Positions 1 to 59,237 of a stretch of 59,237 nt of DNA are shown one piece after another. The stretch's first letter is position 1. Each line of letters begins with the position of its first letter. Under the pieces are notes generated by a model, which worked only from the letters and a program-made list of their open reading frames with translations, made no database searches and was not told the DNA's origin. Source of the DNA: a virus (lineage: Duplodnaviria > Caudoviricetes). The stretch is from the IMG/VR virus record IMGVR_UViG_3300036852_000085, positions 1 through 59,237 of that record; one strand, written 5' to 3'. The position numbers were made by a program, and so were the translations under genes.

Positions 1-103
1 GCGCCCGTGTGTCCAGTCTAGCTCAGGGTCCCACGGTGAGCTGAGAGCCCCCGTCCGGCCTGGTCTACATAGGGCGTGAGGGGCTCTCTGTGAGCAGGGG
101 AAA
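1..103. repeat. 103-bp perfect inverted copy of 4360-4462
   Basis: gcgcccgtgtgtccag...gcaggggaaa is the exact reverse complement of 4360-4462; identity breaks at 104/4359. Confidence 0.97.
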
Positions 104-460
104 GCCCCCGTCCGGGGGTCACCCAGACGGGGGCTGCGCCTCATGCGGCCGGGCGACTCACCTCCCGTACGTACCGGGCCCGGGCGTGCCGGAGCGCGGT
201 GCGCAGGAACACGGGGTAGTAGTCCCCCATCCCGGCTGTGGCCAGGATCTGCCAAGCCTCATGCGGCTTCCCGGCCTGGTGTGCGGTCCGGGCCCTGGTC
301 AGGACACGATGCCGCTCAGCTGGCCGGGGGTACTTGATATTGGGCTACTTAGACTCCACTGTGGACACTCCCAACTGCGCCAGCCACGGTGGCTGGCAGC
401 GTGCGCGCACGGGGGTCTGAGCCCTACCCGGCCCGATGGCCGATGCGTGCGCGCCTCTGG

Positions 461-589
461 TCAGCGACGGCGCATGCGCCGCACGGCCAGCCAGAGCAGG
501 AACGCTCCGGCCAGCCCGATGACCAGGGCCGGCCCCCGGGGTAGCCCGTGGGCCGGCTGAGCGGCCAGAATGGCGCTCAGTGCGGCCAT
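461..589 (-). CDS. 42-aa single-TM peptide (MAALSAILAAQPAHGLPRGPALVIGLAGAFLLWLAVRRMRRR)
   Basis: Translated by hand (below ORF-track cutoff); GGGAG RBS, hydrophobic helix followed by a basic tail. Confidence 0.55.
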   Translation of the reverse strand: MAALSAILAAQPAHGLPRGPALVIGLAGAFLLWLAVRRMRRR

Positions 590-705
590 GACTCCCACCC
601 TCCCGCGCCGAAGACGATCACGGTCAGCGCGGTCAAGCCGAGCCAGGCAGTACAGATCAGACCCGGCACGGACCTGAGAGGGCCCGTACGCTTCTCTGAC
701 GTCAT
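577..705 (-). CDS. 42-aa membrane peptide (MTSEKRTGPLRSVPGLICTAWLGLTALTVIVFGAGGWESWPH)
   Basis: Translated by hand; purine-rich upstream sequence, one TM segment, overlaps the next small gene. Confidence 0.5.
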   Translation of the reverse strand: MTSEKRTGPLRSVPGLICTAWLGLTALTVIVFGAGGWESWPH

Positions 706-750
706 ACCCTGCCCATCCTTCCTCCGAGCGTCGTTCGCGCCCGTACGGCT

Positions 751-782
751 CGACCAGGGCCCCCAGATGCGGGCCCTGGTCG
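751..782. terminator. 12-bp GC hairpin downstream of 804..1364
   Basis: cgaccagggccc-N8-gggccctggtcg. Confidence 0.55.
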
Positions 783-803
783 ACCGCTACCGGTACGACT
801 GAC

Positions 804-1364
804 TCAGGCGATCCGGAAGTGCCGCAGCCATGTCACATGTCCATGACTGCACCGGTCCCCCGCGTTGCCTGCCTTCACGGTGCCTGCGATGACACACCCG
901 TCCGTGCACACCAGGGCGTAGTCGCGAACGCCGGTGGTTGCCCACCGGCCGCCCTGGCACATGACGCACGTACACGTCAGCTCAGGCTCTGACGGCTCCT
1001 CGGGGCCATCGCAGCCATTACAGTGATCTTGGTTGCAACCGTCGCACGCCTTTACGCAGTGCTCACAGTCGCACGAGTGGCCGACGCACCCATTGCCGTC
1101 ACCCCCACTGCCGCGACACTCGCCACACTCGCACTCGCACTCATGCCCCGAGCACGAGCCATCGTTGCCGCAACAGCCACACTCACAGGTACATGTGTGC
1201 TGCGGCGCGGGACGCTGGGCTAGCGCCGCGTCCTGGTCGACATGGTCGGCCGGGACCCCGGGGCTGTCAGTGATCGCTCCGATGTAGTCACTTCGAAGCA
1301 TGTAGTTCAGCGACGTGTCGTCTGGCCGATCCGTTGTTGGGGCCGGCCAGTCCTGGACCGTCAT
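804..1364 (-). CDS. Cys-rich metallothionein-like hypothetical protein
   Basis: GGAGGG RBS; CTCECGCC..C..HECECECGEC..C..HSCDCEHC..CDGC..HCNGC cluster plus a C-terminal CTCxxC/CSH region. Confidence 0.75.
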   Translation of the reverse strand: MTVQDWPAPTTDRPDDTSLNYMLRSDYIGAITDSPGVPADHVDQDAALAQRPAPQHTCTCECGCCGNDGSCSGHECECECGECRGSGGDGNGCVGHSCDCEHCVKACDGCNQDHCNGCDGPEEPSEPELTCTCVMCQGGRWATTGVRDYALVCTDGCVIAGTVKAGNAGDRCSHGHVTWLRHFRIA

Positions 1365-1404
1365 GGTCCCTCCATTCTAGACAGTCCTATGTGGACCGTT
1401 CCGG

Positions 1405-1457
1405 GGGTAGGGGAGGTGCCGACCCTCGACCGTCCCATGTGGACGGATCCCCTACCC
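1405..1457 (-). ncRNA. 53-nt D-armless tRNA-like structured element, copy 1
   Basis: 8-bp closing stem, 5-bp stem with 7-nt CACAUGG loop, 4-bp stem with GUCGGCA loop; covaries with copy 2. Confidence 0.6.
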
Positions 1458-1462
1458 GTTGA

Positions 1463-2215
1463 TCAGTTGTTGCGACGACGCTCGCCGTACCGGTTGATCC
1501 CGGCGCGGTTGTACCCGTGGATGTCGAACCCTCGGGTGTTGAACCCGTCCCGGTCGTACCCGTCCCGGTCGTACCCGTGCCGGTCCCGGCGCGTTCCCTC
1601 TTCGCCACGGTCGAACCCGTTCAGGTTGTACCCGTCCGGGTCGTAGCCGTTCGCGTCGTACCCGTTGCGGTCCCGCCCGTCCGGTGCCAGACCAGTCAAC
1701 CGGTCGTACTGCTCACGCGTCCAGCCACGGGCGTCCGTGCCGTTGCGCGACCAGCCATCGGCGTCGACGCCGTCACGGTTGAACCCGTCCGCGTCGTACC
1801 CGTACCGGTTGTACCCTTCCCGGTCGAGCCCCGTGTTGACATGGAACCCTTCGGAGTTGTACCCCTCCGGGCCCACGCCCCGGCAGTCCAGCCCGGCAGC
1901 GTCGCGCCACACGGGTCGGCCCTCACTGTCGGTCACGGTGCCTACCGGCTCGGGACCCTCTGGGTAGAGCCGGTGCAGGACCATTGACAGCTCGGCGCAC
2001 CACCCACGGGCCCGGCCCTCGTTCACGGCCCTGTCCACCACGCGGGCTTTCTGGGCCAGAAGCGCCCCGATCGTCTCATCCGAGACGGTCCGCTCGCCCG
2101 GTGCCCCGATCCACACCCCGCCGATCGCGTCGTGCTCGGTCGTCAGGGAACGCCATGGCTCGGTAGCGGCCGGGATCTCGGTGTCCAGCGTCGCCGTCTT
2201 GCTTTGGTCGGACAT
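1463..2215 (-). CDS. Hypothetical protein with tandem GYDxDG(F/Y)N repeats
   Basis: GAAAGG RBS before MSDQSK (start trimmed from 2353); repetitive C-terminal half. Confidence 0.8.
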   Translation of the reverse strand: MSDQSKTATLDTEIPAATEPWRSLTTEHDAIGGVWIGAPGERTVSDETIGALLAQKARVVDRAVNEGRARGWCAELSMVLHRLYPEGPEPVGTVTDSEGRPVWRDAAGLDCRGVGPEGYNSEGFHVNTGLDREGYNRYGYDADGFNRDGVDADGWSRNGTDARGWTREQYDRLTGLAPDGRDRNGYDANGYDPDGYNLNGFDRGEEGTRRDRHGYDRDGYDRDGFNTRGFDIHGYNRAGINRYGERRRNN

Positions 2216-2369
2216 GATCCAACCTTTCTCCGCCCCGGCACACTCGGCCGGGGGGTCTGCCGGTTCCCCCGGGGGCTCTGAGAGCGTCCGCCCGGGGGTC
2301 CCGTACGCGCCACGGTGGGGGTCTGAGCCCTGAGCGCCCCGTAGGCGCGTCACCGTGGCTGTGCTGCTC

Positions 2370-2777
2370 CTAGCCCTCCTGAGTGGCCATGAACCGCTCA
2401 GTGGCCGCCAAAGCGGCCGCAGTGGCGGCCCTCAGGTCGGCCAGGATCTGCGCGGCATCGGTCGCCGAGCTGTCGGCCGCCGGCTCGGTGGTCGACTGGA
2501 CCAACTCCGCGCTCACCAGGACGAGATCGCGAACCTTGCTGGCCGGCTCGGCACCAAACCGAGCGTCACGCGCCAGACCGGCAACGTGGTTCTCGAGGGT
2601 GTCCGCGCCGTCGTACACGTACGACATCGTGATCACGCTGGTCGCCGTGACCAGCTCGAAGTCCCCGACTCCCGTGTTGAACGCCATGGCCTGGTCGATC
2701 AGGTCCCCGATCAGTCCGCTGTCGTCCAGTTCGGGTGCCGTGTCGATCGAGAACCGCACGGTGAGCTTGTGAGCCAT
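2370..2777 (-). CDS. Hypothetical protein
   Basis: GAGGAG RBS before MAHKLTV; GC3-rich codons. Confidence 0.75.
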   Translation of the reverse strand: MAHKLTVRFSIDTAPELDDSGLIGDLIDQAMAFNTGVGDFELVTATSVITMSYVYDGADTLENHVAGLARDARFGAEPASKVRDLVLVSAELVQSTTEPAADSSATDAAQILADLRAATAAALAATERFMATQEG

Positions 2778-2824
2778 GATCTTTGTCTCCTCTGGCTGTG
2801 CCGGGACCATCCCGGCCGCGCCGC

Positions 2825-2877
2825 GCCACCGTGGGGTGCCGACCCCCGACCGTCCCATGTGGACGGATCACGGTGAC
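2825..2877 (-). ncRNA. 53-nt D-armless tRNA-like structured element, copy 2
   Basis: 35-nt core identical to copy 1 at 34/35 positions; completely different but paired outer stem. Confidence 0.6.
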
Positions 2878-2883
2878 TGCCTG

Positions 2884-3051
2884 TCATGCTTCGATGATCA
2901 CTGAATCGTGACCCGTGGCCGCAAGTTCTCGGCCGGACCGCCATACCTCCCGGATGTCAACATGCCAACCGCGCTCACGGCTGACCGCGAGCATGACTGG
3001 AAGATCCTCGTCAAACTCAGCCAGGATGGCGATCAGCTGACCGACCGTCAT
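2884..3051 (-). CDS. Small phage hypothetical protein (MTVGQLIAILAEFDEDLPV)
   Basis: Common phage MTVxELIxxLxxxDxDLPV-type N-terminus; TGATG coupling to the upstream gene. Confidence 0.7.
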   Translation of the reverse strand: MTVGQLIAILAEFDEDLPVMLAVSRERGWHVDIREVWRSGRELAATGHDSVIIEA

Positions 3052-3356
3052 CACAGCCCCCGGTTGAGACAGGCGATCGAGATCGCACGCTCGGTGTAGC
3101 CCCGGGGGTCGCTCGGTTCCTGGACCAGGCACCGAGCAACCGGGAAGCCGAGGTCATCGACCCCCGACCAGTCCAGGATGATCACCGGGATGGCGCCCCG
3201 GTCGTCCGTGAGGTGCGGCAGACAGGCGTTGCTGGTCACGGCCAGCGCTTCACGCTGAGCCATGACGTCTGCGTTGATCATTTGTAGCCCTCGATCCTCC
3301 GGTCCCATGGCCGGTGGCTCCCAGCCTCCTAGCGACCAGGGGGCTGGGACCGTCAC
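3051..3356 (-). CDS. Hypothetical protein
   Basis: ORF in the co-oriented minus-strand array. Confidence 0.6.
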   Translation of the reverse strand: MTVPAPWSLGGWEPPAMGPEDRGLQMINADVMAQREALAVTSNACLPHLTDDRGAIPVIILDWSGVDDLGFPVARCLVQEPSDPRGYTERAISIACLNRGL

Positions 3357-3366
3357 ACCATGGGCC

Positions 3367-3747
3367 CTACGCCCATCCGAACGGGCGAGCGTTCGGCTCG
3401 TCCGTGCTCACGGGCAGCGCCAGCGTCTGCTCCGGCTGGGCCGGCTCGGTGCCCGCGTAGTCGCTGCTGCGCGGGTCCATCATCAGTGAGTGCCGCTCGA
3501 TCGCGCCAGCGATGTTGCGGAAGCACTCCTGCGCCTGGTCGACGCTGTCGTGCGGGTGGAGCGTGGTCGCGCCGTCCGGGTCGGCAATCGTCACGATCAT
3601 CGTTCCGATACGGCCGGCCATGAGCGGCGCGGGACCGTTGCTGTCCAGCGTGAATCCCGCCACCCATTGGTCCCAGCCGTCCGGCTGGCCGATCCAACGG
3701 GCGTAGTCTGTGCGGGTCATGCCGGCCAGTGCCGCTTTGATGTCCAT
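3367..3747 (-). CDS. Hypothetical protein (MDIKAAL...)
   Basis: GGAG RBS before ATG 3747; start trimmed from 3951. Confidence 0.7.
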   Translation of the reverse strand: MDIKAALAGMTRTDYARWIGQPDGWDQWVAGFTLDSNGPAPLMAGRIGTMIVTIADPDGATTLHPHDSVDQAQECFRNIAGAIERHSLMMDPRSSDYAGTEPAQPEQTLALPVSTDEPNARPFGWA

Positions 3748-4359
3748 TGTGGACACTCCATTTCTCCGGTCTGACGACCGGGCACAGCGCCGGGACCCTG
3801 GGGGGGCCCGGCACCATGCTCGATCAGCGACCCTGAGTGTCCGGGAACGGGTAGCGCCCCGTGGGGTTACCCGTGGTAGGCGTACCGGGCTGGCCCATGT
3901 CCTGGCCAGTCCGGTCCCGGCCGGGGGGCCGGGAGTCGCCTGAGGTGTCACGTGACGTCTTCTTCGCCATCGTGTGGTTCCCTTTCTGGCGTTGGCAGCG
4001 TGCCAGCGTCCGTGACCAGGGATGGAGTCGAACCATCATCCAATCGGGCGCATGCCGCGCCGCCATGTGCGCTCCCGTTGCGCCTGGTCATTGCGTGTCC
4101 ACTGTGGAGTTTTCAAGGTACTGTTTGCCCTGGCCGCGCCTCCGGATCGCCCATCGGGCGCCGCGCCAGGCTATGCTCGGATGTGCGGTGGTTCGATGCG
4201 CCGTAGGCCTTGACTCCCCCGGGCTCTTGCCGTCCCGAGATCCGCGCTGTGCCGTTCGGTGCTCCGCTAGCCTAACCCCCCTCCCCCCTGAAAACCTCAT
4301 ACTTTCGGCTGATTCTTAACCAGCCATTCGGATGATACCGAGACATAGATCATTTACTA

Positions 4360-4462
4360 TTTCCCCTGCTCACAGAGAGCCCCTCACGCCCTATGTAGAC
4401 CAGGCCGGACGGGGGCTCTCAGCTCACCGTGGGACCCTGAGCTAGACTGGACACACGGGCGC
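4360..4462. repeat. Left edge of segment R; inverted copy at 1-103
   Basis: Exact reverse complement of the window start. Confidence 0.97.
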
Positions 4463-4494
4463 TCAGCTCAGCCCAACGCTCAGCTCAGCCCAAC
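4461..4494 (+). repeat. 17-bp tandem duplication gctcagctcagcccaac x2
   Basis: Seen directly, at the point where the inverted copy stops. Confidence 0.85.
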
Positions 4495-4832
4495 CGGATA
4501 CCCCCCCCTCCCCCATTCGGCCAAGGCCTCAGTCTGTCCAGATAGGACAGTACACATAGGACACATAGAGATCCTTGATCATGAAGCCCAGCCCGACCCG
4601 AGCCCCCCTGTCCCCCTCACGTGCTGCGCCAGCCCAGACCTGAGCCCCCAACGCTCAACCCTGGGCCAGCCAAGAGGGAAATGATCATGGATCAGTTGTC
4701 CTGGCCTGCAAAGCCCAGCCTAACTTCTGACTACACCATAATCCCATGGCTCTTCTTCGATGTCTTGGATCGAGGGGTCTGGGTTGGCTGGGCCTGACGG
4801 GTGTCCTTGCCTCCATGGACTTATAAACATTG

Positions 4833-4893
4833 ATGTGCATCTTGATATGCATCTTTAAACCATGTGCATCTTCGACCTGGAAACATGTGCATC
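4833..4893 (+). promoter_or_regulatory. Four ATRTGCATC boxes upstream of the terS-like gene
   Basis: Copies at 4833, 4845, 4862 and 4885 in an AT-rich patch. Confidence 0.65.
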
Positions 4894-5256
4894 ATGACCG
4901 AGGTCGTGATCAACGGGATCACCGAGGAACAGATCAGCCAGGACGCACCTCGGATGAGGGCCCTGCTGGCCATGAGGTACGAGAAGATCTGGCAGACCTG
5001 CGAGCCGCACATCAACGGTGACCGTCAAGCCAAAGGACTGGGCAGCGATCCTCGCTTCATCGAGGCGGGGATCAGAGTGCTCAGGGATCTTGGGCGGCTG
5101 TACAAGCTGGACCGTCCCAGCCCTGGGGAACTGGTGCAGGCTACCGGGGTGGACGTGGCGGCGCTGGTGTCCACGCGCCTGGCTGAGCTGGAGGCTCGGA
5201 TGAGCCAGGCTGATCCTGGCCCGGGGGAGGCTGGGGAGCAGGAGACTCGTAGCTGA
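4894..5256 (+). CDS. Putative terminase small subunit-like helical protein
   Basis: DPRFIEAGIRVLRDLGRLYKLDRP resembles the C-terminal helical motif of actinophage TerS proteins; no TerS candidate lies beside terL. Confidence 0.45.
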   Translation: MTEVVINGITEEQISQDAPRMRALLAMRYEKIWQTCEPHINGDRQAKGLGSDPRFIEAGIRVLRDLGRLYKLDRPSPGELVQATGVDVAALVSTRLAELEARMSQADPGPGEAGEQETRS

Positions 5257-5527
5257 TCGGCACCCAGGTACGAGTTGCGCTGTCCAGAGTGAAGGCCTGG
5301 AGCAGCAGCACACCGGTCTTCTTGTTGAACTTCGTGCGTAGCCGGTCCTGGCCCAGGCTGAAGCGGCGCAGGGTCCGGTAGGCGCGTTGCCTGAAGGTGG
5401 CGACGTCCTCGTGGAAGTCCTGGCCGAGGGTCAGTTCCCACAGGTGGCCGTTGAGCCAGTCGACCCACGGGTAGTCGAAGTCTTCATCTCGGACAATTCG
5501 GTCGCGTGGACCGCGAGAGGTCGCCAT
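5141..5527 (-). CDS. Hypothetical protein (YPWxxWLxGxxWEL family-like)
   Basis: TACACT -10 hexamer 8 nt upstream of ATG 5527; the 3' end overlaps the convergent gene. Confidence 0.65.
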   Translation of the reverse strand: MATSRGPRDRIVRDEDFDYPWVDWLNGHLWELTLGQDFHEDVATFRQRAYRTLRRFSLGQDRLRTKFNKKTGVLLLQAFTLDSATRTWVPISYESPAPQPPPGQDQPGSSEPPAQPGAWTPAPPRPPR

Positions 5528-5552
5528 GGCCGCCGAGTGTAGCAGTAGTTCC

Positions 5553-5767
5553 GTAGAACCGTAAAACCGTAGAACCAATCTAGCCAAGATCAACTAAGAA
5601 AGCCCAGGTCAAGAGCTAGAGTTTTTTCGGTTTTATGAGACTGGTCAGAATCGGAAAGGGTAGGTAGTTAAAAGGGGTTGTCCGATTTGCCCTGGTCTGT
5701 GCTCGGGCCTCAGATTCTGTGGCCGCTACTTTCCTTTCGGGAGAATCTCATAAAACCGAAGAAACAA
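5553..5767. other. AT-enriched non-coding region, candidate origin or packaging site
   Basis: gtagaacc/gtaaaacc short repeats; 15-bp inverted repeat ttcggttttatgaga (5626-5640) / tctcataaaaccgaa (5746-5760). Confidence 0.4.
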
Positions 5768-5885
5768 TTTAGTGGGTGAAATGTCCCTGAATGTTCCCCT
5801 GGGGATCCTGGAGTCCTTAGCTTACTTCCAGGGGGAGGGGTATGGGAGTATAGTGGGGGGATGAAGACTGTGAGTGTGAGCTGGG
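5768..5885. repeat. Right edge of segment R; 118-bp inverted copy at 59120-59237
   Basis: Exact reverse complement of the window end. Confidence 0.97.
5826..5860 (+). promoter_or_regulatory. Leaderless sigma-A-type promoter with CCAGGGGGAGGGGTA box
   Basis: TTCCAG-N17-TATAGT-N6-ATG(5861); no SD sequence. Confidence 0.65.
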
Positions 5886-6454
5886 ACCTGGACCTTGTCG
5901 AAGAGATGGCCAAGGCCATCCGGGAGGCCCGGTTCCCTGGACATGGGACGACCTGGGAAGACACGCCCGCTAGGGCCCGGGGCTCGTATCTACGAGAGGC
6001 CGAAGCAGTGCTCAACGTCCTTGCCCAGGCCAAGGTCAAAGAAGAGGAGGCCCAAGCGAAGCAGTCTCTGCTTACTGAAGATCAGTTAGCTGAGCTGCTC
6101 CATAACGCCTATAAGCAGTACTACGGCTCAGTTCTGCCGCTATGGAAAGACCTGTCAGGATCAACAAAGGGTTCATACGTGGCAATGGCTAAGGCCATCC
6201 TGGTCGCCGGCCAGGAGCCGGCCACCGTTTCCGCAGCAGCAGTAACGACTATCCGTCAGGTAGGTCCTAACCTGCCTGACGGAATCCAGGAATGGATGTG
6301 GGTTGGCATAGGCGAGAATGCCAGGGCATTCTTGCTTTCCTCCGAGACGGCCGCTGAGACGTTCCTCCGCGAAAACGTGAATCGTCAGATTTTCAAGGTT
6401 CGCATCGTCGAGGCTCGACGGCACCACATAGCTCTCATCCCCAGCGATGAATAG
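5861..6454 (+). CDS. Hypothetical protein with an internally duplicated helical motif
   Basis: Two E-[ML]A..[IL].....W.D......SY...A.A[VI]L units. Confidence 0.8.
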   Translation: MKTVSVSWDLDLVEEMAKAIREARFPGHGTTWEDTPARARGSYLREAEAVLNVLAQAKVKEEEAQAKQSLLTEDQLAELLHNAYKQYYGSVLPLWKDLSGSTKGSYVAMAKAILVAGQEPATVSAAAVTTIRQVGPNLPDGIQEWMWVGIGENARAFLLSSETAAETFLRENVNRQIFKVRIVEARRHHIALIPSDE

Positions 6455-6752
6455 GACCCTGCCGTTACTGATGTTGGGGCTAGTCCTGGCCGGGCTACTG
6501 CTTATCGGCTCAGGGTTCAGTGGCGGCAGCCTGTCCACGCAGGTCAGGGCTACTGGCGTCAACATCGAGGTGACCTGGGACAACGGGAACTTCCTGAAGA
6601 CCCGGGACAGCTTCTATGCCGACGACGGGCACATCGCAGCAGTGCGGGTCTGGGGAGGCAACGCCTGCTGGATCACTATCAACGACCGTGTGGCTGACGC
6701 CAGAGAAGACGCGGGGGCGGTCACCTGTACCTGGAGTAGGGAGCAGACATGA
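6447..6752 (+). CDS. Secreted or membrane-anchored hypothetical protein
   Basis: N-terminal hydrophobic helix and a Cys pair. Confidence 0.75.
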   Translation: MNRTLPLLMLGLVLAGLLLIGSGFSGGSLSTQVRATGVNIEVTWDNGNFLKTRDSFYADDGHIAAVRVWGGNACWITINDRVADAREDAGAVTCTWSREQT

Positions 6753-7162
6753 GAGTGCTGGTGACAGGCTCACGTGACTGGGATGTCCGATACAAGATCA
6801 ACATGATTCTCAACGAACTGAAGGCCATGGCCGACATACTCAACTCTCAGCTGACCATCGTCCATGGAGCTTGCCCTACCGGGGCCGACTTCTACGCAGA
6901 CCAGTGGGCCAACTACCGTTCCGACGTTAAGGCCGAGCAGTGGCCAGCCAGGTGGGAGCTGTACGGGAAGGCGGCCGGTCCTCGCCGCAATGAAGCCATG
7001 GTCGACGCTGGCGCGGACATGTGCCTGGCGTTCCTGAGGGGCAATTCGCCGGGTACCAGTCAGACGATTGCTCTGGCCAGGACGGCGGGGATCCCCACAT
7101 TCGTGATCAACTACGAGAGCGTGGACCAGGAGATCGAAACCCTGAGTCCAGGCCCAGGTTAA
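6749..7162 (+). CDS. SLOG-superfamily protein (DUF2493/YspA-like)
   Basis: RVLVTGSRDW, IVHGACPTGAD, GKAAGPRRN and SPGT motifs. Confidence 0.88.
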   Translation: MRVLVTGSRDWDVRYKINMILNELKAMADILNSQLTIVHGACPTGADFYADQWANYRSDVKAEQWPARWELYGKAAGPRRNEAMVDAGADMCLAFLRGNSPGTSQTIALARTAGIPTFVINYESVDQEIETLSPGPG

Positions 7163-7172
7163 GGAGAAAGTT

Positions 7173-7376
7173 ATGCCCGAGCCCACAGGTCTTGGCACTC
7201 CCGACAGCGACGAATTCGGCGAAGTTCACTTCAAGTACCACGGCAGCGAAGACCCCAAGCCTGTCAGCTGGCCGGCGGCCACGATGGCATCTGTCGTCGT
7301 GATCTCCGTGATCACTGGCGTGGTCCTGGTGTGTTCGACCTGCGCGGGACTATTCAGCCAATGGACTATGAAATGA
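7173..7376 (+). CDS. Small membrane protein
   Basis: AAGGAG RBS; C-terminal TM helix. Confidence 0.7.
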   Translation: MPEPTGLGTPDSDEFGEVHFKYHGSEDPKPVSWPAATMASVVVISVITGVVLVCSTCAGLFSQWTMK

Positions 7377-8017
7377 CCGAGTATCAGAAGATTCCAGCCC
7401 CGTTCAAGCGACACGTTGAGGGTCCGAACCGCAACAAGCTGATCATCGGCGAGTGGAGCAGTCCTGAACTGGCGGCCCTGAAGAACATCAACTGGATCTG
7501 GACCGAGAAGGTTGACGGCACGAACATCAGGGTTATCTGGGATGGCCACAAGGTCCGGTTCGGTGGTCGCACTGACGCTGCGCAGATCCCAGCCAAGCTG
7601 ATCTCCGTACTTCAGGAGAAGTTCCCTGAGGAGTTACTGGAGGAGGCTTTTGGAGCCACGCCCGCAGTCCTCTACGGGGAGGGTTACGGAGCTGGGATTC
7701 AGTCCGGTGGTGTCTACCGGTCAGACATGAGCTTCGTTCTGTTCGACGTCAAGATCGACTCATGGTGGCTGCTACGGGCCAACGTGGAAGACATCGCGGT
7801 GGCCAAGCTGGGCATTGACGTGGTCCCCATCCTCTGGGTTGGCACGATCGAGGACGCGATTGCCCAAGTCCAAGCTGGTCTACAGTCTGCCTGGCGGCCG
7901 GCAACTCGACCCGAGCAAACTTGGGCCGAAGGCCTGGTTGGCGTGACCCAGGCCGGTCTGCTGGATCGTGGCGGAAACCGTATCATCGTGAAGATCAAGA
8001 CGAAGGATTTCCGGTGA
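7373..8017 (+). CDS. ATP-dependent RNA ligase (Rnl2-like nucleotidyltransferase)
   Basis: Motif I EKVDGTN, III LYGEGYG, IIIa FVLFDV, IV EGLVG, V KIK; ATGA overlap gives start 7373. Confidence 0.88.
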   Translation: MTEYQKIPAPFKRHVEGPNRNKLIIGEWSSPELAALKNINWIWTEKVDGTNIRVIWDGHKVRFGGRTDAAQIPAKLISVLQEKFPEELLEEAFGATPAVLYGEGYGAGIQSGGVYRSDMSFVLFDVKIDSWWLLRANVEDIAVAKLGIDVVPILWVGTIEDAIAQVQAGLQSAWRPATRPEQTWAEGLVGVTQAGLLDRGGNRIIVKIKTKDFR

Positions 8018-8205
8018 CCAGTTCCAGTGAGGAACGGCGAGCCAGGCTCCATCCGACCTGCTCAGACCAGGTCAGCGTGACGTTCATGTACCCGATGGGG
8101 GATGACGTCTTCCTGATTGAGCGAGGGGGGGAGGCGTCCCTGGTGGACAGTGCTAACCTGAGGTCCTTGCTGAAACAACTATCGGGAGAGGACGTCTTGC
8201 CATGA
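8014..8205 (+). CDS. Hypothetical protein
   Basis: GTGA and ATGA overlaps with both neighbours. Confidence 0.6.
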   Translation: MTSSSEERRARLHPTCSDQVSVTFMYPMGDDVFLIERGGEASLVDSANLRSLLKQLSGEDVLP

Positions 8206-8489
8206 GCAACTGGGAGAACGCGCTGTGGGAGGAATTGGCTGCCATGTCCAGCGTGGACCAGATCAAGGCCACGGCAAGCTGGATCGCCGACATCACGCAC
8301 AGCCTGCTCCCAGCTCTTGCTGCACGACGGCGTGAGCAGATCCTGTTCACGATGAACCTGCCAGGCTGGGACGCACAGCGTGTGGCCGAGACGATCGGGT
8401 CCCGGCGTACCACGATCTCCAGGCTGGCGGAAGAAGCTCGGCGGGAAGCCAGAAGTTCTGGCGATACCCCTCCCCCTGCGATAGACTGA
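8202..8489 (+). CDS. HTH DNA-binding protein
   Basis: GWDAQRVAETIGSRRTTISRL helix-turn-helix pattern. Confidence 0.75.
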   Translation: MSNWENALWEELAAMSSVDQIKATASWIADITHSLLPALAARRREQILFTMNLPGWDAQRVAETIGSRRTTISRLAEEARREARSSGDTPPPAID

Positions 8490-8493
8490 GGGC

Positions 8494-8681
8494 ACGGCGA
8501 GCCGCAGGGCCTGCTGGGCATGAGTCGCATGAGAACGCGCAGACGTCAAACCACAGTCTCCTGACGCACCCCCGGCAAGGATGCCCATGATGTCCAGACT
8601 GAGCGGACTAGGTATACCTGCGTCTGCGTAGCATCACTGAGGGACCAGCCTGTCGATACCAGGCTGGTCCCTCAGCTCTTT
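8494..8681 (+). ncRNA. Candidate ~185-nt structured ncRNA
   Basis: Promoter TGGCGA-N17-TAGACT upstream, several complementary blocks, 16-bp terminal hairpin, no convincing ORF. Confidence 0.45.
8637..8681 (+). terminator. Intrinsic terminator-like hairpin
   Basis: ctgagggaccagcctg-N7-caggctggtccctcag followed by ctcttt. Confidence 0.75.
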
Positions 8682-8694
8682 CGAGGAGGACGCA

Positions 8695-9009
8695 GTGGCT
8701 CATATCCCGTTGGACCAGGACACCTACGAGGCCTGCCAGCTTTCGCTGCGTAGTGCTCGGATCCACGGCCTCGATCCGATCGAGACACTGCACCGGGCAG
8801 ATCTGATCATGAGCCCGATGGCTGCCACCAGGTTGCAACTGGAGACGGTCATGACGTTGATCAGAATGTTGGAGGATGTCAAGCCTCATGAGTTGCTGCG
8901 GCGCAAGTTCCGAGCCGGCGCGGCCTGCACGCCTGACGACATGGTGATCTGCGTGCTGGACTTCATCAGAGAGTACTGGGAGATGATCAAGAAAGATGGC
9001 GAAGGATGA
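8695..9009 (+). CDS. Hypothetical protein
   Basis: GAGGAGG RBS, GTG start. Confidence 0.8.
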   Translation: MAHIPLDQDTYEACQLSLRSARIHGLDPIETLHRADLIMSPMAATRLQLETVMTLIRMLEDVKPHELLRRKFRAGAACTPDDMVICVLDFIREYWEMIKKDGEG

Positions 9010-9178
9010 TCCACTTCATGTAAAGCTCGACTGGTTTGTCGACGTGGGCTGTTGGTCAGCTTTCGTCGGGGCGTTCTTCATGTTCTACGACCTCTGGGCG
9101 CTCATCGCCTTCCTTGGAGGATGCGCCATGCTTGGTACGTACCTGATCATCAAGCGTGCAGAAACACGCCATGGATGA
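8996..9178 (+). CDS. Two-TM membrane protein
   Basis: Two hydrophobic helices. Confidence 0.7.
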   Translation: MAKDDPLHVKLDWFVDVGCWSAFVGAFFMFYDLWALIAFLGGCAMLGTYLIIKRAETRHG

Positions 9179-9419
9179 TCCGAGCCTCTTCTGCGACAAC
9201 TTTAGCCGCTGCCGTCGGCTCTACATAGGTCGGGGTAGTCCAGAGAAGACCAGGGCAGCCGCCCGGGCCCGGGGCTGGCACTTCTACGAGGGCCCGAACT
9301 TCGATGGGTCCAGGCAGCTCAGCGTCAGCCTGTGTTCTGAGTGCGCTCAGGCTGATCGGCGGGCGTTGCCGAAGGCCGGGGCACCCTTGGAAGGCCAGAC
9401 CGGACTGTTCGAGGAGTGA
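9171..9419 (+). CDS. Small Zn-binding protein
   Basis: CDxxxxC...ARARGW...LCSEC. Confidence 0.75.
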   Translation: MDDPSLFCDNFSRCRRLYIGRGSPEKTRAAARARGWHFYEGPNFDGSRQLSVSLCSECAQADRRALPKAGAPLEGQTGLFEE

Positions 9420-9421
9420 TC

Positions 9422-9529
9422 ATGGCTTTGCACGCGGCCGTCGGAGCGTTGATCTTGGTGGTGTTGATTGCCCTGGTCTTCGCGTTGTTCGGCAACTTCA
9501 ATGACCCTAAAAATGATCTCCACGATTGA
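9422..9529 (+). CDS. 35-aa single-TM peptide
   Basis: Translated by hand: MALHAAVGALILVVLIALVFALFGNFNDPKNDLHD; GAGGAG RBS. Confidence 0.6.
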   Translation: MALHAAVGALILVVLIALVFALFGNFNDPKNDLHD

Positions 9530-9536
9530 GGAATCA

Positions 9537-9740
9537 ATGGCCGTCGGAGATATTCACACCTACCCGGACGGGTACAGCTTCCAAGAAACCTTGCACGGCC
9601 CGATGGCCTGGGGAGTATGCGTGGACTGCGGCAAGCCGGCGGCCGAGGCCCTGTGCAACCGAGACAAGGTCGTAGCCGGGGTGCCGCCTACCCGATGTGG
9701 GAGCTGCGCTCGACGTCATCATGGCCTGGGACTGGTCTGA
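9537..9740 (+). CDS. Small Zn-ribbon protein
   Basis: CVDCG...RCGSC; GAGG RBS. Confidence 0.7.
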   Translation: MAVGDIHTYPDGYSFQETLHGPMAWGVCVDCGKPAAEALCNRDKVVAGVPPTRCGSCARRHHGLGLV

Positions 9741-9742
9741 GG

Positions 9743-9778
9743 TTGTCCCCAGGGCTCCCCCTGGGTAGTATGGGATTC
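9743..9778 (+). promoter_or_regulatory. Leaderless sigma-A-type promoter
   Basis: TTGTCC-N17(ccagggctccccctggg)-TAGTAT-N7-ATG(9779). Confidence 0.7.
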
Positions 9779-9928
9779 ATGATTCTTCTCTACGGCGCCG
9801 CCATGATTCCGGCAGTCTTCCTGCTGAGTCTCGGGGCGGTGCTGTTTCTGTTGACCACGATCACCCCCACTGAACCCCCAGGTGAACTTGTACCTGTGGC
9901 TGATCTTCTGACGGAGGAGGATCTCTGA
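9779..9928 (+). CDS. 49-aa membrane peptide
   Basis: MILLYGAAMIPAVFLL...; leaderless start; TGATG coupling to the next gene. Confidence 0.65.
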   Translation: MILLYGAAMIPAVFLLSLGAVLFLLTTITPTEPPGELVPVADLLTEEDL

Positions 9929-10344
9929 TGCTTGACATGAATCCGGAAATCAGAGCTAGATGGACGGCCGCTCTGCGTAGCGGCGAGTTCGTGCAGGGCA
10001 TTGAATATCTCGCTTACAACGACCCGAACAGTGGCCAGCGCAAGAACTGTTGCATGGGTGTGCTGTGCGAGTTGGCCCTTGAGGAAGGCGTTGTGACCAG
10101 CCAACTGATCAATGAGATCGTTGGTTATGGCGACGGAAATGAAATGCGAGTTCTTCCCGGGGAGGTCCTGGAGTGGGCTGGCCTATATGAGCAAAACCCA
10201 GCACTGCGCCCCTATCAACGAGGTGATTACCACTGGCGTGGGATCGGGAGCCAGATGACCTGCTCTGACGCCAACGATGGTGAGCGTCTGAGCTTCAGTG
10301 AGATTGCCGACCTGATTGACGGAGGCGTTGATGCCAGTTCCTGA
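9928..10344 (+). CDS. Phage hypothetical protein (WxxALRSGxxxQG...CCxGVLC family)
   Basis: Recognisable motifs plus a C-terminal NDG..FSEIADLI. Confidence 0.85.
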   Translation: MLDMNPEIRARWTAALRSGEFVQGIEYLAYNDPNSGQRKNCCMGVLCELALEEGVVTSQLINEIVGYGDGNEMRVLPGEVLEWAGLYEQNPALRPYQRGDYHWRGIGSQMTCSDANDGERLSFSEIADLIDGGVDASS

Positions 10345-10696
10345 CCTGCACACCGAGGAACCGAAGGTCGAAGTTTCGCCGGGCCTGTATCAGTCCTGGC
10401 GTGAGGCTGAGGACAACGCAGCGGCCTGGAAGAAGGTGGCCCAGGAGCGCCGCGATGCCCTGGAGCAGGCCCTGGGCGACGCGCACGCTGGGACTGTCGA
10501 GGGCCGGCTGGTCGTGACCTACCGTCCCAGCGAGAAGTGGGCCACGGCGGCTCTGATCAAGGCGTACCCGGATCTGACGCAGCACTACATGCGTCGCAAG
10601 GAGAGCCAGGAGCTGGACCTGGAGTTGTTCCGTCGGGCGTACCCAGAGATTGCTGAAGCGTTCCGGGTCCGAGTGTTTAGGGATGCTGGATCATGA
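10331..10696 (+). CDS. Coiled-coil hypothetical protein
   Basis: GGAGG RBS; resembles the C-terminal portion of YqaJ-type phage nucleases (weak). Confidence 0.7.
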   Translation: MPVPDLHTEEPKVEVSPGLYQSWREAEDNAAAWKKVAQERRDALEQALGDAHAGTVEGRLVVTYRPSEKWATAALIKAYPDLTQHYMRRKESQELDLELFRRAYPEIAEAFRVRVFRDAGS

Positions 10697-10995
10697 TCGT
10701 TTACGTGAGCATTGGCAACAGCGATAACAAGCTGACTCAAAAGGAGTGGGCTGACTTCATCGCAGATGTTGAAGACGACATTCAAGGTTCAATAGCTAGT
10801 ATTCATGAATCTTGGCTCTCTGCTTCTGATGTACCTTGGCAGAACGCCTGCTGGTGTATCGAGCTGGATGAGACTGCCTTCAATTTCAAGATCCAGGTGC
10901 AGCGACTGAAGGGAAACCTGCGCTCGCATGCTCAGGCTTACAGGCAAGATTCGATTGCTTGGGCTGAGGTCAAGGAAACAGAGTTCCTCGGATGA
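10693..10995 (+). CDS. Actinophage hypothetical protein
   Basis: VYVSIGNSDNKLTQxEW...PWQNACW...YRQDSIAW. Confidence 0.8.
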   Translation: MIVYVSIGNSDNKLTQKEWADFIADVEDDIQGSIASIHESWLSASDVPWQNACWCIELDETAFNFKIQVQRLKGNLRSHAQAYRQDSIAWAEVKETEFLG

Positions 10996-11756
10996 TCATC
11001 ACCGTCTACGGTGATCCTGCGCCCCAGGGGTCCAAGCGAGCCCTGGGGCGTAGCCCTGCCGGCAAATCCATCATGGTCGAGAACTCCACCAAGGTCATTC
11101 CTTGGCGTAATGACGTCAAGAACGCCGCCGAGCGGGCCGTTGCGGCTCTGGGCATGCCACCACCCATGGACGGCCCCCTGCTGGCCAGGATGGTGTTCAC
11201 CTATCCGAGGCCGAAGAGCCATTTCGGTACTGGGAAGAACTCGGACCGGCTTCGCCCGGATGCTCCGGAGCGTCCCTGCACCGTGCCCGACCTGTCTAAG
11301 CTGGTGCGCTCCACCGAGGATGCGATCAAGGGCCTGGTCTGGGTTGACGATGCCCGGGTAAGCGAGTACAGCCGGGTGGCCAAGGTCTGGGTCAACGAGG
11401 ATATCGAGGCTCTGGACCGTCGAGGAGTCATCATCACCGTGGTCCCTATCGGTCGGCGCGACGACAACGGCAGTGAGATCCATGTTCTGGAGTCTGGTCA
11501 GACGCTGGTGACGCACAGCCTGGCGAACTGTCGACGTAACCCATGGTGTGTCATCCATGTGCCCCGTCCGGGGCCATGGGAGTCCTGGCCGAGACTGTGG
11601 CGCGACGATCGGATGATGATCGAGCGCGTGTGTCCGCACGGAGTGGGGCATCCAGCCGTGGAGCAGATCGAGTGGTTCCAGGAACACCCAGAACGGCATT
11701 CTCTTGATCACGGGTGCGACCTGTGTCCTTGCATGCCCAGGGAGTTAGGTAGATGA
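10992..11756 (+). CDS. rusA: RusA-like Holliday junction resolvase fused to a Cys/His-rich domain
   Basis: GDPAPQGSK, F.YPRPKSH and PDLSKLVRSTEDAI..VWVDDARV motifs; C-terminal CVIH..ERVCPHGVGHP..HGCDLC. Confidence 0.82.
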   Translation: MIITVYGDPAPQGSKRALGRSPAGKSIMVENSTKVIPWRNDVKNAAERAVAALGMPPPMDGPLLARMVFTYPRPKSHFGTGKNSDRLRPDAPERPCTVPDLSKLVRSTEDAIKGLVWVDDARVSEYSRVAKVWVNEDIEALDRRGVIITVVPIGRRDDNGSEIHVLESGQTLVTHSLANCRRNPWCVIHVPRPGPWESWPRLWRDDRMMIERVCPHGVGHPAVEQIEWFQEHPERHSLDHGCDLCPCMPRELGR

Positions 11757-12340
11757 TCATCAATATGTTGTGGATTGTCGGCTTGGTGGTGGCCGGCTGG
11801 TCCGGCCACATCCTCTACGTCGACATCAAGAACGACCTGAAGAGGTCAAGGCAGCGCAAACGCCAGGAACGCGAGGATGATGAAGTCCTACGCATCGTGT
11901 CAGGGCTCAGCGAAGATGATCCAGAGGTGGACGTGGGCTCCGAGGAGATCAAGCCAACGCTGCGGGAGCGCCTGGAAGACCGGTGGCTCAACTTGTGGCG
12001 TACCTCGGCCCCTCGTACAGCTGAGCAGGTAGCCGGAACCGGGTTTACGAGACTGTCCTTGCACGATCTCATCTACAGGTCGAAGGAAAAACCAGTGACC
12101 TATACGGGCAGACATCGGGCTGACAAGACGTTGCACATCCAGGGAGGCGAGGATGGCCTGCCGGTCGAAGAAGAAGCGGTACTCAGACGAGATCACGGCG
12201 AAGCTGGCCCTGGCCCGAGCGCGCAGGATGACGGGGTCATCGACTCGGGACGAGCGAAGAATCTACCGCTGCCCCTGGTGCAGGGGCTGGCATCTGACGA
12301 AGAAGAGGTAGTGATGGTAGGTGAACAACCAAACACGTAG
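11753..12340 (+). CDS. Membrane-anchored hypothetical protein (3' third overlaps another gene)
   Basis: N-terminal TM helix followed by a charged region and YTGRHR. Confidence 0.6.
   Translation: MIINMLWIVGLVVAGWSGHILYVDIKNDLKRSRQRKRQEREDDEVLRIVSGLSEDDPEVDVGSEEIKPTLRERLEDRWLNLWRTSAPRTAEQVAGTGFTRLSLHDLIYRSKEKPVTYTGRHRADKTLHIQGGEDGLPVEEEAVLRRDHGEAGPGPSAQDDGVIDSGRAKNLPLPLVQGLASDEEEVVMVGEQPNT
12153..12311 (+). CDS. 52-aa Zn-finger protein nested in another frame
   Basis: Translated by hand: MACRSKKKRYSDEITAKLAL...RIYRCPWCRGWHLTKKR; GGGAGG RBS. Confidence 0.78.
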   Translation: MACRSKKKRYSDEITAKLALARARRMTGSSTRDERRIYRCPWCRGWHLTKKR

Positions 12341-12560
12341 TTCCTTGGCCGTGGGCTGGTGCCCAGGCCATCAGAAGTTGCTGTACCCCAGCCGCAAGAT
12401 GGCTAAGGCGGCTGGACGCAAGATCCACGGGGCCTGCTTGTCGGAGTTCCTGTGTGAACTGCACGAGGGTGCCAACCTGTGGCACCTGGGCAACCTCCCA
12501 GCCAGTGTCCGGTCTGGGAAAATTGATCGCTCTCACATCATTCGTAGGACATTTTTATAA
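12321..12560 (+). CDS. Small Zn-finger protein
   Basis: WCPGHQKLLYPSRKMAK...FLC...WHLG. Confidence 0.75.
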   Translation: MNNQTRSSLAVGWCPGHQKLLYPSRKMAKAAGRKIHGACLSEFLCELHEGANLWHLGNLPASVRSGKIDRSHIIRRTFL

Positions 12561-12580
12561 CCCCATAGGAATGAATATTC

Positions 12581-13030
12581 ATGATCCCCGAAGAGGTAAC
12601 GTTCAGTAGATCTGAGCAGTTCGCCGTGTTCACCGTCACCGCGCTGAACATCCTTCAGACCAAGTACTGCTGCCCGGACTGTTGTCCACAGTGCTTCGTC
12701 CTGGCGTCCCTGCTCACCTCAGGAGAGCTGGACGACATCATCAACGAGGCCCCACGATGGGTGCCCAGAGAATTCACCTGGCACTTTCTGACAGGAACCA
12801 CAACCGCCAAGGTCAATCGACGCTGGCTCTACAGCCGCTGGGATCCCCAGCAGAACCATTGCTCCTGCAACTTCGACCCCGACGACCCGGAGCTGAACCT
12901 GAAGGCCCCGGAGTCGCTACAACGCCCGACCCGCCGGCCAGGTCCTCGCACAGCCAAAGTCAAGGCATGTGAGGTCCACCGGCAAGCAAGGAAGAAGTGC
13001 ACCTGCTCGGCTGAGCCGGCAGTGATCTGA
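12581..13030 (+). CDS. Cys-rich hypothetical protein
   Basis: AGGA RBS; CCPDCCPQC, HCSC and CEVH..CTC. Confidence 0.75.
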   Translation: MIPEEVTFSRSEQFAVFTVTALNILQTKYCCPDCCPQCFVLASLLTSGELDDIINEAPRWVPREFTWHFLTGTTTAKVNRRWLYSRWDPQQNHCSCNFDPDDPELNLKAPESLQRPTRRPGPRTAKVKACEVHRQARKKCTCSAEPAVI

Positions 13031-13036
13031 TCAAGT

Positions 13037-13064
13037 GAGGGCCATCTCCTAGGAGGTGGCCCTC
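13037..13064. terminator. Hairpin at the convergence of the accessory arm and the lysis genes
   Basis: gagggccatctcc-ta-ggaggtggccctc. Confidence 0.6.
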
Positions 13065-13387
13065 GTTGGTATCCGGAACCGGCCACGGTTGCTGTGGGCC
13101 GGCAGAGTGTGCCACACCGGATCAGGAACCCGAGTCTCCGGTAGCCCCAGCGCCAGGAAGCAGGCCCCGGCGAGCTTCATGGCCCGACCATGGCACCACC
13201 ATTGGTCCCGGGCGGAGACGGTGAAGCTGAACGACAGGATCCCCAGGGCCTCCCCGGTCACCTGAGGGTCGTTGTACCACCAGTACTGCTTGCAGCGCCG
13301 CTGGAGGATCACGTTGACAGTGTCGTGGCCCTCAGGGTGCTCCCAGGGGCCCGGCACTGTGAACTCGTAGCGACGATGCGTGGTCAT
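13049..13387 (-). CDS. Hypothetical protein
   Basis: ATGA overlap with the upstream holin-like gene. Confidence 0.75.
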   Translation of the reverse strand: MTTHRRYEFTVPGPWEHPEGHDTVNVILQRRCKQYWWYNDPQVTGEALGILSFSFTVSARDQWWCHGRAMKLAGACFLALGLPETRVPDPVWHTLPAHSNRGRFRIPTRATS

Positions 13388-13791
13388 GGCTGAGGGATAT
13401 AGGCTGCCGGGCTTCCGTCACCGTTGCGGACCACTAGGGGATTGATCGAATTGTCTGATGGAACTGGCGATGCTGGCCGGTTGTCCAGCTCTACCATGGT
13501 GGCCGGCTGGATCATCTTGGCGAGCTGAACCTCACGCTCGTGGCCAGCACGCAGGGCGTCCATGAGCTGACTCGTGTTGCCGTTGACCATGTTTTTCACT
13601 TCGTCAGTCTTCTGGTATACGGCCACACCGAGAGCGCCCAGGACGGGAAGAGAGCACAACCCTAAGAGAGAGATCAGCGCACTGGCGTCCTTATTCATGG
13701 CGGTCAGTGAAATAGCTCCGGCCATGAGAACAATGACAATGACCACTGAAGCCCAGATGGCGTGCGGATTCTTCATCACCTGCATACCCAA
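13384..13791 (-). CDS. Putative holin (2 TM)
   Basis: Two TM helices, VNGN coiled motif, directly downstream of the lysin. Confidence 0.7.
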   Translation of the reverse strand: MGMQVMKNPHAIWASVVIVIVLMAGAISLTAMNKDASALISLLGLCSLPVLGALGVAVYQKTDEVKNMVNGNTSQLMDALRAGHEREVQLAKMIQPATMVELDNRPASPVPSDNSINPLVVRNGDGSPAAYIPQP

Positions 13792-13803
13792 TCTTGACTG
13801 ATT

Positions 13804-14640
13804 CTAGGGCGCCTTGTCGATTCGAGCGGTCACCGTCACACCGTCCAGGGCGGAAGCCGCGCCATCATGGGCTGCTGTGGTAATGGCGGTGAGTTGCTCT
13901 GAGGTCAGGTCGATCCCCAGTCCGGTCAGCGCTGTCTGAATGGCCGTTAAGGCTCCAGTGATAGCCGTGATTCGAGCATCCAGATTCAGCTTGTTAGCCA
14001 CATAGTCGCCACGCAGGGCGGCCAGGTAGGCATTGTCGGCCATGGCGCTGAGGACCTGCTCCACGGTCTGACCTTTATGGGTGCCTGAGGTGAACTTCTC
14101 TTCCAGCATGTCAGCTCCTGTCAGCATGGCGAAGACGTCGCTGTGGTCCTCGCTGACCCGTTTCCGGTCAAAGGATAGGTGAAGGTGGACCAGGTGACTG
14201 GAGTCTGATGTGGCCAGGATGTTGCGGATGTTGTCATAACCGTCGACTCGCTGGTCACCGTTGATGTTGCCGTACCACTCGGTGATTTTTTCGAAGCGTC
14301 CTGAACGGATGGCGGCATCTACCCGCTGGCACATGGCCATCAGATCGTCCTGGGACAGGCCCCCGATGTCGATGGCGCAGACCCAGTTGACGTCCCCGGG
14401 TGACCGGTTTCCGGTCGTTTCAGACACTGAGTAGGACCTTGAGGTGCAGAAGTCAGAGTTGTGCACCCAAGCAGCTGAGCGGTGGTATCCGCGCAGATGG
14501 TTGGTGTCTCCACGCATGCCGACATCGTTGACCGGAACGTGCAGAGCTGCCCTTAGGTCGACGGCAAGCTTGTTCAGGGTGGGTGGGATGGACTCCTCGT
14601 TCCACCATGGTTCTGACTGAAGTTGCAGCAGCGTAGCCAC
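13804..14640 (-). CDS. Endolysin, M15-like Zn peptidase
   Basis: GDxNH..GYH, CAIDI and SSHLVHLHLS motifs; leaderless TACCCT-N6-GTG start. Confidence 0.75.
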   Translation of the reverse strand: MATLLQLQSEPWWNEESIPPTLNKLAVDLRAALHVPVNDVGMRGDTNHLRGYHRSAAWVHNSDFCTSRSYSVSETTGNRSPGDVNWVCAIDIGGLSQDDLMAMCQRVDAAIRSGRFEKITEWYGNINGDQRVDGYDNIRNILATSDSSHLVHLHLSFDRKRVSEDHSDVFAMLTGADMLEEKFTSGTHKGQTVEQVLSAMADNAYLAALRGDYVANKLNLDARITAITGALTAIQTALTGLGIDLTSEQLTAITTAAHDGAASALDGVTVTARIDKAP

Positions 14641-14655
14641 GATCTGAGGGTACCC

Positions 14656-14976
14656 CTACTGGATACGTAACACCCCTACCGGTTCCTCTGGGCTCTCGGG
14701 AGAGTCGACCACCTTGACCCAGATAACGTAGGTACCCACCGCCAGGGCGTGGCCGCCAGGACCAACCAGGCAGATGGCGTAGAAGTTGGAGCCGATCGTC
14801 TGCCAGGATCCGGTCACCAGGTCGGAGACGCCAGGATTGACCCCTGGTGCCATGAAGGCGAAGGAGACGTCGTCCCCGGTCGGGTCGACCAGGACTTCTC
14901 CGGCCACCACGTCACTGACCTGGACCCGTACATTGCGGGTCGACAGGACCGACATGGTCAACACTGGCCTGATCAT
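14656..14976 (-). CDS. Minor virion protein (Ig/BppU-like beta sandwich)
   Basis: GTYVIWVKVVDSPESP motif; position at the end of the tail module. Confidence 0.65.
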   Translation of the reverse strand: MIRPVLTMSVLSTRNVRVQVSDVVAGEVLVDPTGDDVSFAFMAPGVNPGVSDLVTGSWQTIGSNFYAICLVGPGGHALAVGTYVIWVKVVDSPESPEEPVGVLRIQ

Positions 14977-16013
14977 GAACAGCCTCCCTGGGGACACAAG
15001 ATTGGATCGCTGAACTGCCAGTCCAGTGTGGGGTCAGCGAACGCCCAGTCCAGGCTGGCGTCACCGAACGTGAAGCAGCCTCCCGTGGCTGAGCCCTCGA
15101 TGTGAAGGGATCGCGCCGAGTCCAGCTCGAAGGCACGAGCCAGCAGCAGCGTCTCCATAGTGATTACGCCGTTGGCCGTGTCGACCTCGCCGGCCTGGCC
15201 TATAGAGACACCCTCGCCTACGCTCAACGCCCGAGCTGAGTCCGTCTCAGCCGCCCTGGCCAACGCGAGAATTTCAGCAACGGTCAAGGCACGAGCCGTG
15301 TCCGTCTCGCTGGCCTGACCTAGGGTCAGCGTCTCAGAGATGGTCAGAGCCCGCGCTGAGTCTGTCTCCTGAGCCTGATCCAGGGTGACATTGGTGTCGG
15401 TCTGGGCCAGGAAGACCGACACCAGGATGTAGCGGTCAGAGACACTGTTCGTCCAGGACACCTGAGGCGTCTCGTCGTTGGTGCTGTCCGTACGGTAGCC
15501 GACAAAGCTCTGGACCTGGCCTATAGATGTCCCAGCGGCCTCGGTGTACCCGGTAGACCAGGCTGGGGTGACTGCTGTTCCAGCGCCAGCCCCGTGCAGG
15601 GCAGCGAAGGCTACAACGGTTTCGTTGGTGCCCTGAAGAGGGTCAGTGTCGATAGCGGGCGTGGATGTACCAGGAACGCCGTCAACCTGGGCGTGCTTGG
15701 CGATGTCCAGGCCGGTCAATCCGGAGAAGCGTAACCAGGTCAGCTGGGTGTCGAAGTTGCCTGAGGTGTTAATGCTGACGTCGGCCGTCTCCCCGCCGGA
15801 AGCTATCCGGTAGTACTGGTAGGAGCCTTGGGAGTTGATGAAGCTGGTGGCTTCGGTGAACCCGGCCGGCGGGACGTCGATGATGGTGTCGGAGTTGATG
15901 TTGAGAACATCGGTATCACCGACAGCGGGTGCCCCGGCGCTGAACGTACAAGTGTGACCTGAAGTGCCGTCATTGAAGGCATACGTCTGGCTGGCGAGCA
16001 GGGAGCCAGGCAT
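14973..16013 (-). CDS. Minor tail/fibre protein with five ~20-aa repeats
   Basis: L.QA.ETD[ST]ARAL[TS] repeated x5 in the C-terminal part. Confidence 0.75.
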   Translation of the reverse strand: MPGSLLASQTYAFNDGTSGHTCTFSAGAPAVGDTDVLNINSDTIIDVPPAGFTEATSFINSQGSYQYYRIASGGETADVSINTSGNFDTQLTWLRFSGLTGLDIAKHAQVDGVPGTSTPAIDTDPLQGTNETVVAFAALHGAGAGTAVTPAWSTGYTEAAGTSIGQVQSFVGYRTDSTNDETPQVSWTNSVSDRYILVSVFLAQTDTNVTLDQAQETDSARALTISETLTLGQASETDTARALTVAEILALARAAETDSARALSVGEGVSIGQAGEVDTANGVITMETLLLARAFELDSARSLHIEGSATGGCFTFGDASLDWAFADPTLDWQFSDPILCPQGGCS

Positions 16014-16020
16014 AGTTCAC

Positions 16021-16482
16021 CTACGCAGCCTGAGCAAAGCCACCAGTGGCGATAGTGACGTTGACGTCGTTCCCGGCCGGCGTGAAGGTCACATCATGCT
16101 TGGAGATCGGAATGACCGCTGAGTCCGGGGATGTGCCCACGATCGGCACGTAGCAGATGACGAAGGCCCCGACTGCTGCGCCGGCTGTGGCTGCCGTGTA
16201 CGTGAAGTCCGCGCAGTCGAGAAGAACGACGTCGTTGGTCTGGTCGACTGTGACGGTGACGGCGGTGAGGGCCTTGCGGCCGATGTTGGACTCAGTGTTG
16301 CCGGCGAGGATGGCGGCCAAGGTGGTGTAGTCGCGCATGGTGGCGTCGTTGACCAGGCCAGCTGACACCAGGGGTACCAGCGTGAGGCCGTCAGAAGCGG
16401 CAGGAAGGGTGCCGTAATAGCCCCAGGCACCCTTCATGACGTTGAAGATCAGGTTTGCCACGAGATCAGAATAGTGCCGCAT
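16021..16482 (-). CDS. Virion structural protein
   Basis: Thr/Ala-rich beta protein; alternative GTG start at 16461. Confidence 0.75.
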   Translation of the reverse strand: MRHYSDLVANLIFNVMKGAWGYYGTLPAASDGLTLVPLVSAGLVNDATMRDYTTLAAILAGNTESNIGRKALTAVTVTVDQTNDVVLLDCADFTYTAATAGAAVGAFVICYVPIVGTSPDSAVIPISKHDVTFTPAGNDVNVTIATGGFAQAA

Positions 16483-17074
16483 CGCCCTTGGTGGGAAGAC
16501 CGGACGTATTCCGACCGTGGTGGCTCCAGATCCAGGTCTTCATGACCAGATGAGAGATCTTGCCCCCTGCTTCCAGGCACCCCAGGGTGAAGAAACGATC
16601 TTCGCCTGAGTTCTGGTTGTGTCCACGGTTCAGAGGCTTGAAGCCCACCATCTTGGCTAACTCTGTGCGTACCAGCACGGTCATCGTCGTCTCGATGGGA
16701 TCCTGCGGGTCGAACGGGTTCAGGTAATGACCGGGAGGGAAGACCGGGTCGTCTTCCAGGACTCGACCGAACTGATCTTCGACCTTGAACCAGGAGTATA
16801 CGAAGTCCGCGCCAGTCTCCAGGGCATGCTCGGACAGGGCCTCCAGGTGCCCCGGCAAGAAGTAGTCATCAGAGTCCAGGAACGCCACCCAGGACGTATG
16901 TACGGCCTCCAGAGCCCGCTGCCGAGTAGCCGCTGCTCCCTCGCGGTCCACGTCCACCGCGATGCTGATGGCCGCCGGCTGCTTAGTCTGGATAGCCACG
17001 GAAGCCATGGCTCGGTTCAGCATCCCGGTTCGCATCCGAGCCAGGTGTGTAGGTGTGCAGATCGTAATAGCCAT
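16466..17074 (-). CDS. GT-A (family 2-like) glycosyltransferase
   Basis: ITICTPT, GAAATR, WVAFLDSDD and GED motifs; start trimmed to MAITIC. Confidence 0.88.
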   Translation of the reverse strand: MAITICTPTHLARMRTGMLNRAMASVAIQTKQPAAISIAVDVDREGAAATRQRALEAVHTSWVAFLDSDDYFLPGHLEALSEHALETGADFVYSWFKVEDQFGRVLEDDPVFPPGHYLNPFDPQDPIETTMTVLVRTELAKMVGFKPLNRGHNQNSGEDRFFTLGCLEAGGKISHLVMKTWIWSHHGRNTSGLPTKGDAALF

Positions 17075-17078
17075 TAGT

Positions 17079-17246
17079 TCATCTCTTCTTGAGTGATCGA
17101 CTGCCTCTATGACCCCTGTGCCAATAACCACACTCAGGACAACGATACACACATTCGCCCTGTCGCTTAAGGCTTTCGGCCTCTTCGCGAGTCTCGTACC
17201 TCTTCTTAAACTTCCCACCAATTTTGATGTTGTAGCACTGATTGTT
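17079..17246 (-). pseudogene. Start-less 55-codon Zn-finger ORF
   Basis: NNQCYNIKIGGKFKKRYETREEAE..VYRCPECGYWHRG, in frame directly after the upstream TAG. Confidence 0.65.
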
Positions 17247-17948
17247 CTACTGGAAGCCTTTCGGGCTATGCTCGAAGTACTCCCAGCCCTCAGCCCACGG
17301 CAAGGTGAAAACGGTTTTCACTTTCTCTTCGTTGAGGCGAGCCAGAACAGGCAGCGATACCTGATCCTGGTGGGTATGGTGCAGGCACTCATCCCACCAC
17401 TGCTCCCCCATCTCGATGACAGCCTCGGTGTGCCGGCGCACCATAATGCCAGTGGCCGGGAGGCCCCAGTGGGCCGGATGACCGATGACGTCCCGGTAGA
17501 ACCCAGCCTGCTGTTGCAGCTTGACGGCATCGTAGCGGGAGAGCTGAGCTGAGAAGTCAGCCTCCTCGTAGATGCAGTCCCGCCAGGGGTGCTTCATCGT
17601 CAGCCAGTCGTTGTCACCGAGGTAGTCCAGCGCCTTGTCGACGAAGTCCGGATCCGTGATACCAATCGATCCGTCTACCCATATCGATATCTCGGCATCC
17701 GGGAAAGCTGCGGCGGGATGAGTCTTCCAGAACTTGTGCCGCAGCATGTTGGTTGGGTGGTAGAGATTGCCTGAGGTGTCCTCGATCCTAGGGTCGATTT
17801 CGTAGGCATCCCAGCCAAGGACCGGGAAGCCTGTCCTCTCTGGATCATCGGTGAACATCCGACAGGGGATAGATGTGAAAGGAGCGGGACGGGGATCGTC
17901 GTACTGGCCATAGACGGCCGAGTACAGCCCTACTTTGGCTGGTACCAC
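17247..17948 (-). CDS. DUF616/TOD1-MUCI70-like glycosyltransferase
   Basis: YSAVYGQYD, FTDD, SIWVDGS, HPWRDCIYEEA and QDQVSL motifs. Confidence 0.85.
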   Translation of the reverse strand: MVPAKVGLYSAVYGQYDDPRPAPFTSIPCRMFTDDPERTGFPVLGWDAYEIDPRIEDTSGNLYHPTNMLRHKFWKTHPAAAFPDAEISIWVDGSIGITDPDFVDKALDYLGDNDWLTMKHPWRDCIYEEADFSAQLSRYDAVKLQQQAGFYRDVIGHPAHWGLPATGIMVRRHTEAVIEMGEQWWDECLHHTHQDQVSLPVLARLNEEKVKTVFTLPWAEGWEYFEHSPKGFQ

Positions 17949-18745
17949 TTGATCGCCTCCACAAGTCGGACTGGGTTGGCGCTAGGACGGAACCCCATCA
18001 GGTTCCAGCCTTCCTGGTTGGTGGCCACGATCTGAGTGGGAATCTCGCCGTCCCGCATGTCGAAGTGCGTTACGCCAGCGGTAGAGCCAGCGATCCTGTT
18101 GACCAGGTGGGCTACCTGCAACACGGTCATGGCGACACCCGTGCCAGCGTCGAACACCCTGTCGTTGGTCCACTGCGCTGCCATGACTAGCATTGCAGCG
18201 ACGTCGTCACAATGAACGAGGTCGACGGTCTGGGATCCGTCGCCCCAGATAGGGAGCGGCTTGTTCTGCCAAGCCAGCGTAGCGAATGTAGGGATGATCT
18301 TCTGTGGGTGACCAGGTCCATACTTCTGGCCAGGACCATAGGCGTTGAACGCTCGGACGTGACTGACCTGCAACCCTCGGCTGTAATGCAGCGCGGTGGC
18401 CAGACGCATCGAGGCCACCTTGGTGGCCGTGTAGATGCTCGGGAACACGTCCGGCATAGTGATGCCGACATAGCGGGCATTGTTGTTGATACACCACTCC
18501 ATCACCCGATAGGAGCCGACGATGTTGACGTCAATAGCCTCCTCGATTCGGTCGAACAGTTCGTGGGTACCAAGCACGCCGGCCATGTGGATGACGACGT
18601 CAGCGCCTTCAAGGCCCTTCAGGTCGCCCAGGATGTCGTGACCGTCAGCCCGGTCGAACGTCCACGCCTCATGTCCCTTGGACTGCGCATACGCCAGGGT
18701 GGGTTTGCCGAGGAAGCCTGAGCCTCCCGTGATTGCGATCTTCAT
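17930..18745 (-). CDS. NAD-dependent nucleotide-sugar epimerase/dehydratase
   Basis: ITGGSGFLG, YTATK, FNAYGPGQ and GDGSQTVDLVH. Confidence 0.93.
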   Translation of the reverse strand: MKIAITGGSGFLGKPTLAYAQSKGHEAWTFDRADGHDILGDLKGLEGADVVIHMAGVLGTHELFDRIEEAIDVNIVGSYRVMEWCINNNARYVGITMPDVFPSIYTATKVASMRLATALHYSRGLQVSHVRAFNAYGPGQKYGPGHPQKIIPTFATLAWQNKPLPIWGDGSQTVDLVHCDDVAAMLVMAAQWTNDRVFDAGTGVAMTVLQVAHLVNRIAGSTAGVTHFDMRDGEIPTQIVATNQEGWNLMGFRPSANPVRLVEAIKWYQPK

Positions 18746-19476
18746 GGCTGCCTTCTCTCGGCTCGGTCAAGAATGTCGTTCTTGATCCAGTTGAGGACCA
18801 GATCAGGATCGCTAGCGCGCTCCCGGTTGAGGATGTCATCGGTCAACTCGATGTGGCCGTAGTTCCTGTTGATCGACGCCCATTCAGACTTCAAGATCGT
18901 GTTAAAGGGGTTCAGGTTCCGGATAACCAGCAATCCAGTCGGCTGAGTGTCTACCAGTCGCATGTCAAGATCGGGACGCCAGTCTTCGAGGATCTCGCAG
19001 ACCTTCCAGACATCCCCGGTCCAGTCTCCTGGAGGCTGTTTCCGGGTAGCGATCTCTCTGTTGTAGGGCAGAACGTCATCCAGAACGATGGTCCCGCTGG
19101 CATTAGCGAAGCGCTCCATATTCATGAAGTCGCGCAGCGCGTACTCCCAGAGGTGCATACCATCAATGAAGGCCAGGTCGATTGGATTGCCAACCAGAAC
19201 GTCGCAGCCAGGGCCGAACACCTCATTGCCAGCGGTCAGGCCGCTGCTGCGTACCGCGAAGAACTCATCCGAAGTTTCCTGGTAGACCTTGGCCCAGGCC
19301 GGAATACCAACCGACAGTGCCGGCGCCGGGTCCACGCCGATGGCCATCTTGGTACCGGTAGCCAGGGCCAGGCTCGCACCAGACTGGATACCGATCTCCA
19401 GGTATACCCGAGGATTCAAGACCCTGTGAAGTTCAGCCAGAAACTCATGTCTAGTTACCACGGCATAATCCCCCAC
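18742..19476 (-). CDS. Class I SAM-dependent methyltransferase
   Basis: YLEIGIQSGAS, IDLAFIDGMH, VLDD and WTGDVWK. Confidence 0.9.
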   Translation of the reverse strand: MGDYAVVTRHEFLAELHRVLNPRVYLEIGIQSGASLALATGTKMAIGVDPAPALSVGIPAWAKVYQETSDEFFAVRSSGLTAGNEVFGPGCDVLVGNPIDLAFIDGMHLWEYALRDFMNMERFANASGTIVLDDVLPYNREIATRKQPPGDWTGDVWKVCEILEDWRPDLDMRLVDTQPTGLLVIRNLNPFNTILKSEWASINRNYGHIELTDDILNRERASDPDLVLNWIKNDILDRAERRQP

Positions 19477-20186
19477 TTCTCCTTGAACACCTTGGCATCG
19501 ATGGCGATACGTTGCCCCAGTTCGAGGCTCACTTGTCCATTGGGGTGTAGGTGCTGGACAGGAAAGCCCGGCATCATCACCGTTCCGCCATTCAGTCGAG
19601 CTGTGTAGTCGATGTGGTCATCGCTGAAGTACCAGTGAATGTCCTCGTCCGCGCGGATGCGGCTCTCGCCTCGCAGCATGAAGGCGTACCCCACTAGCCG
19701 TCGACCCAGGCCTACTGGGCCAATCTGGCGATGACAGACAGGAGCACGCAGGGCGCTGTCCGGGTCAGAGCAGCCTGCGCTGGCGCTAAAGGCACGCATG
19801 CCCCCTGACACGGCGGCAAACCAACCCGGGGGCACGATGGCGTCGTCATTGAGAATGGCCACGTCCCAGGCCGTAGCACCCCACTGTCGACGGACGTCTT
19901 GAGCCCAATCCAGGCCCGAGTTCCATAGGGCCGACAGATTAGGCGGCTGGCCTGGACGCCAAATCCAGGACATGTTGGAGCTTCCTGGAGTGGGACCGTT
20001 TCTCGGTAACGTCAGGTCAGGAAAGTCATCACTGTTGACAACGACAAGGGTGTAGTCGACCTGACCGTGGATTGCTTCTATGCACTGGTCAAGGACGTCT
20101 GGGCGGTTACCGCGAGTGGGGACGACGGCGAACTTGAGGATCGCTCCATCTGCACCGCCCGTTCCCACGCTTCCCACCATCTCCAT
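19455..20186 (-). CDS. GT-A glycosyltransferase (start uncertain)
   Basis: FAVVPT, WNSG, VAILNDD, GYAFMLRGE and WYFSDD. Confidence 0.85.
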   Translation of the reverse strand: MEMVGSVGTGGADGAILKFAVVPTRGNRPDVLDQCIEAIHGQVDYTLVVVNSDDFPDLTLPRNGPTPGSSNMSWIWRPGQPPNLSALWNSGLDWAQDVRRQWGATAWDVAILNDDAIVPPGWFAAVSGGMRAFSASAGCSDPDSALRAPVCHRQIGPVGLGRRLVGYAFMLRGESRIRADEDIHWYFSDDHIDYTARLNGGTVMMPGFPVQHLHPNGQVSLELGQRIAIDAKVFKEKWGIMPW

Positions 20187-21193
20187 GCGTTCGCCTCATA
20201 TGTCTGAGTTTTCATATATTCTTTGCCGGCAGCAGCCAGGTCCTCGCGGAGACTATGGTCATCCATCAGGCGCTTGACCTGGGAAAACCACTCCTTCGGA
20301 CTATCTGCCAGGAGGCCTCCCCCTGATACCTTTGCTAGTCTACGATACTCATCCCGGGGTGAGGCAACCCACGGCACGCCCACCGAGGACATCTCGATGC
20401 CCTTGAGCCTGGACTTGGCGGTGTTGAAGGCCGTCGGAGCCAGGGGGATCATGCCGACATCCATGGTGGCAGCAATAGTCTCAGCCCATTTGATCAAGGG
20501 AACGGTGCCGGTAAAGTACGGTTCCTCCCTTAATCTGAGCGCTGACTTGACTCCTGCCGGGTTGCCTACCCCGGCGAAGCGATAATGACCGTCAAGAAGC
20601 CGCTGGACCGCTGGGGCCGTGACCTGAAGGTCGTTGGGATGGCTGGCTGTGGTCCCAGCCCAGCCGAACGCCCCCGTCTCAGGGCACGGCAGTCCTAGAT
20701 ACCCCCCGGGTACGTAGTTATCCAGCAGAACTCCTCGCCCATGCGCGGCGTAGCGCTTCAGCAGGGCTGGCGTGGTGCAGGTAACCAAGCTGGCCACCTT
20801 GCAGGACTCCAGGGCCCATTTGTGCGAGAAGGGCGTGTTGGAGTTCTCCCGGTACATGGTGAAGGCCGAGTTGTGCGGGTGGATCATGGACATGTCATCA
20901 TCCATGTCCACAATGACGGCCCGGCCGTTTTGCCTCAGTAGGTTGATCATCTGAGGATGGAGTGGATGCGCCGGACGTTGGATGACGATCGCGTCAGCGT
21001 CCTGGGGAATTCGGACCTCGGTCAGCATTTCACCGTACGGGGTCTGCGTCGTCTTGGCCTCGAACCCGCCACCCTTCGTGTTAGGTGGCATGACCACCAC
21101 GTCATGGCCACGCTGTTGCAAAATGCCAGACGGCAGAATGAGCCGATAGAACCCACAGCCGTGCGAGTCAGCCGGAAGAACGTAGACCTTCAC
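20078..21193 (-). CDS. GT-B (family 4-like) glycosyltransferase
   Basis: GCGFYR, DMDDD, GWAG...H and FNTAKS.LK.IE....GVP.VAS. Confidence 0.88.
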   Translation of the reverse strand: MKVYVLPADSHGCGFYRLILPSGILQQRGHDVVVMPPNTKGGGFEAKTTQTPYGEMLTEVRIPQDADAIVIQRPAHPLHPQMINLLRQNGRAVIVDMDDDMSMIHPHNSAFTMYRENSNTPFSHKWALESCKVASLVTCTTPALLKRYAAHGRGVLLDNYVPGGYLGLPCPETGAFGWAGTTASHPNDLQVTAPAVQRLLDGHYRFAGVGNPAGVKSALRLREEPYFTGTVPLIKWAETIAATMDVGMIPLAPTAFNTAKSRLKGIEMSSVGVPWVASPRDEYRRLAKVSGGGLLADSPKEWFSQVKRLMDDHSLREDLAAAGKEYMKTQTYEANAWRWWEAWERAVQMERSSSSPSSPLAVTAQTSLTSA

Positions 21194-21924
21194 AGCGCGC
21201 TCCCTGTATCGGCTGGAGCGATCCCGATGGCCTCAACGAACATGTCGATGGGCATGCCGTTGATGTGCTGAAGGCCGACGTTGCCGGTGCCTACCGTACG
21301 GACCTGGGTCAGGATCAGGCCGAGAACCTGGTCCTGGGTGGGGAAGAAGATGACATCCATGGGTGACCGGGCTTGCGCCGCCAGGCCGCCAAGGTCGTGT
21401 TCCATACAGGTCATCAGCGCTGAGGCCGTGCTGGGAGTTGACCCGTCCGTGGTGTAACGGATAGCCACTTGCATGGAGTCGTTGGCCACAGAACTGTCCA
21501 TGATCATGGAGCTGGTGCCAATGCGGTATGCGAGTCCCTCACGGACTTCGACATTGGTCAACGTCAGCACGCCGGCCTCGACGTTGGTTGTCGTGCTCGG
21601 GTTAGTATCTCGGCTGCCGTAAGCCACGATTCCACGCGACTGAACGAATGAACCGATGACGAAGTTGGCTGAAGGGGGCACAGTCATCACCATGACTCGC
21701 CAGCCCTGAAGAAGGCCTCCCACCAGAGACATGGCCTTGATGGGAGTGCTGTCTCCATCCATGACTACTTGGACGAAGCCGGACGACAGGCTGGTCTGAG
21801 CCACCTCACCAGGAGTGATGCCCCACTGCAAACCGAGCCGCTTGGCGTTCTCCACAATTGCCTGTGCGCCAGCGCCGATCAGCTGGGCCGACCGGGCATC
21901 ACGGTGGACAGCTGGCGTGGTCAT
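21190..21924 (-). CDS. Minor tail protein
   Basis: N-terminal OB-like spike motif; synteny. Confidence 0.7.
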   Translation of the reverse strand: MTTPAVHRDARSAQLIGAGAQAIVENAKRLGLQWGITPGEVAQTSLSSGFVQVVMDGDSTPIKAMSLVGGLLQGWRVMVMTVPPSANFVIGSFVQSRGIVAYGSRDTNPSTTTNVEAGVLTLTNVEVREGLAYRIGTSSMIMDSSVANDSMQVAIRYTTDGSTPSTASALMTCMEHDLGGLAAQARSPMDVIFFPTQDQVLGLILTQVRTVGTGNVGLQHINGMPIDMFVEAIGIAPADTGSAL

Positions 21925-22994
21925 GCCGCGTAGCTCTTGCGTAGAACGTGACTCATGGCTCCCCCTTCAACCAGTTGCATGCCCCATGCCAGCTCCAGCC
22001 ACAGGTCTCCCTGCCACTGGATAACATCGTAGGAGTCGTGGCGGGGATCGGGGGCAGTGTTGAGCGAAACCTGCTCGAAGACAGTGTGTCGCTGAGCCAG
22101 ACCGTCGGCGATGGCCTGAGCCTGGGGTTGGTCAGAGATGGGCAGCGTGTAGAACTTCGGCAGAACGAAGCCCCTGTTGCGGATGGAGTTAGGCGCGCTG
22201 GCTGGAATGTCGGCACTGGCGACGATCGGAGCCTGGGATACCTGGGTTCCGGAGTTGGAGATGACAAAGATCCGGTTCGGGGCCAACAAGAGATCATCGC
22301 TTTCCACGATCCCCTGTCGCAGGACCTGGTTGCCCCGGTCGAAGTCGAAACTGGGGATCTGGGTGACCGGGTCGAAAGTTCTGATCATGTGGAAGTGGTC
22401 ATCGTTGCCGAACCAGGGAGAGAAGTAGTCCCCGGTAACGGAGAGGGCCTCCAGAATCTGGCCCCGACTAGTACCCACGCTCCAAGCGTCAGACGATGTA
22501 AACGGTGAGGCCTCGATCTCCAACACGAAGTCGAAGTCAGCCATGACCGTCTCGATGACGGCAGGGACCGCCAGTCCCACGCCATCGATACCCACAGTGA
22601 TGGGTTGGTCCACGATGAACATGTTGTCGTTCATGGCTGACGTGGCCAGCTTGCCGGAAGTGAACACCTGGCGGTTGGCGTCAGTGAACCGATACGTTCC
22701 CAATGGATACGAGGACCCGTCCGGGAAGTCCATGCTGACTGTGATCAGAGCCGTCACACTGTTGATCAGTGCAGTGTCCTCCGCGCCGAAGTTCACACTG
22801 AGTTGACGCTTGATGGTCCGCGATGTGTTATGAGTCAGCGTGGCCCCACGGAGAGGATGGACCTCACCGAGGTTTTCTCCTGTTCCTCCATCTGTAAGTA
22901 GGAAGGTGAATGTCGCTTCTCGCTGCCCGATCCACTCAGACAGGTTGAGCTGGTCGTTGAAGGGAACTGTTGTGAGGGTTCTGTTGGTGATCAT
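21921..22994 (-). CDS. Minor tail (hub/Tal-like) protein
   Basis: Synteny; YPLGTY and PDPRH..YDVI motifs. Confidence 0.75.
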   Translation of the reverse strand: MITNRTLTTVPFNDQLNLSEWIGQREATFTFLLTDGGTGENLGEVHPLRGATLTHNTSRTIKRQLSVNFGAEDTALINSVTALITVSMDFPDGSSYPLGTYRFTDANRQVFTSGKLATSAMNDNMFIVDQPITVGIDGVGLAVPAVIETVMADFDFVLEIEASPFTSSDAWSVGTSRGQILEALSVTGDYFSPWFGNDDHFHMIRTFDPVTQIPSFDFDRGNQVLRQGIVESDDLLLAPNRIFVISNSGTQVSQAPIVASADIPASAPNSIRNRGFVLPKFYTLPISDQPQAQAIADGLAQRHTVFEQVSLNTAPDPRHDSYDVIQWQGDLWLELAWGMQLVEGGAMSHVLRKSYAA

Positions 22995-25645
22995 GCCGGA
23001 TCCACCGGAGTGGGTGTATCGGTTACCTCGACGATGTCCACTCCGGCCATATAGATGGAGCGGTTCAACTGCACCTTAGCGTTGGGTACCCGGACATTGG
23101 CGAACCACCGATTACCGTCCTCATCGCGCACACAGATGTAGGGAACGTCGGTCCAGGCCATATCCCGTAGCGAGGTGAAGTCGGCCAGAGTCTCTGGAGA
23201 GATCGCGGCGGCCTGAACCAGGACGGTGCGACTGAACTGGTCCCCGCCACGTTCGGTGGGGTGGAAGGCCGTAACGAAGTCACGGTTATACATCTTCTGG
23301 AACGTGACATCACTGGCTTCAGGGAAGGTGAAGTCCTCGTCCACCGATCCCCCGGTCCACACGGAACAGTAGGCCAGGTTCAGTGCGCCGGTCTGGTCAG
23401 AGTTAGAACTGAACAGCAGTAGGTGTCCATCTCCCAGTCGACCGATGGTTGCTCCAGGGGCGGTGAGTGTTCCCGCCACCGTGGAGGACCAGGCGTTGGT
23501 GAACCCATACAGATCTACGGCCCTGATGCGATAGGACGACACGATCCCAGGTCTAGCTTCGAAGTCAGAGAAGCCGGAGATGGTGGGAGACGAACACTCC
23601 ATGATCGTCTTCCAGTCAGTCTCCACAGTATCCATGCGCTGAAGCTCATAGAAACCGAACCAGGCAGAGTTGGTCAGGTTGTTCGACGTCGGCGACCAGG
23701 CCACCCGCAGATACTGCATACCAGTAGGGATGCTGTCCGGATTCAACCCACAGTCCTGACCTATCCCTGTCAGCGTCTGCGTCAGCACAGACACTCCCAA
23801 CCCTGTGACAGCTGGCAGGTCCTGAGCAAACAACACCACGGCGTCAGCGCTGGTGTCATCCGTGGTGACAGTGACTGTTGGACTGAGCCAGCCCATGTTG
23901 ATGGCCGAGCCGCCGTATGTAGCAGAGTCCAGACGCCGAACGCTAGGAACAAGGTTCAGCAGGTTGCCAGGCGTGCCAGACAGGGCTGGAGCCTGGATGC
24001 CCATGACCTCCCAGCGGTTACCCGCCGATAGGCCTGAGGCCGACCAGCGCCACTGAGGATTGGTCCCGGAACCCATGCTGGGAGCGGAGGTAAACCGTAG
24101 CGTAACTTCTTTCCAGCCGTCGATGATCGGCCCGTCGAGGGCGTCGAACTCGGTCGGCGTGATGGTCACACTCTTCCCCGCGCCCGTGATGGTTGGAGAA
24201 TCGAAGGTCAGGTTGACGTTAGTGGCGCCGAACCGGCGGGCGTAGAACCTGACCTGCGGGTAGTTGAAGGTTCCACCCGTGGAGGTGTCGTTGATTTCCT
24301 GGGTGACGGTGATGGTCCCGTAAACCTGGCCATGGATCTGGCGTCCGTATACCTGGACCTCAGACAGGGGTGCGCCACCACTGAGGTGCAGGGACACCTG
24401 CGGAATGATGACGACTTCCTCTTCGGTGAAGGCCTCATCTTCAGTGAGTGTCTTGTTTACCTGTATCCCCACGTGATGGGGTACCGAGTACAGGTACCGG
24501 AACCCATTGATGAGGGGGAACTGGTTCTCAGGTCCGGTAGAGATCGAGGCTGGAGCTGAGACGGTGGAGAAGTTCCCCACGTCGGGGTTGGAAATCACCA
24601 GCTCATAGTCACCAGCAGCAATGACAGGGTTGGCTCCGAAAAAGGTGTCCCGTAGAGGGATGGCGTTGGCACCCGCGATGTAGGGCTGAAGGATCGGGGT
24701 TGCTGACGTGTCTAGGGCGCCGAAGGCACGGTTGCCATAGACGATCCTGTTCTCCTCGCAGAACAGAACCTCCAGGGCTGCATACGTGCACTCGAAGGTG
24801 CCCTGGTCGACGGTAAGGGGAAGAACCCCGTCGAAGCCAACCCAGAAGAAGTTCAGCGCATACTTGTTGGGAGCTGCGGTAGTGGGTTCGAATCGGGCCA
24901 GCTCGGTGTATCGCCACGGCAACCGCTCAGAAGTGACTGTAGACGCTGGGGTCTGCCAGAGCTGGTTGATCTCACCCAGCCTGACTCTCTGAAAAGTAGG
25001 GATCCCATAGATATTCGACGGTAGACCCATACTCACGATGCCCTCAGCGGGAGTGAAGTGAGCGTATTGAGTTACTCCGGAACCACAGAGGATCCCGATC
25101 TGTCCTAGCTCAGGAACGAGTGCGAGCAGTTCTGACAATTGACCCGTCGAGTAGGTCATTGTCAAGAGTGCGTTGACCCCCAGGATCCGTTTACCGGTCA
25201 GCAAGTTGGCATATGAGCTGGTTCCGAAAAACAGGCTGACCTGCTTATCAGCCGATCCAAAGCCTGGACTGATGGAGAACCCCAGGTCGTTGGCTGGGTC
25301 GGACAGGATCAGGGCAGCGTCGTTGATACTGCCGGTCCCCCAGGAGATACCAACGCCAGTGGCCGCTGCTCCGTTGCAAGGAATGACAACACGTTGTACT
25401 GGACCACTACTTGCTGGCACCCCGGAGGAGTACAGCGTGGCTGAAATCTGTTGCCCTGACGTTGCACTGGAGGGCGGGGTATTGGTGTAGTAGACGGCCT
25501 GGTTGAGCTGACGCGATGCGGTCAGCGTGAGTCCGGTACCAGTTTCAATGAGGTTGGAAGCAACAGAGAACGTCATGTCCTCGTTGCGGATGGGGACCAG
25601 CTCCTCGCCGAGAATGTGCGGGGCGTACGGGTTGTAGTCACCCAT
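22991..25645 (-). CDS. Large minor tail protein (Dit-like C-terminus, FN3-like segment)
   Basis: Follows the tape measure gene; DFEARPG..SYRIRAVD; ICVRDEDGNRWF. Confidence 0.75.
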   Translation of the reverse strand: MGDYNPYAPHILGEELVPIRNEDMTFSVASNLIETGTGLTLTASRQLNQAVYYTNTPPSSATSGQQISATLYSSGVPASSGPVQRVVIPCNGAAATGVGISWGTGSINDAALILSDPANDLGFSISPGFGSADKQVSLFFGTSSYANLLTGKRILGVNALLTMTYSTGQLSELLALVPELGQIGILCGSGVTQYAHFTPAEGIVSMGLPSNIYGIPTFQRVRLGEINQLWQTPASTVTSERLPWRYTELARFEPTTAAPNKYALNFFWVGFDGVLPLTVDQGTFECTYAALEVLFCEENRIVYGNRAFGALDTSATPILQPYIAGANAIPLRDTFFGANPVIAAGDYELVISNPDVGNFSTVSAPASISTGPENQFPLINGFRYLYSVPHHVGIQVNKTLTEDEAFTEEEVVIIPQVSLHLSGGAPLSEVQVYGRQIHGQVYGTITVTQEINDTSTGGTFNYPQVRFYARRFGATNVNLTFDSPTITGAGKSVTITPTEFDALDGPIIDGWKEVTLRFTSAPSMGSGTNPQWRWSASGLSAGNRWEVMGIQAPALSGTPGNLLNLVPSVRRLDSATYGGSAINMGWLSPTVTVTTDDTSADAVVLFAQDLPAVTGLGVSVLTQTLTGIGQDCGLNPDSIPTGMQYLRVAWSPTSNNLTNSAWFGFYELQRMDTVETDWKTIMECSSPTISGFSDFEARPGIVSSYRIRAVDLYGFTNAWSSTVAGTLTAPGATIGRLGDGHLLLFSSNSDQTGALNLAYCSVWTGGSVDEDFTFPEASDVTFQKMYNRDFVTAFHPTERGGDQFSRTVLVQAAAISPETLADFTSLRDMAWTDVPYICVRDEDGNRWFANVRVPNAKVQLNRSIYMAGVDIVEVTDTPTPVDPA

Positions 25646-27615
25646 CAGAGAGTCCTCACCGCTAGTGCTGTGTCGCGTTCAGCTAGCCGATCATTGATTC
25701 CGCTACCCACAGCCCGCCCGACATCCATAGCCTGGGCATCAGTGGGCAGCGCGCCCGCGAAAGTCAGCCGAATGGCCCCAGGGCCGAAGTTGATCCCGCC
25801 AGTTGAGCCGGCCAGCTTCAGGCCGCCGATGTCGTTGGTGTAATCAGACATCATCTTCATGACGTCCGTGGCACCCTTCTTGACCCCAGCGCCGAATCCT
25901 TGCATGACGGCGATACCAGCAGGCTCCAGAAGCTTGCGGTCCTTGTCCTCGGGACCCTTCCAGGAGGGAATCAGGTTGGTGATGTAGTTGAAGGCGTGCC
26001 TCAGTGGAGCGATCATGGAGTTGATGCCGTTGAGAAGTCCTTGAATCAGGTTGCGCCCAGCGTTGAACAGCAGGCTGCCGAAGTTGGAAAAGACCGCCAG
26101 GATCTTGTCTGGGATGGCGGCGAAGCTGTCAGAGATAACTCCGGTGATGTGCTTGAACTCTTTCTGCACATCCTTGCCGGTGCCGGTCAGCCAGTGCCAG
26201 AAGGCCTCGATTTTCTCGCCGAGTGTCTCCATGCCGGCCAGAACCAAGAGGAACGCTCCAATGAGGCCAGTGAACAGTTGAAGCAGGATCACGGAAAGAT
26301 TGATCAGCGCTTCCAGTGACTTCTGCCCCGCCGGGCTGGCCAGGTAGGTAGTCAGTCGGGACAGCGACTCTGAGATCTGGTCCAGGATCAGGTTGCCGCC
26401 GGCCCGGTCCAGCTGGGCCAGGAGTACCACGATGAACTCGAAGGCCTGGCCGATGACGTCGAACAGCTTGGCAACGGTGATCAGGGAGTTGGCCAGCCAC
26501 TGCTGGAAGCTTTTATCCTTGACCGTTCCCTCCAGCAGGCTGGCCACGAAGTTCAGGTTGTTGGTGATGAAGTCACCGAACTTGGCCAGGTAGGGCAGGC
26601 TGGCATCGGCGATGCCGATCAGCGCGCCCAATATCCTGATGAACGTTGGCCCGAATGTGGTGATCCAGCGAGCCGTCAGCGGGAAGACTTTGTAGACGAA
26701 GTCCACGAAGGCCGGGCTGGCGAAGAAGTGCCCTAGCTGGAAGAAGAAGTATCCGAGGCTGGACGCGACCTCGGAGAACCCTCCGCGCAGCAGCGGTCCT
26801 AGCGTCGTCGCTACCAGGGTGACCGTCGTTCCCAGCGCGCGGAAGAAGCTACTCTGCGCCGCGTCGGAGATGCTCTTGAAGATGTCCCTCAGCGGCAGCA
26901 GGCTCTTGACGAAATTCTGCGCCTCAGGGGTGAGATTTTTGATGGCTTCCTGAAGCTCAGTGGCGTTCTTAGCTGCGAAGGCACCACTGATGGCTGTACC
27001 GACTCCCCGGAAGGCCAGGAACAGCGCGCCGGCCTGAACGCCTATAGAGGCCAGCAGTGCTGGCAGGAGAGCCAGGACCCCCAGCAGACCGTTGACGGCC
27101 TGGATGGCGCCGATGATGAGTGCCACCAGGGAGGCGATGGCCGGACCGGTGATCAAGGCGACGGGTGAGCCAGACGGGGTGCCGCCGATGGAGCCGATAG
27201 CGTCCTGGATGCCCTTGCTGAACAGGTTACCGATGCGCCCGAAGAAGCCCTGACTGTCACTGCCGCTGAAGGCCCGCTCAACCTCCCGTTCCAGGTCCCC
27301 TACAACAGCCTTGGCGAACCGTCCCAGCTTGTCCCGGTTGTATTTGCGTGGTGTTCCCCTGAATTCGAAGGGGACGTTGGCGGTTGACTCTTCCACGGCG
27401 TGGGCCAGTTCGCCGCCATGCTTGCCCAGTTCCTTCTCAGTGGAGCTGGCCAGCTTCTTGCCGAAGTCTGAGCCCATGTGCTCCAGGATCTGGTCGGCAT
27501 CCTTGCTGGCGGTTTCCAACCCTTTCTGTAGACCCTTGTCTACTTCACGGTTGAACGGGTCCGTGTTGGCGTGAACGTCGATCCACGCGTCACCCAGACC
27601 ACCAGGAGTTGCCAT
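25645..27615 (-). CDS. Tape measure protein (656 aa)
   Basis: LGDAWIDVHANT N-terminus, amphipathic Phe-periodic helices, WKGP..KDRKLL..AG..[VI]M.G C-terminus. Confidence 0.9.
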   Translation of the reverse strand: MATPGGLGDAWIDVHANTDPFNREVDKGLQKGLETASKDADQILEHMGSDFGKKLASSTEKELGKHGGELAHAVEESTANVPFEFRGTPRKYNRDKLGRFAKAVVGDLEREVERAFSGSDSQGFFGRIGNLFSKGIQDAIGSIGGTPSGSPVALITGPAIASLVALIIGAIQAVNGLLGVLALLPALLASIGVQAGALFLAFRGVGTAISGAFAAKNATELQEAIKNLTPEAQNFVKSLLPLRDIFKSISDAAQSSFFRALGTTVTLVATTLGPLLRGGFSEVASSLGYFFFQLGHFFASPAFVDFVYKVFPLTARWITTFGPTFIRILGALIGIADASLPYLAKFGDFITNNLNFVASLLEGTVKDKSFQQWLANSLITVAKLFDVIGQAFEFIVVLLAQLDRAGGNLILDQISESLSRLTTYLASPAGQKSLEALINLSVILLQLFTGLIGAFLLVLAGMETLGEKIEAFWHWLTGTGKDVQKEFKHITGVISDSFAAIPDKILAVFSNFGSLLFNAGRNLIQGLLNGINSMIAPLRHAFNYITNLIPSWKGPEDKDRKLLEPAGIAVMQGFGAGVKKGATDVMKMMSDYTNDIGGLKLAGSTGGINFGPGAIRLTFAGALPTDAQAMDVGRAVGSGINDRLAERDTALAVRTL

Positions 27616-27650
27616 GCAATGATCGTAAGGCCTTGAGCTGCCACGGAGAA

Positions 27651-28250
27651 CTAATCGTCGGCCATGGCGTCGTAGAAGGCGTCAGCATCCATGGTGATCT
27701 CTTCCTTGGGTTCGAAGCCGGGCGGAGGGAACTCCAGCTTGCTGAAGAACATAGTGAGCTGATCTTCTGGCGTACCCTCAACGATGATCATGTAGACAGC
27801 GTCCAGCCATGCCGACAAACTGATCTTGTCAGCATCTATCCCGGCCAGCACTAGCCTGGATCCGATCAAACCCCAGTTGAGCAGGGCGCCCTCGATCAAC
27901 CGCATGGCGATCCACCACGGTCGCCCGGTCACTGTAGTGATGACATCCAGGACAACCTGGTACAGATCCTCCAACGACAGGACCCCGGAGAAGAGAAGCT
28001 CATCCACCAGCTCATACCCGCCGGGAGATAAACCCGGAAATACGTCTTCCAGATCGATGGGCCGGTGTGCTAGGACCGCCAGCCAATCTGCTGCCGGCAT
28101 GGCAGGGATGTGCGCTACCCGGCCGGCTACCTCGACGTCGACAGGCCAGCAGCGCAGCGACCAGATCGGATCAGTGACGAAAGTCGGGATAGTCCTGCCG
28201 ACGGGACCGGCATCAGCCGGTACGGCGCGGACGGCCACGACGCACCACAA
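27651..28250 (-). CDS. Tail assembly chaperone, second ORF (start uncertain)
   Basis: Immediately upstream of the tape measure gene; GRPWW.A.RL motif. Confidence 0.7.
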   Translation of the reverse strand: MWCVVAVRAVPADAGPVGRTIPTFVTDPIWSLRCWPVDVEVAGRVAHIPAMPAADWLAVLAHRPIDLEDVFPGLSPGGYELVDELLFSGVLSLEDLYQVVLDVITTVTGRPWWIAMRLIEGALLNWGLIGSRLVLAGIDADKISLSAWLDAVYMIIVEGTPEDQLTMFFSKLEFPPPGFEPKEEITMDADAFYDAMADD

Positions 28251-28569
28251 CGGGACCCTTCGAGGCAGGCTGCGTCTCGTCCGCCCACACGGACAGGCAT
28301 TCCATCATGTCCAGCAGCCGCAGGTCCCCGCGCAGATTCAGTTCCATCAGGTACTCGCGGTCGTCTTCAGACACCACTACGGATTCCAGGATGTCGAAGA
28401 CGCGCCCGGCGGCCATGGCTCGACGGAACCCGTCCACTGACTCCTTGCGGATTGTGAGCAGTTCCCGGGCCAGCAGGGGCCCTTGAGCGTCGGCCAGCTT
28501 GCGTACCTGGAGGTCCCGGCCCTTAACGGTCACGGTCCGGGTTTCTTCGGTAGGGGTGGGATCCGTCAT
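28213..28569 (-). CDS. Tail assembly chaperone, first ORF
   Basis: Size, helical composition and synteny. Confidence 0.7.
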   Translation of the reverse strand: MTDPTPTEETRTVTVKGRDLQVRKLADAQGPLLARELLTIRKESVDGFRRAMAAGRVFDILESVVVSEDDREYLMELNLRGDLRLLDMMECLSVWADETQPASKGPVVVRRGRPRRTG

Positions 28570-28571
28570 GA

Positions 28572-28997
28572 CTAGATCCTACGCAGCCGGAACCCATGCC
28601 GACGTGCTGCCACGTCCAGAGCTTGGGCCAGGTAGCCCTTCCCTTTCTGACCGGGATGGTTGACCGAGATGAACCTGACCTCGTGACCCACCTTGCGCCA
28701 GAAGAACCGCAGCGGGTAGTCCCCATGCGGGAAGATCTTGTGAGGTCGGGCACCAGTCTCCACCGACCTGGCATAGGAGGCCCTGAAGATCACCCGGCCG
28801 GTAATGACGCCTGGCAGGACCTCCATCTCCTTGCGTCCTCGGGTGGCCAGGTGGCCCTTGGTGTAGGGCCCGGACAGTAGGCGGGCCCTGGCTCCTATCT
28901 CCGTGTCGTCCAGGACGCGACGGACCAACTTCTCGCCGGCCCTGCGGGAGATGGCGAATTTCTCGTAGTCGTTGATGACCAACCGATAGCCGGGCAT
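28572..28997 (-). CDS. Neck/tail completion protein (HK97 gp10-like)
   Basis: YARSVETGARPH.I...LRFFW...VNHPG motif. Confidence 0.8.
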   Translation of the reverse strand: MPGYRLVINDYEKFAISRRAGEKLVRRVLDDTEIGARARLLSGPYTKGHLATRGRKEMEVLPGVITGRVIFRASYARSVETGARPHKIFPHGDYPLRFFWRKVGHEVRFISVNHPGQKGKGYLAQALDVAARRHGFRLRRI

Positions 28998-29561
28998 CTA
29001 ACACCCCGAGCAGGGGCAGCAGTCCTGGTTGGGGATCTGGAAACGCACTGTGAAGAACCGTTCCATGCAGCCACCGCTGACCGGACCTTGAGTCTGCGCG
29101 TCGATGACCACGCTCATGCCCAACAGGTTGAAGTCATCTGAGGTGACAATGCAGTTGCGGAAGCAGCAGGCCGCTTTCCGAAGTGCTTGGGAATCGTTGG
29201 CGCTCTGGATGAAGGCGTTCGTCCACTCCACGTCCGTGGGTGGATCTCCGTCGTCCTGTCCGGCCGGCGCGCAGCGCACGATCCCGGCCTTGAGCGTGAC
29301 TACCCAGGAGGGCGGGGAGCACTTGGCAGCTGCCTGACGTTCGACGTCAGCTGCGGGAGCGGTCACCGAGGGGACCACGTCCCCCATGGAGACATACGCC
29401 AGGCCTTCGCAGCACTCATCCACCATTGGGCCGAAGTCGTGACCGACCTGGTCCCCGATCCGGAAGGAGATATGACTGGGAACGTTCGGGTTGGCTTCGA
29501 CCGAGGTACGCAGACAGTTGAGTAGCATCTGCGCGACCGGAAGGACCTGAGTGTCGCTCAT
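28998..29561 (-). CDS. Tail terminator-like protein
   Basis: CCEGLAYV, GIVRCAP and GPVSGGC; synteny. Confidence 0.7.
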   Translation of the reverse strand: MSDTQVLPVAQMLLNCLRTSVEANPNVPSHISFRIGDQVGHDFGPMVDECCEGLAYVSMGDVVPSVTAPAADVERQAAAKCSPPSWVVTLKAGIVRCAPAGQDDGDPPTDVEWTNAFIQSANDSQALRKAACCFRNCIVTSDDFNLLGMSVVIDAQTQGPVSGGCMERFFTVRFQIPNQDCCPCSGC

Positions 29562-30397
29562 GTCTGGATTGTCGTTCGCGGAGTGCGTATGTCCGGGGAG
29601 GCGATCCTCATCGCCGACGTGAGAGCGTTCGGGTTGAAGTTCCGGATGATCTGATCCACGGTCGGCACGCCGGTCAGGCCTTGTTTGAGAAGGTCATCCA
29701 CGTTGACCATGGACACGCTGACACCTTGGCGGGTGATGGACTGGATCCGCTGTGGCAGTCGGCACGGCTTACCCAGGCAGCTCTTGATGTACTCGATGGC
29801 CAGTTCCCCGGCCGCCTTCAGCAGGATCGAGGGGACCGGCACACCCTGGTTGTAAGTGACGAAGAAGGTGTTGGTCCCCGAGTCGACGTCGAAGTCCTGG
29901 CAGAACGGCCAGCACTCCCCGTCAGTACGAACCAGGTACTGCTCACCGTCAACACTGTCCAGGCGCCAGGAGGCAGCCGGGATAACGTCTCCGTCCACGC
30001 TGACGCCGGTGACAGGGATCGAGGCCACCGGTCCGCCGGGAAGCCAGACCTGACAGAGCGGGTTGCAGGTGCAGCAGCCCGGGAAGGCTGACGATCCGGC
30101 GCACCCGTTCCAGCAGTTACGCCACACCCCATCCATCAGGTAGGGCAACCAGAACCCGTCCGACCAGAAGTATCCGGAGTTCTGCTGAAACTGCCAGTCC
30201 CGGCCACAGGGACGTACGGTGCGCTGACATAACCCGAACCGACGTCCCGTGGCCGCCCAGAGTGTCAGCGCACCGTACTGCGCGGCTGTCTCCTGAAGAG
30301 CTGCCGAAGACTGCCCCCAGAGATCATCAGTGTCACAGGAGACGTTCACATCCCAGGAACAAGGGAGGGCGGGAGCCGGCGTGTCGAAGACCAGCAT
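29558..30397 (-). CDS. Head-to-tail adaptor
   Basis: LWAATGRRFG.C..TVRPC, CRLP.R..SITRQGVS and TG.P.VD motifs. Confidence 0.82.
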   Translation of the reverse strand: MLVFDTPAPALPCSWDVNVSCDTDDLWGQSSAALQETAAQYGALTLWAATGRRFGLCQRTVRPCGRDWQFQQNSGYFWSDGFWLPYLMDGVWRNCWNGCAGSSAFPGCCTCNPLCQVWLPGGPVASIPVTGVSVDGDVIPAASWRLDSVDGEQYLVRTDGECWPFCQDFDVDSGTNTFFVTYNQGVPVPSILLKAAGELAIEYIKSCLGKPCRLPQRIQSITRQGVSVSMVNVDDLLKQGLTGVPTVDQIIRNFNPNALTSAMRIASPDIRTPRTTIQT

Positions 30398-30445
30398 GCT
30401 CCCGCCCTCCCTTACTCAAGCACCCATTGCGAAGGTGATCTCAGT

Positions 30446-31153
30446 CTAGCTGGGAGTCAAGCTCGACAGGGTCGTGCAGCCACAGCTTGCTGTCGGCGGC
30501 GCCAGCCTGGTCACGAACAGGCGCCGGTGCTGCGTGGACAGGATCGGTGTCAACAGGGCAATCGACTGATCCAGAGTGGCCGTCGCATCAGACTTGTCCA
30601 CGAAGTACGGCCCAGTTCCCCACAGGGAGCCGGCCTGCGTCCTCGCGTTGACGACAAACGAGACGGTATCGTTCTGGAAGGTCATGTCGCCGATGGTGCC
30701 TTCCACAATGTAGGGCCACAGGACATAGCCATACTCGCTACCGGAACAGGGCACGCTGGACTGGTCCAGGCGGGTCCAGCCCTCCAGAGCGAAGTTCACT
30801 GTAGAAGCTGAACCTTCCTGAGTGGAGTAACCGGTGTGACGAGGAGTAGGTGCGTCGTCGGACACCAGAGGCTCCGAGGACACGATGTTGACCAGATCCG
30901 GGTCCACGTTGCAGAACGTGATGACCAGGTTCAGCCACTTCAAGATCGGTGGGTTGGTCTTCTTGACACAGAAGTTACCGTCACCGTTCTTGACGAAGAA
31001 CTCCTGCCGGGCCTCATACTCCTTCGTCTCAGCAACAGAGATGATGCCGTCGCTGACCACAGTGGAGCATCCGGTGACCGGAATCCCACACGAGGAGAGT
31101 TGAGTGACCCGGACCCGAGGAAGTTTCCATGGGGTATAGCAAACAGATGTCAT
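30446..31153 (-). CDS. Major tail tube protein
   Basis: RVRVTQL..CG, FC.VDP, FALE.W and WG.GPY motifs. Confidence 0.85.
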   Translation of the reverse strand: MTSVCYTPWKLPRVRVTQLSSCGIPVTGCSTVVSDGIISVAETKEYEARQEFFVKNGDGNFCVKKTNPPILKWLNLVITFCNVDPDLVNIVSSEPLVSDDAPTPRHTGYSTQEGSASTVNFALEGWTRLDQSSVPCSGSEYGYVLWPYIVEGTIGDMTFQNDTVSFVVNARTQAGSLWGTGPYFVDKSDATATLDQSIALLTPILSTQHRRLFVTRLAPPTASCGCTTLSSLTPS

Positions 31154-31229
31154 CACTGCTCCTGATCAGGCAGAGGATTCAGGTTCTGCGGCTCTTTAGG
31201 CGACGCAACCCGAGTCAGGTTTATGTTCA

Positions 31230-32072
31230 TTAGCCCAGCGCCGATACACAAGATCGGGTTACCTGTACTGCGGCCACGTAACACTCCACCGCGACCGCAT
31301 AAACCTTCTCCGCGATGACCATGACCTGATTCAGGGTCAGGTCCATGGTCTGGCCAATCGGAGGCACGAAGATCTCCGAGTCCTGCCACACCAGAACCCG
31401 CCCAGTGGCGTACATCCACTCACCTGTAGAGCTGGTGGCCTGGCCGGTAGGCCCAGTCCCGTCATACCCCTGACCGAACACATACGGTGTACCCAGAGGA
31501 GTAGTGAACACCCGCTCCTTAGGTGACACCACCAATCGAGCTGCGGCAACATGGGCCATCATTCCTGGCCGGGCATGGATTATCCCACCGACGATGGCGT
31601 TGTCGGCCAGCGCCTGTTCCAGAATCATGATGGCTTCGGTCGTGCAGCTTGACGTACCCAGGTTCGTGGCATTGCGGAAAAGACCCGTAATGTTCTGGCC
31701 GCTGTCGCCCTGCCACAGCCGCTTCTCCACGGCCCGTTGCTCCTGTAGCTGGAGTCGGGTCACTACACGTTGACGTACCTCTTCGAAGCTGAACCCGATC
31801 GAGCCACAGGTGTAAGAGGAATACACCCCGAACGGAGCCCCCGAAACGGCGGCTTCGATTCCCGTGAACGTCTTGGCACCTGTCACCGCTGGGCAGTTGA
31901 TGGCCCGCAGGTTGACGGCCCCCGAGCAAGTGTCAGGAACGTAGATAACCCCGCCACCCTGACCTTCTGGGCGTGGGAACGGCATTGGTCCCATAGCCAC
32001 GTCGAACAGGCCAGGCTGCACGGCTGGCGGAGCCGGAGTGTTGATATAAACCGGACCGTTGAACAAGGTCAC
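31230..32072 (-). CDS. Capsid pentamer-type protein
   Basis: 280 aa directly after the large capsid gene, as in cluster B mycobacteriophages; PF.VY, EQRAVE..LW, IIHA and T.LGT..VFG.GY. Confidence 0.78.
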   Translation of the reverse strand: MTLFNGPVYINTPAPPAVQPGLFDVAMGPMPFPRPEGQGGGVIYVPDTCSGAVNLRAINCPAVTGAKTFTGIEAAVSGAPFGVYSSYTCGSIGFSFEEVRQRVVTRLQLQEQRAVEKRLWQGDSGQNITGLFRNATNLGTSSCTTEAIMILEQALADNAIVGGIIHARPGMMAHVAAARLVVSPKERVFTTPLGTPYVFGQGYDGTGPTGQATSSTGEWMYATGRVLVWQDSEIFVPPIGQTMDLTLNQVMVIAEKVYAVAVECYVAAVQVTRSCVSALG

Positions 32073-32098
32073 CTCAGACTCCCTTCCTTACGATGACC

Positions 32099-32127
32099 GC
32101 TGGGGCTGGGTTCGCTCCCAGCCCCAG
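32099..32127 (-). terminator. Hairpin after the major capsid gene
   Basis: ctggggctggg-ttcgct-cccagccccag. Confidence 0.6.
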
Positions 32128-32133
32128 GCTCGA

Positions 32134-33849
32134 TCAGGACGGGCAGGTCAGGGTGCCGGTCGAGGTGGTCTTACCGCTCGGGCAGACCGGAACGGTGTAG
32201 ACGCGAGAAATCGGGCACATCTTCAGCACAGCCCAACCAGACTCCGTGAACAGGTGAGTCACCTGGTTGGTGGCCAGCTTGGTCGAGTCGTACACCGAGT
32301 TCAGGGTGATCACGTCGCTGACCGCCCGGACCCAGGTGCCGGCCGGGTAGACCAGGAACTGGAGCGAGGTCGGCAGGTTGTTGATCGGCGTGTCCGCACC
32401 CGGAGAGCCGGTGGCCGCGCCGGTAGCGAACGCGTCCTGCCAGTCGTAGACGAACTGGACCCGGGCACCACGGGTGGTGAACGCCGACCGGATCTCAGCG
32501 TCGGCCAGGCTCAGCCGGTCACCGTCACCGGGATTGGTCCGCCGGATGTAGTCCGCGCGCATCTGGGCCAGCACCCAGAACGGCATGACCACTTCCAGGG
32601 TGGCGTCGCGCATCATGCGCATCCGATACTTGATGTCCACGATGGCCAGCTCAACGGCGCTCATCACCTGAGACACAGTTGAACCGTCCGTGGCCCACGG
32701 CGCGGCGGCGGTCAGGTTCACCGCAGTTGACCCGGTGACCACAGCCGCGATCTGCTCCCGGTTGACCTGGTGAGCTGAGGCCGCCATGGCGCCACGGGTG
32801 AACGTGGCCGTGAACTCCGGGTAGCCCCGGATAGAGAGGATGTTGCCGGTCAGGCACAGACCGGTGACGCCCAGTCGGGTGTCCACGAAGTCGGGGCACG
32901 GGATTTCCAGGCACGTCTTGGTGGTGCCGGCCGCGACCTGAGCCTCAGTCAGGTTGAAGAAGCCGGTACCCGAACCGAAGATCGAGTCGAACTCGATACC
33001 GGAGTTGTGCCGCACGCCGCCACGCCGGGCTTGGACCTCGGGAGCGTCCCATAGGCCGTCTGTGCTGATCTGCAAGCAGATGTCATAGTCAGTCTCCGAC
33101 GGGGCACACCAGCCAGCCGCCGCGACCAGAGCCTTGTCCGGCTTCTCGGCCAGCAGCTCCTGGCGCCGCAGCTCCGTGGAAGCCAGCAGCGAGCCGCCCG
33201 GCAGGCGAGTCTCGTCGATGACGTTGAGCAGCTTCGGGTAGTCGGTCGAGTCCATGTTCATGCTGAACTCGTCCGGGTAGTTGCGCCGCAGCACGGCCAC
33301 CTGAGTCGCGTGCTCACCCGGTACGCCACGAGATGCCATACCACCGTGGCCTTGCGACGCTGCCTCGAAGGCCTTGGCTACGTCCAGCATGCTGTTCAGT
33401 GGCGCGGAGGCCTCGTAGCCCGGCAGGCCGGCGGAAGCCACCAGAGCCGAGTAGGCGGTCCGGGGGATGGCCGGCGGCGTGGTGGACGCGTTGGGATCGG
33501 TGTTGGCCACGATGTCGGACACCTTGACCTCGACAACCGTCGTCGGCTCAGTTCCAGCCGATGCGGTAACCGGAGTCGGCTCTACCGGCGCTTCAGGGGT
33601 TGCCGGAGTACCTGGAGTGTCCAGGGCCGCGAACTCAGCTGCCCGGGTGGCCCGGCCGCTGATTTCAGCGGGGCCATCGACCATGGCGAACTGCTGAAGT
33701 GCCTTCAGCTCGGCCAGCTCTTCGTCAGTGACGGTGTCTGCGGTGACCGAGTCACGCAGTGTCGCGTACTCGCTTTGGGCCTGCTCGATGAGCCCCTGGA
33801 GCCCGTTCACGGAGAACGTGGTCAGGTTCTCTGGGATGTTGAACGTCAT
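32134..33849 (-). CDS. Major capsid (hexamer) protein with scaffold-like N-terminus
   Basis: ALVAAAGWCAPSET.YD, ARRGG, QFVYDWQ, YPAGTW, YDS..L..N and LFTE motifs. Confidence 0.92.
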   Translation of the reverse strand: MTFNIPENLTTFSVNGLQGLIEQAQSEYATLRDSVTADTVTDEELAELKALQQFAMVDGPAEISGRATRAAEFAALDTPGTPATPEAPVEPTPVTASAGTEPTTVVEVKVSDIVANTDPNASTTPPAIPRTAYSALVASAGLPGYEASAPLNSMLDVAKAFEAASQGHGGMASRGVPGEHATQVAVLRRNYPDEFSMNMDSTDYPKLLNVIDETRLPGGSLLASTELRRQELLAEKPDKALVAAAGWCAPSETDYDICLQISTDGLWDAPEVQARRGGVRHNSGIEFDSIFGSGTGFFNLTEAQVAAGTTKTCLEIPCPDFVDTRLGVTGLCLTGNILSIRGYPEFTATFTRGAMAASAHQVNREQIAAVVTGSTAVNLTAAAPWATDGSTVSQVMSAVELAIVDIKYRMRMMRDATLEVVMPFWVLAQMRADYIRRTNPGDGDRLSLADAEIRSAFTTRGARVQFVYDWQDAFATGAATGSPGADTPINNLPTSLQFLVYPAGTWVRAVSDVITLNSVYDSTKLATNQVTHLFTESGWAVLKMCPISRVYTVPVCPSGKTTSTGTLTCPS

Positions 33850-33882
33850 GATGACCTCTCGGAAGTGTGGATGTGCTCACTT

Positions 33883-33946
33883 CCGGCGCGGCTCACAGCT
33901 CAGCCACCGGGGCTATAGTCCGGTGCGGCTCGCAGCGCAGCCACCG
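33883..33946 (-). promoter_or_regulatory. Tandem 27-nt hairpin repeat in the capsid 5' UTR
   Basis: CGGTGGCTGMGCTGYGAGCCGCRCCGG x2, downstream of a TACCCT -10 hexamer (33958-33963). Confidence 0.7.
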
Positions 33947-33971
33947 TGATCATGCTGAGGGTAACACTGGG

Positions 33972-34130
33972 TTACAGCTTTCGTACAGTACCTCCGCCCG
34001 CCATGGTGCGGGCCACGTTCGCATCGTGTTCAGTCGGAAGGATTCTCTTCTCGCCGTTGGGCAGCGTAACTTCCCACTGCCCCGAGGCCCCGCTGGAGGC
34101 AGTCACTGCTCCGTTGCATGCGCAAGGCAT
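33972..34130 (-). CDS. 52-aa head-region protein (MPCACNG...AGGGTVRKL)
   Basis: Translated by hand; AAGGAGG RBS; CxC N-terminus and GGG C-terminus typical of this position in actinophages. Confidence 0.78.
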   Translation of the reverse strand: MPCACNGAVTASSGASGQWEVTLPNGEKRILPTEHDANVARTMAGGGTVRKL

Positions 34131-34131
34131 G

Positions 34132-37100
34132 TCATTCCTCCTTCTTCGATGGTGGGTTCAGGTTACGGAAACCGATGGTTTCTATTTCCTTGATGGCTTG
34201 ATCTATGGCTCGGTCCAGCTCAAGCTTGCCTTCCTGGCTCTCGTGCCGATGATTGCGAAGACCCCGAACCTCTTGCAAGAGCCGGAACCCACTCAACTGG
34301 CCCTTCGACCACTTGTCAGCGATCTGAGCCAAGAGAGTCAGCTCAGAGGTGATCCTCTCTTCTCTGCCGGTCGCATCGTGGGTCCGCCTGGCAAGAGGGA
34401 TCTGCTCAAACTTTCGAGCGAGGTCCGCCAGAGGCTTCGGGGTACCAGAAGGAAGGGAGACGGTGCGCTTGGGTGCGTCCATCTCCTTAATGGCATTGGT
34501 CAGCTCGCTGCGCGCCTTACTTCCCTCAGGAAGACGCTCGGTAAGAGTCTTCAGCTCGTCAATCACTTCCTGGGAAGACTTCTTCCCTCGAACGCCATCG
34601 GTAGCGATCCGACCGGCCACGTTGGCCAGGGGCTCGCCGTCAACGTCGAGCTTCCTATCCTCGCCCATATAGCGAAGCGCTTTGCCGACAGCACTGTCTG
34701 GGTGGAACCCAACTTCTCCGCGACCAAACTCACCCCAGTGGTTCTTCAAGATATCTTTGTCAGAGAACTTGCCGGCCTGGATACCCGACTTGCCCGACAG
34801 TCGACGATCTTCCTCGGTGCTGTGGTCCCGGGTGGCCTTCCGGTTCGGCACGATGGTGAACAAGTGCTTCTTCTGGCCGCCTATCTCAACGGCCGCATCC
34901 CAGTCGCGCTTGTTCAGGATCTTCTGGTTGGACTGAGGCTCCAGGGCGCCCGCGTCTGATCGGTTCATCCGTAGCAGCGTGGCATCCTGTTCCTCGCGGG
35001 ACAGGCCTTCCTTGGTCAGCTCATCCCGCAGGTCCGCAAGTCCCACAGACAGGCCTGGACGGCGGGCGATCCTGTTGTAGGCGTTGCGTACCACGTCTTC
35101 CTGTTCAGACGCAGACAGCTTCTTCGCGGCACCCTTGGTCGCCTCGGCCTGGGCGCGCTCAGCGAGCCGACGCGAAGCAATAGAGCGAGCCGACGGCGCT
35201 TTAGCCTCTGGCTCGACCTTCTTCGCAACCTTGGTGGCTTTAGCTGCCTTAGCTGGAGCAGGCGCTTCGGGTCCGATGTTCTTAAAGGTGATCGCGTGGC
35301 TAGGCTCGTCAATTCCGATCTTGACCGCAGCCTCGCGATCACGACGTTGGAGTGCCTTGCGATTGGCTACTGGGATAACTCTGGCACCCTCGGTCTGGCC
35401 TCGTAGACCAAAGTCCACCAGAGCCTTGTCCACCTCTTCGCGCGAGTGCTTGTCGCCCAGCTCGTCCCGAAGATCAGCCAGACCGATGAAGTCGCCCTTC
35501 TTCTTGTTCTGCTTGGCAAGGACGGCGGAGTAAGCCTTCCTGATGTCGTCCTTGACGACGGCGGAAGCCTCAGGTGAGCTTCCCTTTCCTGTTGCCCTCT
35601 CCACCCCACGGCGGGCCAGCTCCCGTTTAGCCATCTCTGTAGCAATGTGATCCACGACTTGTTGCTTGGTCCGCGCCGAGGCCGGGACCTTGATGTTCTC
35701 CGCCTCGGCCTGTTTGCGAAGATCAGCAATGGTGGTCCGGGCAACAGCCTTCTTCAGCTCCTCTGGAGCCTCGATTTTGGCAACGGCCTTAGTTGCTTCA
35801 ATCTTCTTGCTGGCCCGAGTCGTCGTGGCACCTCCCTGCGCGGCCCGGTCCCGCAGGCTCTGCGCAGCTTGCCGATGACTCTCTTCCTGGGTAGTGAAAC
35901 CCTTGATCGCTGCGGCTGTCTCGTCCTCGTTCTTCTTCAGGTCAGCCGCGCTAGGACGGCCCTTGCTGTCCAGCACCTTGCGTCGCGCATCACCGCGCTC
36001 CTTGGCCATGCGGATCTGCGTGCGGAAGTAGTCGGCCGCCTGGTCATGCTCAACAGCGCCGGCCAACATGTTCTGCGGAGTCGGATCCGCTTCAACGCTC
36101 TTCTTGACCCGGGTATTAGTGCTGTACGCCTTCAAGGCGTCCATGGTCTTCCCGGCCGCCGGGGCAGCCTTCTTGGCTGGAACTGTCTCCGTGGACAGTT
36201 TCGGCTCGCGGGCTCGTCGGGACGTCTTCAGATGGGTGGCCAGACGCTTCAGTTCGGCTGCTTCGTGGCGTTGCTGGTCAAGCTGCTTGCGTAGCTCAAC
36301 TTTGCGCTCGTCTGAAGGATTGCCAATGTGGCCACCAAACCGGATCGCCGCGCTGTTCTCTATCGCAGAGACAGCCCTGTCCAGCTCCCGGCCTACCTGG
36401 GCAGGACTCTTCTTGTCTTCTGCCAGGTCCTGGCGAACGGTGTCCAGGATTGCCTTCCGATCCCGCACCACCTTGGGGTCCAGGTGGCCGATAGCCGTCT
36501 CAATGTCAGCACCCTTGGGGATTTCTCCCTTCCCAGCACCCACGGGCTCAACGACAGCCTTACCGACGTTGACCTTTTCTCCGCCCGGCAGTGTGGCCTC
36601 ATGTCCAGTGCGGCCCACACGTACCTTCTCGCCAGCCTTGACTCCTCCGCCGGGGGCTTCGTGAAGCTTCGGGTTGAAGCTGACCGTCTCACCACGCCGG
36701 CCGCCGGGCAGCCCGAGCTTGTTTTCGGTACGTAGCCGAGTCAACTCAGAGTCGATCTTCGACTTGTCGCCAGACCTGACGGCAGCCATCAGCTTCGAAA
36801 CATCAGCGCCAGGAGCGTTGGTCCGCTTGGCCCATGCCGCTACGCGAGATTCCATGGCTGCCGGGCTGGCGTCATTGTCCAACAGGTGGTCCAGCTCGCC
36901 AGCGATGTCTGCAATGTTGCGGGCTTTGTCTATGTTGGCCTGTCGAGAGACGGCAGCGTTCTCAGGACCAGCACCCTCCAGGAACTTGCGGATGTCGTCC
37001 TTGCGAGTGATCTTCGATGGAATCTTGACGTTGCGTTCCCGAGCAATGCGCCGAAGATCAACAACAGTAGCCTTCTCCGGAATCTCTCCACCAGTGCCGG

Positions 37101-39429
37101 CAGTCTTAATCCCAACCTCAGCACCCTTGACCCGCGAAACAGCGTCGTCCACAGCCTTGCGTTCGGCTGGCGACATGTCCTTCAGAACGCTCTCTTTGAC
37201 GTCCGGCCGCAACTTATCCAACAGGTGAGTAGTCAGCCGGTCAGCCGTACTGGCCTTTGGCTCAGTCGGCGTGGCGTTACCACCCTCCAAGTGTGCGCGG
37301 ATGTCGTCCTTACGCGTTAACTTGGAGGGGATCCGAACTCCGCGCTCCTTCGCGATCTGACGAAGCTGAGCAATAGTGGCGTTATCCGGGATGGCCCCGC
37401 TGACGCCCTCGCCCTTAGGCGCTTCAGCCTTGACGGCTGGCGTCCCAGCCAGCTTGAGGAGGTTCTTCTGGGCCTTTTCTCCACCGCTACGAGAGTCATG
37501 CTCGCGAGCCGTGTCAGCCAGGTACTTGACGACGGCAGCCTTGGTACGCACCCTGGCTGGGACTGGCATGTTGGCGTCTGATGCGATCCTGCGCAGCTCA
37601 GGAATCGTCTTCTTGCTCAGTGCTTCATGAACGTCAGGGTTGGTGGGGACTGACGGGGCTTCAGGGCTCGGCGTAGGCGCAGCCTTCTTAGCCACCTTGG
37701 CGGCCGGAGCGTGCGGGGATGGTCGAGCGATGATTGCATCAGCAATTCGAGTAAGGTTGCCATTTTTCCCCGGTTGACGTAGGCGACGGGCAGCTTCAGG
37801 CCGACTGATCTTCTTCCTGGCCACGTCGTTGGCCATCAGCGTCACGCCTGTACGCTCATGGTCGCTCAGGTCTGAGTCCTTGACTCCAGCCTTCTCCAGC
37901 CATACATCGGCAACCTTTTTCGCAGCCTCGTCAGTAGCCGCGTTCTTGGCTTGTGCCTCCTCATTGAACCTGGCGGCCGAAGCCTTGGCTTCCTCTGAAA
38001 CCTTGACCTGCTTGGCGGTCGGAGCAGGAGTCCGGGCCCGGGACTCACGACGGATCTCAGCCTTGTTGGGCATCTCCTCTTTCGAAATGACCTTCGGCCC
38101 ACGTCGGGGAGTGGCCTTCTTGGGAACTTCTGAAGCTGGAGTCTCCGCAGCTTTCGGCGCACCGAGGTTGAACTTCTCCTCGATCAGGTTGGCTAGCGCC
38201 TCCTGGGCCTTGATGTCATTGGGCAGCGGACCTGAGTCCGTGTTGGTCTTGATGTCGTCAGCCAGGGTGCCCTTGTTGTGCTCGATATCCGTGCGCAACT
38301 CACGCAGGGCGTCCTGAGGATGCTTCTTCCCGCTGACGACACCCAGGTAGGCACTGTTCCACTGCTTGCGGCGTGGACCCTCCGTGGGGGACGGGATGTT
38401 GGCATCCTTGACGGCCTGGCGGAAGTCAACCGGGCCAGCCGGAACCTCGGGGACGGCTGGGGCCTGAGGTACGCCAGAAGTTGCGCCCGGCTGAGCGGCC
38501 GGAGCCTTCGTACCCCCAGGGGTGAGGGCTTCAACTACGTTAGGCTCAGTACGTGGAGCTGACACGGGAGATGCTGGACCAGATTGTGTCGGAGCTTGAG
38601 CCGCCGCCGGAGCCGCTGACGGAGCTGCACTGGGAGCTGATGGACCGGATTCTGGCGCACTACCAGGGGTGGCTGGAGCGGCAGGAATCTCGCCTGGCTT
38701 CGCAGGAAGGTTCAGCGGAGCCGGAGCCGGCGGAGCCTCGTGAAGCGGAGTCGACTTCTCCTTCGGAGTCCCGCCAGGAGTAGCCACCGCCATCATGTAG
38801 TAGCCACCCTTGCCATCAGGGGTGACCTTGGTAACGCGCAGGTTCTGATCCGGGGTCAGCATGATCTCAGAGGTCGGGCTGCTAACCTGCGGAACAATCG
38901 CCTTCGTCCCAGCGGGCGTAGCGATGGTCATCTGGATATGCGGACCTGGCCCCGAGGGTGGGTTGGGCGTACCGATGTTGGCGGAGGTGAACCCCGGGTC
39001 ATGGATGAGCTTGCCAGTCAGTTCCTCAACGTTGGCGATGTTGTTTGGGTCTAGCCCGAACGCACTAGGTTCAACGGTCTTGGACAAGATCAGATCGCTG
39101 GGCAGTGGCTCCGCGCCCTTGAGCATCTGCGCTGCCTGCGGGTCAGCCTTGCCAGCCCGCAGGTTCGCGTTGACGTTGGAGAATCCCTTGACGAAGTTCG
39201 TGATCGCTGAGCCTTGATTGGTTCCCAGCCTATTCTTGCGGGACTCGTTGTGGATCCAGCTCTGAGCCTGCGCATCGCTACCGAACGTCTTCGGGTTGAA
39301 GCTGTCCAGGAACTTGGAGATGGCATCAGCGGCAGCCTGGGGCATCCGCCAGGTATTGCGGAAGCGCCCATGACTGTCTCTCGGGTGGAGAAACTCCTCC
39401 CGATCACCCCACGCTGACCCAGCTCCCAT
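34132..39429 (-). CDS. 1765-aa multidomain ('polyvalent') head-module protein
   Basis: HPRDSHGRF N-terminus, VIP2-like ADP-ribosyltransferase fold, four HeH/Rho-N-like repeats, GrpE-like beta domain, two winged-helix-like repeats. Confidence 0.85.
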   Translation of the reverse strand: MGAGSAWGDREEFLHPRDSHGRFRNTWRMPQAAADAISKFLDSFNPKTFGSDAQAQSWIHNESRKNRLGTNQGSAITNFVKGFSNVNANLRAGKADPQAAQMLKGAEPLPSDLILSKTVEPSAFGLDPNNIANVEELTGKLIHDPGFTSANIGTPNPPSGPGPHIQMTIATPAGTKAIVPQVSSPTSEIMLTPDQNLRVTKVTPDGKGGYYMMAVATPGGTPKEKSTPLHEAPPAPAPLNLPAKPGEIPAAPATPGSAPESGPSAPSAAPSAAPAAAQAPTQSGPASPVSAPRTEPNVVEALTPGGTKAPAAQPGATSGVPQAPAVPEVPAGPVDFRQAVKDANIPSPTEGPRRKQWNSAYLGVVSGKKHPQDALRELRTDIEHNKGTLADDIKTNTDSGPLPNDIKAQEALANLIEEKFNLGAPKAAETPASEVPKKATPRRGPKVISKEEMPNKAEIRRESRARTPAPTAKQVKVSEEAKASAARFNEEAQAKNAATDEAAKKVADVWLEKAGVKDSDLSDHERTGVTLMANDVARKKISRPEAARRLRQPGKNGNLTRIADAIIARPSPHAPAAKVAKKAAPTPSPEAPSVPTNPDVHEALSKKTIPELRRIASDANMPVPARVRTKAAVVKYLADTAREHDSRSGGEKAQKNLLKLAGTPAVKAEAPKGEGVSGAIPDNATIAQLRQIAKERGVRIPSKLTRKDDIRAHLEGGNATPTEPKASTADRLTTHLLDKLRPDVKESVLKDMSPAERKAVDDAVSRVKGAEVGIKTAGTGGEIPEKATVVDLRRIARERNVKIPSKITRKDDIRKFLEGAGPENAAVSRQANIDKARNIADIAGELDHLLDNDASPAAMESRVAAWAKRTNAPGADVSKLMAAVRSGDKSKIDSELTRLRTENKLGLPGGRRGETVSFNPKLHEAPGGGVKAGEKVRVGRTGHEATLPGGEKVNVGKAVVEPVGAGKGEIPKGADIETAIGHLDPKVVRDRKAILDTVRQDLAEDKKSPAQVGRELDRAVSAIENSAAIRFGGHIGNPSDERKVELRKQLDQQRHEAAELKRLATHLKTSRRAREPKLSTETVPAKKAAPAAGKTMDALKAYSTNTRVKKSVEADPTPQNMLAGAVEHDQAADYFRTQIRMAKERGDARRKVLDSKGRPSAADLKKNEDETAAAIKGFTTQEESHRQAAQSLRDRAAQGGATTTRASKKIEATKAVAKIEAPEELKKAVARTTIADLRKQAEAENIKVPASARTKQQVVDHIATEMAKRELARRGVERATGKGSSPEASAVVKDDIRKAYSAVLAKQNKKKGDFIGLADLRDELGDKHSREEVDKALVDFGLRGQTEGARVIPVANRKALQRRDREAAVKIGIDEPSHAITFKNIGPEAPAPAKAAKATKVAKKVEPEAKAPSARSIASRRLAERAQAEATKGAAKKLSASEQEDVVRNAYNRIARRPGLSVGLADLRDELTKEGLSREEQDATLLRMNRSDAGALEPQSNQKILNKRDWDAAVEIGGQKKHLFTIVPNRKATRDHSTEEDRRLSGKSGIQAGKFSDKDILKNHWGEFGRGEVGFHPDSAVGKALRYMGEDRKLDVDGEPLANVAGRIATDGVRGKKSSQEVIDELKTLTERLPEGSKARSELTNAIKEMDAPKRTVSLPSGTPKPLADLARKFEQIPLARRTHDATGREERITSELTLLAQIADKWSKGQLSGFRLLQEVRGLRNHRHESQEGKLELDRAIDQAIKEIETIGFRNLNPPSKKEE

Positions 39430-39432
39430 GGA

Positions 39433-42015
39433 TTACGCTACCGACGCTGGTACTGGAGGAGCTGCTACTGGTACTGGTGGAACCTGGGGCACGACGGCCT
39501 CCTTCGGGGCTGGAGCCGGATGATCCGTACCTGAGCCTGGCTCAGATATCACTGAAAACCGGGCATCCAGTTGACGGGCCGCTATCGCGGCCGGAGAGAA
39601 AGGGTCTGCGCTCGGATCGGCCAGGCCGGCGTTGGGGTCCGGGGGCGGCGGGGCACCGGTGATCGGGGGTGTTGCCGGCGGCGCCATGAGAGCCTGCTCA
39701 GCTGCGAAGACCTGCTCCAGCGCGGCGCCGCGTTGCTCCTGAAGTAGCTCTTCCTCGCGCTCCAGAATCTCACGCAACTCCCAGGCCCGGTTTTCCTGGT
39801 CCTCGCTCAATTCCTCTTCCTCTTCTGGAGTGTCAACGAACTCAACTTCCTCGGCACCCTCTTCGTCCACGTCCCACCCGTCCTCGTCTTCGCTGTAGAC
39901 CATGCCGGCGGCGACCAGAGCTAGCTGCTCTTCGTTGTCCATCGCGTATACAGGGAAAGCCGGGACGTTGACGGCCAGGGCGGCGGTCAGCTCCAGGTTG
40001 CCGTTGACGGCCCTCCAGTCACCAGAGATCGGGGAGCGACGCAGCTTGGCCACCTGCTTGCGGGTGGCTTCCGGGACCACGGCACCGGCCAGCCAGATGC
40101 CGTACTGGTCCTCGCCGGCCCGGACTACGGCAACCTCATCACCGGTGTTGTCGTAGTGCAGCGCGGCGGCCGAGTAGCCCAGGTTGATCGAGGCGTGCCG
40201 GGTGTCCTGGACGATCTTGCCAACTCGAATCGTTTCACCCTCAGCCGTGTAGACCTGGCCCAGGTGGTACGGCTCGTAGTTGGCCCGCGACTTCGGCGCC
40301 AGGACGCACTCCCGGTTGCCGACATCGCGGTGACAGACACCCCACGCGGCCAGGTGCCCGTAGACTTGACCTTCTGGGGTGACGGTCAACGGAGTCCGCT
40401 TGGTCAGCTTCGGGTCCGCGAACCAGGCCGCCGGGGGTTCCAGGGGATAGCCATCATCAGACATGGAGTACGAAGCGTCTCCCGCGCTGACGTTGACTCC
40501 GTACTTTTTCAGGGCCGCCACGATGCGACCCTTGACCGCCTTGAGCTGCTCAGGGATATACCTACTGGCATTGCCTGGTTTGTTGATGTAGTTCCACGCT
40601 GCCCGGCAATGCTCTTCGGTGTCAATCGGGTAGCGCTTCTTCTTGTCGGACTGGTAGCCGGGATCGGCGTACTTCACGTCTCCATATGGTTCGGCGGGGT
40701 TCGCCGCGAACTGAGTCATTGCGTGCTGTCCTTCCGCCGCCGCCGCTGCCGCGCGGTCCCAGGGTGCCCTGATGCTGGGGTCATTGAATGCTGTGGCCAT
40801 CTCAGGGTAGATGGCACTGATCACGTTGCGGAGCTGGTTCTTGTCGTCTTCGCTGATGTTGGGCAGCCCACCGTGCGCCCCGGAAATCAGGGCGGCCGCC
40901 GCGTAAATGGCGTGGAAGACCAGCGTCAGCTTCCCGTTGATGATGTCGCCGAACGGTAGCCGGTAGGACTGCACCACGGTGGGCGGTTGGGTCGAGTCAC
41001 GCCACATGAACGCCTGAGCCAGCTTGGCCGGGTCGTTGCCGGCCCACGCCGCGATGCGCTGAATGGCATCGTCGTTGTCGAAAACAGCGTCGCGGGGAGC
41101 CAGGGGCAGTCCGTGCCAGCCGGTGGTGTTGACGGCATACTCAGTGGCCATGGCCGGCTGAAATGGTGCGCCGGGGGGCTCGGTCCTGGTGGTGTCTTCG
41201 ACGTCTTCGGCCATGCAGCCACAGTCTGGGCCTTCTTCGGGATCCATGGACATGTCCATGTCCGGGTCATCAGAATCCCAATGACCATCGGGGTCCAGGT
41301 TGTAGATCCGCATCGAGTCGAAGGCTGGAATGGAGACCAGGGTGGCCCCACCCATGGTGTATTCAGTGGTGTGCTCGATGCCGGTGTTCGGATCCACGGT
41401 GACGTGAACCTGGCCGCCGGGATCCAGGCTCAGACCAGAAATGCCCTGGTCAACCATGTACTTGGCTTCCTTGACCTCGGGCACGATGTCCGGGTCCAGC
41501 CAGTCACCCCAGCCGTAGACAGTGTCCTTGCCGTTCTCGTCAGGTCCGATCGTGTGTCCGAGGATCCGACCTACGGTGACGGCCCCAGTGTGGCCTGGCA
41601 GGGCATGCTTCTGGTACCTGATCGGTAGCGGCAAGGTCCGGCTCTTGATGGCCCCGTGCTCGAAGACGCGCTTGCGTCCGGGCTCACCGGTAATGCGTCC
41701 TATCGGAGCCATGGGCCCGGACCATAGGGCTGGTCCCAGCACTGGCTGGGCCGCCAGAAGAGCGGTTGCGGCGGTGATGGCGTGCTGGTGGGTCTTGATT
41801 TCCAGGCTGCCGTGCCCGGGCGGCCCACCGGTGGCCTGGGTGTGCAGGATATTGCACAGGCCCTTGGGGTTCTTCGGGAAGTACTTGGCCAGGTGGCGGA
41901 CGCAGCGCAGGAAGTCGCCGGCCATGTTCCAGCGGATCTTGGCCGCACCCTTGCCGGCAATCCAGTACCGCTGAAGTGCCAGGGGCATGCCGCGGGCCGG
42001 GTTGGTGTCTACCAT
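39433..42015 (-). CDS. Capsid maturation protease, multidomain
   Basis: Start trimmed to MVDTNP; two protease-like units ending GATLVSIPAF and ALAVNVPAF; YADPGY...RYPIDTEEH.RAAW.Y insert. Confidence 0.82.
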   Translation of the reverse strand: MVDTNPARGMPLALQRYWIAGKGAAKIRWNMAGDFLRCVRHLAKYFPKNPKGLCNILHTQATGGPPGHGSLEIKTHQHAITAATALLAAQPVLGPALWSGPMAPIGRITGEPGRKRVFEHGAIKSRTLPLPIRYQKHALPGHTGAVTVGRILGHTIGPDENGKDTVYGWGDWLDPDIVPEVKEAKYMVDQGISGLSLDPGGQVHVTVDPNTGIEHTTEYTMGGATLVSIPAFDSMRIYNLDPDGHWDSDDPDMDMSMDPEEGPDCGCMAEDVEDTTRTEPPGAPFQPAMATEYAVNTTGWHGLPLAPRDAVFDNDDAIQRIAAWAGNDPAKLAQAFMWRDSTQPPTVVQSYRLPFGDIINGKLTLVFHAIYAAAALISGAHGGLPNISEDDKNQLRNVISAIYPEMATAFNDPSIRAPWDRAAAAAAEGQHAMTQFAANPAEPYGDVKYADPGYQSDKKKRYPIDTEEHCRAAWNYINKPGNASRYIPEQLKAVKGRIVAALKKYGVNVSAGDASYSMSDDGYPLEPPAAWFADPKLTKRTPLTVTPEGQVYGHLAAWGVCHRDVGNRECVLAPKSRANYEPYHLGQVYTAEGETIRVGKIVQDTRHASINLGYSAAALHYDNTGDEVAVVRAGEDQYGIWLAGAVVPEATRKQVAKLRRSPISGDWRAVNGNLELTAALAVNVPAFPVYAMDNEEQLALVAAGMVYSEDEDGWDVDEEGAEEVEFVDTPEEEEELSEDQENRAWELREILEREEELLQEQRGAALEQVFAAEQALMAPPATPPITGAPPPPDPNAGLADPSADPFSPAAIAARQLDARFSVISEPGSGTDHPAPAPKEAVVPQVPPVPVAAPPVPASVA

Positions 42016-42743
42016 CACGCCACCTTCCGGTCCACGATTGTGATGCGGCAGCGACATCCGCACACTTCATCTGCTGGAGCTATTGGATCACCTGGGGTCA
42101 GCATCGGGAAGCCTCCCACTATGAACGGGGAACCCAGGTCCTGAATGTCTCCATCCACAGCCCTGTGGGTATCCCGGACCCGGGGATCATGCTCGGTGTC
42201 CCAGCGCTTGGCCAACGACTTGCCGGTTACTCGGGACTGTTCCATCCCGGCGGCAAGCGTGCCCACGCCGTAAGCCCTCGTCGTCTCGGTTTGTGCGATA
42301 GTCCGAGCCCGAGCAGGCCAGTTCTGCGACCCCGACCAATCGAGTACCAGATCCACCCGGTGCGCAATCTGGTCCACACTCTGACCCGCGTTGATGCCAT
42401 CAGTGATCTCCGCGAACACCAGGTGGTACACCTCATCCGGGATCCGGACCAGGTAGTTACGGGTCTTGGCCAGGGACGCCATGATGAACGCGTGCCGGGA
42501 CACCGGTGGTACATCGCTGGCCTCACTCCACGCCGCCAGGGAGATCTGCCCAATATGAGTCAGGATCGTTTCGACGTCAGCGTTCCAGGTCGCCTGGGTC
42601 ATAGGGATACCTGTTGGCGTGGGCATGACGTGGAACTGGTGGAACGGCTTCATGACCGCTGTCCGGGCCCGGACCAGCCATGCTCGTAGCGACTGCTCCA
42701 CGATTCGCAGCAGGCTCTGCTCGTTTTCATCACGGGTTGGCAT
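42015..42743 (-). CDS. MuF-like minor head protein
   Basis: RARTIAQTE, KRW...D.RVR.TH and PGDP....E..GCRC. Confidence 0.9.
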   Translation of the reverse strand: MPTRDENEQSLLRIVEQSLRAWLVRARTAVMKPFHQFHVMPTPTGIPMTQATWNADVETILTHIGQISLAAWSEASDVPPVSRHAFIMASLAKTRNYLVRIPDEVYHLVFAEITDGINAGQSVDQIAHRVDLVLDWSGSQNWPARARTIAQTETTRAYGVGTLAAGMEQSRVTGKSLAKRWDTEHDPRVRDTHRAVDGDIQDLGSPFIVGGFPMLTPGDPIAPADEVCGCRCRITIVDRKVA

Positions 42744-44646
42744 TCATGAACCCGCGTTCGGTCAATAGATCCCGTAGGCGGTCGATCCGGTGGGGCTTAC
42801 TTTCCAGGAGCAGATCCGTGCAGTATTCGTGCAACGCGGATTGAAGATCATTCGGGTTGACCCGGATAGCCAGTGTTTCCACAGTCTCCCGGAGCTGGTC
42901 GAAGGCTCCGTTAAGCAACGTGCCCGCCCGCTCCCGGCCCGCCACGATCACCTTGGTGTGCAGCTCATGCGCTGGGACGTCCATGTGCTGTCCCCGCGTA
43001 CTGGCGGTCAGGGTGCGCTTGCCGGCCAGTTCCATGGCCCGCATCACGCTGGCATGCGAAGTGACCAGAACAGACCAGGGGTCAGCGACTGACGTTGACG
43101 CAGTGATCCCGCTCGGCGGAGCTGTGGGAGACGGGCCACTGGTCCTGGGCTCGGGGCCGCCAGGAGCGTTGGCCGCCGTGGAGTTGACCGGTACTGGCGG
43201 TGGAGCTGTGGGCACAATGCCGGTTGGCGGTGCCGGTGGGGCTGGTGGTCCTGAACCCTGTTGGCCCTGGATGACGGTGGCAGCCGGCAAGACTTCTTCG
43301 GTATAACCAGCAACCTTGCGAACTGCCGCGTTCTGGAACAGCGTGGGGTCGCGCAGCATCAGCTCCCGGGTGAACCGCATCAGGACTTCCTCGTCGCTGG
43401 GGGCGTCCGACTTGGCGTAGTCGCCGGCCAGTCGAACTGCTTCCGCGCTGACCAGCGGGTAGGGAGCATTGAACAGGTTCAGGGTGTCGGTGAGGCGCTG
43501 TGGCCGGAAAGTCAGGGGTGCTGTGTCGTACCAGAAGATGAAACGGTCCGGGTCTTCCTTGAGGGCTTTGAGACCGGGTTTGAGGTAACCGATAGTGAAA
43601 GCGTCGCAGGCACGCTTCATCAACGGCTCAATATGGATCTTGATCTGACCCTCGATGATCTGCCAGGATCCCCAGTGGTTGGCCCCCGCGACGCCGTTGA
43701 TCAACGATGGGTCGATGTCCATGGCCACTGCGAACCGCTGGATGGCCTCCTTGCGTAACTCCAACGCCTGCTGAGACAGCTCAGAGGTGAACTGGATCAG
43801 ATTGATCTTGCCCAGGGCTTCCAGGGGCATCTCCACGAAGGTGGGCACAACGCCAGCGGCGGTACCCTCACCCTTCAGGGACGCTGACCCGGTCTTCATC
43901 AGAACCTCGGTCAGCCCGGCGCCACCCGTCTCCGTGGAATCCGGGAAGCTGATGTCCTTCGGGATCGGCATCAGGCCGGCTGACACCAGACGCGAGTCGA
44001 TCTGAGCAAACACGAACCGGGTCAGCCGCTCGATTTCCCACAGCATCGGCATCGCGGCCCGGGTTGGCGAATCGGCCCACAGGTTACGCCGGGGGTGAGG
44101 GGTCCACACCCGAATGACAATGTCCTTGTTCTTGTCCAGGACGTCCTTGCTGCCATCGGGATAGAGCTGCATAACGTTGCCGCCCCAACGCTTCAGCTCG
44201 GAGCAGCTCACCACGAACCATTCGTCCGACTCTCCATCTTCGGCCCCCTTGCCGACGATGTAGGCGTCTCCCGCGATGGTCAGGTTGATGCCCAACATCC
44301 GCATGGCCTCGGCTTTGGACGTTGGTGAGCCGAACAGCGTGTCAGCTAGGGCCGCGATCTTCGGCTTCTCGCATTCCTTCTGGATGCGGCCATTCTTGTC
44401 GACCTCAGCAACGTAGATACGAACCTGGGAAAGCGCGGATCCGATCCAGTTGGCTACGAAGCGCAGCTCGCCGATGATGTCGTAGAGACGCCACGCTTCC
44501 TGCTGCCAGGTGTCGTCACCGAACTTGTAGCTGCGCCATCCCTGCCCATCGAGGTTGAGTCGAGCGGCGGAGGCTATGAGACTCTTCGGTGCCGTGTGGG
44601 CCGGTGCGACATCGGGGGTCTTGTGCCGGTCCAGGAATCGTGCCAC
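42730..44646 (-). CDS. Portal protein
   Basis: WQ.EAW..YD.IGEL, RVW.PHPR....ADSP, SRL..AG and NHW.SW; synteny. Confidence 0.9.
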   Translation of the reverse strand: MARFLDRHKTPDVAPAHTAPKSLIASAARLNLDGQGWRSYKFGDDTWQQEAWRLYDIIGELRFVANWIGSALSQVRIYVAEVDKNGRIQKECEKPKIAALADTLFGSPTSKAEAMRMLGINLTIAGDAYIVGKGAEDGESDEWFVVSCSELKRWGGNVMQLYPDGSKDVLDKNKDIVIRVWTPHPRRNLWADSPTRAAMPMLWEIERLTRFVFAQIDSRLVSAGLMPIPKDISFPDSTETGGAGLTEVLMKTGSASLKGEGTAAGVVPTFVEMPLEALGKINLIQFTSELSQQALELRKEAIQRFAVAMDIDPSLINGVAGANHWGSWQIIEGQIKIHIEPLMKRACDAFTIGYLKPGLKALKEDPDRFIFWYDTAPLTFRPQRLTDTLNLFNAPYPLVSAEAVRLAGDYAKSDAPSDEEVLMRFTRELMLRDPTLFQNAAVRKVAGYTEEVLPAATVIQGQQGSGPPAPPAPPTGIVPTAPPPVPVNSTAANAPGGPEPRTSGPSPTAPPSGITASTSVADPWSVLVTSHASVMRAMELAGKRTLTASTRGQHMDVPAHELHTKVIVAGRERAGTLLNGAFDQLRETVETLAIRVNPNDLQSALHEYCTDLLLESKPHRIDRLRDLLTERGFMNANP

Positions 44647-44649
44647 GGG

Positions 44650-44931
44650 CTACTCCCTGTCCAGCATGAGTCCGCTCAACATCGATGCTGCCGGGATGGC
44701 CAGCGCTGCGATGATCCACTTGTTGGGCCAGATGGTAGCAACCGGCATAACAGGCAACGCCACCCAGATGGAGGTGCACCAGGGACAATGAGCCAGATAG
44801 GCCATCTTCGACTTCTCGCCCCAACGGTTCACTACCCAGCGTCGGTATGCGATGGTCAGCTCATCCTCGACAAGCAGCCTCGTGATCCTGGCCGTAGCCA
44901 GGACAGCAATGATCAAGGAAAGAACCAGCAC
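44650..44931 (-). CDS. DUF1360-like membrane protein
   Basis: LATARITRLL..D and CPWC.SIW; leaderless TACAGT-N6-GTG. Confidence 0.82.
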   Translation of the reverse strand: MLVLSLIIAVLATARITRLLVEDELTIAYRRWVVNRWGEKSKMAYLAHCPWCTSIWVALPVMPVATIWPNKWIIAALAIPAASMLSGLMLDRE

Positions 44932-45181
44932 GTTAATACTGTAAGCGGATCAAGTACGCAAGCGATAGTTCTCCCTTCCCGGCCCAACCCGTGGCGAACT
45001 GGACTCCCAGGGGTGGTGGTATCAGTTCTCCTGTGTTAGCGTGGGTCACGGAGGATGCGAAGGGAGACTCAGATCGGTCATCTGACGGCAGATCTGAAGG
45101 ATCGTTCCTCTGACGGCTGCACTGCGAGGTGGATGCCGGCGGAGGGTACCCCGCATTAGCTGCCGGGGTACCCTCCAACAA

Positions 45182-45244
45182 GGATCGGTAGCTCAGTGGT
45201 AGAGCACACATGTGGTGTCATAGGTTCAATTCCTTTCCGATCCA
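45182..45244 (+). ncRNA. tRNA-like RNA lacking a normal anticodon arm
   Basis: GGATCGG/CCGATCC acceptor stem, GCTC-AGTGGTA-GAGC D arm, GGTTCAATTCC T arm; only 13 nt for the anticodon plus variable region. Confidence 0.8.
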
Positions 45245-45314
45245 CGGGACGCTGACATACCGGGCGCCTGACACTCCAGATATGGAGTCCCATGATCAGG
45301 CATGTATGTCACCT

Positions 45315-45388
<74 letters not shown>

Positions 45389-45409
45389 CTCCCTCTAGGT
45401 AGGGTCCAG

Positions 45410-45445
45410 GGAGGGGCACGCGGCAGGCAGCAGGCGTGCCCCTCC
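45410..45445. terminator. Hairpin between the tRNA and the convergent terL
   Basis: ggaggggcacg-N14-cgtgcccctcc. Confidence 0.65.
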
Positions 45446-45450
45446 TCTGA

Positions 45451-45466
45451 TGTTTCACGTGAAACA
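45451..45466. promoter_or_regulatory. parS: Perfect consensus parS site
   Basis: TGTTTCACGTGAAACA inside a 28-bp perfect palindrome (45445-45472). Confidence 0.88.
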
Positions 45467-46903
45467 TCAGAGAAGGTTTCCAAGATCGTAGAAGCCCTGG
45501 TTCATGTCCAGGCGGTACTGGGACGGGTCAGACACCCGCATCCGCTTCTTCTCTCCAGCCATGAGTTCCCGGCAGGCGTGGACCATACCGTCCATCCTGT
45601 CCGGGGACTCTCTGGTTGAGGCCGGGTCATACATGACGCACTGAGCTTCCAGCTCTTCCATAATCCCCACGAAGTGAAGTCGCCCCTGCTCCGAGCGCAT
45701 GGCCACCGGCTCGGCTCTGGTCTTCTTGCCGACCCTGGAGTCCACGCCCTTCATGGGTGGACTGGTTGAGACAGGGAACAGGCCTTCCTCGACCAGCTCG
45801 TAGTAGGCGTCGCGGAGGACTTCCTCCATCCAACGCTTCCCGAGGTTCGTCTCGTAGACCATGATGTCCGCGCCGAACTCAGCAACGGTACGCCACATAT
45901 GCAGCGCCGCTGAACGGCCGGTACCGGGCACGGAGCGGTCAGCCAGGATGTACATGTGATCATCGGCGGTCCGGCAGGCTACGACAATCCCTGTCTCGGC
46001 GCTGTCTCCGGTGAGGTTCGGGTCAACCCCGACCACGGTAGAGATGATCGCGTCAGGAGTACTCCAAACTCGATAGGTAACGATGTCCATCCGTTTAAAG
46101 AGGCCACCGCCTGACAGCTCCAGCAGTTTTCCGTACAGCTCCTGCTCTCCCAGAGCAGTACCGTCATAGCGGCGTCGCAGTTCTCGCAGTACGGGTCCTG
46201 ACAGATTTGTTGCGTTGTCAAAGGTTGATCCGGTAATGATGTGGACGGATCCGTCGTCACGGCTGAGCCACTCCTGAAGTAACTTGATCGGCTTGGGGGT
46301 GGTGGTGACGAAGGCGCGCGGATGATCGTTGATCAGGTCCGCGCGCAGAGCTGGCATGAGGCCCTGCTCCCACGTCTCCGAAGGCTTGAGCCACATGGCC
46401 ATCTCGTCGCAGAGAATGCCGGCGGCGTTGTACCCACGACCAGTGTCCGGGTCGTCCGCGCCCTCCATGTATATCTTGGCACCCTCAGGAAACAGGATCA
46501 TGGGGCGCGGAGACTGCTTGTATCTGTGATCAACCTTTCGCCTGGTCAGGACGTTCAGGATCCCCGAGGGTCCCTCACAGTTGATGACCCGGGCATCAGC
46601 CAATGTGTTGGCTACGACTAGCCATTCGGTCGGGTTGCCGTGCGAATCGAACGGGTGCCTGATGACCGAATCGACGATCCATTCCGAACCCGAACGGCTC
46701 TTGCCAGCTCCTCGGCCGGCCATGTAGAGGATGATGAAGGCCAGGAAGGCTGGACCCCAGGGTGGAATCTGCTCTGGCCGGGCGACGAACCACCATTCTC
46801 CGCGCAGCATCTCCAACAGTACGTTTTCCGGCATCTCCGCGATGAGTACTTCGCGTTCATCTGCCGGAAGTTTCGCCATACGTTGAGCGATGGAGAGGGC
46901 CAC
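45467..46903 (-). CDS. terL: Terminase large subunit
   Basis: Walker A AGRGAGKS, Walker B ILCDE, TTTP coupling motif, nuclease VVGVDP and SPDRMD. Confidence 0.95.
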   Translation of the reverse strand: MALSIAQRMAKLPADEREVLIAEMPENVLLEMLRGEWWFVARPEQIPPWGPAFLAFIILYMAGRGAGKSRSGSEWIVDSVIRHPFDSHGNPTEWLVVANTLADARVINCEGPSGILNVLTRRKVDHRYKQSPRPMILFPEGAKIYMEGADDPDTGRGYNAAGILCDEMAMWLKPSETWEQGLMPALRADLINDHPRAFVTTTPKPIKLLQEWLSRDDGSVHIITGSTFDNATNLSGPVLRELRRRYDGTALGEQELYGKLLELSGGGLFKRMDIVTYRVWSTPDAIISTVVGVDPNLTGDSAETGIVVACRTADDHMYILADRSVPGTGRSAALHMWRTVAEFGADIMVYETNLGKRWMEEVLRDAYYELVEEGLFPVSTSPPMKGVDSRVGKKTRAEPVAMRSEQGRLHFVGIMEELEAQCVMYDPASTRESPDRMDGMVHACRELMAGEKKRMRVSDPSQYRLDMNQGFYDLGNLL

Positions 46904-47088
46904 ATGATCAGAGTAGACTGATGTACGCAGCCCTAGACACGTTGCGCGTACCCTTGATCTAGGTCGTTCTCAGGAACTGACCTACCTGCATTGCGGGACA
47001 TCCTAAGAGCCATCCTTCGGGGTGGCTCTTAGTGTCGGACCCTCCTGGTACGGTCTTCATGACCCAGGGGAGGGGTACCCTTGGGGGT

Positions 47089-47478
47089 ATGTATCCACAT
47101 GCTGACCTGGGCCAGGAGGTCGTTGACGATGGGCGCCTAAAAGATCTTCGGATGACGCTCAAGTGGTCGCTCAACGCCATGGCCGAAGTTCTTCACACAT
47201 CTCCACAGACCTACTCAACCTGGGAGCGCAGACGTGACCAGATCAAGCTGTGGCCAGCTTCGGCCAACCGCGTTGGTCAGTTCTACGTCCAGGCTCGCCA
47301 GCTCATGGGCCAGCTGGCCGACGAGGGAATTGATCTAGGAGATCTGATTCCCTTCCATGTGGCAGCCAGCCAGCTGGGGCTGCCACAAGAGGTGCTCCTG
47401 GAGCGCCACCGCAACGGTGAACTGAACGCTGAGGATCTTGGCATCCTTGGCCTCTGGATTCGGAAAGAGGACCTGTGA
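47089..47478 (+). CDS. XRE-like HTH DNA-binding protein
   Basis: LKDLR....WSLNAMAEVLHTSPQTYSTWE; leaderless TACCCT-N7-ATG. Confidence 0.8.
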   Translation: MYPHADLGQEVVDDGRLKDLRMTLKWSLNAMAEVLHTSPQTYSTWERRRDQIKLWPASANRVGQFYVQARQLMGQLADEGIDLGDLIPFHVAASQLGLPQEVLLERHRNGELNAEDLGILGLWIRKEDL

Positions 47479-48311
47479 ACTGTCTCGGCTGCGGAACAGT
47501 ACTTGATCGAAGGTTGGTCGAGCTGGGAGAGAAGATCCATCCCAGCTGCATGGCCTTCCTTCCTCAGGGGATTGATCCACTCGCCGAGACACTCAAGACT
47601 GAACTCACCAAGATCATCGTGTGGGCTGACAGCAACAGTCCACGCTCCCTGCAACTGGAGCCCGGCCCCTCGGAGCTGGGCTCCCCGTGTGACCGGCAAC
47701 TGGCCTACCGGTTGATGGGCACCCCGGACGTCAATGTTCACTGGGACCGCTGGCCAGCCATCGTCGGTAGTGCCATCCACGTCCGCCTGGACGAGAACAT
47801 CCAGCGTTGGGTGGCTGAAACCGGGGACACCCGCTGGCGGCCCGAGGTCAAGGTCAGCGTGGATGAGTTCCTGCACGGACATTCTGATGTGTACCGGGAC
47901 GGCGTGGTCATTGACCACAAGACGGCCAGTGACGACATCATGCGCAAGGTCCGTGAAGACCTGGTCAAGTACAAGCCCGGGTATGTCGTCCAGGTCATGT
48001 TGTACGGCTTGGGATACCAGAACCAGGGTTTACCGGTGACCGACGTTGCGCTAGCCTTCTACCCCAGGGGTGGGAGGCTGCGTGATATGTATGTCTGGAC
48101 GGCCCCGTACGACCGCACCATCGCCGAAGCTGCCCTGACCCGCATGTACGACATCGCAGCCACGGCACTGAACTTGGACCTGCTGGACAACCCGCACCGC
48201 TTCGAACAGATCCCCGCCACGCCGACCAACGACTGCGGGTTCTGTCCCTGGTATGACCCGAACAAGCAACTCGACACGAGCGCGGACAACTTCGGTTGCC
48301 CGGGAAGGTGA
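47475..48311 (+). CDS. Cas4-like PD-(D/E)xK exonuclease
   Basis: GPSELG.PCDR, G.AIH, GHSD, VIDHKT, QVMLYG and CGFCPW. Confidence 0.88.
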   Translation: MNCLGCGTVLDRRLVELGEKIHPSCMAFLPQGIDPLAETLKTELTKIIVWADSNSPRSLQLEPGPSELGSPCDRQLAYRLMGTPDVNVHWDRWPAIVGSAIHVRLDENIQRWVAETGDTRWRPEVKVSVDEFLHGHSDVYRDGVVIDHKTASDDIMRKVREDLVKYKPGYVVQVMLYGLGYQNQGLPVTDVALAFYPRGGRLRDMYVWTAPYDRTIAEAALTRMYDIAATALNLDLLDNPHRFEQIPATPTNDCGFCPWYDPNKQLDTSADNFGCPGR

Positions 48312-48715
48312 TCATGACAGGCCAAGAGGAACAGATCTACGACGTTGAAACCCTCGAACAGTTGATGAGGACCGCCGAAGACATCGAGCGCTGCATTCTC
48401 GCTGAAGGCTGGGGTCCGGACATCTCCCTTCAACAAGCCCTAGCTCTCGCTGAGGAAGCTGGAGAATTTGTCGGCGCCTTCCGTCGATTCAAGGGACTGG
48501 CCAGACGGCCAGGCAATTTTGCCGCTATGGCCGAGGAACTTGCTGATGTCGTGATCACGGCATTCGTCACCGCAATCACCCTCGACATCAATCTTCCTAC
48601 TGAGATCAACTACAAGCTGAGCACCCTGTATCGACGGGGATGGCGCCAGAGGGAAACAACCAACGTTCTCATGTCTCCGGCAATCGAAACGAACGAAGCC
48701 CGCAACGCAGAGTAG
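48308..48715 (+). CDS. mazG: MazG-like nucleotide pyrophosphohydrolase
   Basis: LAEEAGEF...EELADV. Confidence 0.85.
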   Translation: MIMTGQEEQIYDVETLEQLMRTAEDIERCILAEGWGPDISLQQALALAEEAGEFVGAFRRFKGLARRPGNFAAMAEELADVVITAFVTAITLDINLPTEINYKLSTLYRRGWRQRETTNVLMSPAIETNEARNAE

Positions 48716-48725
48716 GAGCGCAGCT

Positions 48726-49385
48726 ATGAGTTACGACGAGAACGACGACGGCTTTATGGGAGGCGGAGGCTCTCCGAGCTTCAAGTTCGACCAGGTCGGC
48801 TACGCCATCACCGGCATCGTGCTGGGACCGCCGGTCAAGCGGGTCCAGACCGACTTCAACACCGGCGAGGTCAAGACCTACAAGGACGGGACGCCGCGCT
48901 ACCAGTACGTGGTGGAGTTGCAGACCGACCTGCGCGACGCCAACAACCCCCACGACACGGGGATACGGTCCGTGTTCCTGAAGTGGCACAGCCTCAACGC
49001 AGTCCGTCAGGCCATCACTGCCGTAGGGGCTAAGGGTCTGCGCAAGGGTGGAGTGCTGACTGTTCAGTTCACCGGCACTGAACCACCACCGGGAGGGCGC
49101 GGCAACCCGGTGAAGCTGTACGTGGCCAGCTACATCCCCCCGGACGATGACTTCATGTCAGCTCCGGCCAGCCCGGCTCCGGCCCAACATGTTCCGGTAT
49201 ACCGGCCCACCGTCGTTCCCGACCTGCCGCCAGCACCACCACCAGCTCCTCCAGCGGCAGTGGCCAGTCCGGCACAACAGGCCGATGTCATCGCCCGCCT
49301 ACGGGCTCAGGTGGCGGCTCGTCAGGCTCAACCAGCACAGGTCGGACCCGACCCCGGCTTCCAGAATGAGGAGCCACCCTTCTAA
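48726..49385 (+). CDS. Single-stranded DNA-binding protein (actinophage type)
   Basis: SFKF..VG..ITG, QTD..D..D.G.R, Pro/Ala linker and acidic EEPPF tail. Confidence 0.78.
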   Translation: MSYDENDDGFMGGGGSPSFKFDQVGYAITGIVLGPPVKRVQTDFNTGEVKTYKDGTPRYQYVVELQTDLRDANNPHDTGIRSVFLKWHSLNAVRQAITAVGAKGLRKGGVLTVQFTGTEPPPGGRGNPVKLYVASYIPPDDDFMSAPASPAPAQHVPVYRPTVVPDLPPAPPPAPPAAVASPAQQADVIARLRAQVAARQAQPAQVGPDPGFQNEEPPF

Positions 49386-49552
49386 TGGATGCAAACCACA
49401 AAGTCTTTCAGGAAACTGTGGACGGGCGAGACTACTGGGAGTGTTCCTGCGGCCATGCCGGATCAGCCCCTGAAGGACGAGGCGATCTGGCCTCAGATAA
49501 GCACATCAAGCCAGGAGAGCCCCGCACTGACATCAACAAGCGAGCTTGGTGA
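49385..49552 (+). CDS. 55-aa hypothetical protein
   Basis: Translated by hand: MDANHKVFQETVDGRDYWECSCGHAG...KH; TAATG and TGATG coupling. Confidence 0.68.
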   Translation: MDANHKVFQETVDGRDYWECSCGHAGSAPEGRGDLASDKHIKPGEPRTDINKRAW

Positions 49553-49737
49553 TGGAACTCGTCGTGGCCGCCTGGAAGCGGCACCACCTCGAACGGCTCG
49601 TCAACCTGGAACTCGGGCGGGAACTTGATCACCCGGTGACTGAAGACGAGTTCGTGAGGGTGTGCGGCCTCAACCCGGGCACCAAGATCGTCTACGTCGA
49701 GGACTGGAGGGACGCAGATCATGGCCTGTACCCCTGA
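49552..49737 (+). CDS. Hypothetical protein
   Basis: Coupled start; fills the operon gap. Confidence 0.65.
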   Translation: MELVVAAWKRHHLERLVNLELGRELDHPVTEDEFVRVCGLNPGTKIVYVEDWRDADHGLYP

Positions 49738-49960
49738 GTGTCGTCAGCCCACGCCGGCCATGGCTCACTGCACTACCTGCCACCAAACCTGGGGTGGAGT
49801 TGGGGGGTTTGACGCCCACCGCAAAAACGGACAATGCGTCGATCCGGGCACTCTGGGTTACGTGGAGACGGACCAGGTCTGGCGTACCCCGATGAGCGAG
49901 GAGGCCAGGCAGCGGCTGATCAGTATCCGGCCTGATCACTCATGGCGCGCGGAGTACTAG
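49721..49960 (+). CDS. FDxHR-family Zn-binding protein
   Basis: AHCTTCHQTW....FDAHR..GQCVDP. Confidence 0.85.
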   Translation: MACTPECRQPTPAMAHCTTCHQTWGGVGGFDAHRKNGQCVDPGTLGYVETDQVWRTPMSEEARQRLISIRPDHSWRAEY

Positions 49961-49974
49961 CTAATTGAAAATGA

Positions 49975-50015
49975 AAACCGCCCCCAGGTTGGCCAGCTCG
50001 ACCTGGGGGCGGTTT
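49975..50015 (+). terminator. Intrinsic terminator
   Basis: aaaccgcccccaggt-N11-acctgggggcggttt. Confidence 0.8.
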
Positions 50016-50206
50016 CTCGTCCGAGGAGACGATGGTGTGCCACTAGCTTAGCCACCGGCTGGGGTGGCAGTATGAGCAGACACCACGGACTTGTGATCCA
50101 CCAATAAAGGGGAGCCCCATATGGGCTGCACACCCAGGGCTCCCCACCTACCAGAAAGGTTGAACATGAATGTATCAGGCACCACCCCTAGTCGGCCAGG
50201 TGACGC

Positions 50207-52675
50207 GTGAGCCTAGTTTTGGAAGCCGCCCTGGCCTGGCACAACGCTGGCGTATCCACCGTCCCGATCCTGCCCAACGGCACCAAGCGCCCTGCCGTCC
50301 AGTGGGGCGTCTACCAGGCCAAGGCCCCCGAGCTGGGCCAGGTGGATCTGTGGTGGCGCAACGGCAGCGAGTACGGCCTGGCCCTGATCTGCGGCTCCGT
50401 TTCCGGCAACCTGGAGATGCTGGAACTGGAGGGCCGGGTCACCGACGGGGCCAGCATGACCAGGTTGATGACCGTCCTGGATGCCCAGGGTCAGCGGGAG
50501 CTATGGGATCTGCTCTCCGGCCCGGACGGGTACGCGGAATGGTCACCCTCGGGTGGTATGCACCTGCTGTACCGCATCACTGACCACCCAGTGCCCGGCA
50601 ATGCCAAGGTCGCAGCTGGGCCAGACAACGTGGTGTACGCCGAAACCCGAGGTGAGGGTGGCTACGTCATCGTGGCCCCCACCGGCGGGCTGTGTCACCC
50701 ATCAGGCCAGGCGTGGATCAGGACCCGGGGTGCTTACGGGGTACTTCCGGAGATCACCTGGTCCCAGCGGTGCGCACTACACGAAGCGATCAAGCTAGCC
50801 TTGGATGAGCGCCCCCAGTTACCGGCCCCATCGTTGAGCAAAGCCTCCCCCGTAGGACGCTCCGATGGGGCCGGCCTCTCTCCGGGTGACGATTTCGAGG
50901 CTCATTCAGACTGGGCGCAGATCCTGGAGCCCCACGGCTGGGTGCTGGAGTCCCAGCGCGGACCCGAGCGGTTCTGGACCCGGCCAGGGAAGAACCCCCG
51001 CGATGGTGCCTCGGCCACAACAGGTGGTGCGGCCGACCGCGACAGATTGTACGTTTTCAGCACATCGACGATCTTCGATGCCGAGGTTCCCTATACCAAG
51101 TTCGGGGCCTACGCCCTACTCAACTTCGGCGGAAACCACAGCGAGGCTGCCTCAGCTCTGGTGCGCTTCGGCTACGGCAGCCGGACCCTGGACCCCGGCC
51201 TGCCCTACATCGAGTCCGAGCCCGGTAATCCACAGCAGGTCGAGCCGGCTTCGGTGTATGCACCGGGCCCGGTCAAGTCGAGGCCCAGATTCCGTCTGGA
51301 CGAGGCAGGGAATGCCGAACGACTCTGGGACCGAACGGAAGGCCGGTTCCACTACGTGGCGGAGCAGAAGAGCTGGTACACCTGGTCTGGAAGTGTGTGG
51401 AAGCATGATGTTGACGGTAGCCTGACCCGCGAGGTCACGGCCATGACCGAAGCCATGTTCACCGAGGCCGAACTGCTCGACAATACCGATCTTGCCAAAT
51501 GGGCCAAAAACAGTCGATCCCTGAATCGGATCAACGCCACCAAAACGCTGATGCAGGCCCAGCTCGGCGCCACGATCAGTACCAATCAGCTGGACCAAGA
51601 CCGGCACCTGGTCAACCTGGACAATGGAATCCTGGATCTGGCCACAGGGGAGCTGGAGCCGCACGACCCGAGCAAGCTGATCACCAGGATGTTCGGCACC
51701 AGGTTCGACCCGCAGGCCGCGTGCCCGAACTTCGAGAAGTTCATGGAAGACGTCCTGCCGGATCCCCAGGTTCGGGCATATGTCCAACGGTGCCTGGGTT
51801 ACACCCTGTTGGGTGACGCCGACCAGCGATCCCTGTTCCTGGTACACGGTCCTTCAGGTACCGGCAAGAGTCAGTTCATCGAGACGATCCGCTACCTGTT
51901 CGGTGGGTACGGGACCACCGCGCCGGCCGGGACCTTCAAGCACGCCAAGGCTGACGGCCCCAACAATGATCTTCACATGCTGCGGGGCAAGCGGTTCGTG
52001 GCCACCTCGGAAACGGCCGACAACGCGGTCTTCGATGAGGACCTGATCAAGCGGATCACGGGCCGGGACGAGATGTCCTCGCGCGGACTGTATGAGCAGT
52101 TCCAGAGCTGGACCCCGGAGTGCGCGGTGTGGATCGCCACCAACCACCCACCGAAGTTCAATTCTGACGACGATGCGATCTGGCGCCGGGCCAAGCTGGT
52201 GCCGTTCACCACCCAGTTCTCTTCAGATGGCGAACATAAGGAAATTCCGGATATTGCTCGCAACGTCCTTCGCCACGAGTTGCCGGGCATCCTGAACTGG
52301 GTGCTGGCCGGACTGGCTTCCTACCGTCAGCTCGGACTTGCTGAGCCGGACAGCGTGCTGGCCACGGCCAAGGAACACCGGGCCCAGTCGGATCAGGTGG
52401 TCCGGTTCCTCGAAGATTGCATCGAGGACGGGCGCCTGGTGCTGGGTGAGGACCAGGACATCCACGCCAACGAGCTGATGTCGATGTATGACACCTGGTG
52501 TCGGGCGGCCAGTGAACGCAAGATGGGCAGCTTCCGCTTCGCCAACAGGCTGACCTCTGCTGGCCGAGGTCTGGTGACCCAGAATCACCGCTGGTACGGG
52601 GTTGGTCGGGCTACCGGAGTCTCAGTTTTAGGGACAATGGTGCCATTTCACCGCGATAAAAAAGATCTTGAGTGA
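50207..52675 (+). CDS. Bifunctional primase-polymerase / D5-like SF3 helicase
   Basis: Prim-pol motifs (SPSGGMH, ETRGEGGYV); D5_N region; Walker A GPSGTGKS; IK.ITG.D, TNH.P and AIWRR. Confidence 0.93.
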   Translation: MSLVLEAALAWHNAGVSTVPILPNGTKRPAVQWGVYQAKAPELGQVDLWWRNGSEYGLALICGSVSGNLEMLELEGRVTDGASMTRLMTVLDAQGQRELWDLLSGPDGYAEWSPSGGMHLLYRITDHPVPGNAKVAAGPDNVVYAETRGEGGYVIVAPTGGLCHPSGQAWIRTRGAYGVLPEITWSQRCALHEAIKLALDERPQLPAPSLSKASPVGRSDGAGLSPGDDFEAHSDWAQILEPHGWVLESQRGPERFWTRPGKNPRDGASATTGGAADRDRLYVFSTSTIFDAEVPYTKFGAYALLNFGGNHSEAASALVRFGYGSRTLDPGLPYIESEPGNPQQVEPASVYAPGPVKSRPRFRLDEAGNAERLWDRTEGRFHYVAEQKSWYTWSGSVWKHDVDGSLTREVTAMTEAMFTEAELLDNTDLAKWAKNSRSLNRINATKTLMQAQLGATISTNQLDQDRHLVNLDNGILDLATGELEPHDPSKLITRMFGTRFDPQAACPNFEKFMEDVLPDPQVRAYVQRCLGYTLLGDADQRSLFLVHGPSGTGKSQFIETIRYLFGGYGTTAPAGTFKHAKADGPNNDLHMLRGKRFVATSETADNAVFDEDLIKRITGRDEMSSRGLYEQFQSWTPECAVWIATNHPPKFNSDDDAIWRRAKLVPFTTQFSSDGEHKEIPDIARNVLRHELPGILNWVLAGLASYRQLGLAEPDSVLATAKEHRAQSDQVVRFLEDCIEDGRLVLGEDQDIHANELMSMYDTWCRAASERKMGSFRFANRLTSAGRGLVTQNHRWYGVGRATGVSVLGTMVPFHRDKKDLE

Positions 52676-52759
52676 TCCGTTGGTGACTAGCGTCAGTTGG
52701 AGGTACGCTGGCCACAACGGAGGCACCCAGGCCTCCCCCTAGCAAACATTGAGGTCTGC

Positions 52760-53548
52760 ATGAGCTTCATGCCGATCGACTCAATCGTGGTGGACCGGCA
52801 ACTTCGACCCAACGACAGCGTGGACACCCTCGCCAAGTCCATTTTAGACCAAGGCTTGACGTATCCGGTGTTGATCCTGGCAAACAGGTATCTGGTCGAC
52901 GGTCTACGGCGCTTGGAGGCATCCAAGCTTGCCGGATTTACCACGATCGACGTCGTGATAGCGAACACGTTCGAAGACGCCGTGGATGCTCTGGCCCTCA
53001 GTCACCGCGATACACCTCCCAAGCGCCTGGACTATCCACCCTGGCGTCTGAATGAGATCTGGCAGGCCGTCATTGGATTGCCACATCGCGGTCGTGTAGG
53101 TCAGAATTCCCCCTCCCGAGCCTTGATGAGTGCCGCGCTTCACGTCAGCTCGGACAATCTGATCCAGTCCACCGTCTATACCTACCGAACGGCTGAACAG
53201 CCTGGTCCTGAGGGCGATATCGCCCGGGAGGCAATCCGGCTGATGGAGGCCGGGATCATCAACGGGTACGGCGGTCGGATGCGGTTATACAACTACCGAG
53301 AAGCCGGAAAGCTGGCCGAGGGCGATATGCCCAAGCCGATAGGACGGCGGGTTATCACGCAAGCGGTAGCCAATCTCGGTGGCATAACAAAAGGCCTTCG
53401 GCGTGTGCCAGTCGGATTGGAGGCTGAAATTTTTAATCCGGACGAGGCACGGGCTCTGGGTTACGAACTGGAACAGGCACGAAAGATCCTGGTCGCCATG
53501 GCTGGGAGACTACGAAAGATCTACAAGTCCGAGGGGACAACACAATGA
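52760..53548 (+). CDS. ParB/Srx N-terminal domain protein
   Basis: LAKSILDQGLTYPV...LVDGLRRLEA. Confidence 0.82.
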   Translation: MSFMPIDSIVVDRQLRPNDSVDTLAKSILDQGLTYPVLILANRYLVDGLRRLEASKLAGFTTIDVVIANTFEDAVDALALSHRDTPPKRLDYPPWRLNEIWQAVIGLPHRGRVGQNSPSRALMSAALHVSSDNLIQSTVYTYRTAEQPGPEGDIAREAIRLMEAGIINGYGGRMRLYNYREAGKLAEGDMPKPIGRRVITQAVANLGGITKGLRRVPVGLEAEIFNPDEARALGYELEQARKILVAMAGRLRKIYKSEGTTQ

Positions 53549-54357
53549 TCACTAAGAAGTTCACTGAGGAAGTCCTCAGTGTCACCGAGCTGGAAAACGA
53601 CCCCAGCTACCAACGTCCGCTGGACGTTAGCAAGGTGCAGCGGATCAAGCGCAACTTCAACGTCAACGCCCTGGGCGTCTGGACCGTGTCCAAGCGCACC
53701 AATCACGGCGTCTACGTCATCGACGCGCAGCACCGCACCGAGGTCGTCCGACAGCTGATGCTTGACGGCGATCACGACGGCCTCGTCCCATGCCACGTCT
53801 TCTACGATCTGACTGTGGCCGAGGAAGCGCAGATGTATCTGGAGCTGAACACCGGCTCGCAGCCAACCCCGCTCCAGAAGTTCAAGGCCCGCATCGCCGC
53901 TGGGGAAACCAGTGCGGTGGAAATCGCCAAGTTCCTGGGCTACTACGGCTGGGCAATCCACCCTGTCGGTGGCAAGGGCACCATCCAGGCCATCGCAGCC
54001 GTGGACAAGGTGTACGCCCTGTCACAGAAGATCGAGGCCGAGCCGAACCTGGTGCAACTGGTGATCCTGACCATCTCCCGCGCCTGGGGGGACGACGAAA
54101 GCGCAGGTCAGGGCGCCCTGTTCCTGGGGCTGGGACAGTTCCTCGCCGAGTACACCGATCGCGTGGAGTTGGACCGGCTGGCGGAGAAGCTGGGGGGCTA
54201 CCAGGGCGGTCCCAACGCCCTGGTGAACAACGCCCGTCAGCTCGCCACTCTGCAAGGGTGGAAGCTGCACGCCACGGTCGCGTCGCTGATCGTGGAGGAG
54301 TACAACAAGGGCCGGCAGCTGGACAAGAACAAGCTTCCGGTCTGGCGCAAGCGATAG
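53545..54357 (+). CDS. ParB-fold protein (DUF6551/DGQHR-like)
   Basis: DPSYQRPL, VIDAQHR, EEA..Y..LN and KFKA. Confidence 0.82.
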   Translation: MITKKFTEEVLSVTELENDPSYQRPLDVSKVQRIKRNFNVNALGVWTVSKRTNHGVYVIDAQHRTEVVRQLMLDGDHDGLVPCHVFYDLTVAEEAQMYLELNTGSQPTPLQKFKARIAAGETSAVEIAKFLGYYGWAIHPVGGKGTIQAIAAVDKVYALSQKIEAEPNLVQLVILTISRAWGDDESAGQGALFLGLGQFLAEYTDRVELDRLAEKLGGYQGGPNALVNNARQLATLQGWKLHATVASLIVEEYNKGRQLDKNKLPVWRKR

Positions 54358-54362
54358 CCACA

Positions 54363-54402
54363 ACGAAGAACCCCCCGTCCGATTGGGCGGGGGGTTCTTC
54401 GT
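54363..54402. terminator. Bidirectional terminator
   Basis: acgaagaaccccccgtcc-gatt-gggcggggggttcttcgt between convergent genes. Confidence 0.85.
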
Positions 54403-54409
54403 GCCTGCA

Positions 54410-55069
54410 TTACGCGGGAACTGCGTCGAGGTCCTCCAGGGAGTCCAGTTCCTTCAGCTTCTTGACCACGCTGTGGGCGTAGTTGTAGCTGACGCCGGCA
54501 GCTCCTGCGATGTCCTTGACGGTCAGGGTAGGAGCCTTGGTCCAGATCTCCGCGATCCGCTCCTTGGCGGTCAATTCATGAGTCTTGGGTGCCGGCGGTA
54601 CGGCGTCTGGGTCCTTGGGCTTGGCGATGCGGATAGCAGCGCCTTGCTCGTGAGCCAGGAGAGCGTCGATCTTCAGGGTCAGCTCATACACGGTGACCGA
54701 GGCCACCACCAGCAGTCCGTCGATGCACAGGGGGAGCAGGATCGCCGCCCACCTGTCACCTCGGGAGTAGCGCAGGATCATGTCGTACTGGTCCCGGAAG
54801 CTGAGCGTGGCGGCCATGCCAGCAATAGCGGCAGTGGCTACCGGTCGTGGCAGCTTTCGGTACCAGGACACCGTGCCCGAAATGGGGACCCGGCTGACCA
54901 TCTCAAACGCCAGTGCCAGCACGATGGGAGGCACGACTGAGATGCCGATGGAGATGGGATTGAGGTTGGCGTGTAGCGCGTTACCGGTGATGGAGGCGCA
55001 AATGCCGAATCCCATCACGATACGAACGCCCCAGCGCAGTTGAATCAGGACTTCTTTGGTGCGGTTCAT
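54410..55069 (-). CDS. DUF2637-like 4-TM protein with C-terminal HTH
   Basis: ASITGNALHA, LPL.IDGL, C-terminal TVKDIAGAAGVSYNYA; GAGGAGG RBS. Confidence 0.82.
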   Translation of the reverse strand: MNRTKEVLIQLRWGVRIVMGFGICASITGNALHANLNPISIGISVVPPIVLALAFEMVSRVPISGTVSWYRKLPRPVATAAIAGMAATLSFRDQYDMILRYSRGDRWAAILLPLCIDGLLVVASVTVYELTLKIDALLAHEQGAAIRIAKPKDPDAVPPAPKTHELTAKERIAEIWTKAPTLTVKDIAGAAGVSYNYAHSVVKKLKELDSLEDLDAVPA

Positions 55070-55142
55070 CGCTTCCTCCTCAGGAAGTAGTAAAAGGGAT
55101 TAGTGTGCTGATTGGTGATCTCATGATCACCTGCACTATGCC

Positions 55143-55196
55143 ACTGTATCCCAGGGGGAGGGGTGGGTGCAAGTGTCAAGGGATAGTATCTGAATC
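55143..55196. promoter_or_regulatory. Divergent promoters with a CCCCTCCCCCTGGG box
   Basis: Minus strand: TTGCAC-N18-TACAGT; plus strand: TAGTAT-N7-ATG(55197). Confidence 0.7.
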
Positions 55197-56492
55197 ATGA
55201 ATCGACGACGCACCCTAGCAGGGTTAGGAATAGCGCTAGTACCGCTCCTATTTGTCTTCACCGGGGGATGGCAAAGCGACTCCAATGGCTGGGGGGCTGA
55301 CCACAGCAACGTCGCTTCCAGCGTGGATGCGCTGGGCTCAGCCCAGGCTCAGCTCGCCGCCTGTCAGGCGGCACTGGCGGCCCGTAATCCACGCCTGTCC
55401 AGCAACGGACGGGCCTGGGCCAACAACTGCATCGAGGTGGAGACGGCAGCCATCCGGGTTCTGTCGGGCACACCGACCCCGACACCTACCGGGAGCCCCA
55501 CACCGACGCCCACACAGACGTCAGCGAGCCCGACCCCTACTCCAACTACCACCAGCCCGTCTCCGAGCTCCACAGCGACGAGCCCGAGCCCTTCTTCGAC
55601 GGCTACAAGCCCACCCCCCAGTCCTACGCCAACCCCGACACCGTCAGACATGGGCTTCCCGGGGCCAGACAACACTGGTCCGCGCGGGGCGACGCTGCTG
55701 CCGTGGTCGGGCTGCCCAGCTGACGGCTCACCGGCCGCGATCACCACGCCCAACCTGCACCTCAACCAGGTGATCATCAACTGCAACGTGCGGATCCTGA
55801 CCACCGGCCTGGTAATCACGTTCAGCAAGGTCAACGGCTGGCTGTACGACGAGGAGAACAGTGCTACCCGGTCGTTCACCATCAATGACTCAGAGATCGA
55901 TGGTGGCATCGACCACAACGCGGCCGTCTGGCACACCAACCTGACCGCCCTGCGGGACAACATCCACGGTGGCATCACCGGCGTCAGCTGTGTGGACACC
56001 TGTCACGTCGAGGACTCCTGGCTACATGGCCAGCGCCACGACCCGAACGCCACCGGTCAGCACTACGGCGGCTTCCTCTCCAACGGCGGAGGGGATGTCA
56101 ACCACCAGTCGCTGATCCGGCACAACACCATCGTCTGCGACGTGGACCAGGTCGACCCGGGGACCGGACAGAACAACATCTCCAGCTGCTCCGGGGACAT
56201 CAACCTGTTCGGCGACTTCGGTGGTGTGCACTACTACACCTTCGACCACAACTTCCTCGGTGCTGGTACGGCTACCGGCCACCCATCACTGTGTGCTTAC
56301 GGTGGTAACTCAGGTGTGTCGACGGGACAGAAGCAGCCCGGGGACCACATCGTCTATACCAACAACGTGTTCGAGCGTGGACCGTTCGGCACCTGCGGGT
56401 TCTTCGGCCCGGTCGGGGACATCGACATGACCCGCCCCGGCATGGTGTGGACCAACAACCGGTACGAAGATGGAGAAGTGATCAACCCGTGA
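55197..56492 (+). CDS. Secreted protein with Pro/Thr/Ser linker and right-handed beta-helix domain
   Basis: Signal-peptide-like N-terminus, PT linker, FPGPDNTG, I.DS.I / ..DS.LH / IRHNTI / ..NN.F rungs. Confidence 0.85.
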   Translation: MNRRRTLAGLGIALVPLLFVFTGGWQSDSNGWGADHSNVASSVDALGSAQAQLAACQAALAARNPRLSSNGRAWANNCIEVETAAIRVLSGTPTPTPTGSPTPTPTQTSASPTPTPTTTSPSPSSTATSPSPSSTATSPPPSPTPTPTPSDMGFPGPDNTGPRGATLLPWSGCPADGSPAAITTPNLHLNQVIINCNVRILTTGLVITFSKVNGWLYDEENSATRSFTINDSEIDGGIDHNAAVWHTNLTALRDNIHGGITGVSCVDTCHVEDSWLHGQRHDPNATGQHYGGFLSNGGGDVNHQSLIRHNTIVCDVDQVDPGTGQNNISSCSGDINLFGDFGGVHYYTFDHNFLGAGTATGHPSLCAYGGNSGVSTGQKQPGDHIVYTNNVFERGPFGTCGFFGPVGDIDMTRPGMVWTNNRYEDGEVINP

Positions 56493-56917
56493 CCGAATCT
56501 CATCACCACGAGCATGTCCACCCGGCCCTGATCGAAGGGGTCTGGAGGGTGCAGACGGTCGGGGCTCCGTACCCGGACCACGTCATGATGTTCCACCCGG
56601 ACGGAACGTTCCTGATCCACAACCCCAGCGGCGTCCAGGAAGAACCTGACTCCGGTACCGGTGGTACCCACGACAGCGTGGGTGTCGGGGCCTGGGAGCT
56701 GGACGGGCATAACATCATCGCCACGTTCCTGGAGCTGAACGCCTTCGTGAACAACCGTCAGCCGGCGCCGGACACTACGGTGACCATGAAACTGAAGCTG
56801 AGCTCCAAGCTCACCTTCAGCGGGGTGGCCGTTGACTCAGCCGGCCGGCACGTCACGCTGTTCGGTGGCCGCATTGAGGTAGATCGGGAGCTGGCCGCCA
56901 CACTGATTGTTCAGTAA
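56489..56917 (+). CDS. Lipocalin-like beta-barrel hypothetical protein
   Basis: LIEGVW, FHPDGT and GVGAW. Confidence 0.7.
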   Translation: MTESHHHEHVHPALIEGVWRVQTVGAPYPDHVMMFHPDGTFLIHNPSGVQEEPDSGTGGTHDSVGVGAWELDGHNIIATFLELNAFVNNRQPAPDTTVTMKLKLSSKLTFSGVAVDSAGRHVTLFGGRIEVDRELAATLIVQ

Positions 56918-56950
56918 CCTGGACCTGCCTGGTTCTGACTGACCTTCCAT

Positions 56951-56988
56951 AACGAAGCCCCCCAGATCACTCTGGGGGGCTTCGTTTT
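56951..56988. terminator. Bidirectional terminator
   Basis: aacgaagccccccaga-tcac-tctggggggcttcgtttt. Confidence 0.85.
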
Positions 56989-57043
56989 ACAGATCGCGAC
57001 GGCTCCGGTTTACAGATCGCGCAGAGGTCTATCGGCCTCCAGG

Positions 57044-57613
57044 TTACGCGACCGGCGGGGTACCCGGCTCCGGCGTCGGCTCAGGGGCAGCCTCCGGGGC
57101 CACAGCCTCCACGGCCGCGTCCAGGTTGTCGATGCCGGTCTGAATCGCCGCAGCCGCAGCCTCCTGGGCCGGGCTCAGCGTGCCGGCGGTGATGATGTCC
57201 AGCGCCCGCTGCACATCCTTGGTCAGCTCGGCCAGCTTTGCGCCGAGGCTGGCCTCAAGCTCGTCAATCGTGGTCATGAGTCTTTCCTCCATCTGGTTCA
57301 GTGCTGTCAGGATAACGACGACGGCGGCGTCCTGGTGGCCACAGTCGCATGAACAGTGCCCCATGGATGCTCCTTCCGGGAGTACCAGCTGGGGAGCGTC
57401 AGGTCCGTCCTTGTAATGCTTATACCCGATCTTGAGGGCAGCACGCAAAGCTGTCAGGACGTAGTTCGAGGCCACATGGGTCGTCTCAGTACTGTCCACG
57501 ATCGCCATGGCCCGTTTCCAGCCCCGGTCAAGACCAGCCTCGTAGCCCTCGGCGTAGATGTGACCTACAGCTGAGTTGGGGATCCTGATCGGGTCAGGAA
57601 GACGTGCGGTCAT
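57044..57613 (-). CDS. Hypothetical protein; coiled-coil C-terminal half with a strong internal start at 57364
   Basis: GAGGAG RBS at the first start; AAGGAG-N5-ATG at MGHCSCDC. Confidence 0.65.
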   Translation of the reverse strand: MTARLPDPIRIPNSAVGHIYAEGYEAGLDRGWKRAMAIVDSTETTHVASNYVLTALRAALKIGYKHYKDGPDAPQLVLPEGASMGHCSCDCGHQDAAVVVILTALNQMEERLMTTIDELEASLGAKLAELTKDVQRALDIITAGTLSPAQEAAAAAIQTGIDNLDAAVEAVAPEAAPEPTPEPGTPPVA

Positions 57614-57640
57614 CCTCATCTCCTCGCTTACCATCTCAGT

Positions 57641-57853
57641 ATGAGCGGTGCGGACTGGATCGGGATCATCGCGGCCATCGGTACGGCTGCGACCGCCGTT
57701 ATCGCAGCCTATGGTGCAATTCAGGGTAAACGTACCCATACTCTGGTCAACAGCCGTACCGACGCCATGCTGGCCCGACAAGCTCAGCTGGAAGCCGCTA
57801 TGCGTCGAGGGGGCGTGGATGTGCCGCCTGATCCCTCGCTAAGGCCTTCCTGA
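57641..57853 (+). CDS. Small single-TM coiled-coil protein
   Basis: Leaderless TACCAT-N6-ATG; TM helix followed by THTLVNSR. Confidence 0.72.
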   Translation: MSGADWIGIIAAIGTAATAVIAAYGAIQGKRTHTLVNSRTDAMLARQAQLEAAMRRGGVDVPPDPSLRPS

Positions 57854-57868
57854 TGACCTTGTAACACG

Positions 57869-58033
57869 TCATCGCCTACACCCCCTCTTCAGTTGCAGCA
57901 TGGCAAACATCAAGCTCAGCTCCTGGGCCATGTCCGCATAGAGTAACTTCAGCCGCAAGGCTTCGAAGTAGTCAGCTCGCCGGGCTCGCACGTCTTCCCA
58001 GCGACTGTGTTCGCCCCCATAACGGGGATTCAT
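57869..58033 (-). CDS. 54-aa hypothetical protein
   Basis: GGAGG RBS; ATGA overlap with the upstream microprotein. Confidence 0.6.
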   Translation of the reverse strand: MNPRYGGEHSRWEDVRARRADYFEALRLKLLYADMAQELSLMFAMLQLKRGCRR

Positions 58034-58182
58034 TTTGTGGGCCTCCGTGGTGGCGGTAAGCAGCCGACGTGACATCCATTGGTACGAGCATGTCCCATGC
58101 AGTGCCTTTTACGTTTCGCCGTGCAACCGTTGCACTGGCAGTTGCAGCTCCCTACGCTGTAGCACGGGGGGAAGGTAACCAT
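58030..58182 (-). CDS. Cys/His-rich microprotein 3 (50 aa)
   Basis: Translated by hand: MVTFPPCYSVGSCNCQCNGCTAKRKRHCMGHARTNGCHVGCLPPPRRPTK. Confidence 0.82.
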   Translation of the reverse strand: MVTFPPCYSVGSCNCQCNGCTAKRKRHCMGHARTNGCHVGCLPPPRRPTK

Positions 58183-58347
58183 TTAACCCTTCTTCTTTTT
58201 CGTGAAGACCGGAGGTATCTGCTTCTTGGGAACCGGGGTACATGAGATATGACACTCATTGCCATGCGAATAGCAGTCTGTACTATCGGCGTTACATCTC
58301 GCGCAATTACAGTAACAGCGCCCCGAATCCCTGCAATTTGCCGCCAT
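58183..58347 (-). CDS. Cys/His-rich microprotein 2 (54 aa)
   Basis: Translated by hand: MAANCRDSGRCYCNCARCNADSTDCYSHGNECHISCTPVPKKQIPPVFTKKKKG. Confidence 0.85.
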   Translation of the reverse strand: MAANCRDSGRCYCNCARCNADSTDCYSHGNECHISCTPVPKKQIPPVFTKKKKG

Positions 58348-58350
58348 TTT

Positions 58351-58512
58351 CTACCGCCTTCTCTTTGGAGGAGGCGGTAGTGCTCGCTTCTTCGGTGGCG
58401 CGGAACAGCTCAAGCAGCAGGCGTTGTTGTGATTACGGCAATGCGCGCTGCCACTGTTGCATCGAGGACATGAGCACATACAGAAGCCGGCATGTGGGCA
58501 GTTACTGGCCAT
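58351..58512 (-). CDS. Cys/His-rich microprotein 1 (53 aa)
   Basis: Translated by hand: MASNCPHAGFCMCSCPRCNSGSAHCRNHNNACCLSCSAPPKKRALPPPPKRRR; AAGGAG RBS. Confidence 0.85.
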   Translation of the reverse strand: MASNCPHAGFCMCSCPRCNSGSAHCRNHNNACCLSCSAPPKKRALPPPPKRRR

Positions 58513-58669
58513 CACTCTCCTTGATCAACCCTTCCGGGTCTTCTTCACGTACCCAGAACTCATTCAGGTTTCGCCACAACACCAGAGGCCAGCCACAGTG
58601 AGCACATTCGCCCACTATCTGACCCTTACTGCGGGAATCGTTTACAAGACGTACCAGCTCATTGGTCAA
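58502..58669 (-). CDS. 55-aa hypothetical protein with CAHCG
   Basis: Translated by hand from a TTG start with AAGGAGG RBS: MTNELVRLV...GECAHCGWPL. Confidence 0.65.
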   Translation of the reverse strand: MTNELVRLVNDSRSKGQIVGECAHCGWPLVLWRNLNEFWVREEDPEGLIKESDGQ

Positions 58670-59144
58670 GATGTCCCTCCTTCAGTTCCATCAACTTCTG
58701 CTCTACGTCGATTTGTCTGGAAAGCACGACTGCGGCCCTGATCTGGGTCAGCTGAAGAAGAGCCTCAGCGAACTCCTCGCTGCCCTCGATCTCGGCACCC
58801 TCGACGCCATCGGTGATCGGGCAGTCCTTATGGTCCAGTTCGTGGTGATACAGGGTGACCAGGACGTAGCAGTCCGGACGCCCCGGTACGTTCGGGTGGC
58901 AGAGGGGTTCACCGTTGAGTGACCCCCAGCCACTCTCGGCGTCTCCGCAAGGACGGCCGCAGTGTGCACAGGCAGGTAGAGGCATACGGACACTCCTAAA
59001 TGTGGGAGTAATCGGGCATTTCTTCGCGTGAAGGAACTCGGCGTCGGCCAGGATCTTCAACATCTTGGCCAGCGACCTAATCCTCCGGTACGGCCTGGTG
59101 GTCAGGGCACACCCATCAGCCCAGCTCACACTCACAGTCTTCAT
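58659..59144 (-). CDS. Zn-binding hypothetical protein; starts at 59144 (shared MKTVSVSW) or 58985
   Basis: CAHCG..LCHP...PDCY..VT motif; AGGAG RBS before MPLPAC at 58985. Confidence 0.7.
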   Translation of the reverse strand: MKTVSVSWADGCALTTRPYRRIRSLAKMLKILADAEFLHAKKCPITPTFRSVRMPLPACAHCGRPCGDAESGWGSLNGEPLCHPNVPGRPDCYVLVTLYHHELDHKDCPITDGVEGAEIEGSEEFAEALLQLTQIRAAVVLSRQIDVEQKLMELKEGHLDQ

Positions 59145-59237
59145 CCCCCCACTATACTCCCATACCCCTCCCCCTGGAAGTAAGCTAAGGACTCCAGGAT
59201 CCCCAGGGGAACATTCAGGGACATTTCACCCACTAAA
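59120..59237. repeat. 118-bp perfect inverted copy of 5768-5885
   Basis: Exact reverse complement, including the promoter and first 8 codons. Confidence 0.97.

Follow-up and report, generated by a model that had tools for sequence, protein, structure and literature searches.

A near-complete soil phage genome with a dumbbell assembly graph and with each of its two arms between inverted copies of one edge of a 1.5-kb hub

A dumbbell-shaped assembly graph has been published for the Burkholderia jumbo phage Matilda, and reportedly applies to BcepSaruman and BcepSauron as well (bioRxiv 10.64898/2026.10.21.760668). In Matilda, a 220-kb core that carries the essential genes forms the stick of the dumbbell, with small terminal segments of 1.3 and 25 kb as its loops; the repeats of 1.5 and 18 kb were demonstrated by coverage peaks, PCR, PFGE and PacBio reads, and the authors call the layout a first description (bioRxiv 10.64898/2026.10.21.760668). 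The preprint also presents the G segment of Mu and the C segment of P1 as single internal 3-kb segments, in which a serine invertase switches the tail fibres (bioRxiv 10.64898/2026.10.21.760668).

The window, that is, the whole analysed stretch of 59,237 nt, comes from an uncultured tailed soil phage, of which it represents the near-complete genome; its assembly graph is likewise a dumbbell. Its parts were compared with the Logan k=31 contigs of the probable source run (X1), an assembly independent of the window, and of a second run (X2). The main features are:

1..103, no strand, IRa', inverted copy of R's left edge at the start of the contig; minimum length, set by assembly
104..4359, minus strand, arm A, 4.3 kb, genes of unknown function (Logan contig 74-4389, depth 13.3)
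4360..4462, no strand, IRa, internal copy, left edge of R (inverted-repeat scan)
4360..5885, no strand, hub R, 1526 bp, a discrete unbranched k=31 contig (exact match to the X1 record, depth 18.2)
5768..5885, plus strand, IRb, internal copy, right edge of R (inverted-repeat scan; similar layout in relatives)
5886..59119, no strand, arm B, 53.2 kb, with every recognisable phage function
7331-8017, plus strand, RNA ligase, arm B
10992-11756, plus strand, RusA, arm B
42015-42743, minus strand, MuF-like, arm B
42730-44646, minus strand, portal, arm B
45467-46903, minus strand, TerL, arm B
47475-48311, plus strand, Cas4-like exonuclease, arm B
50207-52675, plus strand, PrimPol/D5 helicase, arm B
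59120..59237, no strand, IRb', inverted copy of R's right edge at the end of the contig; minimum length

The graph of Matilda matches the one found here. Both phages have two mutually dissimilar inverted-repeat pairs, each bracketing a segment that is joined in both orientations, both show overlaps of the size an assembler leaves (127 bp), and a dedicated invertase is described for neither. Unlike in Matilda, the stick measures 1.5 kb here and carries one conserved small gene, the loops measure 4.3 and 53 kb, and all recognisable functions, such as TerL, portal and primase-helicase, lie in loop B and not in the stick. Furthermore, the repeats appear to be short here, and the layout is read from contigs. 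The two phages are unrelated; the TerL identity to any cultured phage is at most 39%.

Herpes simplex-type (class E) genomes are linear and have invertible L and S components. They resemble the layout favoured below for the window in that each of two arms has an internal and a terminal inverted copy, which makes four isomers possible, and in that the internal copies are adjacent at a central joint. In contrast, herpesvirus repeats are kilobases long and found at 2x depth, and a direct 'a' sequence is terminal, neither of which was seen here; a 1.3-kb unique core parts the two internal copies in the window. Plastid genomes and the 2-micron plasmid also have two unique segments parted by an inverted repeat, and flip-flop isomers, but they need two full copies (2x depth) and a circle, whereas R was at 1.1x in X1 and at ~1.65x in X2. 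The 2-micron plasmid further needs the FLP recombinase, and no tyrosine or serine recombinase was found here: PF00239 (Resolvase) and PF00589 (Phage_integrase) had no match in the six frames of the window. With Mu G and P1 C, as presented in the Matilda preprint, the window shares phage DNA that is flanked by inverted repeats and found in both orientations; unlike there, the whole genome outside the 1.5-kb hub is involved. A segment switched by a serine invertase of the Gin/Cin type was rejected for the window, because the PF00239 search that matched 13 of 14 control genomes found no such gene in it.

An inverted-repeat scan of the whole window (seed 12, minimum 30 nt) identified IRa' and IRa as reverse complements over 103 nt, and IRb and IRb' over 118 nt, both at 100%; the fold-backs of the two ends are as exact as the initial annotation had claimed. 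Identity is lost sharply at all four borders (4359/4360, 103/104, 5885/5886 and 59119/59120). Both pairs are far beyond chance, since the other three inverted pairs of at least 30 nt in the window span merely 31-45 nt with 71-78% complementarity. At this threshold, IRa and IRb each pair solely with their own copy. A low-threshold scan of R yielded one imperfect 11-nt inverted match between their outer tips (4364-4374 / 5875-5885, 91%).

In X1, A, R and B were recovered as separate contigs, and all four junctions are present, as had been predicted from the ends. The A contig corresponds to 74-4389 and thus has 30 nt of R at each end. The R contig is unbranched, 1526 nt long and covers exactly 4360-5885. 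One B contig begins at 5856; another begins with 5856-5885 and continues with the reverse complement of the B end, and the loose end behind 5885 is the reverse complement of the sequence ending at 59119. There is no other continuation in X1 from any arm end or from the interior of R. In X2, one contig runs from the flipped A start straight into the whole of R, and the exact boundaries of R were reproduced by k=31 assembly in both runs. The graph is a dumbbell: the A contig ends in an R edge twice, both B ends start with 5856-5885, and R is one unbranched contig. The topology derived earlier, in which A at both ends abuts the left edge of R and B the right edge, is correct as a graph. By our estimate, single contigs that span A-R-B do not discriminate between models, because junction k-mer chains break by chance at low coverage.

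Sixteen such fold-backs occur in 13 related contigs, of which the 12 beside the window come from other samples. Their lengths in nt are:

A side: window 103, G001 111, G002 30, G005 69, G006 113, G008 86, L080 107, L107 126
B side: window 118, G001 96, G002 34, G004 115, G005 121, G007 69, G009 111, G010 112

In the window and its relatives, the lengths range from 30 to 127 nt and never exceed 127 nt. Two further contigs, G012 and G013, consist of B only, lack the R gene and have inverted terminal repeats of exactly 127 nt, which equal the k-mer overlap. One phage sequence has a fold-back of 86 nt in one assembly and of 126 nt in another. For these two reasons, the fold-back lengths are technical and set by the assemblers. 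They behave as k-mer overlaps or broken junction chains, like repeat-induced contig ends in de Bruijn graphs. Such ends explain the length of the fold-backs, but not why both ends target the edges of one segment in 13 contigs. G012 and G013 are 100% complete by CheckV estimate and are classed under inverted terminal repeats by IMG/VR; they probably lack the A-R module of ~6-7 kb. A label of 'complete with inverted terminal repeats' is thus probably a by-product of assembly in this phage lineage.

At the ends of phage contigs, fold-back tails are a known artefact, and chimeric fold-back reads or misassembly at natural DNA ends could produce them. For the window we consider such a technical artefact very improbable: the ends of the window match the two edges of a single segment, this edge pattern recurs in the 12 contigs from other samples, and the independent k=31 assembly gives exact boundaries in two runs. 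The fold-backs reflect a structure that is real and reproducible, with inverted copies of R edges on either side of both arms.

R and B are joined over 28-57 kb in 11 contigs from different samples and assemblies, and A is joined too in seven of them. Relative to the R gene, B is colinear in four and inverted in seven of the 11 contigs, the window being counted. TerL is encoded on the strand opposite to the R gene in the window, G002, G004 and G008, and shares the strand of that gene in G001, G003, G005, G006, G007, G009 and G010. For example, the closest pair, G002 and G005 (41 kb aligned, 74%), differs in B orientation. A is flipped in one of the seven contigs (G008) compared to the six others. 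Both orientations, which the initial annotation had proposed to look for, are thus found for either arm, and X1 adds the four junctions.

The same annotation had deduced a complete second R and hence a circle of ~60.5 kb with the order A-R-B-R', in which R should have about 2x coverage. In X1, the depths, each of which is one mean word depth per k=31 contig and no copy number, were 18.2 for R, 17.3 (26.5 kb) and 15.9 (13.8 kb) for B, and 13.3 for A. Weighted by length, A and B average 16.5, which puts R at 1.10x, whereas two full copies predict ~33. In X2, which has low coverage, R was at 8.7, A at ~5.2 (by bins) and B at 5-7; the ratio of ~1.5-1.7x, near 1.65, is closer to two copies of R than to one. 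Taken as contig means alone, 1.10x fits short repeats and 1.65x fits them poorly. The depth of A is below that of B in both runs, which is attributed to the 68% G+C of A as the putative cause. Furthermore, none of five whole records contains a second R, each having one R-gene match, and no inverted repeat of at least 50 nt other than the fold-backs was found in 82 loci. A complete second R and the circle are not supported: R in X1 comes close to the 1x over 4463-5767 that the initial annotation had named as refuting its model, whereas X2 leans towards two copies. The interior of R is probably near single copy.

A circle or concatemer of ~60.5 kb that contains R twice, complete, identical and inverted, and that isomerises in the manner of plastid genomes or the 2-micron plasmid, would nevertheless fit the graph topology exactly. 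It would also account for arms in both orientations, for the elevated R in X2 and for the B-only contigs, whose 127-nt inverted terminal repeats imply a repeat at least k long. That contigs lack a second R is weak evidence, since short-read assemblers never show the second copy of a 1.5-kb exact repeat. The depth of R in X1, however, is about half of what this model expects, and composition bias is an unlikely cause, because R (59% G+C) and B (61%) are alike. The record is classed as linear by IMG/VR, and no FLP-like or invertase-like recombinase was found in the window. We regard two full copies as unlikely, albeit deserving serious consideration.

The values of X1 and X2 would be reconciled if two forms coexisted, an intracellular replicative form with two full R and a packaged linear form with the second R cut down to its edges, since the ratio of R to arms would then follow the share of each. 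The possible small-terminase gene and the cluster of repeated sites in R would suit such processing, but the terS assignment is weak and the proposal purely inferential; we assign it a low probability. R might, conversely, be single-copy without any second copies, and assemblers might have linked a mix of linear isomers, or separate molecules such as an A-R element and a B genome, through shared edges. This would agree with R at ~1x in X1, with the completeness assigned by CheckV to the B-only contigs and with the deviating G+C of A. However, arms without repeats have no mechanism to invert, the R-B and A-R-B joins recur in the 11 and seven contigs mentioned above, and R-edge sequence stands at both ends of A and of B within one contig. 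A genome without second copies is therefore improbable.

We tentatively favour, with somewhat less than even confidence, a linear genome whose two arms are each enclosed by a short inverted-repeat pair, with one copy of each pair at an edge of the hub R. If R is nearly single-copy in its interior, its second copies would be short, truncated inverted R edges of at least 103 and 118 nt here, and of at least 126-127 nt in relatives. The most likely linear order would be IRa'-A-IRa-core-IRb-B-IRb', and the truncated copies would lie at the physical ends or close to them. Homologous recombination within a repeat pair could invert the arm that this pair encloses; a Cas4-like exonuclease and a RusA resolvase are present, and no site-specific recombinase was found in the window.

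If this layout holds, isomerising genomes bracketed by inverted repeats are not confined to one group of jumbo phages, and an unrelated, common lineage of ~60-kb soil phages has an extreme form of it, with nearly the whole genome in invertible arms. It would raise the questions of what mode of replication, cutting and packaging such genomes use, and of why the large arm has a putative promoter and a start codon at each of its ends. A bolder reading, which we hold to be decidedly unlikely, extends the layout to a widespread lineage of soil tailed phages with linear genomes, whose 1.5-kb hub would be the sole fixed part, whose arms would both invert and whose end copies of the hub edges would be re-templated in each round of replication or packaging. 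The hub would then consist of a small DNA-binding (terS-like) gene, a repeated-site cluster and outward-facing promoters, and the 53-kb arm inverting around it would bear every structural and replication gene. Re-templating might proceed by end invasion, panhandle pairing or trimming of a second hub. The terminal copies would thereby stay identical, and end replication would be solved without direct terminal redundancy, cos ends, hairpins or terminal proteins.

The hub contains the following features:

4833..4897, plus strand, cluster of four ATGTGCATC-type sites where the R gene begins, putative function
4864..5256, plus strand, sole conserved R gene, small helical protein of ~110-130 aa (relatives, metagenome stretches)
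5141..5593, minus strand, 150-aa ORF, doubtful gene, not conserved in relatives

Relatives of ORF 4864-5256 share 42-52% identity over the alignment, and the gene occurs in 106 metagenome stretches. It had been annotated as terS-like, and its product is possibly a small terminase or another DNA-binding protein. This label is backed by two weak leads, an Atlas feature match to the T5_Terminase_small cluster (score 0.90, rank 12) and BFVD Foldseek matches named small terminase (E-values 0.4-2); there is no Pfam or PHROGs family for the ORF, and a PDB search with the predicted structure (pLDDT 75.8) gave nothing. The gene is not beside TerL: the distance is ~40 kb here and ~12 kb in the flipped arrangement. 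ORF 5141-5593 has no relative, with no tblastn match in five relatives and no Pfam or PHROGs family. Behind the label of an origin-like region stands the site cluster, whose role is putative. Three of its four sites are exact copies of ATGTGCATC, the window's only exact ones; with one mismatch allowed, the whole window has 13 sites compared to 14.2 expected. The signal is thus the clustering, as the window-wide count is not above chance.

The size of R, the 11-nt inverted match of its ends and the deviant G+C of A would suit R being a mobile element, an insertion sequence or transposon, in two copies that enclose A as composite-transposon cargo. Yet neither R ORF belongs to any of the families searched, transposases included, the R gene keeps its synteny and has diverged at the pace of the phages, and the 11-nt match is one of 37 such pairs in 1.65 kb. 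Moreover, the right boundary of R always lies a few codons inside the flanking genes, in the window and in relatives. We find a mobile element scarcely credible.

The genes that flank the right edge of R and its terminal copy are:

5861..6454, plus strand, first B gene on the R side, starts MKTVSVSW (ORF comparison)
58659..59144, minus strand, last B gene, terminal IRb copy as putative driver (ORF comparison)

Both face away from R, as the initial annotation had stated. They share MKTVSVSW, their first eight codons, because the repeat reaches 25 nt into each ORF, and are otherwise unrelated. IRb (5768-5885) contains TATAGT (5849-5854), GGGGGG, an ATG at 5861 and the first 25 nt of the downstream ORF. 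For the strong promoter that had been placed in R, a consensus promoter scan gave nothing above chance. What stands is an arrangement recognised by eye at the right edge of R in eight of ten relatives inspected: a -10-like hexamer and a start codon, with a G-rich spacer of 6-7 nt between them. It is plausible that this conserved element and start codon drive a gene at whichever B end adjoins a copy.

Besides the genes listed above, arm B holds two ParB-like genes; DNA_pol_B_2 had no match in the window. Arm A, whose 68% G+C compares to about 60% elsewhere, encodes a 296-aa repeat protein (1463-2353) that is common to two relatives. Close to its outer junction lie:

104..135, no strand, G+C-rich hairpin just inside the A/IRa' junction, with a terminator-like stem (RNAfold; putative function)
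141..344, minus strand, conserved coding-like block (tblastx, relatives)

RNAfold of 101-140 gave -29.2 kcal/mol. The block 141-344 has no canonical start codon spanning its whole conserved part, and is conserved in all six relatives compared, with 50-59% identity (tblastx). It lies at the far end of A in the window and in five of these six relatives, whereas in G008 it is inverted and stands beside R.

A repeat scan of the window confirmed both exact inverted matches of the initial annotation. The left end (1-103) matches over 103 nt the left edge of the hub R (4360-5885), at 4360-4462, and the right end (59120-59237) matches over 118 nt the right edge of R, at 5768-5885. Besides these, the window contains three inverted pairs of at least 30 nt, all short and imperfect. 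The identity of the inverted matches stops abruptly at both sides. The right boundary of R falls 25 nt into two otherwise unrelated ORFs, 5861-6454 (+) and 58659-59144 (-), which therefore both begin with MKTVSVSW. The G+C content of arm A (104-4359) is 68%, compared to 59-61% for R and arm B (5886-59119). Just outside the repeats, no similarity was detected on the B side (z 0.3), and on the A side only one 16-nt site with 15 of 16 positions matching (z 2.7). The two copies of this site (353-368 and 4095-4110) are arranged in mirror image, both 249 nt from the repeat boundary, and belong to a GTCC-N5-GGAC-type motif listed previously for A.

The junctions were examined in Logan contigs, a k=31 assembly that is independent of the IMG/VR record. 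In X1, the probable source run, arm A forms one contig (74-4389) that carries 30 nt of R-edge sequence at each end. R is a single unbranched contig of 1526 nt without additional letters; its bounds, 4360 and 5885, are exactly those assigned to R beforehand. One B contig begins at 5856, and a second one begins with 5856-5885 and continues as the reverse complement of window sequence ending at 59119. Taken together, these contigs show that all four junctions exist. In X2, a run from another sample and another study, one contig leads from the reverse complement of 322-104 directly into 4360-5885; the A end 4078-4359 is uncovered. X3, a third soil run (0.08 of words), contains only a relative of R with about 95% identity and 162 nt of A. 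This relative extends over 4781-5794, whereas almost nothing of A or of 5886-7000 is present at that level. Compared to its flanks, R therefore seems to be more conserved or to be exchanged more frequently.

According to the initial annotation, the genome would be a plastid-like circle with two complete copies of R, and R should have twice the depth of the arms. In X1, the mean word depth, which is one figure per contig and not a copy number, is 18.2 for R, 17.3 and 15.9 for the two B contigs, and 13.3 for A. R thus has 1.10 times the depth of A and B averaged by length (16.5; rough sampling error 7%, about 230 reads), whereas two full copies predict a depth of about 33. In X2, at low coverage, the R-bearing contig has a depth of 8.7 compared to about 5.2 for the A bins and 5-7 for B; this ratio near 1.65 is closer to two copies, although the circle is considered the less likely reading given the depth in X1. 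A two-form model could reconcile the ratios of X1 and X2. A composition bias is an unlikely cause of the depths, since R and B are nearly equal in G+C content. Furthermore, every arm end in X1 continues into R-edge sequence only. As the R contig is unbranched, the simplest reading is that each second copy terminates within R and joins no other sequence, which means free DNA ends. Each of five whole records gave one R-gene match, and inverted repeats of at least 50 nt other than the fold-backs (contig ends matching, inverted, an edge of their own R) were absent from 82 loci; the absence of a second R from contigs is of limited weight, because short reads are unable to assemble such a copy.

The conserved R gene (4864-5256) was found in IMG/VR at seven loci with a single protein query and at nine with an alignment query. 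It matched 106 metagenome stretches, the best 80 of which were retained. Ten related IMG/VR contigs (G001-G010) were restored, whole or as ends. Their fold-backs, and those of two further related contigs (L080 and L107), are as follows.

Lengths of fold-backs onto the edges of R in related uncultured phage contigs
A side: G001, 111 nt; G002, 30 nt (one mismatch); G005, 69 nt; G006, 113 nt; G008, 86 nt; L080, 107 nt; L107, 126 nt
B side: G001, 96 nt; G002, 34 nt; G004, 115 nt; G005, 121 nt; G007, 69 nt; G009, 111 nt; G010, 112 nt

G003 has no fold-back. The R segments delimited by paired fold-backs comprise 1172-1526 bp. This recurrence onto R edges rules out a random chimera as the cause; the structure is real and recurs in a family of related contigs from soil phages; among tailed phages, it is unusual. 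Around the R gene, the break points of 76 whole metagenome contigs were only weakly enriched at 300-700 nt.

The lengths of the fold-backs are a different matter. G008 and L107 have identical A-side sequence and fold-backs of 86 and 126 nt, respectively; 103 and 118 nt were consequently dropped as physical DNA ends. G012 and G013 (loci L145-L148), two TerL relatives, are B-only contigs without an R gene, and their inverted terminal repeats are exactly 127 nt long. None of the fold-backs exceeds 127 nt, and 127 is the largest k in common SPAdes use. Fold-back lengths are therefore minimum values, determined by k and by random interruptions of the junction k-mer chains. A comparison of the inner fold-back boundaries yielded no conserved terminal motif. 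A length of 127 bp also occurs in section 27 of the preprint on the phage Matilda (bioRxiv 10.64898/2026.10.21.760668). In IMG/VR, G012 and G013 are classified as having inverted terminal repeats and their completeness is shown as 100%. Among 82 loci, no R contigs belonging to them were found. They look like B-only graph edges without the A-R module, and their "complete" status is therefore probably an assembly by-product.

The orientation of the arms varies among the relatives. The R gene and the gene of the large terminase (TerL) lie on opposite strands in the window, G002, G004, and G008, and on the same strand in G001, G003, G005, G006, G007, G009, and G010. Thus, R is located at one B end in four contigs and at the other, inverted, in seven. 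G002 and G005, the two most closely related contigs (41 kb aligned, 74% identity), differ in this relation; the arrangement therefore does not track relatedness. For arm A, a block at 141-344 (-) lies at the far end in the window, G001, G002, G004, G005, and G006; in G008, it adjoins R in inverted orientation. No other part of A is as well conserved as this block, which shows 50-59% identity by tblastx in each of the six relatives compared. Its open frame contains no ATG, GTG or TTG ahead of position 230; an atypical start, a frameshift or an error of the assembly may be the cause.

The window is a tailed phage. Its IMG/VR class is "linear", and CheckV completeness is 91% (59,237 bases). Arm B codes for two ParB-like proteins, one RNA ligase, and the following proteins:

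45467-46903 (-), T4-type large terminase TerL
42730-44646 (-), portal
42015-42743 (-), MuF-like protein
50207-52675 (+), PrimPol/D5-type primase-helicase
47475-48311 (+), Cas4-like PD-(D/E)XK exonuclease
10992-11756 (+), RusA resolvase

It is tentatively proposed that the genome is linear and that its two arms are invertible, each bracketed by a short inverted-repeat pair; this layout is more likely than the circle with two full R copies. The order of the molecule would be IRa'-A-IRa-core-IRb-B-IRb', where IRa and IRb are the left and right edges of R and IRa' and IRb' their terminal inverted copies. The arms would invert via homologous recombination. The window encodes the Cas4-like exonuclease and RusA, but recombinases of the resolvase or integrase type were not found in it, nor was a protein-primed polymerase. 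The Burkholderia jumbo phage Matilda is described as having a linear genome with a dumbbell graph, whose two terminal segments possess their own inverted-repeat pair each and are joined in both orientations, as demonstrated with coverage peaks, PCR, PFGE, and PacBio reads (bioRxiv 10.64898/2026.10.21.760668). The layout published there yields the same assembly graph as the window. However, the proportions are reversed: the stick of the window has 1.5 kb, and the loops make up 97% of the genome and contain all essential genes. Since the window departs from Matilda in this feature, its layout is regarded as a variant and not a member. In the full-text literature, which covered few subscription journals, the Matilda preprint was the sole description of a dumbbell or bidirectional phage genome, and no paper on the lineage of the window phage was found.

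The right edge of R terminates with TATAGT, GGGGGG, and ATG (5849-5863). The right edge carries a comparable arrangement (-10-like hexamer, G-rich spacer of 6-7 nt, start codon) in G001, G002, G004, G005, G007, G010, and G013; G012 probably has it with GTG, and G009 is unclear. In the relatives examined, the repeat boundary lies between a few nt and 25 nt beyond the start codon. Judged from sequence, a leaderless-type promoter may thus be duplicated at both B ends. Scanning 1-6500 for consensus promoters and terminators gave nothing above shuffles; of the strong promoter postulated in R, the hexamer and start codon are visible, but a sigma-70 promoter is not supported by the scan. At the start of the R gene lies a cluster of four ATGTGCATC-type sites (4833-4897), which includes the only exact copies in the window, three in number. 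R also contains three tandem CCGTAGAACC-type units (5551-5576) and a 20-nt inverted repeat (5621-5640 and 5746-5765, 95% complementary, arms 105 nt apart), the right arm of which stops 3 nt before the observed inner end of the 118-nt repeat.

The R protein gave a helical model (pLDDT 75.8) and belongs to no family in Pfam or PHROGs. Leads to a small terminase, in line with which it was initially designated terS-like, are weak; the PDB gave no match, and the gene is not adjacent to TerL. Of ten A, R, and edge proteins, none passed the Pfam threshold or matched PHROGs convincingly, and relatives of the 150-aa ORF 5141-5593 are absent from IMG/VR and from five related contigs. GenBank phages matched neither the R protein nor nucleotides 3800-6500; their top TerL identity is 39%, and by this measure no cultured phage is close. 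An exact-pattern scan with the A start across IMG/VR found no other assemblies of this phage. In GTDB genomes, neither a host nor a prophage form was found; the single weak match of the R protein (Chloroflexota MAG, 32% identity, E 3e-5) was treated as spurious, its locus lying opposite a 625-aa ORF.

In arm B, a 1765-aa head-module protein (34132-39429, -) contains Rho_N/HeH-type DNA-binding repeats (Pfam E 6.6e-11) and adjoins an 876-aa DUF6582 protein. A YspA/SLOG-family protein (6749-7162, +; PF10686, E 1.9e-12), encoded by one of the first genes in the arm, is conserved in G001 and G003 with 50-59% identity. The TerL gene is interrupted in G007 (42347-44584) and G009 (45321-47609): two matching pieces lie within one open frame of 757-834 aa, compared to 478 aa in the window, which suggests an intein or another in-frame insertion.

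Follow-up and report, generated by a model that had tools for sequence, protein, structure and literature searches.

The early genes of phage T7 are separated by RNase III sites, and cutting there leaves a protective 3' hairpin on the upstream message. In high-GC hosts classical terminators are largely missing, and clusters of hairpins past stop codons have reportedly been proposed as terminators. The early region of the actinophage phiC31 reportedly consists of separate transcription units with terminators that lack a U-tract, and the conserved inverted repeat of this phage is bound by a repressor. The role of structures without a U-tract at gene ends is an unsettled topic: in the experiments cited here, recombinant mycobacterial RNA polymerase did not terminate in vitro at such structures from actinobacterial gene ends, and the addition of NusA and NusG did not change this; stabilisation or processing was proposed for them instead (PMC3993855). 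Plant mitochondria possess so-called t-elements, non-canonical tRNA-like folds beside coding regions in long transcripts, which were located via the conserved T-arm motif GGTTCRANYCC; cuts by RNase P and RNase Z at their borders, proposed in general and shown for some, define mRNA ends, and minimal stem-loops are likewise discussed as signals there (Forner et al. 2007, PMC1920247). RNase P cleaves model hairpins that combine an acceptor stem with a T stem and T loop (McClain et al. 1987, described in PMC11143913). At the DNA level, a 17-bp dyad repeat is present in Cluster O mycobacteriophages in more than 30 copies, and the authors predict that a dimeric protein binds it (PMC4351075).

Here we describe four small three-armed folds (Y-elements) directly 3' of stop codons in an operon of an uncultured soil actinophage, represented by a 59,237-nt IMG/VR record (the window, which is the whole record). 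All four lie in the minus-strand operon of a 4.3-kb segment. An initial annotation of the sequence had reported two copies of 53 nt; both are real, and their sequence and coordinates are exact, but the count was incomplete, as a covariance model gives four. Copy 1 (1405-1457, minus strand, 53 nt; 83.2 bits with R1, the model built from copies 1 and 2) is made up of an outer stem, a hairpin 1 that contains the GTCCACAUGGGAC palindrome, and a hairpin 2 with the loop GUCGGCA. It starts 5 nt past the TGA of gene C and ends 40 nt upstream of the ATG of gene D. Copy 2 (2825-2877, minus strand, 53 nt; 82.5 bits with R1) has the interior of copy 1 and an outer stem that differs yet pairs; it starts 6 nt past the TGA of gene A and ends 47 nt upstream of the ATG of gene B, so that the spacing of 5-6 nt after stop codons first given for these two copies agrees with our measurements. 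The 35-nt core that they have in common (1415-1449 and 2835-2869) is 97% identical.

Two further copies were found with the two-copy model. Copy 3 (2309-2359, minus strand, 51 nt; 35.7 bits, E 4.9e-6) starts 10 nt past the TAG of gene B and combines an outer stem near that of copy 2 with a different hairpin 1 and a hairpin 2 whose loop reads CUCAGAC. Copy 4 (403-454, minus strand, 52 nt; 22.1 bits, E 0.0072) starts 6 nt past the TGA of a 42-aa gene (461-589); its outer stem and hairpin 1 are both new, and its hairpin 2 is identical with that of copy 3. The gaps from stop codon to element in copies 1-4 are 5, 6, 10 and 6 nt. Parts are thus shared in a modular fashion, with the interior common to copies 1 and 2, the outer stem to copies 2 and 3 (8/9 and 7/9 positions per arm) and hairpin 2 to copies 3 and 4. 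Reads of runs X1 and X2 mapped to the window had no differing letter across the elements; separately, the reads of run X3 covering 1399-1632 derive from a relative that is about 90% alike. A region at 3300-3352, which starts 14 nt past the TAG of the gene at 3367-3747, was tried as another member and rejected, its best fold being a long bulged hairpin plus a small one that the models miss.

A fifth member was identified outside the window. When R2, a model built from the four window copies, was run on 79 metagenome loci (536,844 nt), it gave two matches, in L282 and L283, which are identical to each other (47.7 bits, E 2.8e-8). The element in L282, a distantly related soil-phage contig, occupies positions 643-694 on the sense strand, begins 7 nt past a stop codon and ends 16 nt before the next ATG, with GGAGG in between. 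This contig is a mosaic relative to the window, with 2 of 6 tested ORFs in common, and its slots equivalent to copies 1 and 4 hold plain hairpins of 10-13 bp, which suggests that the boundary role is generic. In all five members the element is on the coding strand and hairpin 2 is its 3'-side arm, and the strict placement past stop codons on this strand in two contigs suggests selection related to expression. The covariance model, proposed as a check in the initial annotation, has therefore yielded homologues with covariation in copies 3 and 4 and in L282.

Beyond these, the family appears to be narrow. R1 on the whole window listed 44 matches at E<=10, and after copies 3 and 4 the next full-length match had an E of 0.21. 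On 48 records, R1 gave any match at E<=1 in only two, in both cases just the hairpin of 15-17 nt; R2 on six loci (81,172 nt, filters off) reached a best E of 0.08; and R3, a later model run on 50 records, matched 7 of these at E<=0.1, all partially, over 33-56 nt. Since these searches of relatives gave no full member, an essential function in this phage group is unlikely. A Y-like candidate with a canonical T loop in L321 (3523-3571) had an R2 E of 0.03-0.04 and no R3 match at E<=0.5, and was not considered significant. Among named phages, the region had no match in either near or distant DNA searches. In IMG/VR, the 15-nt hairpin core was found exactly in 72 stretches, none with the same flanks, which we regard as chance matches. 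At gathering score over the window, no Rfam entry includes the elements, in keeping with the initial view that they belong to no known RNA family, and a literature search confined to main texts found no description of such an element.

Gene A (2884-3051, minus strand, 55 aa) is upstream of copy 2; gene B (2370-2777, minus strand, 135 aa), between copies 2 and 3, is an ORFan without a Pfam or PHROG family; gene C (1463-2215, minus strand, 250 aa), between copies 3 and 1, consists in part of five-residue G-[YF]-[DN] repeats and has homologues in G038, L282 and L283; and gene D (804-1364, minus strand, 186 aa), downstream of copy 1, is Cys-rich, with four homologues beyond the window's own protein. 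Genes A-D and two neighbours matched no Pfam or PHROG family, a metagenome scan with the alignment of gene D homologues returned no relative, and neither did a viral scan with a 140-aa protein of L282. No sigma-70-like promoter was found between the genes on the minus strand, the sole such site in window 1-6000 lying at 5847-5874, and of the two terminator-like sites in the same stretch neither is at a Y-element. The 3' flanks of the elements (CCGGAAC, GCGGCGC, GCGUACG and ACGCUGC) contain no U-tract of the kind that follows the hairpin of an intrinsic terminator. Every remaining gap in the operon has stable hairpins. The loop AUG of copy 1 opens a frame of 25 codons that ends in ATGA at the start of gene D, and the AUG in the loop of copy 2 shares its frame with gene B; a coding role was dismissed, because an AUG of this kind is missing from copies 3 and 4 and from L282 and because copy 2 has no ribosome-binding site. 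Plus-strand ORFs across the copies were likewise rejected, being antisense to well-supported genes.

The Y shape is predicted by RNAfold for copy 1 at -30.8 kcal/mol (z -2.76; 1 of 200 shuffles as good) and for copy 2 at -29.5 kcal/mol (z -1.80; 10 of 200), and RNAalifold on four members predicts the same fold. The shape by itself is unspecific, because a loose scan of the window for it returned 69 places, many of them inside genes. In the alignment of copies 1 and 2, all 40 cells form standard pairs, and 7 of 20 pairs are changed on both sides, six in the outer stem and one in the T-like stem, which bears out two earlier observations, namely that the outer stem is replaced yet still paired and that the T-like stem contains a pair swap. 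Nine of 500 shuffles matched this number, and slid controls had at most two such pairs. In a structure-blind MAFFT alignment of the five distinct members, 89/90 cells are paired and 11 of the 18 pairs are changed on both sides, a level reached by none of 500 shuffles, with at most four such pairs in slid controls. The Y-elements are therefore a covarying structured family behind the stop codons of successive genes, although a few duplication and conversion events could explain some of the covariation, because four members are paralogues within a single genome.

Within the fold, the changes are unevenly distributed. The outer stem covaries at 7/9 pairs while the hairpin-2 stretch is almost constant across the five members, which argues that the hairpin-2 head is recognised, beyond mere structural stability. 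Hairpin 2 has a sequence-conserved GGG/CCC stem whose 3' strand adjoins the 3' strand of the outer stem with no unpaired base, and the two together form a 12-bp stack under a 7-nt NUCRGMM loop in all five members; the stack described in the initial annotation is thus general, but its division into 8+4 bp is not, since it is 9+3 in some. The G1-C53 pair is invariant. The folding energies do little to choose between strands, with -30.4, -27.2, -31.2 and -32.0 kcal/mol for the plus strand against -30.8, -29.5, -29.3 and -28.9 kcal/mol for the minus strand. A G-U pair had been cited in favour of the minus strand; this argument is indecisive, as copy 2 has one U-G pair on that strand, whereas copies 3 and 4 have there an A-C mismatch that would be G-U on the plus strand.

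Hairpin 1 is exchangeable between Y-elements. The hairpin previously interpreted as an arm with a CAU anticodon is missing from three of the five members, whose hairpin 1 has unrelated loops of 3-6 nt, and is a separate palindrome, GTCCACAnnGGAC. In the window, copies 1 and 2 alone contain the exact 17-nt hairpin. Related sites, all on the minus strand, are a stand-alone hairpin with a GTCCACAUAGGAC core at 1380-1401 (16.1 bits to R1 model positions 9-30), between copy 1 and the ribosome-binding site of gene D; a GTCCACAAUGGAC hairpin at 3742-3754, whose loop contains the AUG of the gene at 3367-3747; and a mirror pair of variants, each with one arm altered, at 354-366 and 4097-4109, the latter 8 nt upstream of a tRNA-like element. 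Stand-alone hairpins have the loops ACAUA, ACAAU and ACAGU. The window has eight sites with the pattern GTCC-N5-GGAC where 2.69 would be expected, and none of 100 shuffles has as many; the ACA-centred sites cluster within 354-4562. The 13-nt motif also clusters in the equivalent segments of G038 (6 sites), G007 and G010, and it is present at least twice in each of the 19 loci fetched with a 17-nt pattern that matched 96 stretches. The motif keeps no constant orientation. In G007 it runs antisense to the genes, in G053 one of five repeat units has the loop flipped, and in L321 two copies lie head to head right behind the gene C homologue; across the 19 IMG/VR loci the orientation relative to genes is mixed, according to a crude and untrusted gene caller. 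The core did not match a sigma-70-like promoter. GTCCACAnnGGAC is probably a DNA binding site of a phage regulator, and a candidate for a regulator site common to a whole group of uncultured phages.

In phiC31, 15 sites share the core CTCACGTGAG, and at several of them the core tops a longer complementary stem. The GTCCACAnnGGAC hairpin likewise places one palindromic core at the tip of intergenic stems that vary, an arrangement that among the Y-elements applies to hairpin 1 of just copies 1 and 2. The two motifs themselves are different, as TCCACAnnGGA has no match in phiC31. As a separate observation, hairpin 2 resembles a repeated upstream motif of phiC31, but on the opposite strand relative to the genes.

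We then consider how far the elements resemble tRNAs, as they had been described as D-armless tRNA mimics. RF00005 has no match to them at gathering score, nor any in window 1-6000 at E<=10, and ARAGORN with default thresholds called no gene in window 1-6000 in its bacterial or its mitochondrial (arm-less) mode; at an 80% threshold the mitochondrial mode returned 116 overlapping calls, which are noise. The T-arm signature GGTTCRANYCC agrees at 8/11 positions in copies 1 and 2 and L282 and at 9/11 in copies 3 and 4. Loop positions 2-4 (U, C, R) correspond to T-loop positions 55-57, and the equivalents of U54 (G or C) and A58 (G) are wrong in all five members, so that the 54/58 pair is missing. 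No discriminator or CCA is conserved (position -1 is C, A, A, G and A), and the branch point comes after 8-9 bp, against 7 in tRNA. Membership of the tRNA family is therefore unsupported, and so is the reading of a tRNA-Met anticodon: the CACAUGG loop is present in 2/5 members, where its U33 equivalent is A and RNAfold favours a 6-bp stem with a 5-nt loop over a 5-bp stem with this loop, and it belongs to a palindrome that also stands alone and that relatives have in either orientation. Rfam ribozyme families, such as the hammerhead and other self-cleaving three-way junctions, gave no match when the whole window was searched at gathering score, window 1-6000 at E<=10 and five loci from relatives at E<=1.

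The same segment does harbour tRNA-like elements. At the operon head, 4013-4089 (minus strand) is a tRNA-like pseudo-gene whose acceptor stem has 7 bp and whose canonical T arm matches GGTTCRANYCC in full; ARAGORN calls it solely at relaxed settings and Rfam not at all. Relatives have comparable elements, with a canonical T arm and paired acceptor strands (G038 62543-62612 and 63108-63176; G010 1212-1274, minus strand; L241 4712-4774, minus strand; G022 636-711, minus strand), in the same kind of segment; neither ARAGORN nor Rfam calls these as tRNAs. Because these pseudo-genes occupy the same segment type here and in relatives, cutting by host tRNA enzymes is possible, even though the Y-elements are most likely not tRNA copies or decoys; since the equivalent L282 slots carry plain hairpins, a need for tRNA likeness finds no support. 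T-loop-like loops on long hairpins were discarded as evidence (20 of 1055, both strands and duplicates included, against a rough expectation of about 8).

Taken as a whole, we favour with moderate confidence a reading in which the Y-elements form a modular RNA structure between cistrons, restricted to one lineage, and serve as boundary marks through processing or 3'-end protection. Each element would be transcribed inside a polycistronic mRNA, given the strand of the genes and the lack of promoter-like intergenic sites, and the RNA would fold 5-10 nt past the stop codon into a 9-bp outer stem whose sequence is free as long as it pairs. The variable hairpin 1 would be an exchangeable insert, and hairpin 2 would stack onto the outer stem to give 12 bp, with its head as the part recognised. 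We infer that the stable fold and this head act in the RNA to define and protect the 3' end of the upstream cistron, perhaps with an endonucleolytic cut at the element that separates cistrons, and that the element also holds the untranslated gap in a folded state. In copies 1 and 2, hairpin 1 would in addition carry the clade-wide palindrome GTCCACAnnGGAC as a site for a phage regulator.

The leading alternative, itself unlikely, is punctuation by tRNA enzymes, in which the stack mimics the acceptor/T-arm half, RNase P cuts the 5' edge and RNase Z the 3' edge, and monocistronic mRNAs and a free 53-nt RNA result. It would account for the 12-bp stack and invariant G1-C53 pair in 5/5 members, for a hairpin 2 that is 3'-proximal like a T arm, for the fit of loop positions 2-4 to T-loop 55-57 and for the canonical T arms in the same segment type, and it has precedents in minimal acceptor/T hairpins as RNase P substrates (PMC11143913) and in the action of t-elements (PMC1920247). 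Against it stand the incomplete T-arm signature with wrong U54 and A58 equivalents, the lack of a conserved discriminator or CCA, the branch after 8-9 bp instead of 7, the silence of Rfam and ARAGORN, plain-hairpin loops in L282 that misfit the signature, and the fact that the sole Y-like candidate with a canonical T loop, in L321, is not significant. A more elaborate version, which we offer only tentatively and consider improbable, is a stripped-down phage counterpart of the mitochondrial tRNA punctuation, in which the stack would recruit RNase P or RNase Z to cut early polycistronic mRNA past each stop codon, the GTCCACAnnGGAC hairpin grafted into the junction of some copies would let a bound regulator turn cutting, and with it the stability of single cistrons, on or off, and the degenerate tRNA-like genes with their perfect T arms would be older members. 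The release of tRNA-Met decoys against anticodon nucleases, also raised in the initial annotation, is barely credible: in copies 1 and 2 a 5-bp stem does carry a 7-nt loop with CAU in the middle, and the phage has a real tRNA-Met (45315-45389), but the loop is missing from 3/5 members, the hairpin also occurs alone with other loops and in both orientations in relatives, and the U33 equivalent A, the preferred 6-bp stem with 5-nt loop and the absence of any tRNA score all speak against it.

Other accounts dispense with a processed RNA. The conserved core might be a protein operator in an intergenic palindrome, the Y shape a by-product of nested palindromes, and the sites might repress or roadblock early transcription; the enrichment and clustering of GTCC-N5-GGAC, the clustering of the same 13-nt motif in relatives' equivalent segments and its repeated presence in 19 loci, its free orientation in G007, G053 and L321, the phiC31 core at stem apices and the dyad repeats of Cluster O (PMC4351075) all agree with this. 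As a sole explanation, which the initial annotation had allowed for, it fits hairpin 1 of copies 1 and 2 and misses three of five members, as copies 3 and 4 and L282 keep the Y without the motif; moreover, a protein site needs no complementarity at non-conserved flanks, where the stems covary, and the motif differs from the phiC31 repeat. We consider this reading of the elements unlikely. Terminators or attenuators, intrinsic without a U-tract or factor-dependent, that make each gene its own transcription unit are a doubtful proposition: the structures are stable, GC-rich and immediately past stop codons, but a U-tract follows no copy, promoter-like restart sites behind the elements are missing, and recombinant mycobacterial RNA polymerase failed to terminate at structures without a U-tract in the experiments cited above (PMC3993855). 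Finally, the elements might be selfish or recombinogenic palindromic DNA, similar to REP sequences or cassette junctions, that spreads in the segment at points of gene exchange. The modular make-up of copies 1-4, the position of the ORFan gene B between copies 2 and 3, the restriction to a lineage and the mosaic segments, including L282, would suit this; the lack of conserved terminal repeats, target duplications or an associated transposase or recombinase, together with the strict post-stop placement on the coding strand in two contigs, makes it very improbable.

How actinophage early operons are cut, stabilised and insulated is little understood, and the family bears on this subject: it is small, clean, strongly covarying and exactly at cistron borders, with four natural variants in one operon and an independent one elsewhere. 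Should tRNA-processing enzymes prove to act on Y-elements, tRNA punctuation would extend from organelles to bacterial viruses; otherwise they are an RNA motif so far uncatalogued and without an entry in Rfam 15, of use in the annotation of soil-phage genomes. Setting GTCCACAnnGGAC apart from the Y-element leaves a candidate regulator site for a group of uncultured phages.

Compared with the systems described at the outset, the T7 RNase III sites are like Y-elements in being repeated, related irregular stems in the gaps of a polycistronic early mRNA, but are single bulged hairpins rather than three-way junctions. The early region of phiC31 is likewise an actinophage operon, in which variable stems between a stop codon and the next gene are topped by a conserved palindrome; its structures are simple hairpins with another motif, and have no second conserved hairpin or junction. 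The Cluster O repeats compare with the GTCCACAnnGGAC motif only, as in both, inverted arms that do not vary enclose a centre that does, and the copies are numerous, mostly intergenic and of no fixed orientation, whereas the Cluster O sequence is a different one and is not embedded in a larger conserved fold. From the RNase P model hairpins of McClain and colleagues, the Y-elements differ by the side hairpin, the non-canonical loop and the absence of a 3' RCCA, and share with them the 12-bp helix and 7-nt loop. The t-elements find their closest counterpart in the pseudo-gene at 4013-4089, with its canonical T arm and irregular remainder. The Y-elements, which come from a phage of a bacterial host, depart from the t-elements in a motif that agrees at 8-9/11 positions and in lacking the 54/58 pair, and have in common with them a continuous 12-bp stack, a 7-nt loop and a T-like arm beside the 3' strand.

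The minus-strand operon of the window includes genes A (2884-3051), B (2370-2777), C (1463-2215) and D (804-1364), and is punctuated by a three-armed intercistronic fold, the Y-element, which comprises an outer stem and two hairpins. Copies 1 (1405-1457) and 2 (2825-2877), described in the initial annotation as a covarying pair of tRNA mimics placed just behind stop codons, have exactly the minus-strand sequences reported there, begin 5 nt and 6 nt after the stop codon, respectively, and adopt the same Y fold (-30.8 kcal/mol, z -2.76, and -29.5 kcal/mol, z -1.80). Shuffled sequences folded as well in 1 of 200 cases for copy 1 and in 10 of 200 for copy 2. The covariation also held up: all 40 pair cells of the two-copy alignment are standard and 7 of 20 pairs are altered on both sides, a figure equalled by 9 of 500 shuffles, with at most 2 such pairs in slid controls. 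The core common to both copies spans 35 nt at 97% identity.

We built a covariance model from these two copies (R1) and used it to scan the whole window without filters at a cut-off of E<=10. This gave 44 matches, including copy 3 (2309-2359, minus strand; 35.7 bits, E 4.9e-6), whose start is separated by 10 nt from the stop codon of gene B (TAG), and copy 4 (403-454, minus strand; 22.1 bits, E 0.0072), which begins 6 nt past the TGA that ends a membrane-like gene of 42 aa; the next full-length match after the family copies has an E-value of 0.21. R1 also matched a stand-alone hairpin at 1380-1401 on the minus strand. In the four-copy alignment, fitted to the model, 97.5% of the 80 cells are paired and both sides have changed in 11 of the 20 pairs, which none of 500 shuffles reached. 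RNAalifold, deriving a consensus of its own, returned an outer stem of 9 bp, a hairpin 1 of 6 bp and a hairpin 2 of 3 bp with a 7-nt loop. The make-up of the elements is modular, in that the interior is common to copies 1 and 2, the outer stem to copies 2 and 3, and hairpin 2 to copies 3 and 4. The four-copy model (R2) found only these four copies in the window below E 0.1; separately, a candidate fifth copy from a shape scan (3300-3352) was ruled out on closer check.

The virus itself (the window is its whole IMG/VR record of 59,237 bp, estimated to be 91% complete, with a G+C content of about 61%) has a major head protein 45% identical to its counterpart in Actinoplanes phage phiAsp2, and its remaining named matches are phages of Actinobacteria, while the portal proteins of about 80 uncultured relatives are 37-72% identical to its own. 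A DNA-level search of the region against named phages gave no match. When R1 was run on 48 records of relatives by portal similarity, 2 had a match at E<=1, both to the short hairpin only; in the corresponding segments of relatives, searched with filters off, the best E-values were 0.17 (R1) and 0.08 (R2) and no member was found. A third model, R3, gave matches at E<=0.1 in 7 of 50 records, every one of them partial.

For protein D, which is Cys-rich, a large protein collection contains 4 homologues (33-56% identity); aligning it with three of them shows 17 Cys that are invariant and, at the C-terminus, the conserved motif C-x-H-G-H-V. Gene C codes for some 20 repeats of five residues, G-[YF]-[DN]-x-x, visible as a 15-nt periodicity in the DNA, and has a homologue with 36% identity in the related phage record G038. 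An alignment of these two proteins served as the query for a metagenome scan, in which 461 stretches matched the pattern and 271 of these encode relatives; the 79 loci returned and kept (536,844 nt; soil, sludge and gut samples) mostly match the repeat domain only. Across these loci R2 had exactly two matches, at 643-694 in the soil contig L282 and at 1170-1221 in L283, which are identical in sequence (47.7 bits, E 2.8e-8). L282 is among four loci with a gene C homologue spanning the whole protein, and has a further small gene in common with the window. Its element lies on the coding strand, starting 7 nt after a TAG and ending 16 nt short of the following ATG, and GGAGG lies in the interval. 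The outer stem is a new one, paired throughout, hairpin 1 is without sequence relation to the other members, and hairpin 2 reads GGG-GUCGGAA-CCC. When the five distinct members were aligned with MAFFT, pairing was kept in 89 of 90 cells and both sides had changed in 11 of 18 pairs (22 cells); none of 500 shuffles reached this and slid controls gave at most 4 such pairs. Invariant in all five are G1-C53, G9-C45, two G-C pairs of hairpin 2, and a U, a C and a G in its loop. The Y-elements are a real, lineage-restricted family of structured elements that had not been catalogued before.

How might such elements act? No promoter-like sites were found between the operon genes and no U-tract follows the Y-elements, while termination by the RNA polymerase of mycobacteria depends on a U-tract, according to PMC3993855. 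Stable structure fills all operon gaps, and the outer stem is free to vary while the head of hairpin 2 is conserved. On the strength of these sequence features we take the Y-element to be a putative RNA-level signal at cistron boundaries, recognised at hairpin 2 by some factor. Its task would be to define or protect the 3' end of the message upstream, with a possible further part in directing a cut. Since both strands of the elements fold equally well, a role at the DNA level retains a real share of the odds.

The alternative offered by the initial annotation, processing by tRNA enzymes, draws on a likeness to tRNA that stands as geometry and fails as signature. In all five members 12 stacked base pairs (outer stem plus hairpin 2) lie under a 7-nt loop, with hairpin 2 at the place of the T arm. 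Rfam returned no tRNA match at the Y-elements, even at E<=10, and ARAGORN at default thresholds made no call there, its mode for arm-less mitochondrial tRNAs included. The motif GGTTCRANYCC, by which plant t-elements are defined in PMC1920247, agrees with the Y-elements at only 8-9 of 11 positions, and U and A are missing from the places that would form the 54-58 pair. Only 2 of 5 members have the CAU loop, on which the idea of a tRNA-Met decoy had been built, and that idea finds no support. A mechanism by tRNA enzymes nonetheless stays possible in view of tRNA-like pseudo-genes in the segments of small early genes that this phage group has, segments of the kind in which the Y-elements also lie (window 4013-4089, minus strand; G038 62543-62612 and 63108-63176; and, on the minus strand, G010 1212-1274, L241 4712-4774 and G022 636-711). 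In each, the T arm is perfect and canonical and the 7-bp acceptor stem is paired, the other arms being irregular, and neither default ARAGORN nor Rfam calls them as tRNAs. RNase P is described in PMC11143913 as cleaving bare acceptor/T hairpins. In L282, however, the slots matching copies 1 and 4 hold plain hairpins of 10-13 bp, which argues against a need for tRNA likeness. A ribozyme search of such gaps, in the window and in relatives, found none. We regard tRNA-enzyme punctuation as a minority possibility beside the boundary signal read at hairpin 2. Elsewhere in the window, a 63-nt tRNA at 45182-45244 on the plus strand (Rfam 51.7 bits, without an ARAGORN call) adjoins a tRNA-Met at 45315-45389.

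At each of its ends the contig repeats internal sequence as a perfect inverted copy (1-103 of 4360-4462, 103 nt; 59120-59237 of 5768-5885, 118 nt), which fits a genome with a repeat some 1.5 kb long (4360-5885) flanking, in inverted orientation, the 4.26-kb segment 104-4359 that carries the operon. Run X1 has separate contigs over 74-4389, 4360-5885 and 5856 onward; in run X2 there is a contig on which the reverse of 1-322 runs straight on into 4463-5885. The repeat contig has a depth of 18.2, against 13.3 and 17.3 for its neighbours; as this is not twofold, two copies, an invertible segment and an assembly effect all remain. A relative, G036, is flagged as having inverted terminal repeats.

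Hairpin 1 of copies 1 and 2, the palindrome GTCCACAnnGGAC, is a thing apart from the Y-element. The window has 8 occurrences of GTCC-N5-GGAC, where 2.69 would be expected; a count of 8 was reached in 0 of 100 shuffles. If one mismatch is tolerated, ACA-centred sites lie at 354, 1384, 1432, 2852, 3742 and 4097, and in the reverse sense at 4550; the loop of the site at 3742-3754 contains the start codon of gene 3367-3747. The 13-nt motif also forms clusters in those segments of the relatives G038, G007 and G010 that correspond to this one, and occurs at least twice in 19 loci fetched with a 17-nt pattern that matched 96 stretches. As a rule it caps a longer stem, the lower part of which is variable yet paired, with a terminator-like hairpin or a tRNA-like element on one side and the next ribosome-binding site on the other. 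In G053 (42038-46139; the record of L212), five units of about 100 nt each combine a short hairpin with a 39-nt hairpin tipped by the palindromic motif, the loop in one of the five being the reverse complement of the others'. In L321 (2702-2741), directly 3' of the stop codon of a gene C homologue, two 13-nt palindromes stand head to head, 2 nt apart, as a perfect 28-nt palindrome. The orientation of the motif is variable (it is antisense in G007), which favours a putative double-stranded DNA site for a regulator. Two 16-nt sites near the two segment ends, 354-369 and 4096-4111, are inverted copies of each other save for the central base, each being a variant of GTCCACAGTGGAC with one arm altered; these could be paired operator or recombination sites.

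Repeats of other phages offer points of comparison. Upstream of at least 8 early genes, phiC31 (NC_001978) repeats a motif that contains GTCGGCAACCC when read on the strand opposite to those genes. There is a resemblance to hairpin 2 of copies 1 and 2, though with the orientation relative to the genes reversed, and it is probably a coincidence. The phiC31 repeat associated with the repressor has its core at the apex of intergenic stems, as does the palindromic motif here, although the sequences differ. The 17-bp repeats of Cluster O mycobacteriophages were likewise proposed, in PMC4351075, to be double-stranded DNA sites of the regulator type.

Follow-up and report, generated by a model that had tools for sequence, protein, structure and literature searches.

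What is encoded by three small, tightly packed reading frames near one end of a phage genome, and why would a phage carry three diverged versions of one Cys- and His-rich protein side by side? The stretch of DNA analyzed here (the window) spans 59,237 nucleotides of the IMG/VR virus record IMGVR_UViG_3300036852_000085, and the array occupies positions 58030-58512. The trio of adjacent minus-strand Cys/His ORFs first noted in a preliminary description of this DNA was confirmed as genuine.

58351-58512, minus strand: ORF1, 53 aa, 9 Cys and 3 His, tail SAPPKKRALPPPPKRRR; AAGGAG lies 4 nt 5' of the start.
58183-58347, minus strand: ORF2, 54 aa, 8 Cys and 2 His, with Asp where His24 is usual.
58030-58182, minus strand: ORF3, 50 aa, 8 Cys and 3 His.

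The motif C-x3-G-x-C-x-C-x-C-x2-C-x(6-7)-C-x2-H-x(3-5)-C-[HC]-x2-C has exactly three matches in the six-frame translation of the whole window, all of them in the trio, and none in 200 mononucleotide shuffles of the window, which bears out the description of three packed ORFs of 50-54 aa sharing a Cys/His motif. Cys accounts for 15-17% of each ORF; among 882 stop-to-stop segments of at least 40 aa, a background that includes the frames of the three ORFs themselves, the Cys content averages 2.9%, with the 99th percentile at 10.3% and the highest value at 16.0%. ORF1 could start at a GTG (58351-58515) or at an ATG (58351-58512), the latter yielding the family-typical opening M-A-x-N-C. The stop of ORF1 lies 3 nt ahead of the ORF2 ATG, the TAA of ORF2 abuts the ATG of ORF3, and the TGA of ORF3 overlaps the ATG of a downstream 54-aa gene (ATGA). 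Pairwise core identity among the three window copies is 39-48%, falling to only 10-29% at non-ligand positions; the ligand spacing has been kept and the residues between have diverged, just as had been proposed. The array is also AT-richer than the window, with a GC content of 0.545 versus 0.613.

The neighboring minus-strand features suggest that the trio belongs to a longer transcription unit, listed here from its upstream end.

59145-59237, minus strand: upstream region of the operon, with a -10-like TATAGT at 59151-59156, 6 nt before the first ATG.
58659-59144, minus strand: first operon gene, 161 aa, 8 Cys, no known family.
58502-58669, minus strand: second gene of 55 aa, which starts with TTG and has a single CxxC pair; GGAGG stands 6 nt ahead of the start.
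57869-58033, minus strand: downstream coupled gene, 54 aa; GGAGG lies 8 nt upstream, inside the ORF3 tail codons.
57044-57616, minus strand: gene of about 189 aa that probably ends the leftward unit; GAGGAG precedes the start.

Each of the five operon genes after the first has a Shine-Dalgarno (SD)-like purine run 4-9 nt before its start, and their stops and starts abut or overlap; the second gene overlaps each of its neighbors by 11 nt. The tail ends of the window copies encode the SD of the next gene: the purine-rich SD of ORF2 lies within the final codons of ORF1, and that of ORF3 (GAAGGG) within the K-K-K-G codons of ORF2. The hexamer TATAGT at 59151-59156 is a putative promoter element, and its distance of only 6 nt from the first ATG suggests that the first gene of the operon could lack a leader. 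A consensus promoter and terminator scan of the window returned no minus-strand site, and an Rfam scan gave no match in the array. The upstream region belongs to a 118-nt perfect inverted repeat whose partner is 5768-5885, and the first 8 codons of the 161-aa gene, together with the DNA upstream of it, are identical to those of the plus-strand gene 5861-6454. The GC content by codon position of the 161-aa gene (0.62/0.45/0.70) is typical of window genes. A pattern search for its relatives in viral contigs gave seven matches and no relative, and the ESM Atlas returned only sub-threshold viral hypothetical proteins. No family match was obtained for the second gene and no known family for the downstream coupled gene. 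The gene at 57044-57616 encodes an HCSCDCGH motif and an Ala/Pro/Glu-rich C terminus (GC by codon position 0.68/0.49/0.75) and is convergent with a plus-strand replication operon ending at 56917. Two further candidates were rejected as real genes: the plus-strand 119-aa ORF at 58242-58601, which has atypical codon-position GC and no conserved homologues, and the 70-aa ORF at 57641-57853, ruled out by atypical codon-position GC.

In our best explanation, the trio consists of real, translationally coupled genes that belong to a short leftward operon, running from 59144 to about 57044 in a variable end region of an uncultured soil siphovirus. None of the listed sequencing runs is from RNA, and two of the runs miss the array. 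The only other dataset covering the window array is identical to it over 57697-59149, and no conserved neighbor gene linking the window array to other arrays was found. The capsid protein of this phage matches 863 phage records, whose ten commonest organism names are all actinobacterial genera; the host is therefore probably an actinobacterium, and the host suggested in the preliminary description is a plausible one.

To place the trio, profiles and sequence patterns were searched against protein, viral, and metagenomic collections. A profile built from 72 members outside the window recovers all three ORFs (ORF1, E = 3.4e-12; ORF2, 6.6e-13; ORF3, 6e-11), and the next-best match in the window has E = 0.0076 (1604 segments). 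The reverse search, with a profile of the trio against 1.84 billion protein representatives, retrieved eight small proteins (40-64 aa) with the same pattern, along with one spurious repeat protein. In a protein word-index search, an 11-sequence profile retrieved nine proteins, the trio profile nothing, and a 40-sequence profile nothing at E ≤ 0.001. Members were present at 34 of 53 loci found with a C-terminal pattern and at 7 of 111 found with an N-terminal pattern, and our own mapping of these loci places them on at least 26 distinct other IMG/VR contigs. Of two further pattern searches, one in viral contigs gave 168 matches and no relative, and one in metagenome contigs gave 444 matches and one relative, a single copy on a 187-kb contig. 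Tandem arrays are common in the family, the largest holding 10, 8, 7, and 6 diverged copies, and many phages have a single copy. The homologues keep the ligand pattern, in agreement with the proposal of a new Cys/His mini-domain family laid out as a diverged tandem array, and the three ORFs are almost certainly coding genes of a new family.

So far, this family has been found only in viral and metagenomic contigs. Among GenBank phages, tblastn with three members gave only chance matches (E ≥ 6) and megablast of the region gave none. In representative genomes, 54 pattern matches included no full-length member, with a pattern that fits only about a third of known members. None of 401 sampled genomes from the phylum of a Streptomyces genome carries the family, and it is likewise absent from 20 phages whose capsid protein is related to that of the window phage at 40-69% identity (17 of the 20 genomes are at least 90% complete). 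These absences fit the accessory status that the best explanation gives to the family.

On average, the family core is 34.9 aa long and contains 8.1 Cys and 3.4 His. Its near-invariant positions are C5, C11, C13, (C15), C18, H24, C25, H28, C32, H33, and C36, and the run C-x-C-x-C-x2-C is conserved. A His directly precedes C25 in 65 of 68 members and the H28-C32 spacing is x3 in 63 of them, and the loop before C25 ranges from 2 to 16 residues. H33 is replaced by Cys in 2 of 40 members and H28 in 1 of 40. Aromatic residues are common between the Cys, and in their low mass, abundant Cys, and motifs of the C-x-C and C-x2-C type the proteins resemble metallothioneins as a class. The core has a net charge of -0.15 ± 1.9 and is therefore not systematically basic. 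Pro/basic tails had been described as part of the family; they are present in all three window copies as Pro/Lys/Arg tails with a net charge of +3 to +7, but because 47 of 68 parsed members end 0-3 residues past the last Cys (H-x2-C), they are a subgroup trait rather than a family feature.

We then compared orthologous copies between related arrays of other phages; no diverged relative of the window trio itself was found for this test. The dN/dS ratios were 0.09 (211 codons), 0.06 (81 codons), and 0.10 (128 codons), and at non-Cys/His codons alone 0.24, 0.11, and 0.20, all of them rough because dS is saturated (1.3-2.0). These ratios indicate purifying selection on the family orthologues. In the tree, copies never cluster by genome (changes per number of copies: window 3/3, L139 6/6, L243 7/7, L205 8/8), and orthologue pairs across phages are well supported. 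Each window copy shares 53-59% core identity with relatives outside the window, compared with the 39-48% between window copies. Judged from these comparisons, the copies in one array are old, distinct paralogues, each conserved between related phages.

Membership of a characterized family would have offered a simpler account. In Pfam-A, hmmscan of 40 members gave no family at E ≤ 1, metallothionein models and the WhiB-like (Wbl) model included, and in NCBIfam the only match was 1 of 40 members to TIGR04333 (Cys-rich peptide, Clo7bot type) at E = 0.37. PHROGs gave no significant match, PADLOC-DB none at E ≤ 1 when queried with the trio and four neighboring operon genes, and the ESM Atlas no usable match for ORF2. 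The FAM221-type scaffold PF14753 was absent at E ≤ 1 from five family-bearing virus records and from the 40 members in the Pfam scan. A profile search of the PDB (177,635 distinct sequences) gave two matches, the PHD fingers of BAZ2B and BAZ2A, with marginal E values of 0.021 and 0.041, respectively, with the 40-sequence alignment and 0.074 and 0.055 with a second alignment. The family thus matched no characterized family in Pfam, PHROGs, NCBIfam, or PADLOC, and the PDB gave a marginal resemblance only. Since no closer relative was found, the core of about 35 residues with about 11 conserved Cys/His ligands may represent a new metal-cluster fold. Among titles and abstract openings in the literature, we found no paper on phage-encoded metallothioneins or on the Cys/His motif. 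AlphaFold2 models of ORF2 (40 sequences, mean pLDDT 51.6) and ORF3 (75 sequences, 50.5) contain no confident secondary structure, and because the mean pLDDT is about 51 in both, no fold can be named.

Comparison with known systems shows what the family shares with each and where it departs. In the PHD fingers of BAZ2A and BAZ2B (4q6f, 4qf3), C-x2-C...C-x2-C...G-C-H-x2-C aligns with the C-terminal two thirds of the family core, C-x2-C...C-x2-[H]...G-C-H-x2-C. However, a PHD finger is a C4HC3 cross-brace, whereas most family members end right after H-x2-C, so that the final C-x2-C pair is missing; the family instead conserves an extra N-terminal C-x5-C-x-C and has no Pfam PHD match. The Zn3Cys9 CXC or pre-SET clusters of tesmin and MSL2, which are eukaryotic and lie within large proteins, also contain C-x-C runs, with some 9-11 ligands in about 35-40 residues, and this resemblance suggests a shared multinuclear cluster; unlike them, the phage family has conserved His ligands and no Pfam sequence match. 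The SmtA metallothionein holds a Zn4Cys9His2 cluster, and its ligand count equals the approximately 11 of the family. SmtA, BmtA, and MymT share with the family proteins a small size, a high Cys content supplemented by a few His ligands, the C-x-C motif, and a scarcity of regular secondary structure. On the other hand, no sequence relation to bacterial metallothioneins is detectable and the order of the motifs is not the same; the family proteins also contain many aromatic residues, and their genes lie in phages, as arrays of paralogues that diverged long ago. MymT and BmtA, at 45-80 residues (PMC13519478), are also of similar size. A further parallel is Bacillus phage G, where a very small Cys-based protein that presumably binds Zn is present in many divergent versions: Iyer et al. 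2021 (PMC7824862) describe a lineage-specific zinc-ribbon expansion of about 35 copies and suggest that it supplies specific transcription factors or structural DNA-binding proteins. The phage G zinc ribbon has four Cys and its carrier is a jumbo phage, whereas here about 8 Cys and 3 His are carried mostly by ordinary-sized phages resembling actinobacterial phages.

From the sequences we infer metal binding, a cluster-type site, cytoplasmic action, and a binder function, with different degrees of confidence. The family proteins probably bind metal. The core of about 35 residues would fold around a multinuclear thiolate/imidazole metal site, most likely of two to four Zn(II); the C-x-C-x-C run, the exchange of Cys and His at ligand positions, and the absence of predicted secondary structure agree better with a cluster than with independent zinc knuckles. 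This scaffold would carry divergent surface residues and a loop whose length varies widely. Because the array copies are old, distinct, and each conserved between related phages, we propose that each copy is a small binder, stabilized by metal and directed at a partner of its own, which would be a protein of the host or the phage, or possibly a nucleic acid; the binders would be produced inside the infected cell as accessory cargo for interaction with the host. That the copies are paralogue-specific binders rather than a bulk metal buffer is a choice we make with less than even confidence. The best explanation overall, coupled genes of an undescribed family encoding metal-cluster binders with paralogue-specific surfaces, is likewise put forward with less than even confidence.

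The main rival, which we consider unlikely, is that the proteins are metallothionein-like: each cluster would hold several Zn(II) or Cu(I) ions and the array would act by capacity, buffering or stripping metal in the infected cell, for example to supply phage Zn enzymes or to withdraw Zn/Cu from host proteins. Such a role would fit the dense packing of about 11 ligands with C-x-C motifs, the AlphaFold2 models, the size and ligand count of bacterial metallothioneins, and the position of the array 1-3 kb from an endolysin gene in two lineages. It agrees less well with the absence of metallothionein matches in Pfam and the single, unrelated NCBIfam hit, with the frequent aromatic residues between Cys, and with the many phages that carry a single copy. 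Moreover, amplification driven by dosage would not be expected to yield paralogues that split long ago, have conserved orthologues, and are constrained at non-ligand residues (dN/dS 0.11-0.24); genuine metallothioneins also experience purifying selection at such residues, and a metal-buffer role therefore stays compatible with that constraint. Small zinc-finger-like regulators or proteins coating DNA or RNA are a less probable identity still. The basic tails of the window copies would suit nucleic acid binding, for which the phage G proposal is a precedent, and the marginal likeness to PHD fingers points the same way. However, the conserved core is not basic, most members lack a tail, the tail ends are constrained by the SD of the next gene, and no DNA-binding family was matched.

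RiPP precursor clusters typically consist of small, diverged ORFs in tandem, and one member very weakly resembles the Clo7bot-type peptide; both observations would fit precursors of RiPP-like or defensin-like peptides, Cys-rich and modified or secreted, with maturation by an enzyme whose gene lies elsewhere or release when the cell lyses. We consider this very improbable. The proteins show no leader-plus-core layout, being conserved from residue 2 throughout with ligands from residue 5, and their conserved His suggest metal ligation rather than thioether or disulfide chemistry. In addition, no maturase, transporter, or signal peptide was recognized in the window operon or in five other annotated contigs (63 ORFs), which upholds the earlier remark that no modifying enzyme is adjacent. 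Iron-sulfur or redox-active microproteins are an equally poor prospect: Cys are many and phages of actinobacteria carry Fe-S WhiB-like proteins, but the spacing is unlike common 4Fe-4S or 2Fe-2S motifs, three conserved His are more typical of Zn sites, and the Pfam Fe-S and Wbl models matched none of the 40 members. Chance ORFs or non-coding DNA, finally, have a negligible probability. The GC3 of the trio (0.56-0.63) is below that of neighboring genes (about 0.70-0.78) and a 119-aa plus-strand ORF overlaps the array, yet the unusual codon-position GC follows from the many TGY and CAY codons, independent homologues retain the ligand pattern in the same frame, the family orthologues are under purifying selection, an SD-like run precedes every gene, and the motif is absent from the shuffles.

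Returning to paralogue-specific binders, the age and individual conservation of the paralogues suggest a set of specific functions rather than dosage. Should these functions be host takeover or counter-defense, new inhibitors could be drawn from the family in compact form; if the proteins buffer metal, they would show that phages manipulate metal supply in actinobacteria. In a bolder form, which is conceivable although we would not expect it to hold, the proteins would be the first known examples of a phage-specific multinuclear metal-cluster fold (about Cys8His3 in 35 residues) that displays a hypervariable loop, and arrays of 2-10 copies that diverged long ago would be a modular toolkit in which each copy neutralizes a different host factor, such as a defense or Zn-dependent regulatory protein, as a metal-based counterpart of diversified inhibitor families. 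Such arrays would have escaped notice because genes this short lie under the cut-offs used for ORF calling. Phage genes of small size are overlooked as a matter of routine, and of this family the protein database contained only 9 members, compared with the dozens of copies that DNA scans revealed in at least 26 viral contigs.

The window, an entire IMG/VR virus record of 59,237 b classed as linear with a CheckV completeness of 91%, carries three adjacent minus-strand ORFs for Cys/His-rich microproteins at its right end. These ORFs lie in the middle of a leftward unit, in convergent orientation to the plus-strand replication operon, with the following order.

58659-59144 (-): first gene, 161 aa, no known family; eight Cys, including CAHCGRPC
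58502-58669 (-): second gene, 55 aa, TTG start; CAHCGWP, similar to CAHCGRPC of the 161-aa protein
58351-58512 (-): ORF1, 53 aa from ATG; the frame is also open from a GTG lying one codon 5'
58183-58347 (-): ORF2, 54 aa
58030-58182 (-): ORF3, 50 aa
57869-58033 (-): gene after ORF3, 54 aa
57044-57616 (-): last gene, ~189 aa, no known family; HCSCDCGH motif, 250-nt gap before it

The preliminary description had noted three packed ORFs with a shared motif, C-x3-G-x-C-x-C-x-C-x2-C-x(6-7)-C-x2-H-x(3-5)-C-[HC]-x2-C, whose ligand spacing was kept while other residues diverged, in DNA that is AT-richer than the genome; every point of this observation was confirmed. In a six-frame translation of the whole window, the motif matched these three ORFs alone, and it did not occur in any of 200 shuffled windows. 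Cysteine makes up 15-17% of each protein, compared with a mean of 2.9% for 882 open segments of ≥40 aa. The copies share 39-48% identity over the core and just 10-29% at non-ligand positions, and the GC content is 0.545 for the array versus 0.613 for the window. Judged from sequence, the three ORFs are real genes; the sequencing runs listed included none of RNA.

Within the unit, stop and start codons are separated by 3 nt, abut (TAAATG), or overlap (ATGA). A purine-rich, Shine-Dalgarno (SD)-like run lies 4-9 nt 5' of the start in all five genes that follow the first. The SD of each downstream gene falls within the final Lys/Arg codons of the preceding gene (58354-58368, 58186-58200, and 58033-58050, minus strand), namely AAG AGA AGG CGG (K-R-R-R), AAG AAG AAG GGT (K-K-K-G), and CGG AGG CCC (R-R-P). 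Translational coupling thus sets limits on part of the basic tail and would in part dictate the extreme C-terminal basic residues. A TATAGT located 6 nt 5' of the ATG of the first gene would suit a leaderless transcript. Consensus scans returned no minus-strand promoter or terminator, and Rfam gave no match within the array.

A HMMER profile of the trio produced nine matches at E ≤ 0.001 among 1.84 billion representative proteins, eight of which are proteins of 40-64 aa that show the ligand pattern of the trio; the ninth, a 1045-aa repeat protein, is spurious. A word-indexed protein database held nine members, all metagenomic and none with an informative name or Pfam domain. As gene callers skip such small ORFs, DNA was scanned instead, with an N-terminal motif pattern (at least 111 loci) and a C-terminal pattern, H-C-x2-H-x2-G-C-H-x2-C (53 loci). 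Strict membership required a family HMM match at E ≤ 1e-4 together with the ligand motif of the C terminus, and was found for 7 of the 111 N-terminal-pattern loci, among the matches listed, and for 34 of the 53 C-terminal-pattern loci. The strict-positive loci map to at least 26 distinct viral contigs, several of them near-duplicates, so that independent lineages are fewer than 26. Looser criteria add three further contigs, and one metagenome contig has a single copy. This census is a lower bound because the DNA patterns detect only part of the family. A profile of 72 non-window members recovered the trio with E values of 6.6e-13, 3.4e-12, and 6e-11, and none of the other window segments (1604 segments) scored better than 0.0076. 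The predicted homologues that keep the Cys/His pattern were thus found, and by profile similarity the trio belongs to a real, conserved family.

In an alignment of 40 sequences, C18, C32, and C36 are invariant; C5, C11, C13, C25, H28, and H33 occur in ≥90% of members, followed by H24 (35/40), C15 (34/40), G9 (31/40), and A8 (26/40). Cysteine replaces histidine at H33 in two members and at H28 in one, as would be expected for metal ligands. The core, C5 to C36, averages 34.9 residues with 8.1 Cys and 3.4 His. Among 68 parsed members, the spacings C5-x5-C11 (47 members) and H28-x3-C32 (63 members) are rigid, and the loop preceding H24-C25 spans 2 to 16 residues. The Pro/basic tails of the preliminary description are present in the window trio but are not a family trait: 47 of the 68 proteins end 0-3 residues past the last Cys, and such tails are confined to a subgroup comprising the trio, database proteins P0004, P0005, and P0007, and viral loci L141 and L027.

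No significant match to a characterized family emerged: 40 members gave no match in Pfam (E ≤ 1) or PHROGs (E ≤ 0.1) and a single one in NCBIfam (TIGR04333, E 0.37). None of five family-bearing virus records matched FAM221 (PF14753) at E ≤ 1. PADLOC returned nothing for the three ORFs and four neighbors, and ESM Atlas yielded no usable match to ORF2. The sole matches among PDB sequence profiles were weak ones to the PHD fingers of BAZ2A/BAZ2B (E 0.02-0.07). The family segment C-x2-C ... C-x2-H ... G-C-H-x2-C aligns with the first six PHD ligands, but the final C-x2-C pair of the PHD finger is absent, which makes the resemblance a lead rather than membership. Searching three members against 50,697 GenBank phage records with tblastn gave chance matches only (E ≥ 6). 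A DNA pattern that fits only part of the family matched 54 times in 185,579 representative genomes, with no full-length member, and a profile search of 401 genomes sampled from the phylum of a Streptomyces genome gave no match. The family seems confined to uncultured viruses, its absence from cellular genomes being sample-based. In the literature, judged by titles and abstract openings, we found neither the motif nor any metallothionein encoded by a phage described. Small phage proteins that are built on cysteines and probably bind Zn, in some cases expanded within a single phage, are a known kind; the ligand pattern and recurrent arrays of this family are new.

Members commonly occur in tight tandem arrays, often overlapping. 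At E ≤ 0.01, L205 and L244 hold 10 copies each, L243 holds 8, L222 holds 7, L225 and L235 hold 6 each, L197 holds 5, and L203 holds 3. Overlapping arrays of 8-10 copies are located as follows.

L205: 1652-2975
L244: 1995-3336
L243: 1995-3103
L138: 2447-6834

Whole-record searches of five records gave 6, 4, 3, 7, and 1 matches, and single-copy loci are also present. A 12.9-kb contig (GC 0.46) has 8-10 copies in three clusters; the GC content of positive loci ranges from ~0.46 to 0.70. In a 166-kb viral record, the family domain opens a 218-aa frame (L142, 11949-12605, plus strand), which could be a fused form or could simply reflect an overlapping frame that lacks a stop.

Copy number varies (6, 8, or 10) among otherwise related phages. 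A maximum-likelihood tree of 75 members never places the copies of one genome together, which rules out recent amplification as the origin of the arrays, and gives good support to pairs of orthologues from different phages; it places the three window copies without resolution. The anticipated diversified tandem expansion is upheld, and the tree indicates that the arrays are old sets of distinct paralogues, inherited together while gaining and losing copies. Selection was assessed on copies with an orthologue (≥55% identity) in related arrays of other phages. The only counterpart of the trio itself, on a contig assembled from another soil sample, matches the window exactly over 57697-59149, and the sequences searched contained no diverged relative. 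The ratios, which are rough because dS is saturated (1.3-2.0), indicate purifying selection on family orthologues.

Table. Substitutions between orthologous copies in related arrays
L139 vs L243: orthologues 5/6; 211 codons; pN 0.155, pS 0.695; dN/dS 0.09 (non-Cys/His codons, 0.24)
L139 vs L205: orthologues 2/6; 81 codons; pN 0.079, pS 0.618; dN/dS 0.06 (0.11)
L243 vs L205: orthologues 3/7; 128 codons; pN 0.166, pS 0.687; dN/dS 0.10 (0.20)

A related capsid protein is encoded at 90 of 97 candidate loci. None of the 20 capsid relatives searched whole, 17 of them ≥90% complete, carries the family, which on this survey is accessory in the lineage of the window phage. The window capsid protein matches 863 phage records, whose ten commonest organism names are all actinobacterial genera, with Actinoplanes phage phiAsp2 as the best match (45%); beside another array, the encoded DNA polymerase shares 48% identity with its Mycobacterium phage counterpart. 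By these matches, the carriers resemble actinobacteriophages. Nine contigs of one lineage have the array flanked by the DNA polymerase operon on one side and a convergent endolysin cassette on the other, and in a second lineage it sits immediately upstream of an endolysin gene and further genes without known function. The window array shares no neighbor family with any of these.

The dense C-x-C-x-C-x2-C and H-C-x2-H-x3-C-H-x2-C ligand set would be expected to bind metal, and given 10-11 ligands across 35 residues, one multinuclear Zn (or Cu) cluster that they share is likelier than separate knuckles. Two AlphaFold2 runs gave no confident fold (pLDDT 51.6 and 50.5), a result that a metal-dependent structure could give but that is no proof of one. 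Residues other than the ligands are under constraint inside each orthologue group and vary from one paralogue to another, and the core is not basic (net charge -0.15 ± 1.9). On these grounds we tentatively favor a metal-stabilized scaffold whose surfaces, specific to each paralogue, would meet different partners inside the infected cell.

The main rival to this scaffold, a metallothionein-like metal buffer, appears rather unlikely. The basic tails of the window copies, together with what Iyer et al. 2021 (PMC7824862) proposed for a zinc ribbon expanded in phage G, are relevant to nucleic-acid-binding regulators, which we judge less probable still. Precursors of modified peptides are highly improbable; as reported, no modifying enzyme was recognized beside the window array, and the arrays have no maturase, transporter, or regulator as a consistent neighbor. 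Fe-S proteins are just as improbable.

The window also contains two perfect long-range inverted repeats that touch the contig ends, and their junctions flank a 1526-nt segment.

5768-5885 with 59120-59237: inverted repeat, 118 nt
1-103 with 4360-4462: inverted repeat, 103 nt
4360-5885: flanked segment

Public contigs branch at 59120, and the repeat contig has a depth of 18.2 versus 15.9/17.3 in one run and 8.7 versus 4.3/5.6 in another. IMG/VR assigns inverted terminal repeats to 4 of the 20 capsid relatives. Adding 5767 to 59237 gives 65004, and 59237/65004 is 0.91, the CheckV completeness. Possible explanations are inverted repeats of a long terminal or internal kind, or an effect of the assembly graph. 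Two unrelated genes, 5861-6454 (plus strand, 197 aa) and 58659-59144 (minus strand, 161 aa), are identical for at least 93 nt upstream and in their first 8 codons (MKTVSVSW) because both start within the 118-nt repeat, which is likely a duplicated, inward-facing promoter/start module.

Positions 1-4359 are GC-rich (0.67-0.70 versus ~0.60 elsewhere), and the eight ORFs of this region had no Pfam match. Further features are as follows.

1530-1834: direct repeat of 15-nt period, inside minus-strand ORF 1463-2353
6749-7162: YspA/SLOG-family protein (PF10686, E 1.9e-12), accessory gene
7331-8017: RNA ligase (PF09414), accessory gene
10992-11756: RusA resolvase, accessory gene
34132-39429 (-): 1765-aa ORF between the capsid gene and portal/head-morphogenesis genes, unusually large for a head-module protein; only short Rho_N, HeH/LEM-like, and endonuclease VII PHROG matches
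45315-45389: tRNA-Met, adjoining the terminase gene
49721-49960 (+): 79-aa ORF with PF24071 (Phage FDXHR zinc binding domain, E 3.7e-13), another small zinc protein, without relation to the array
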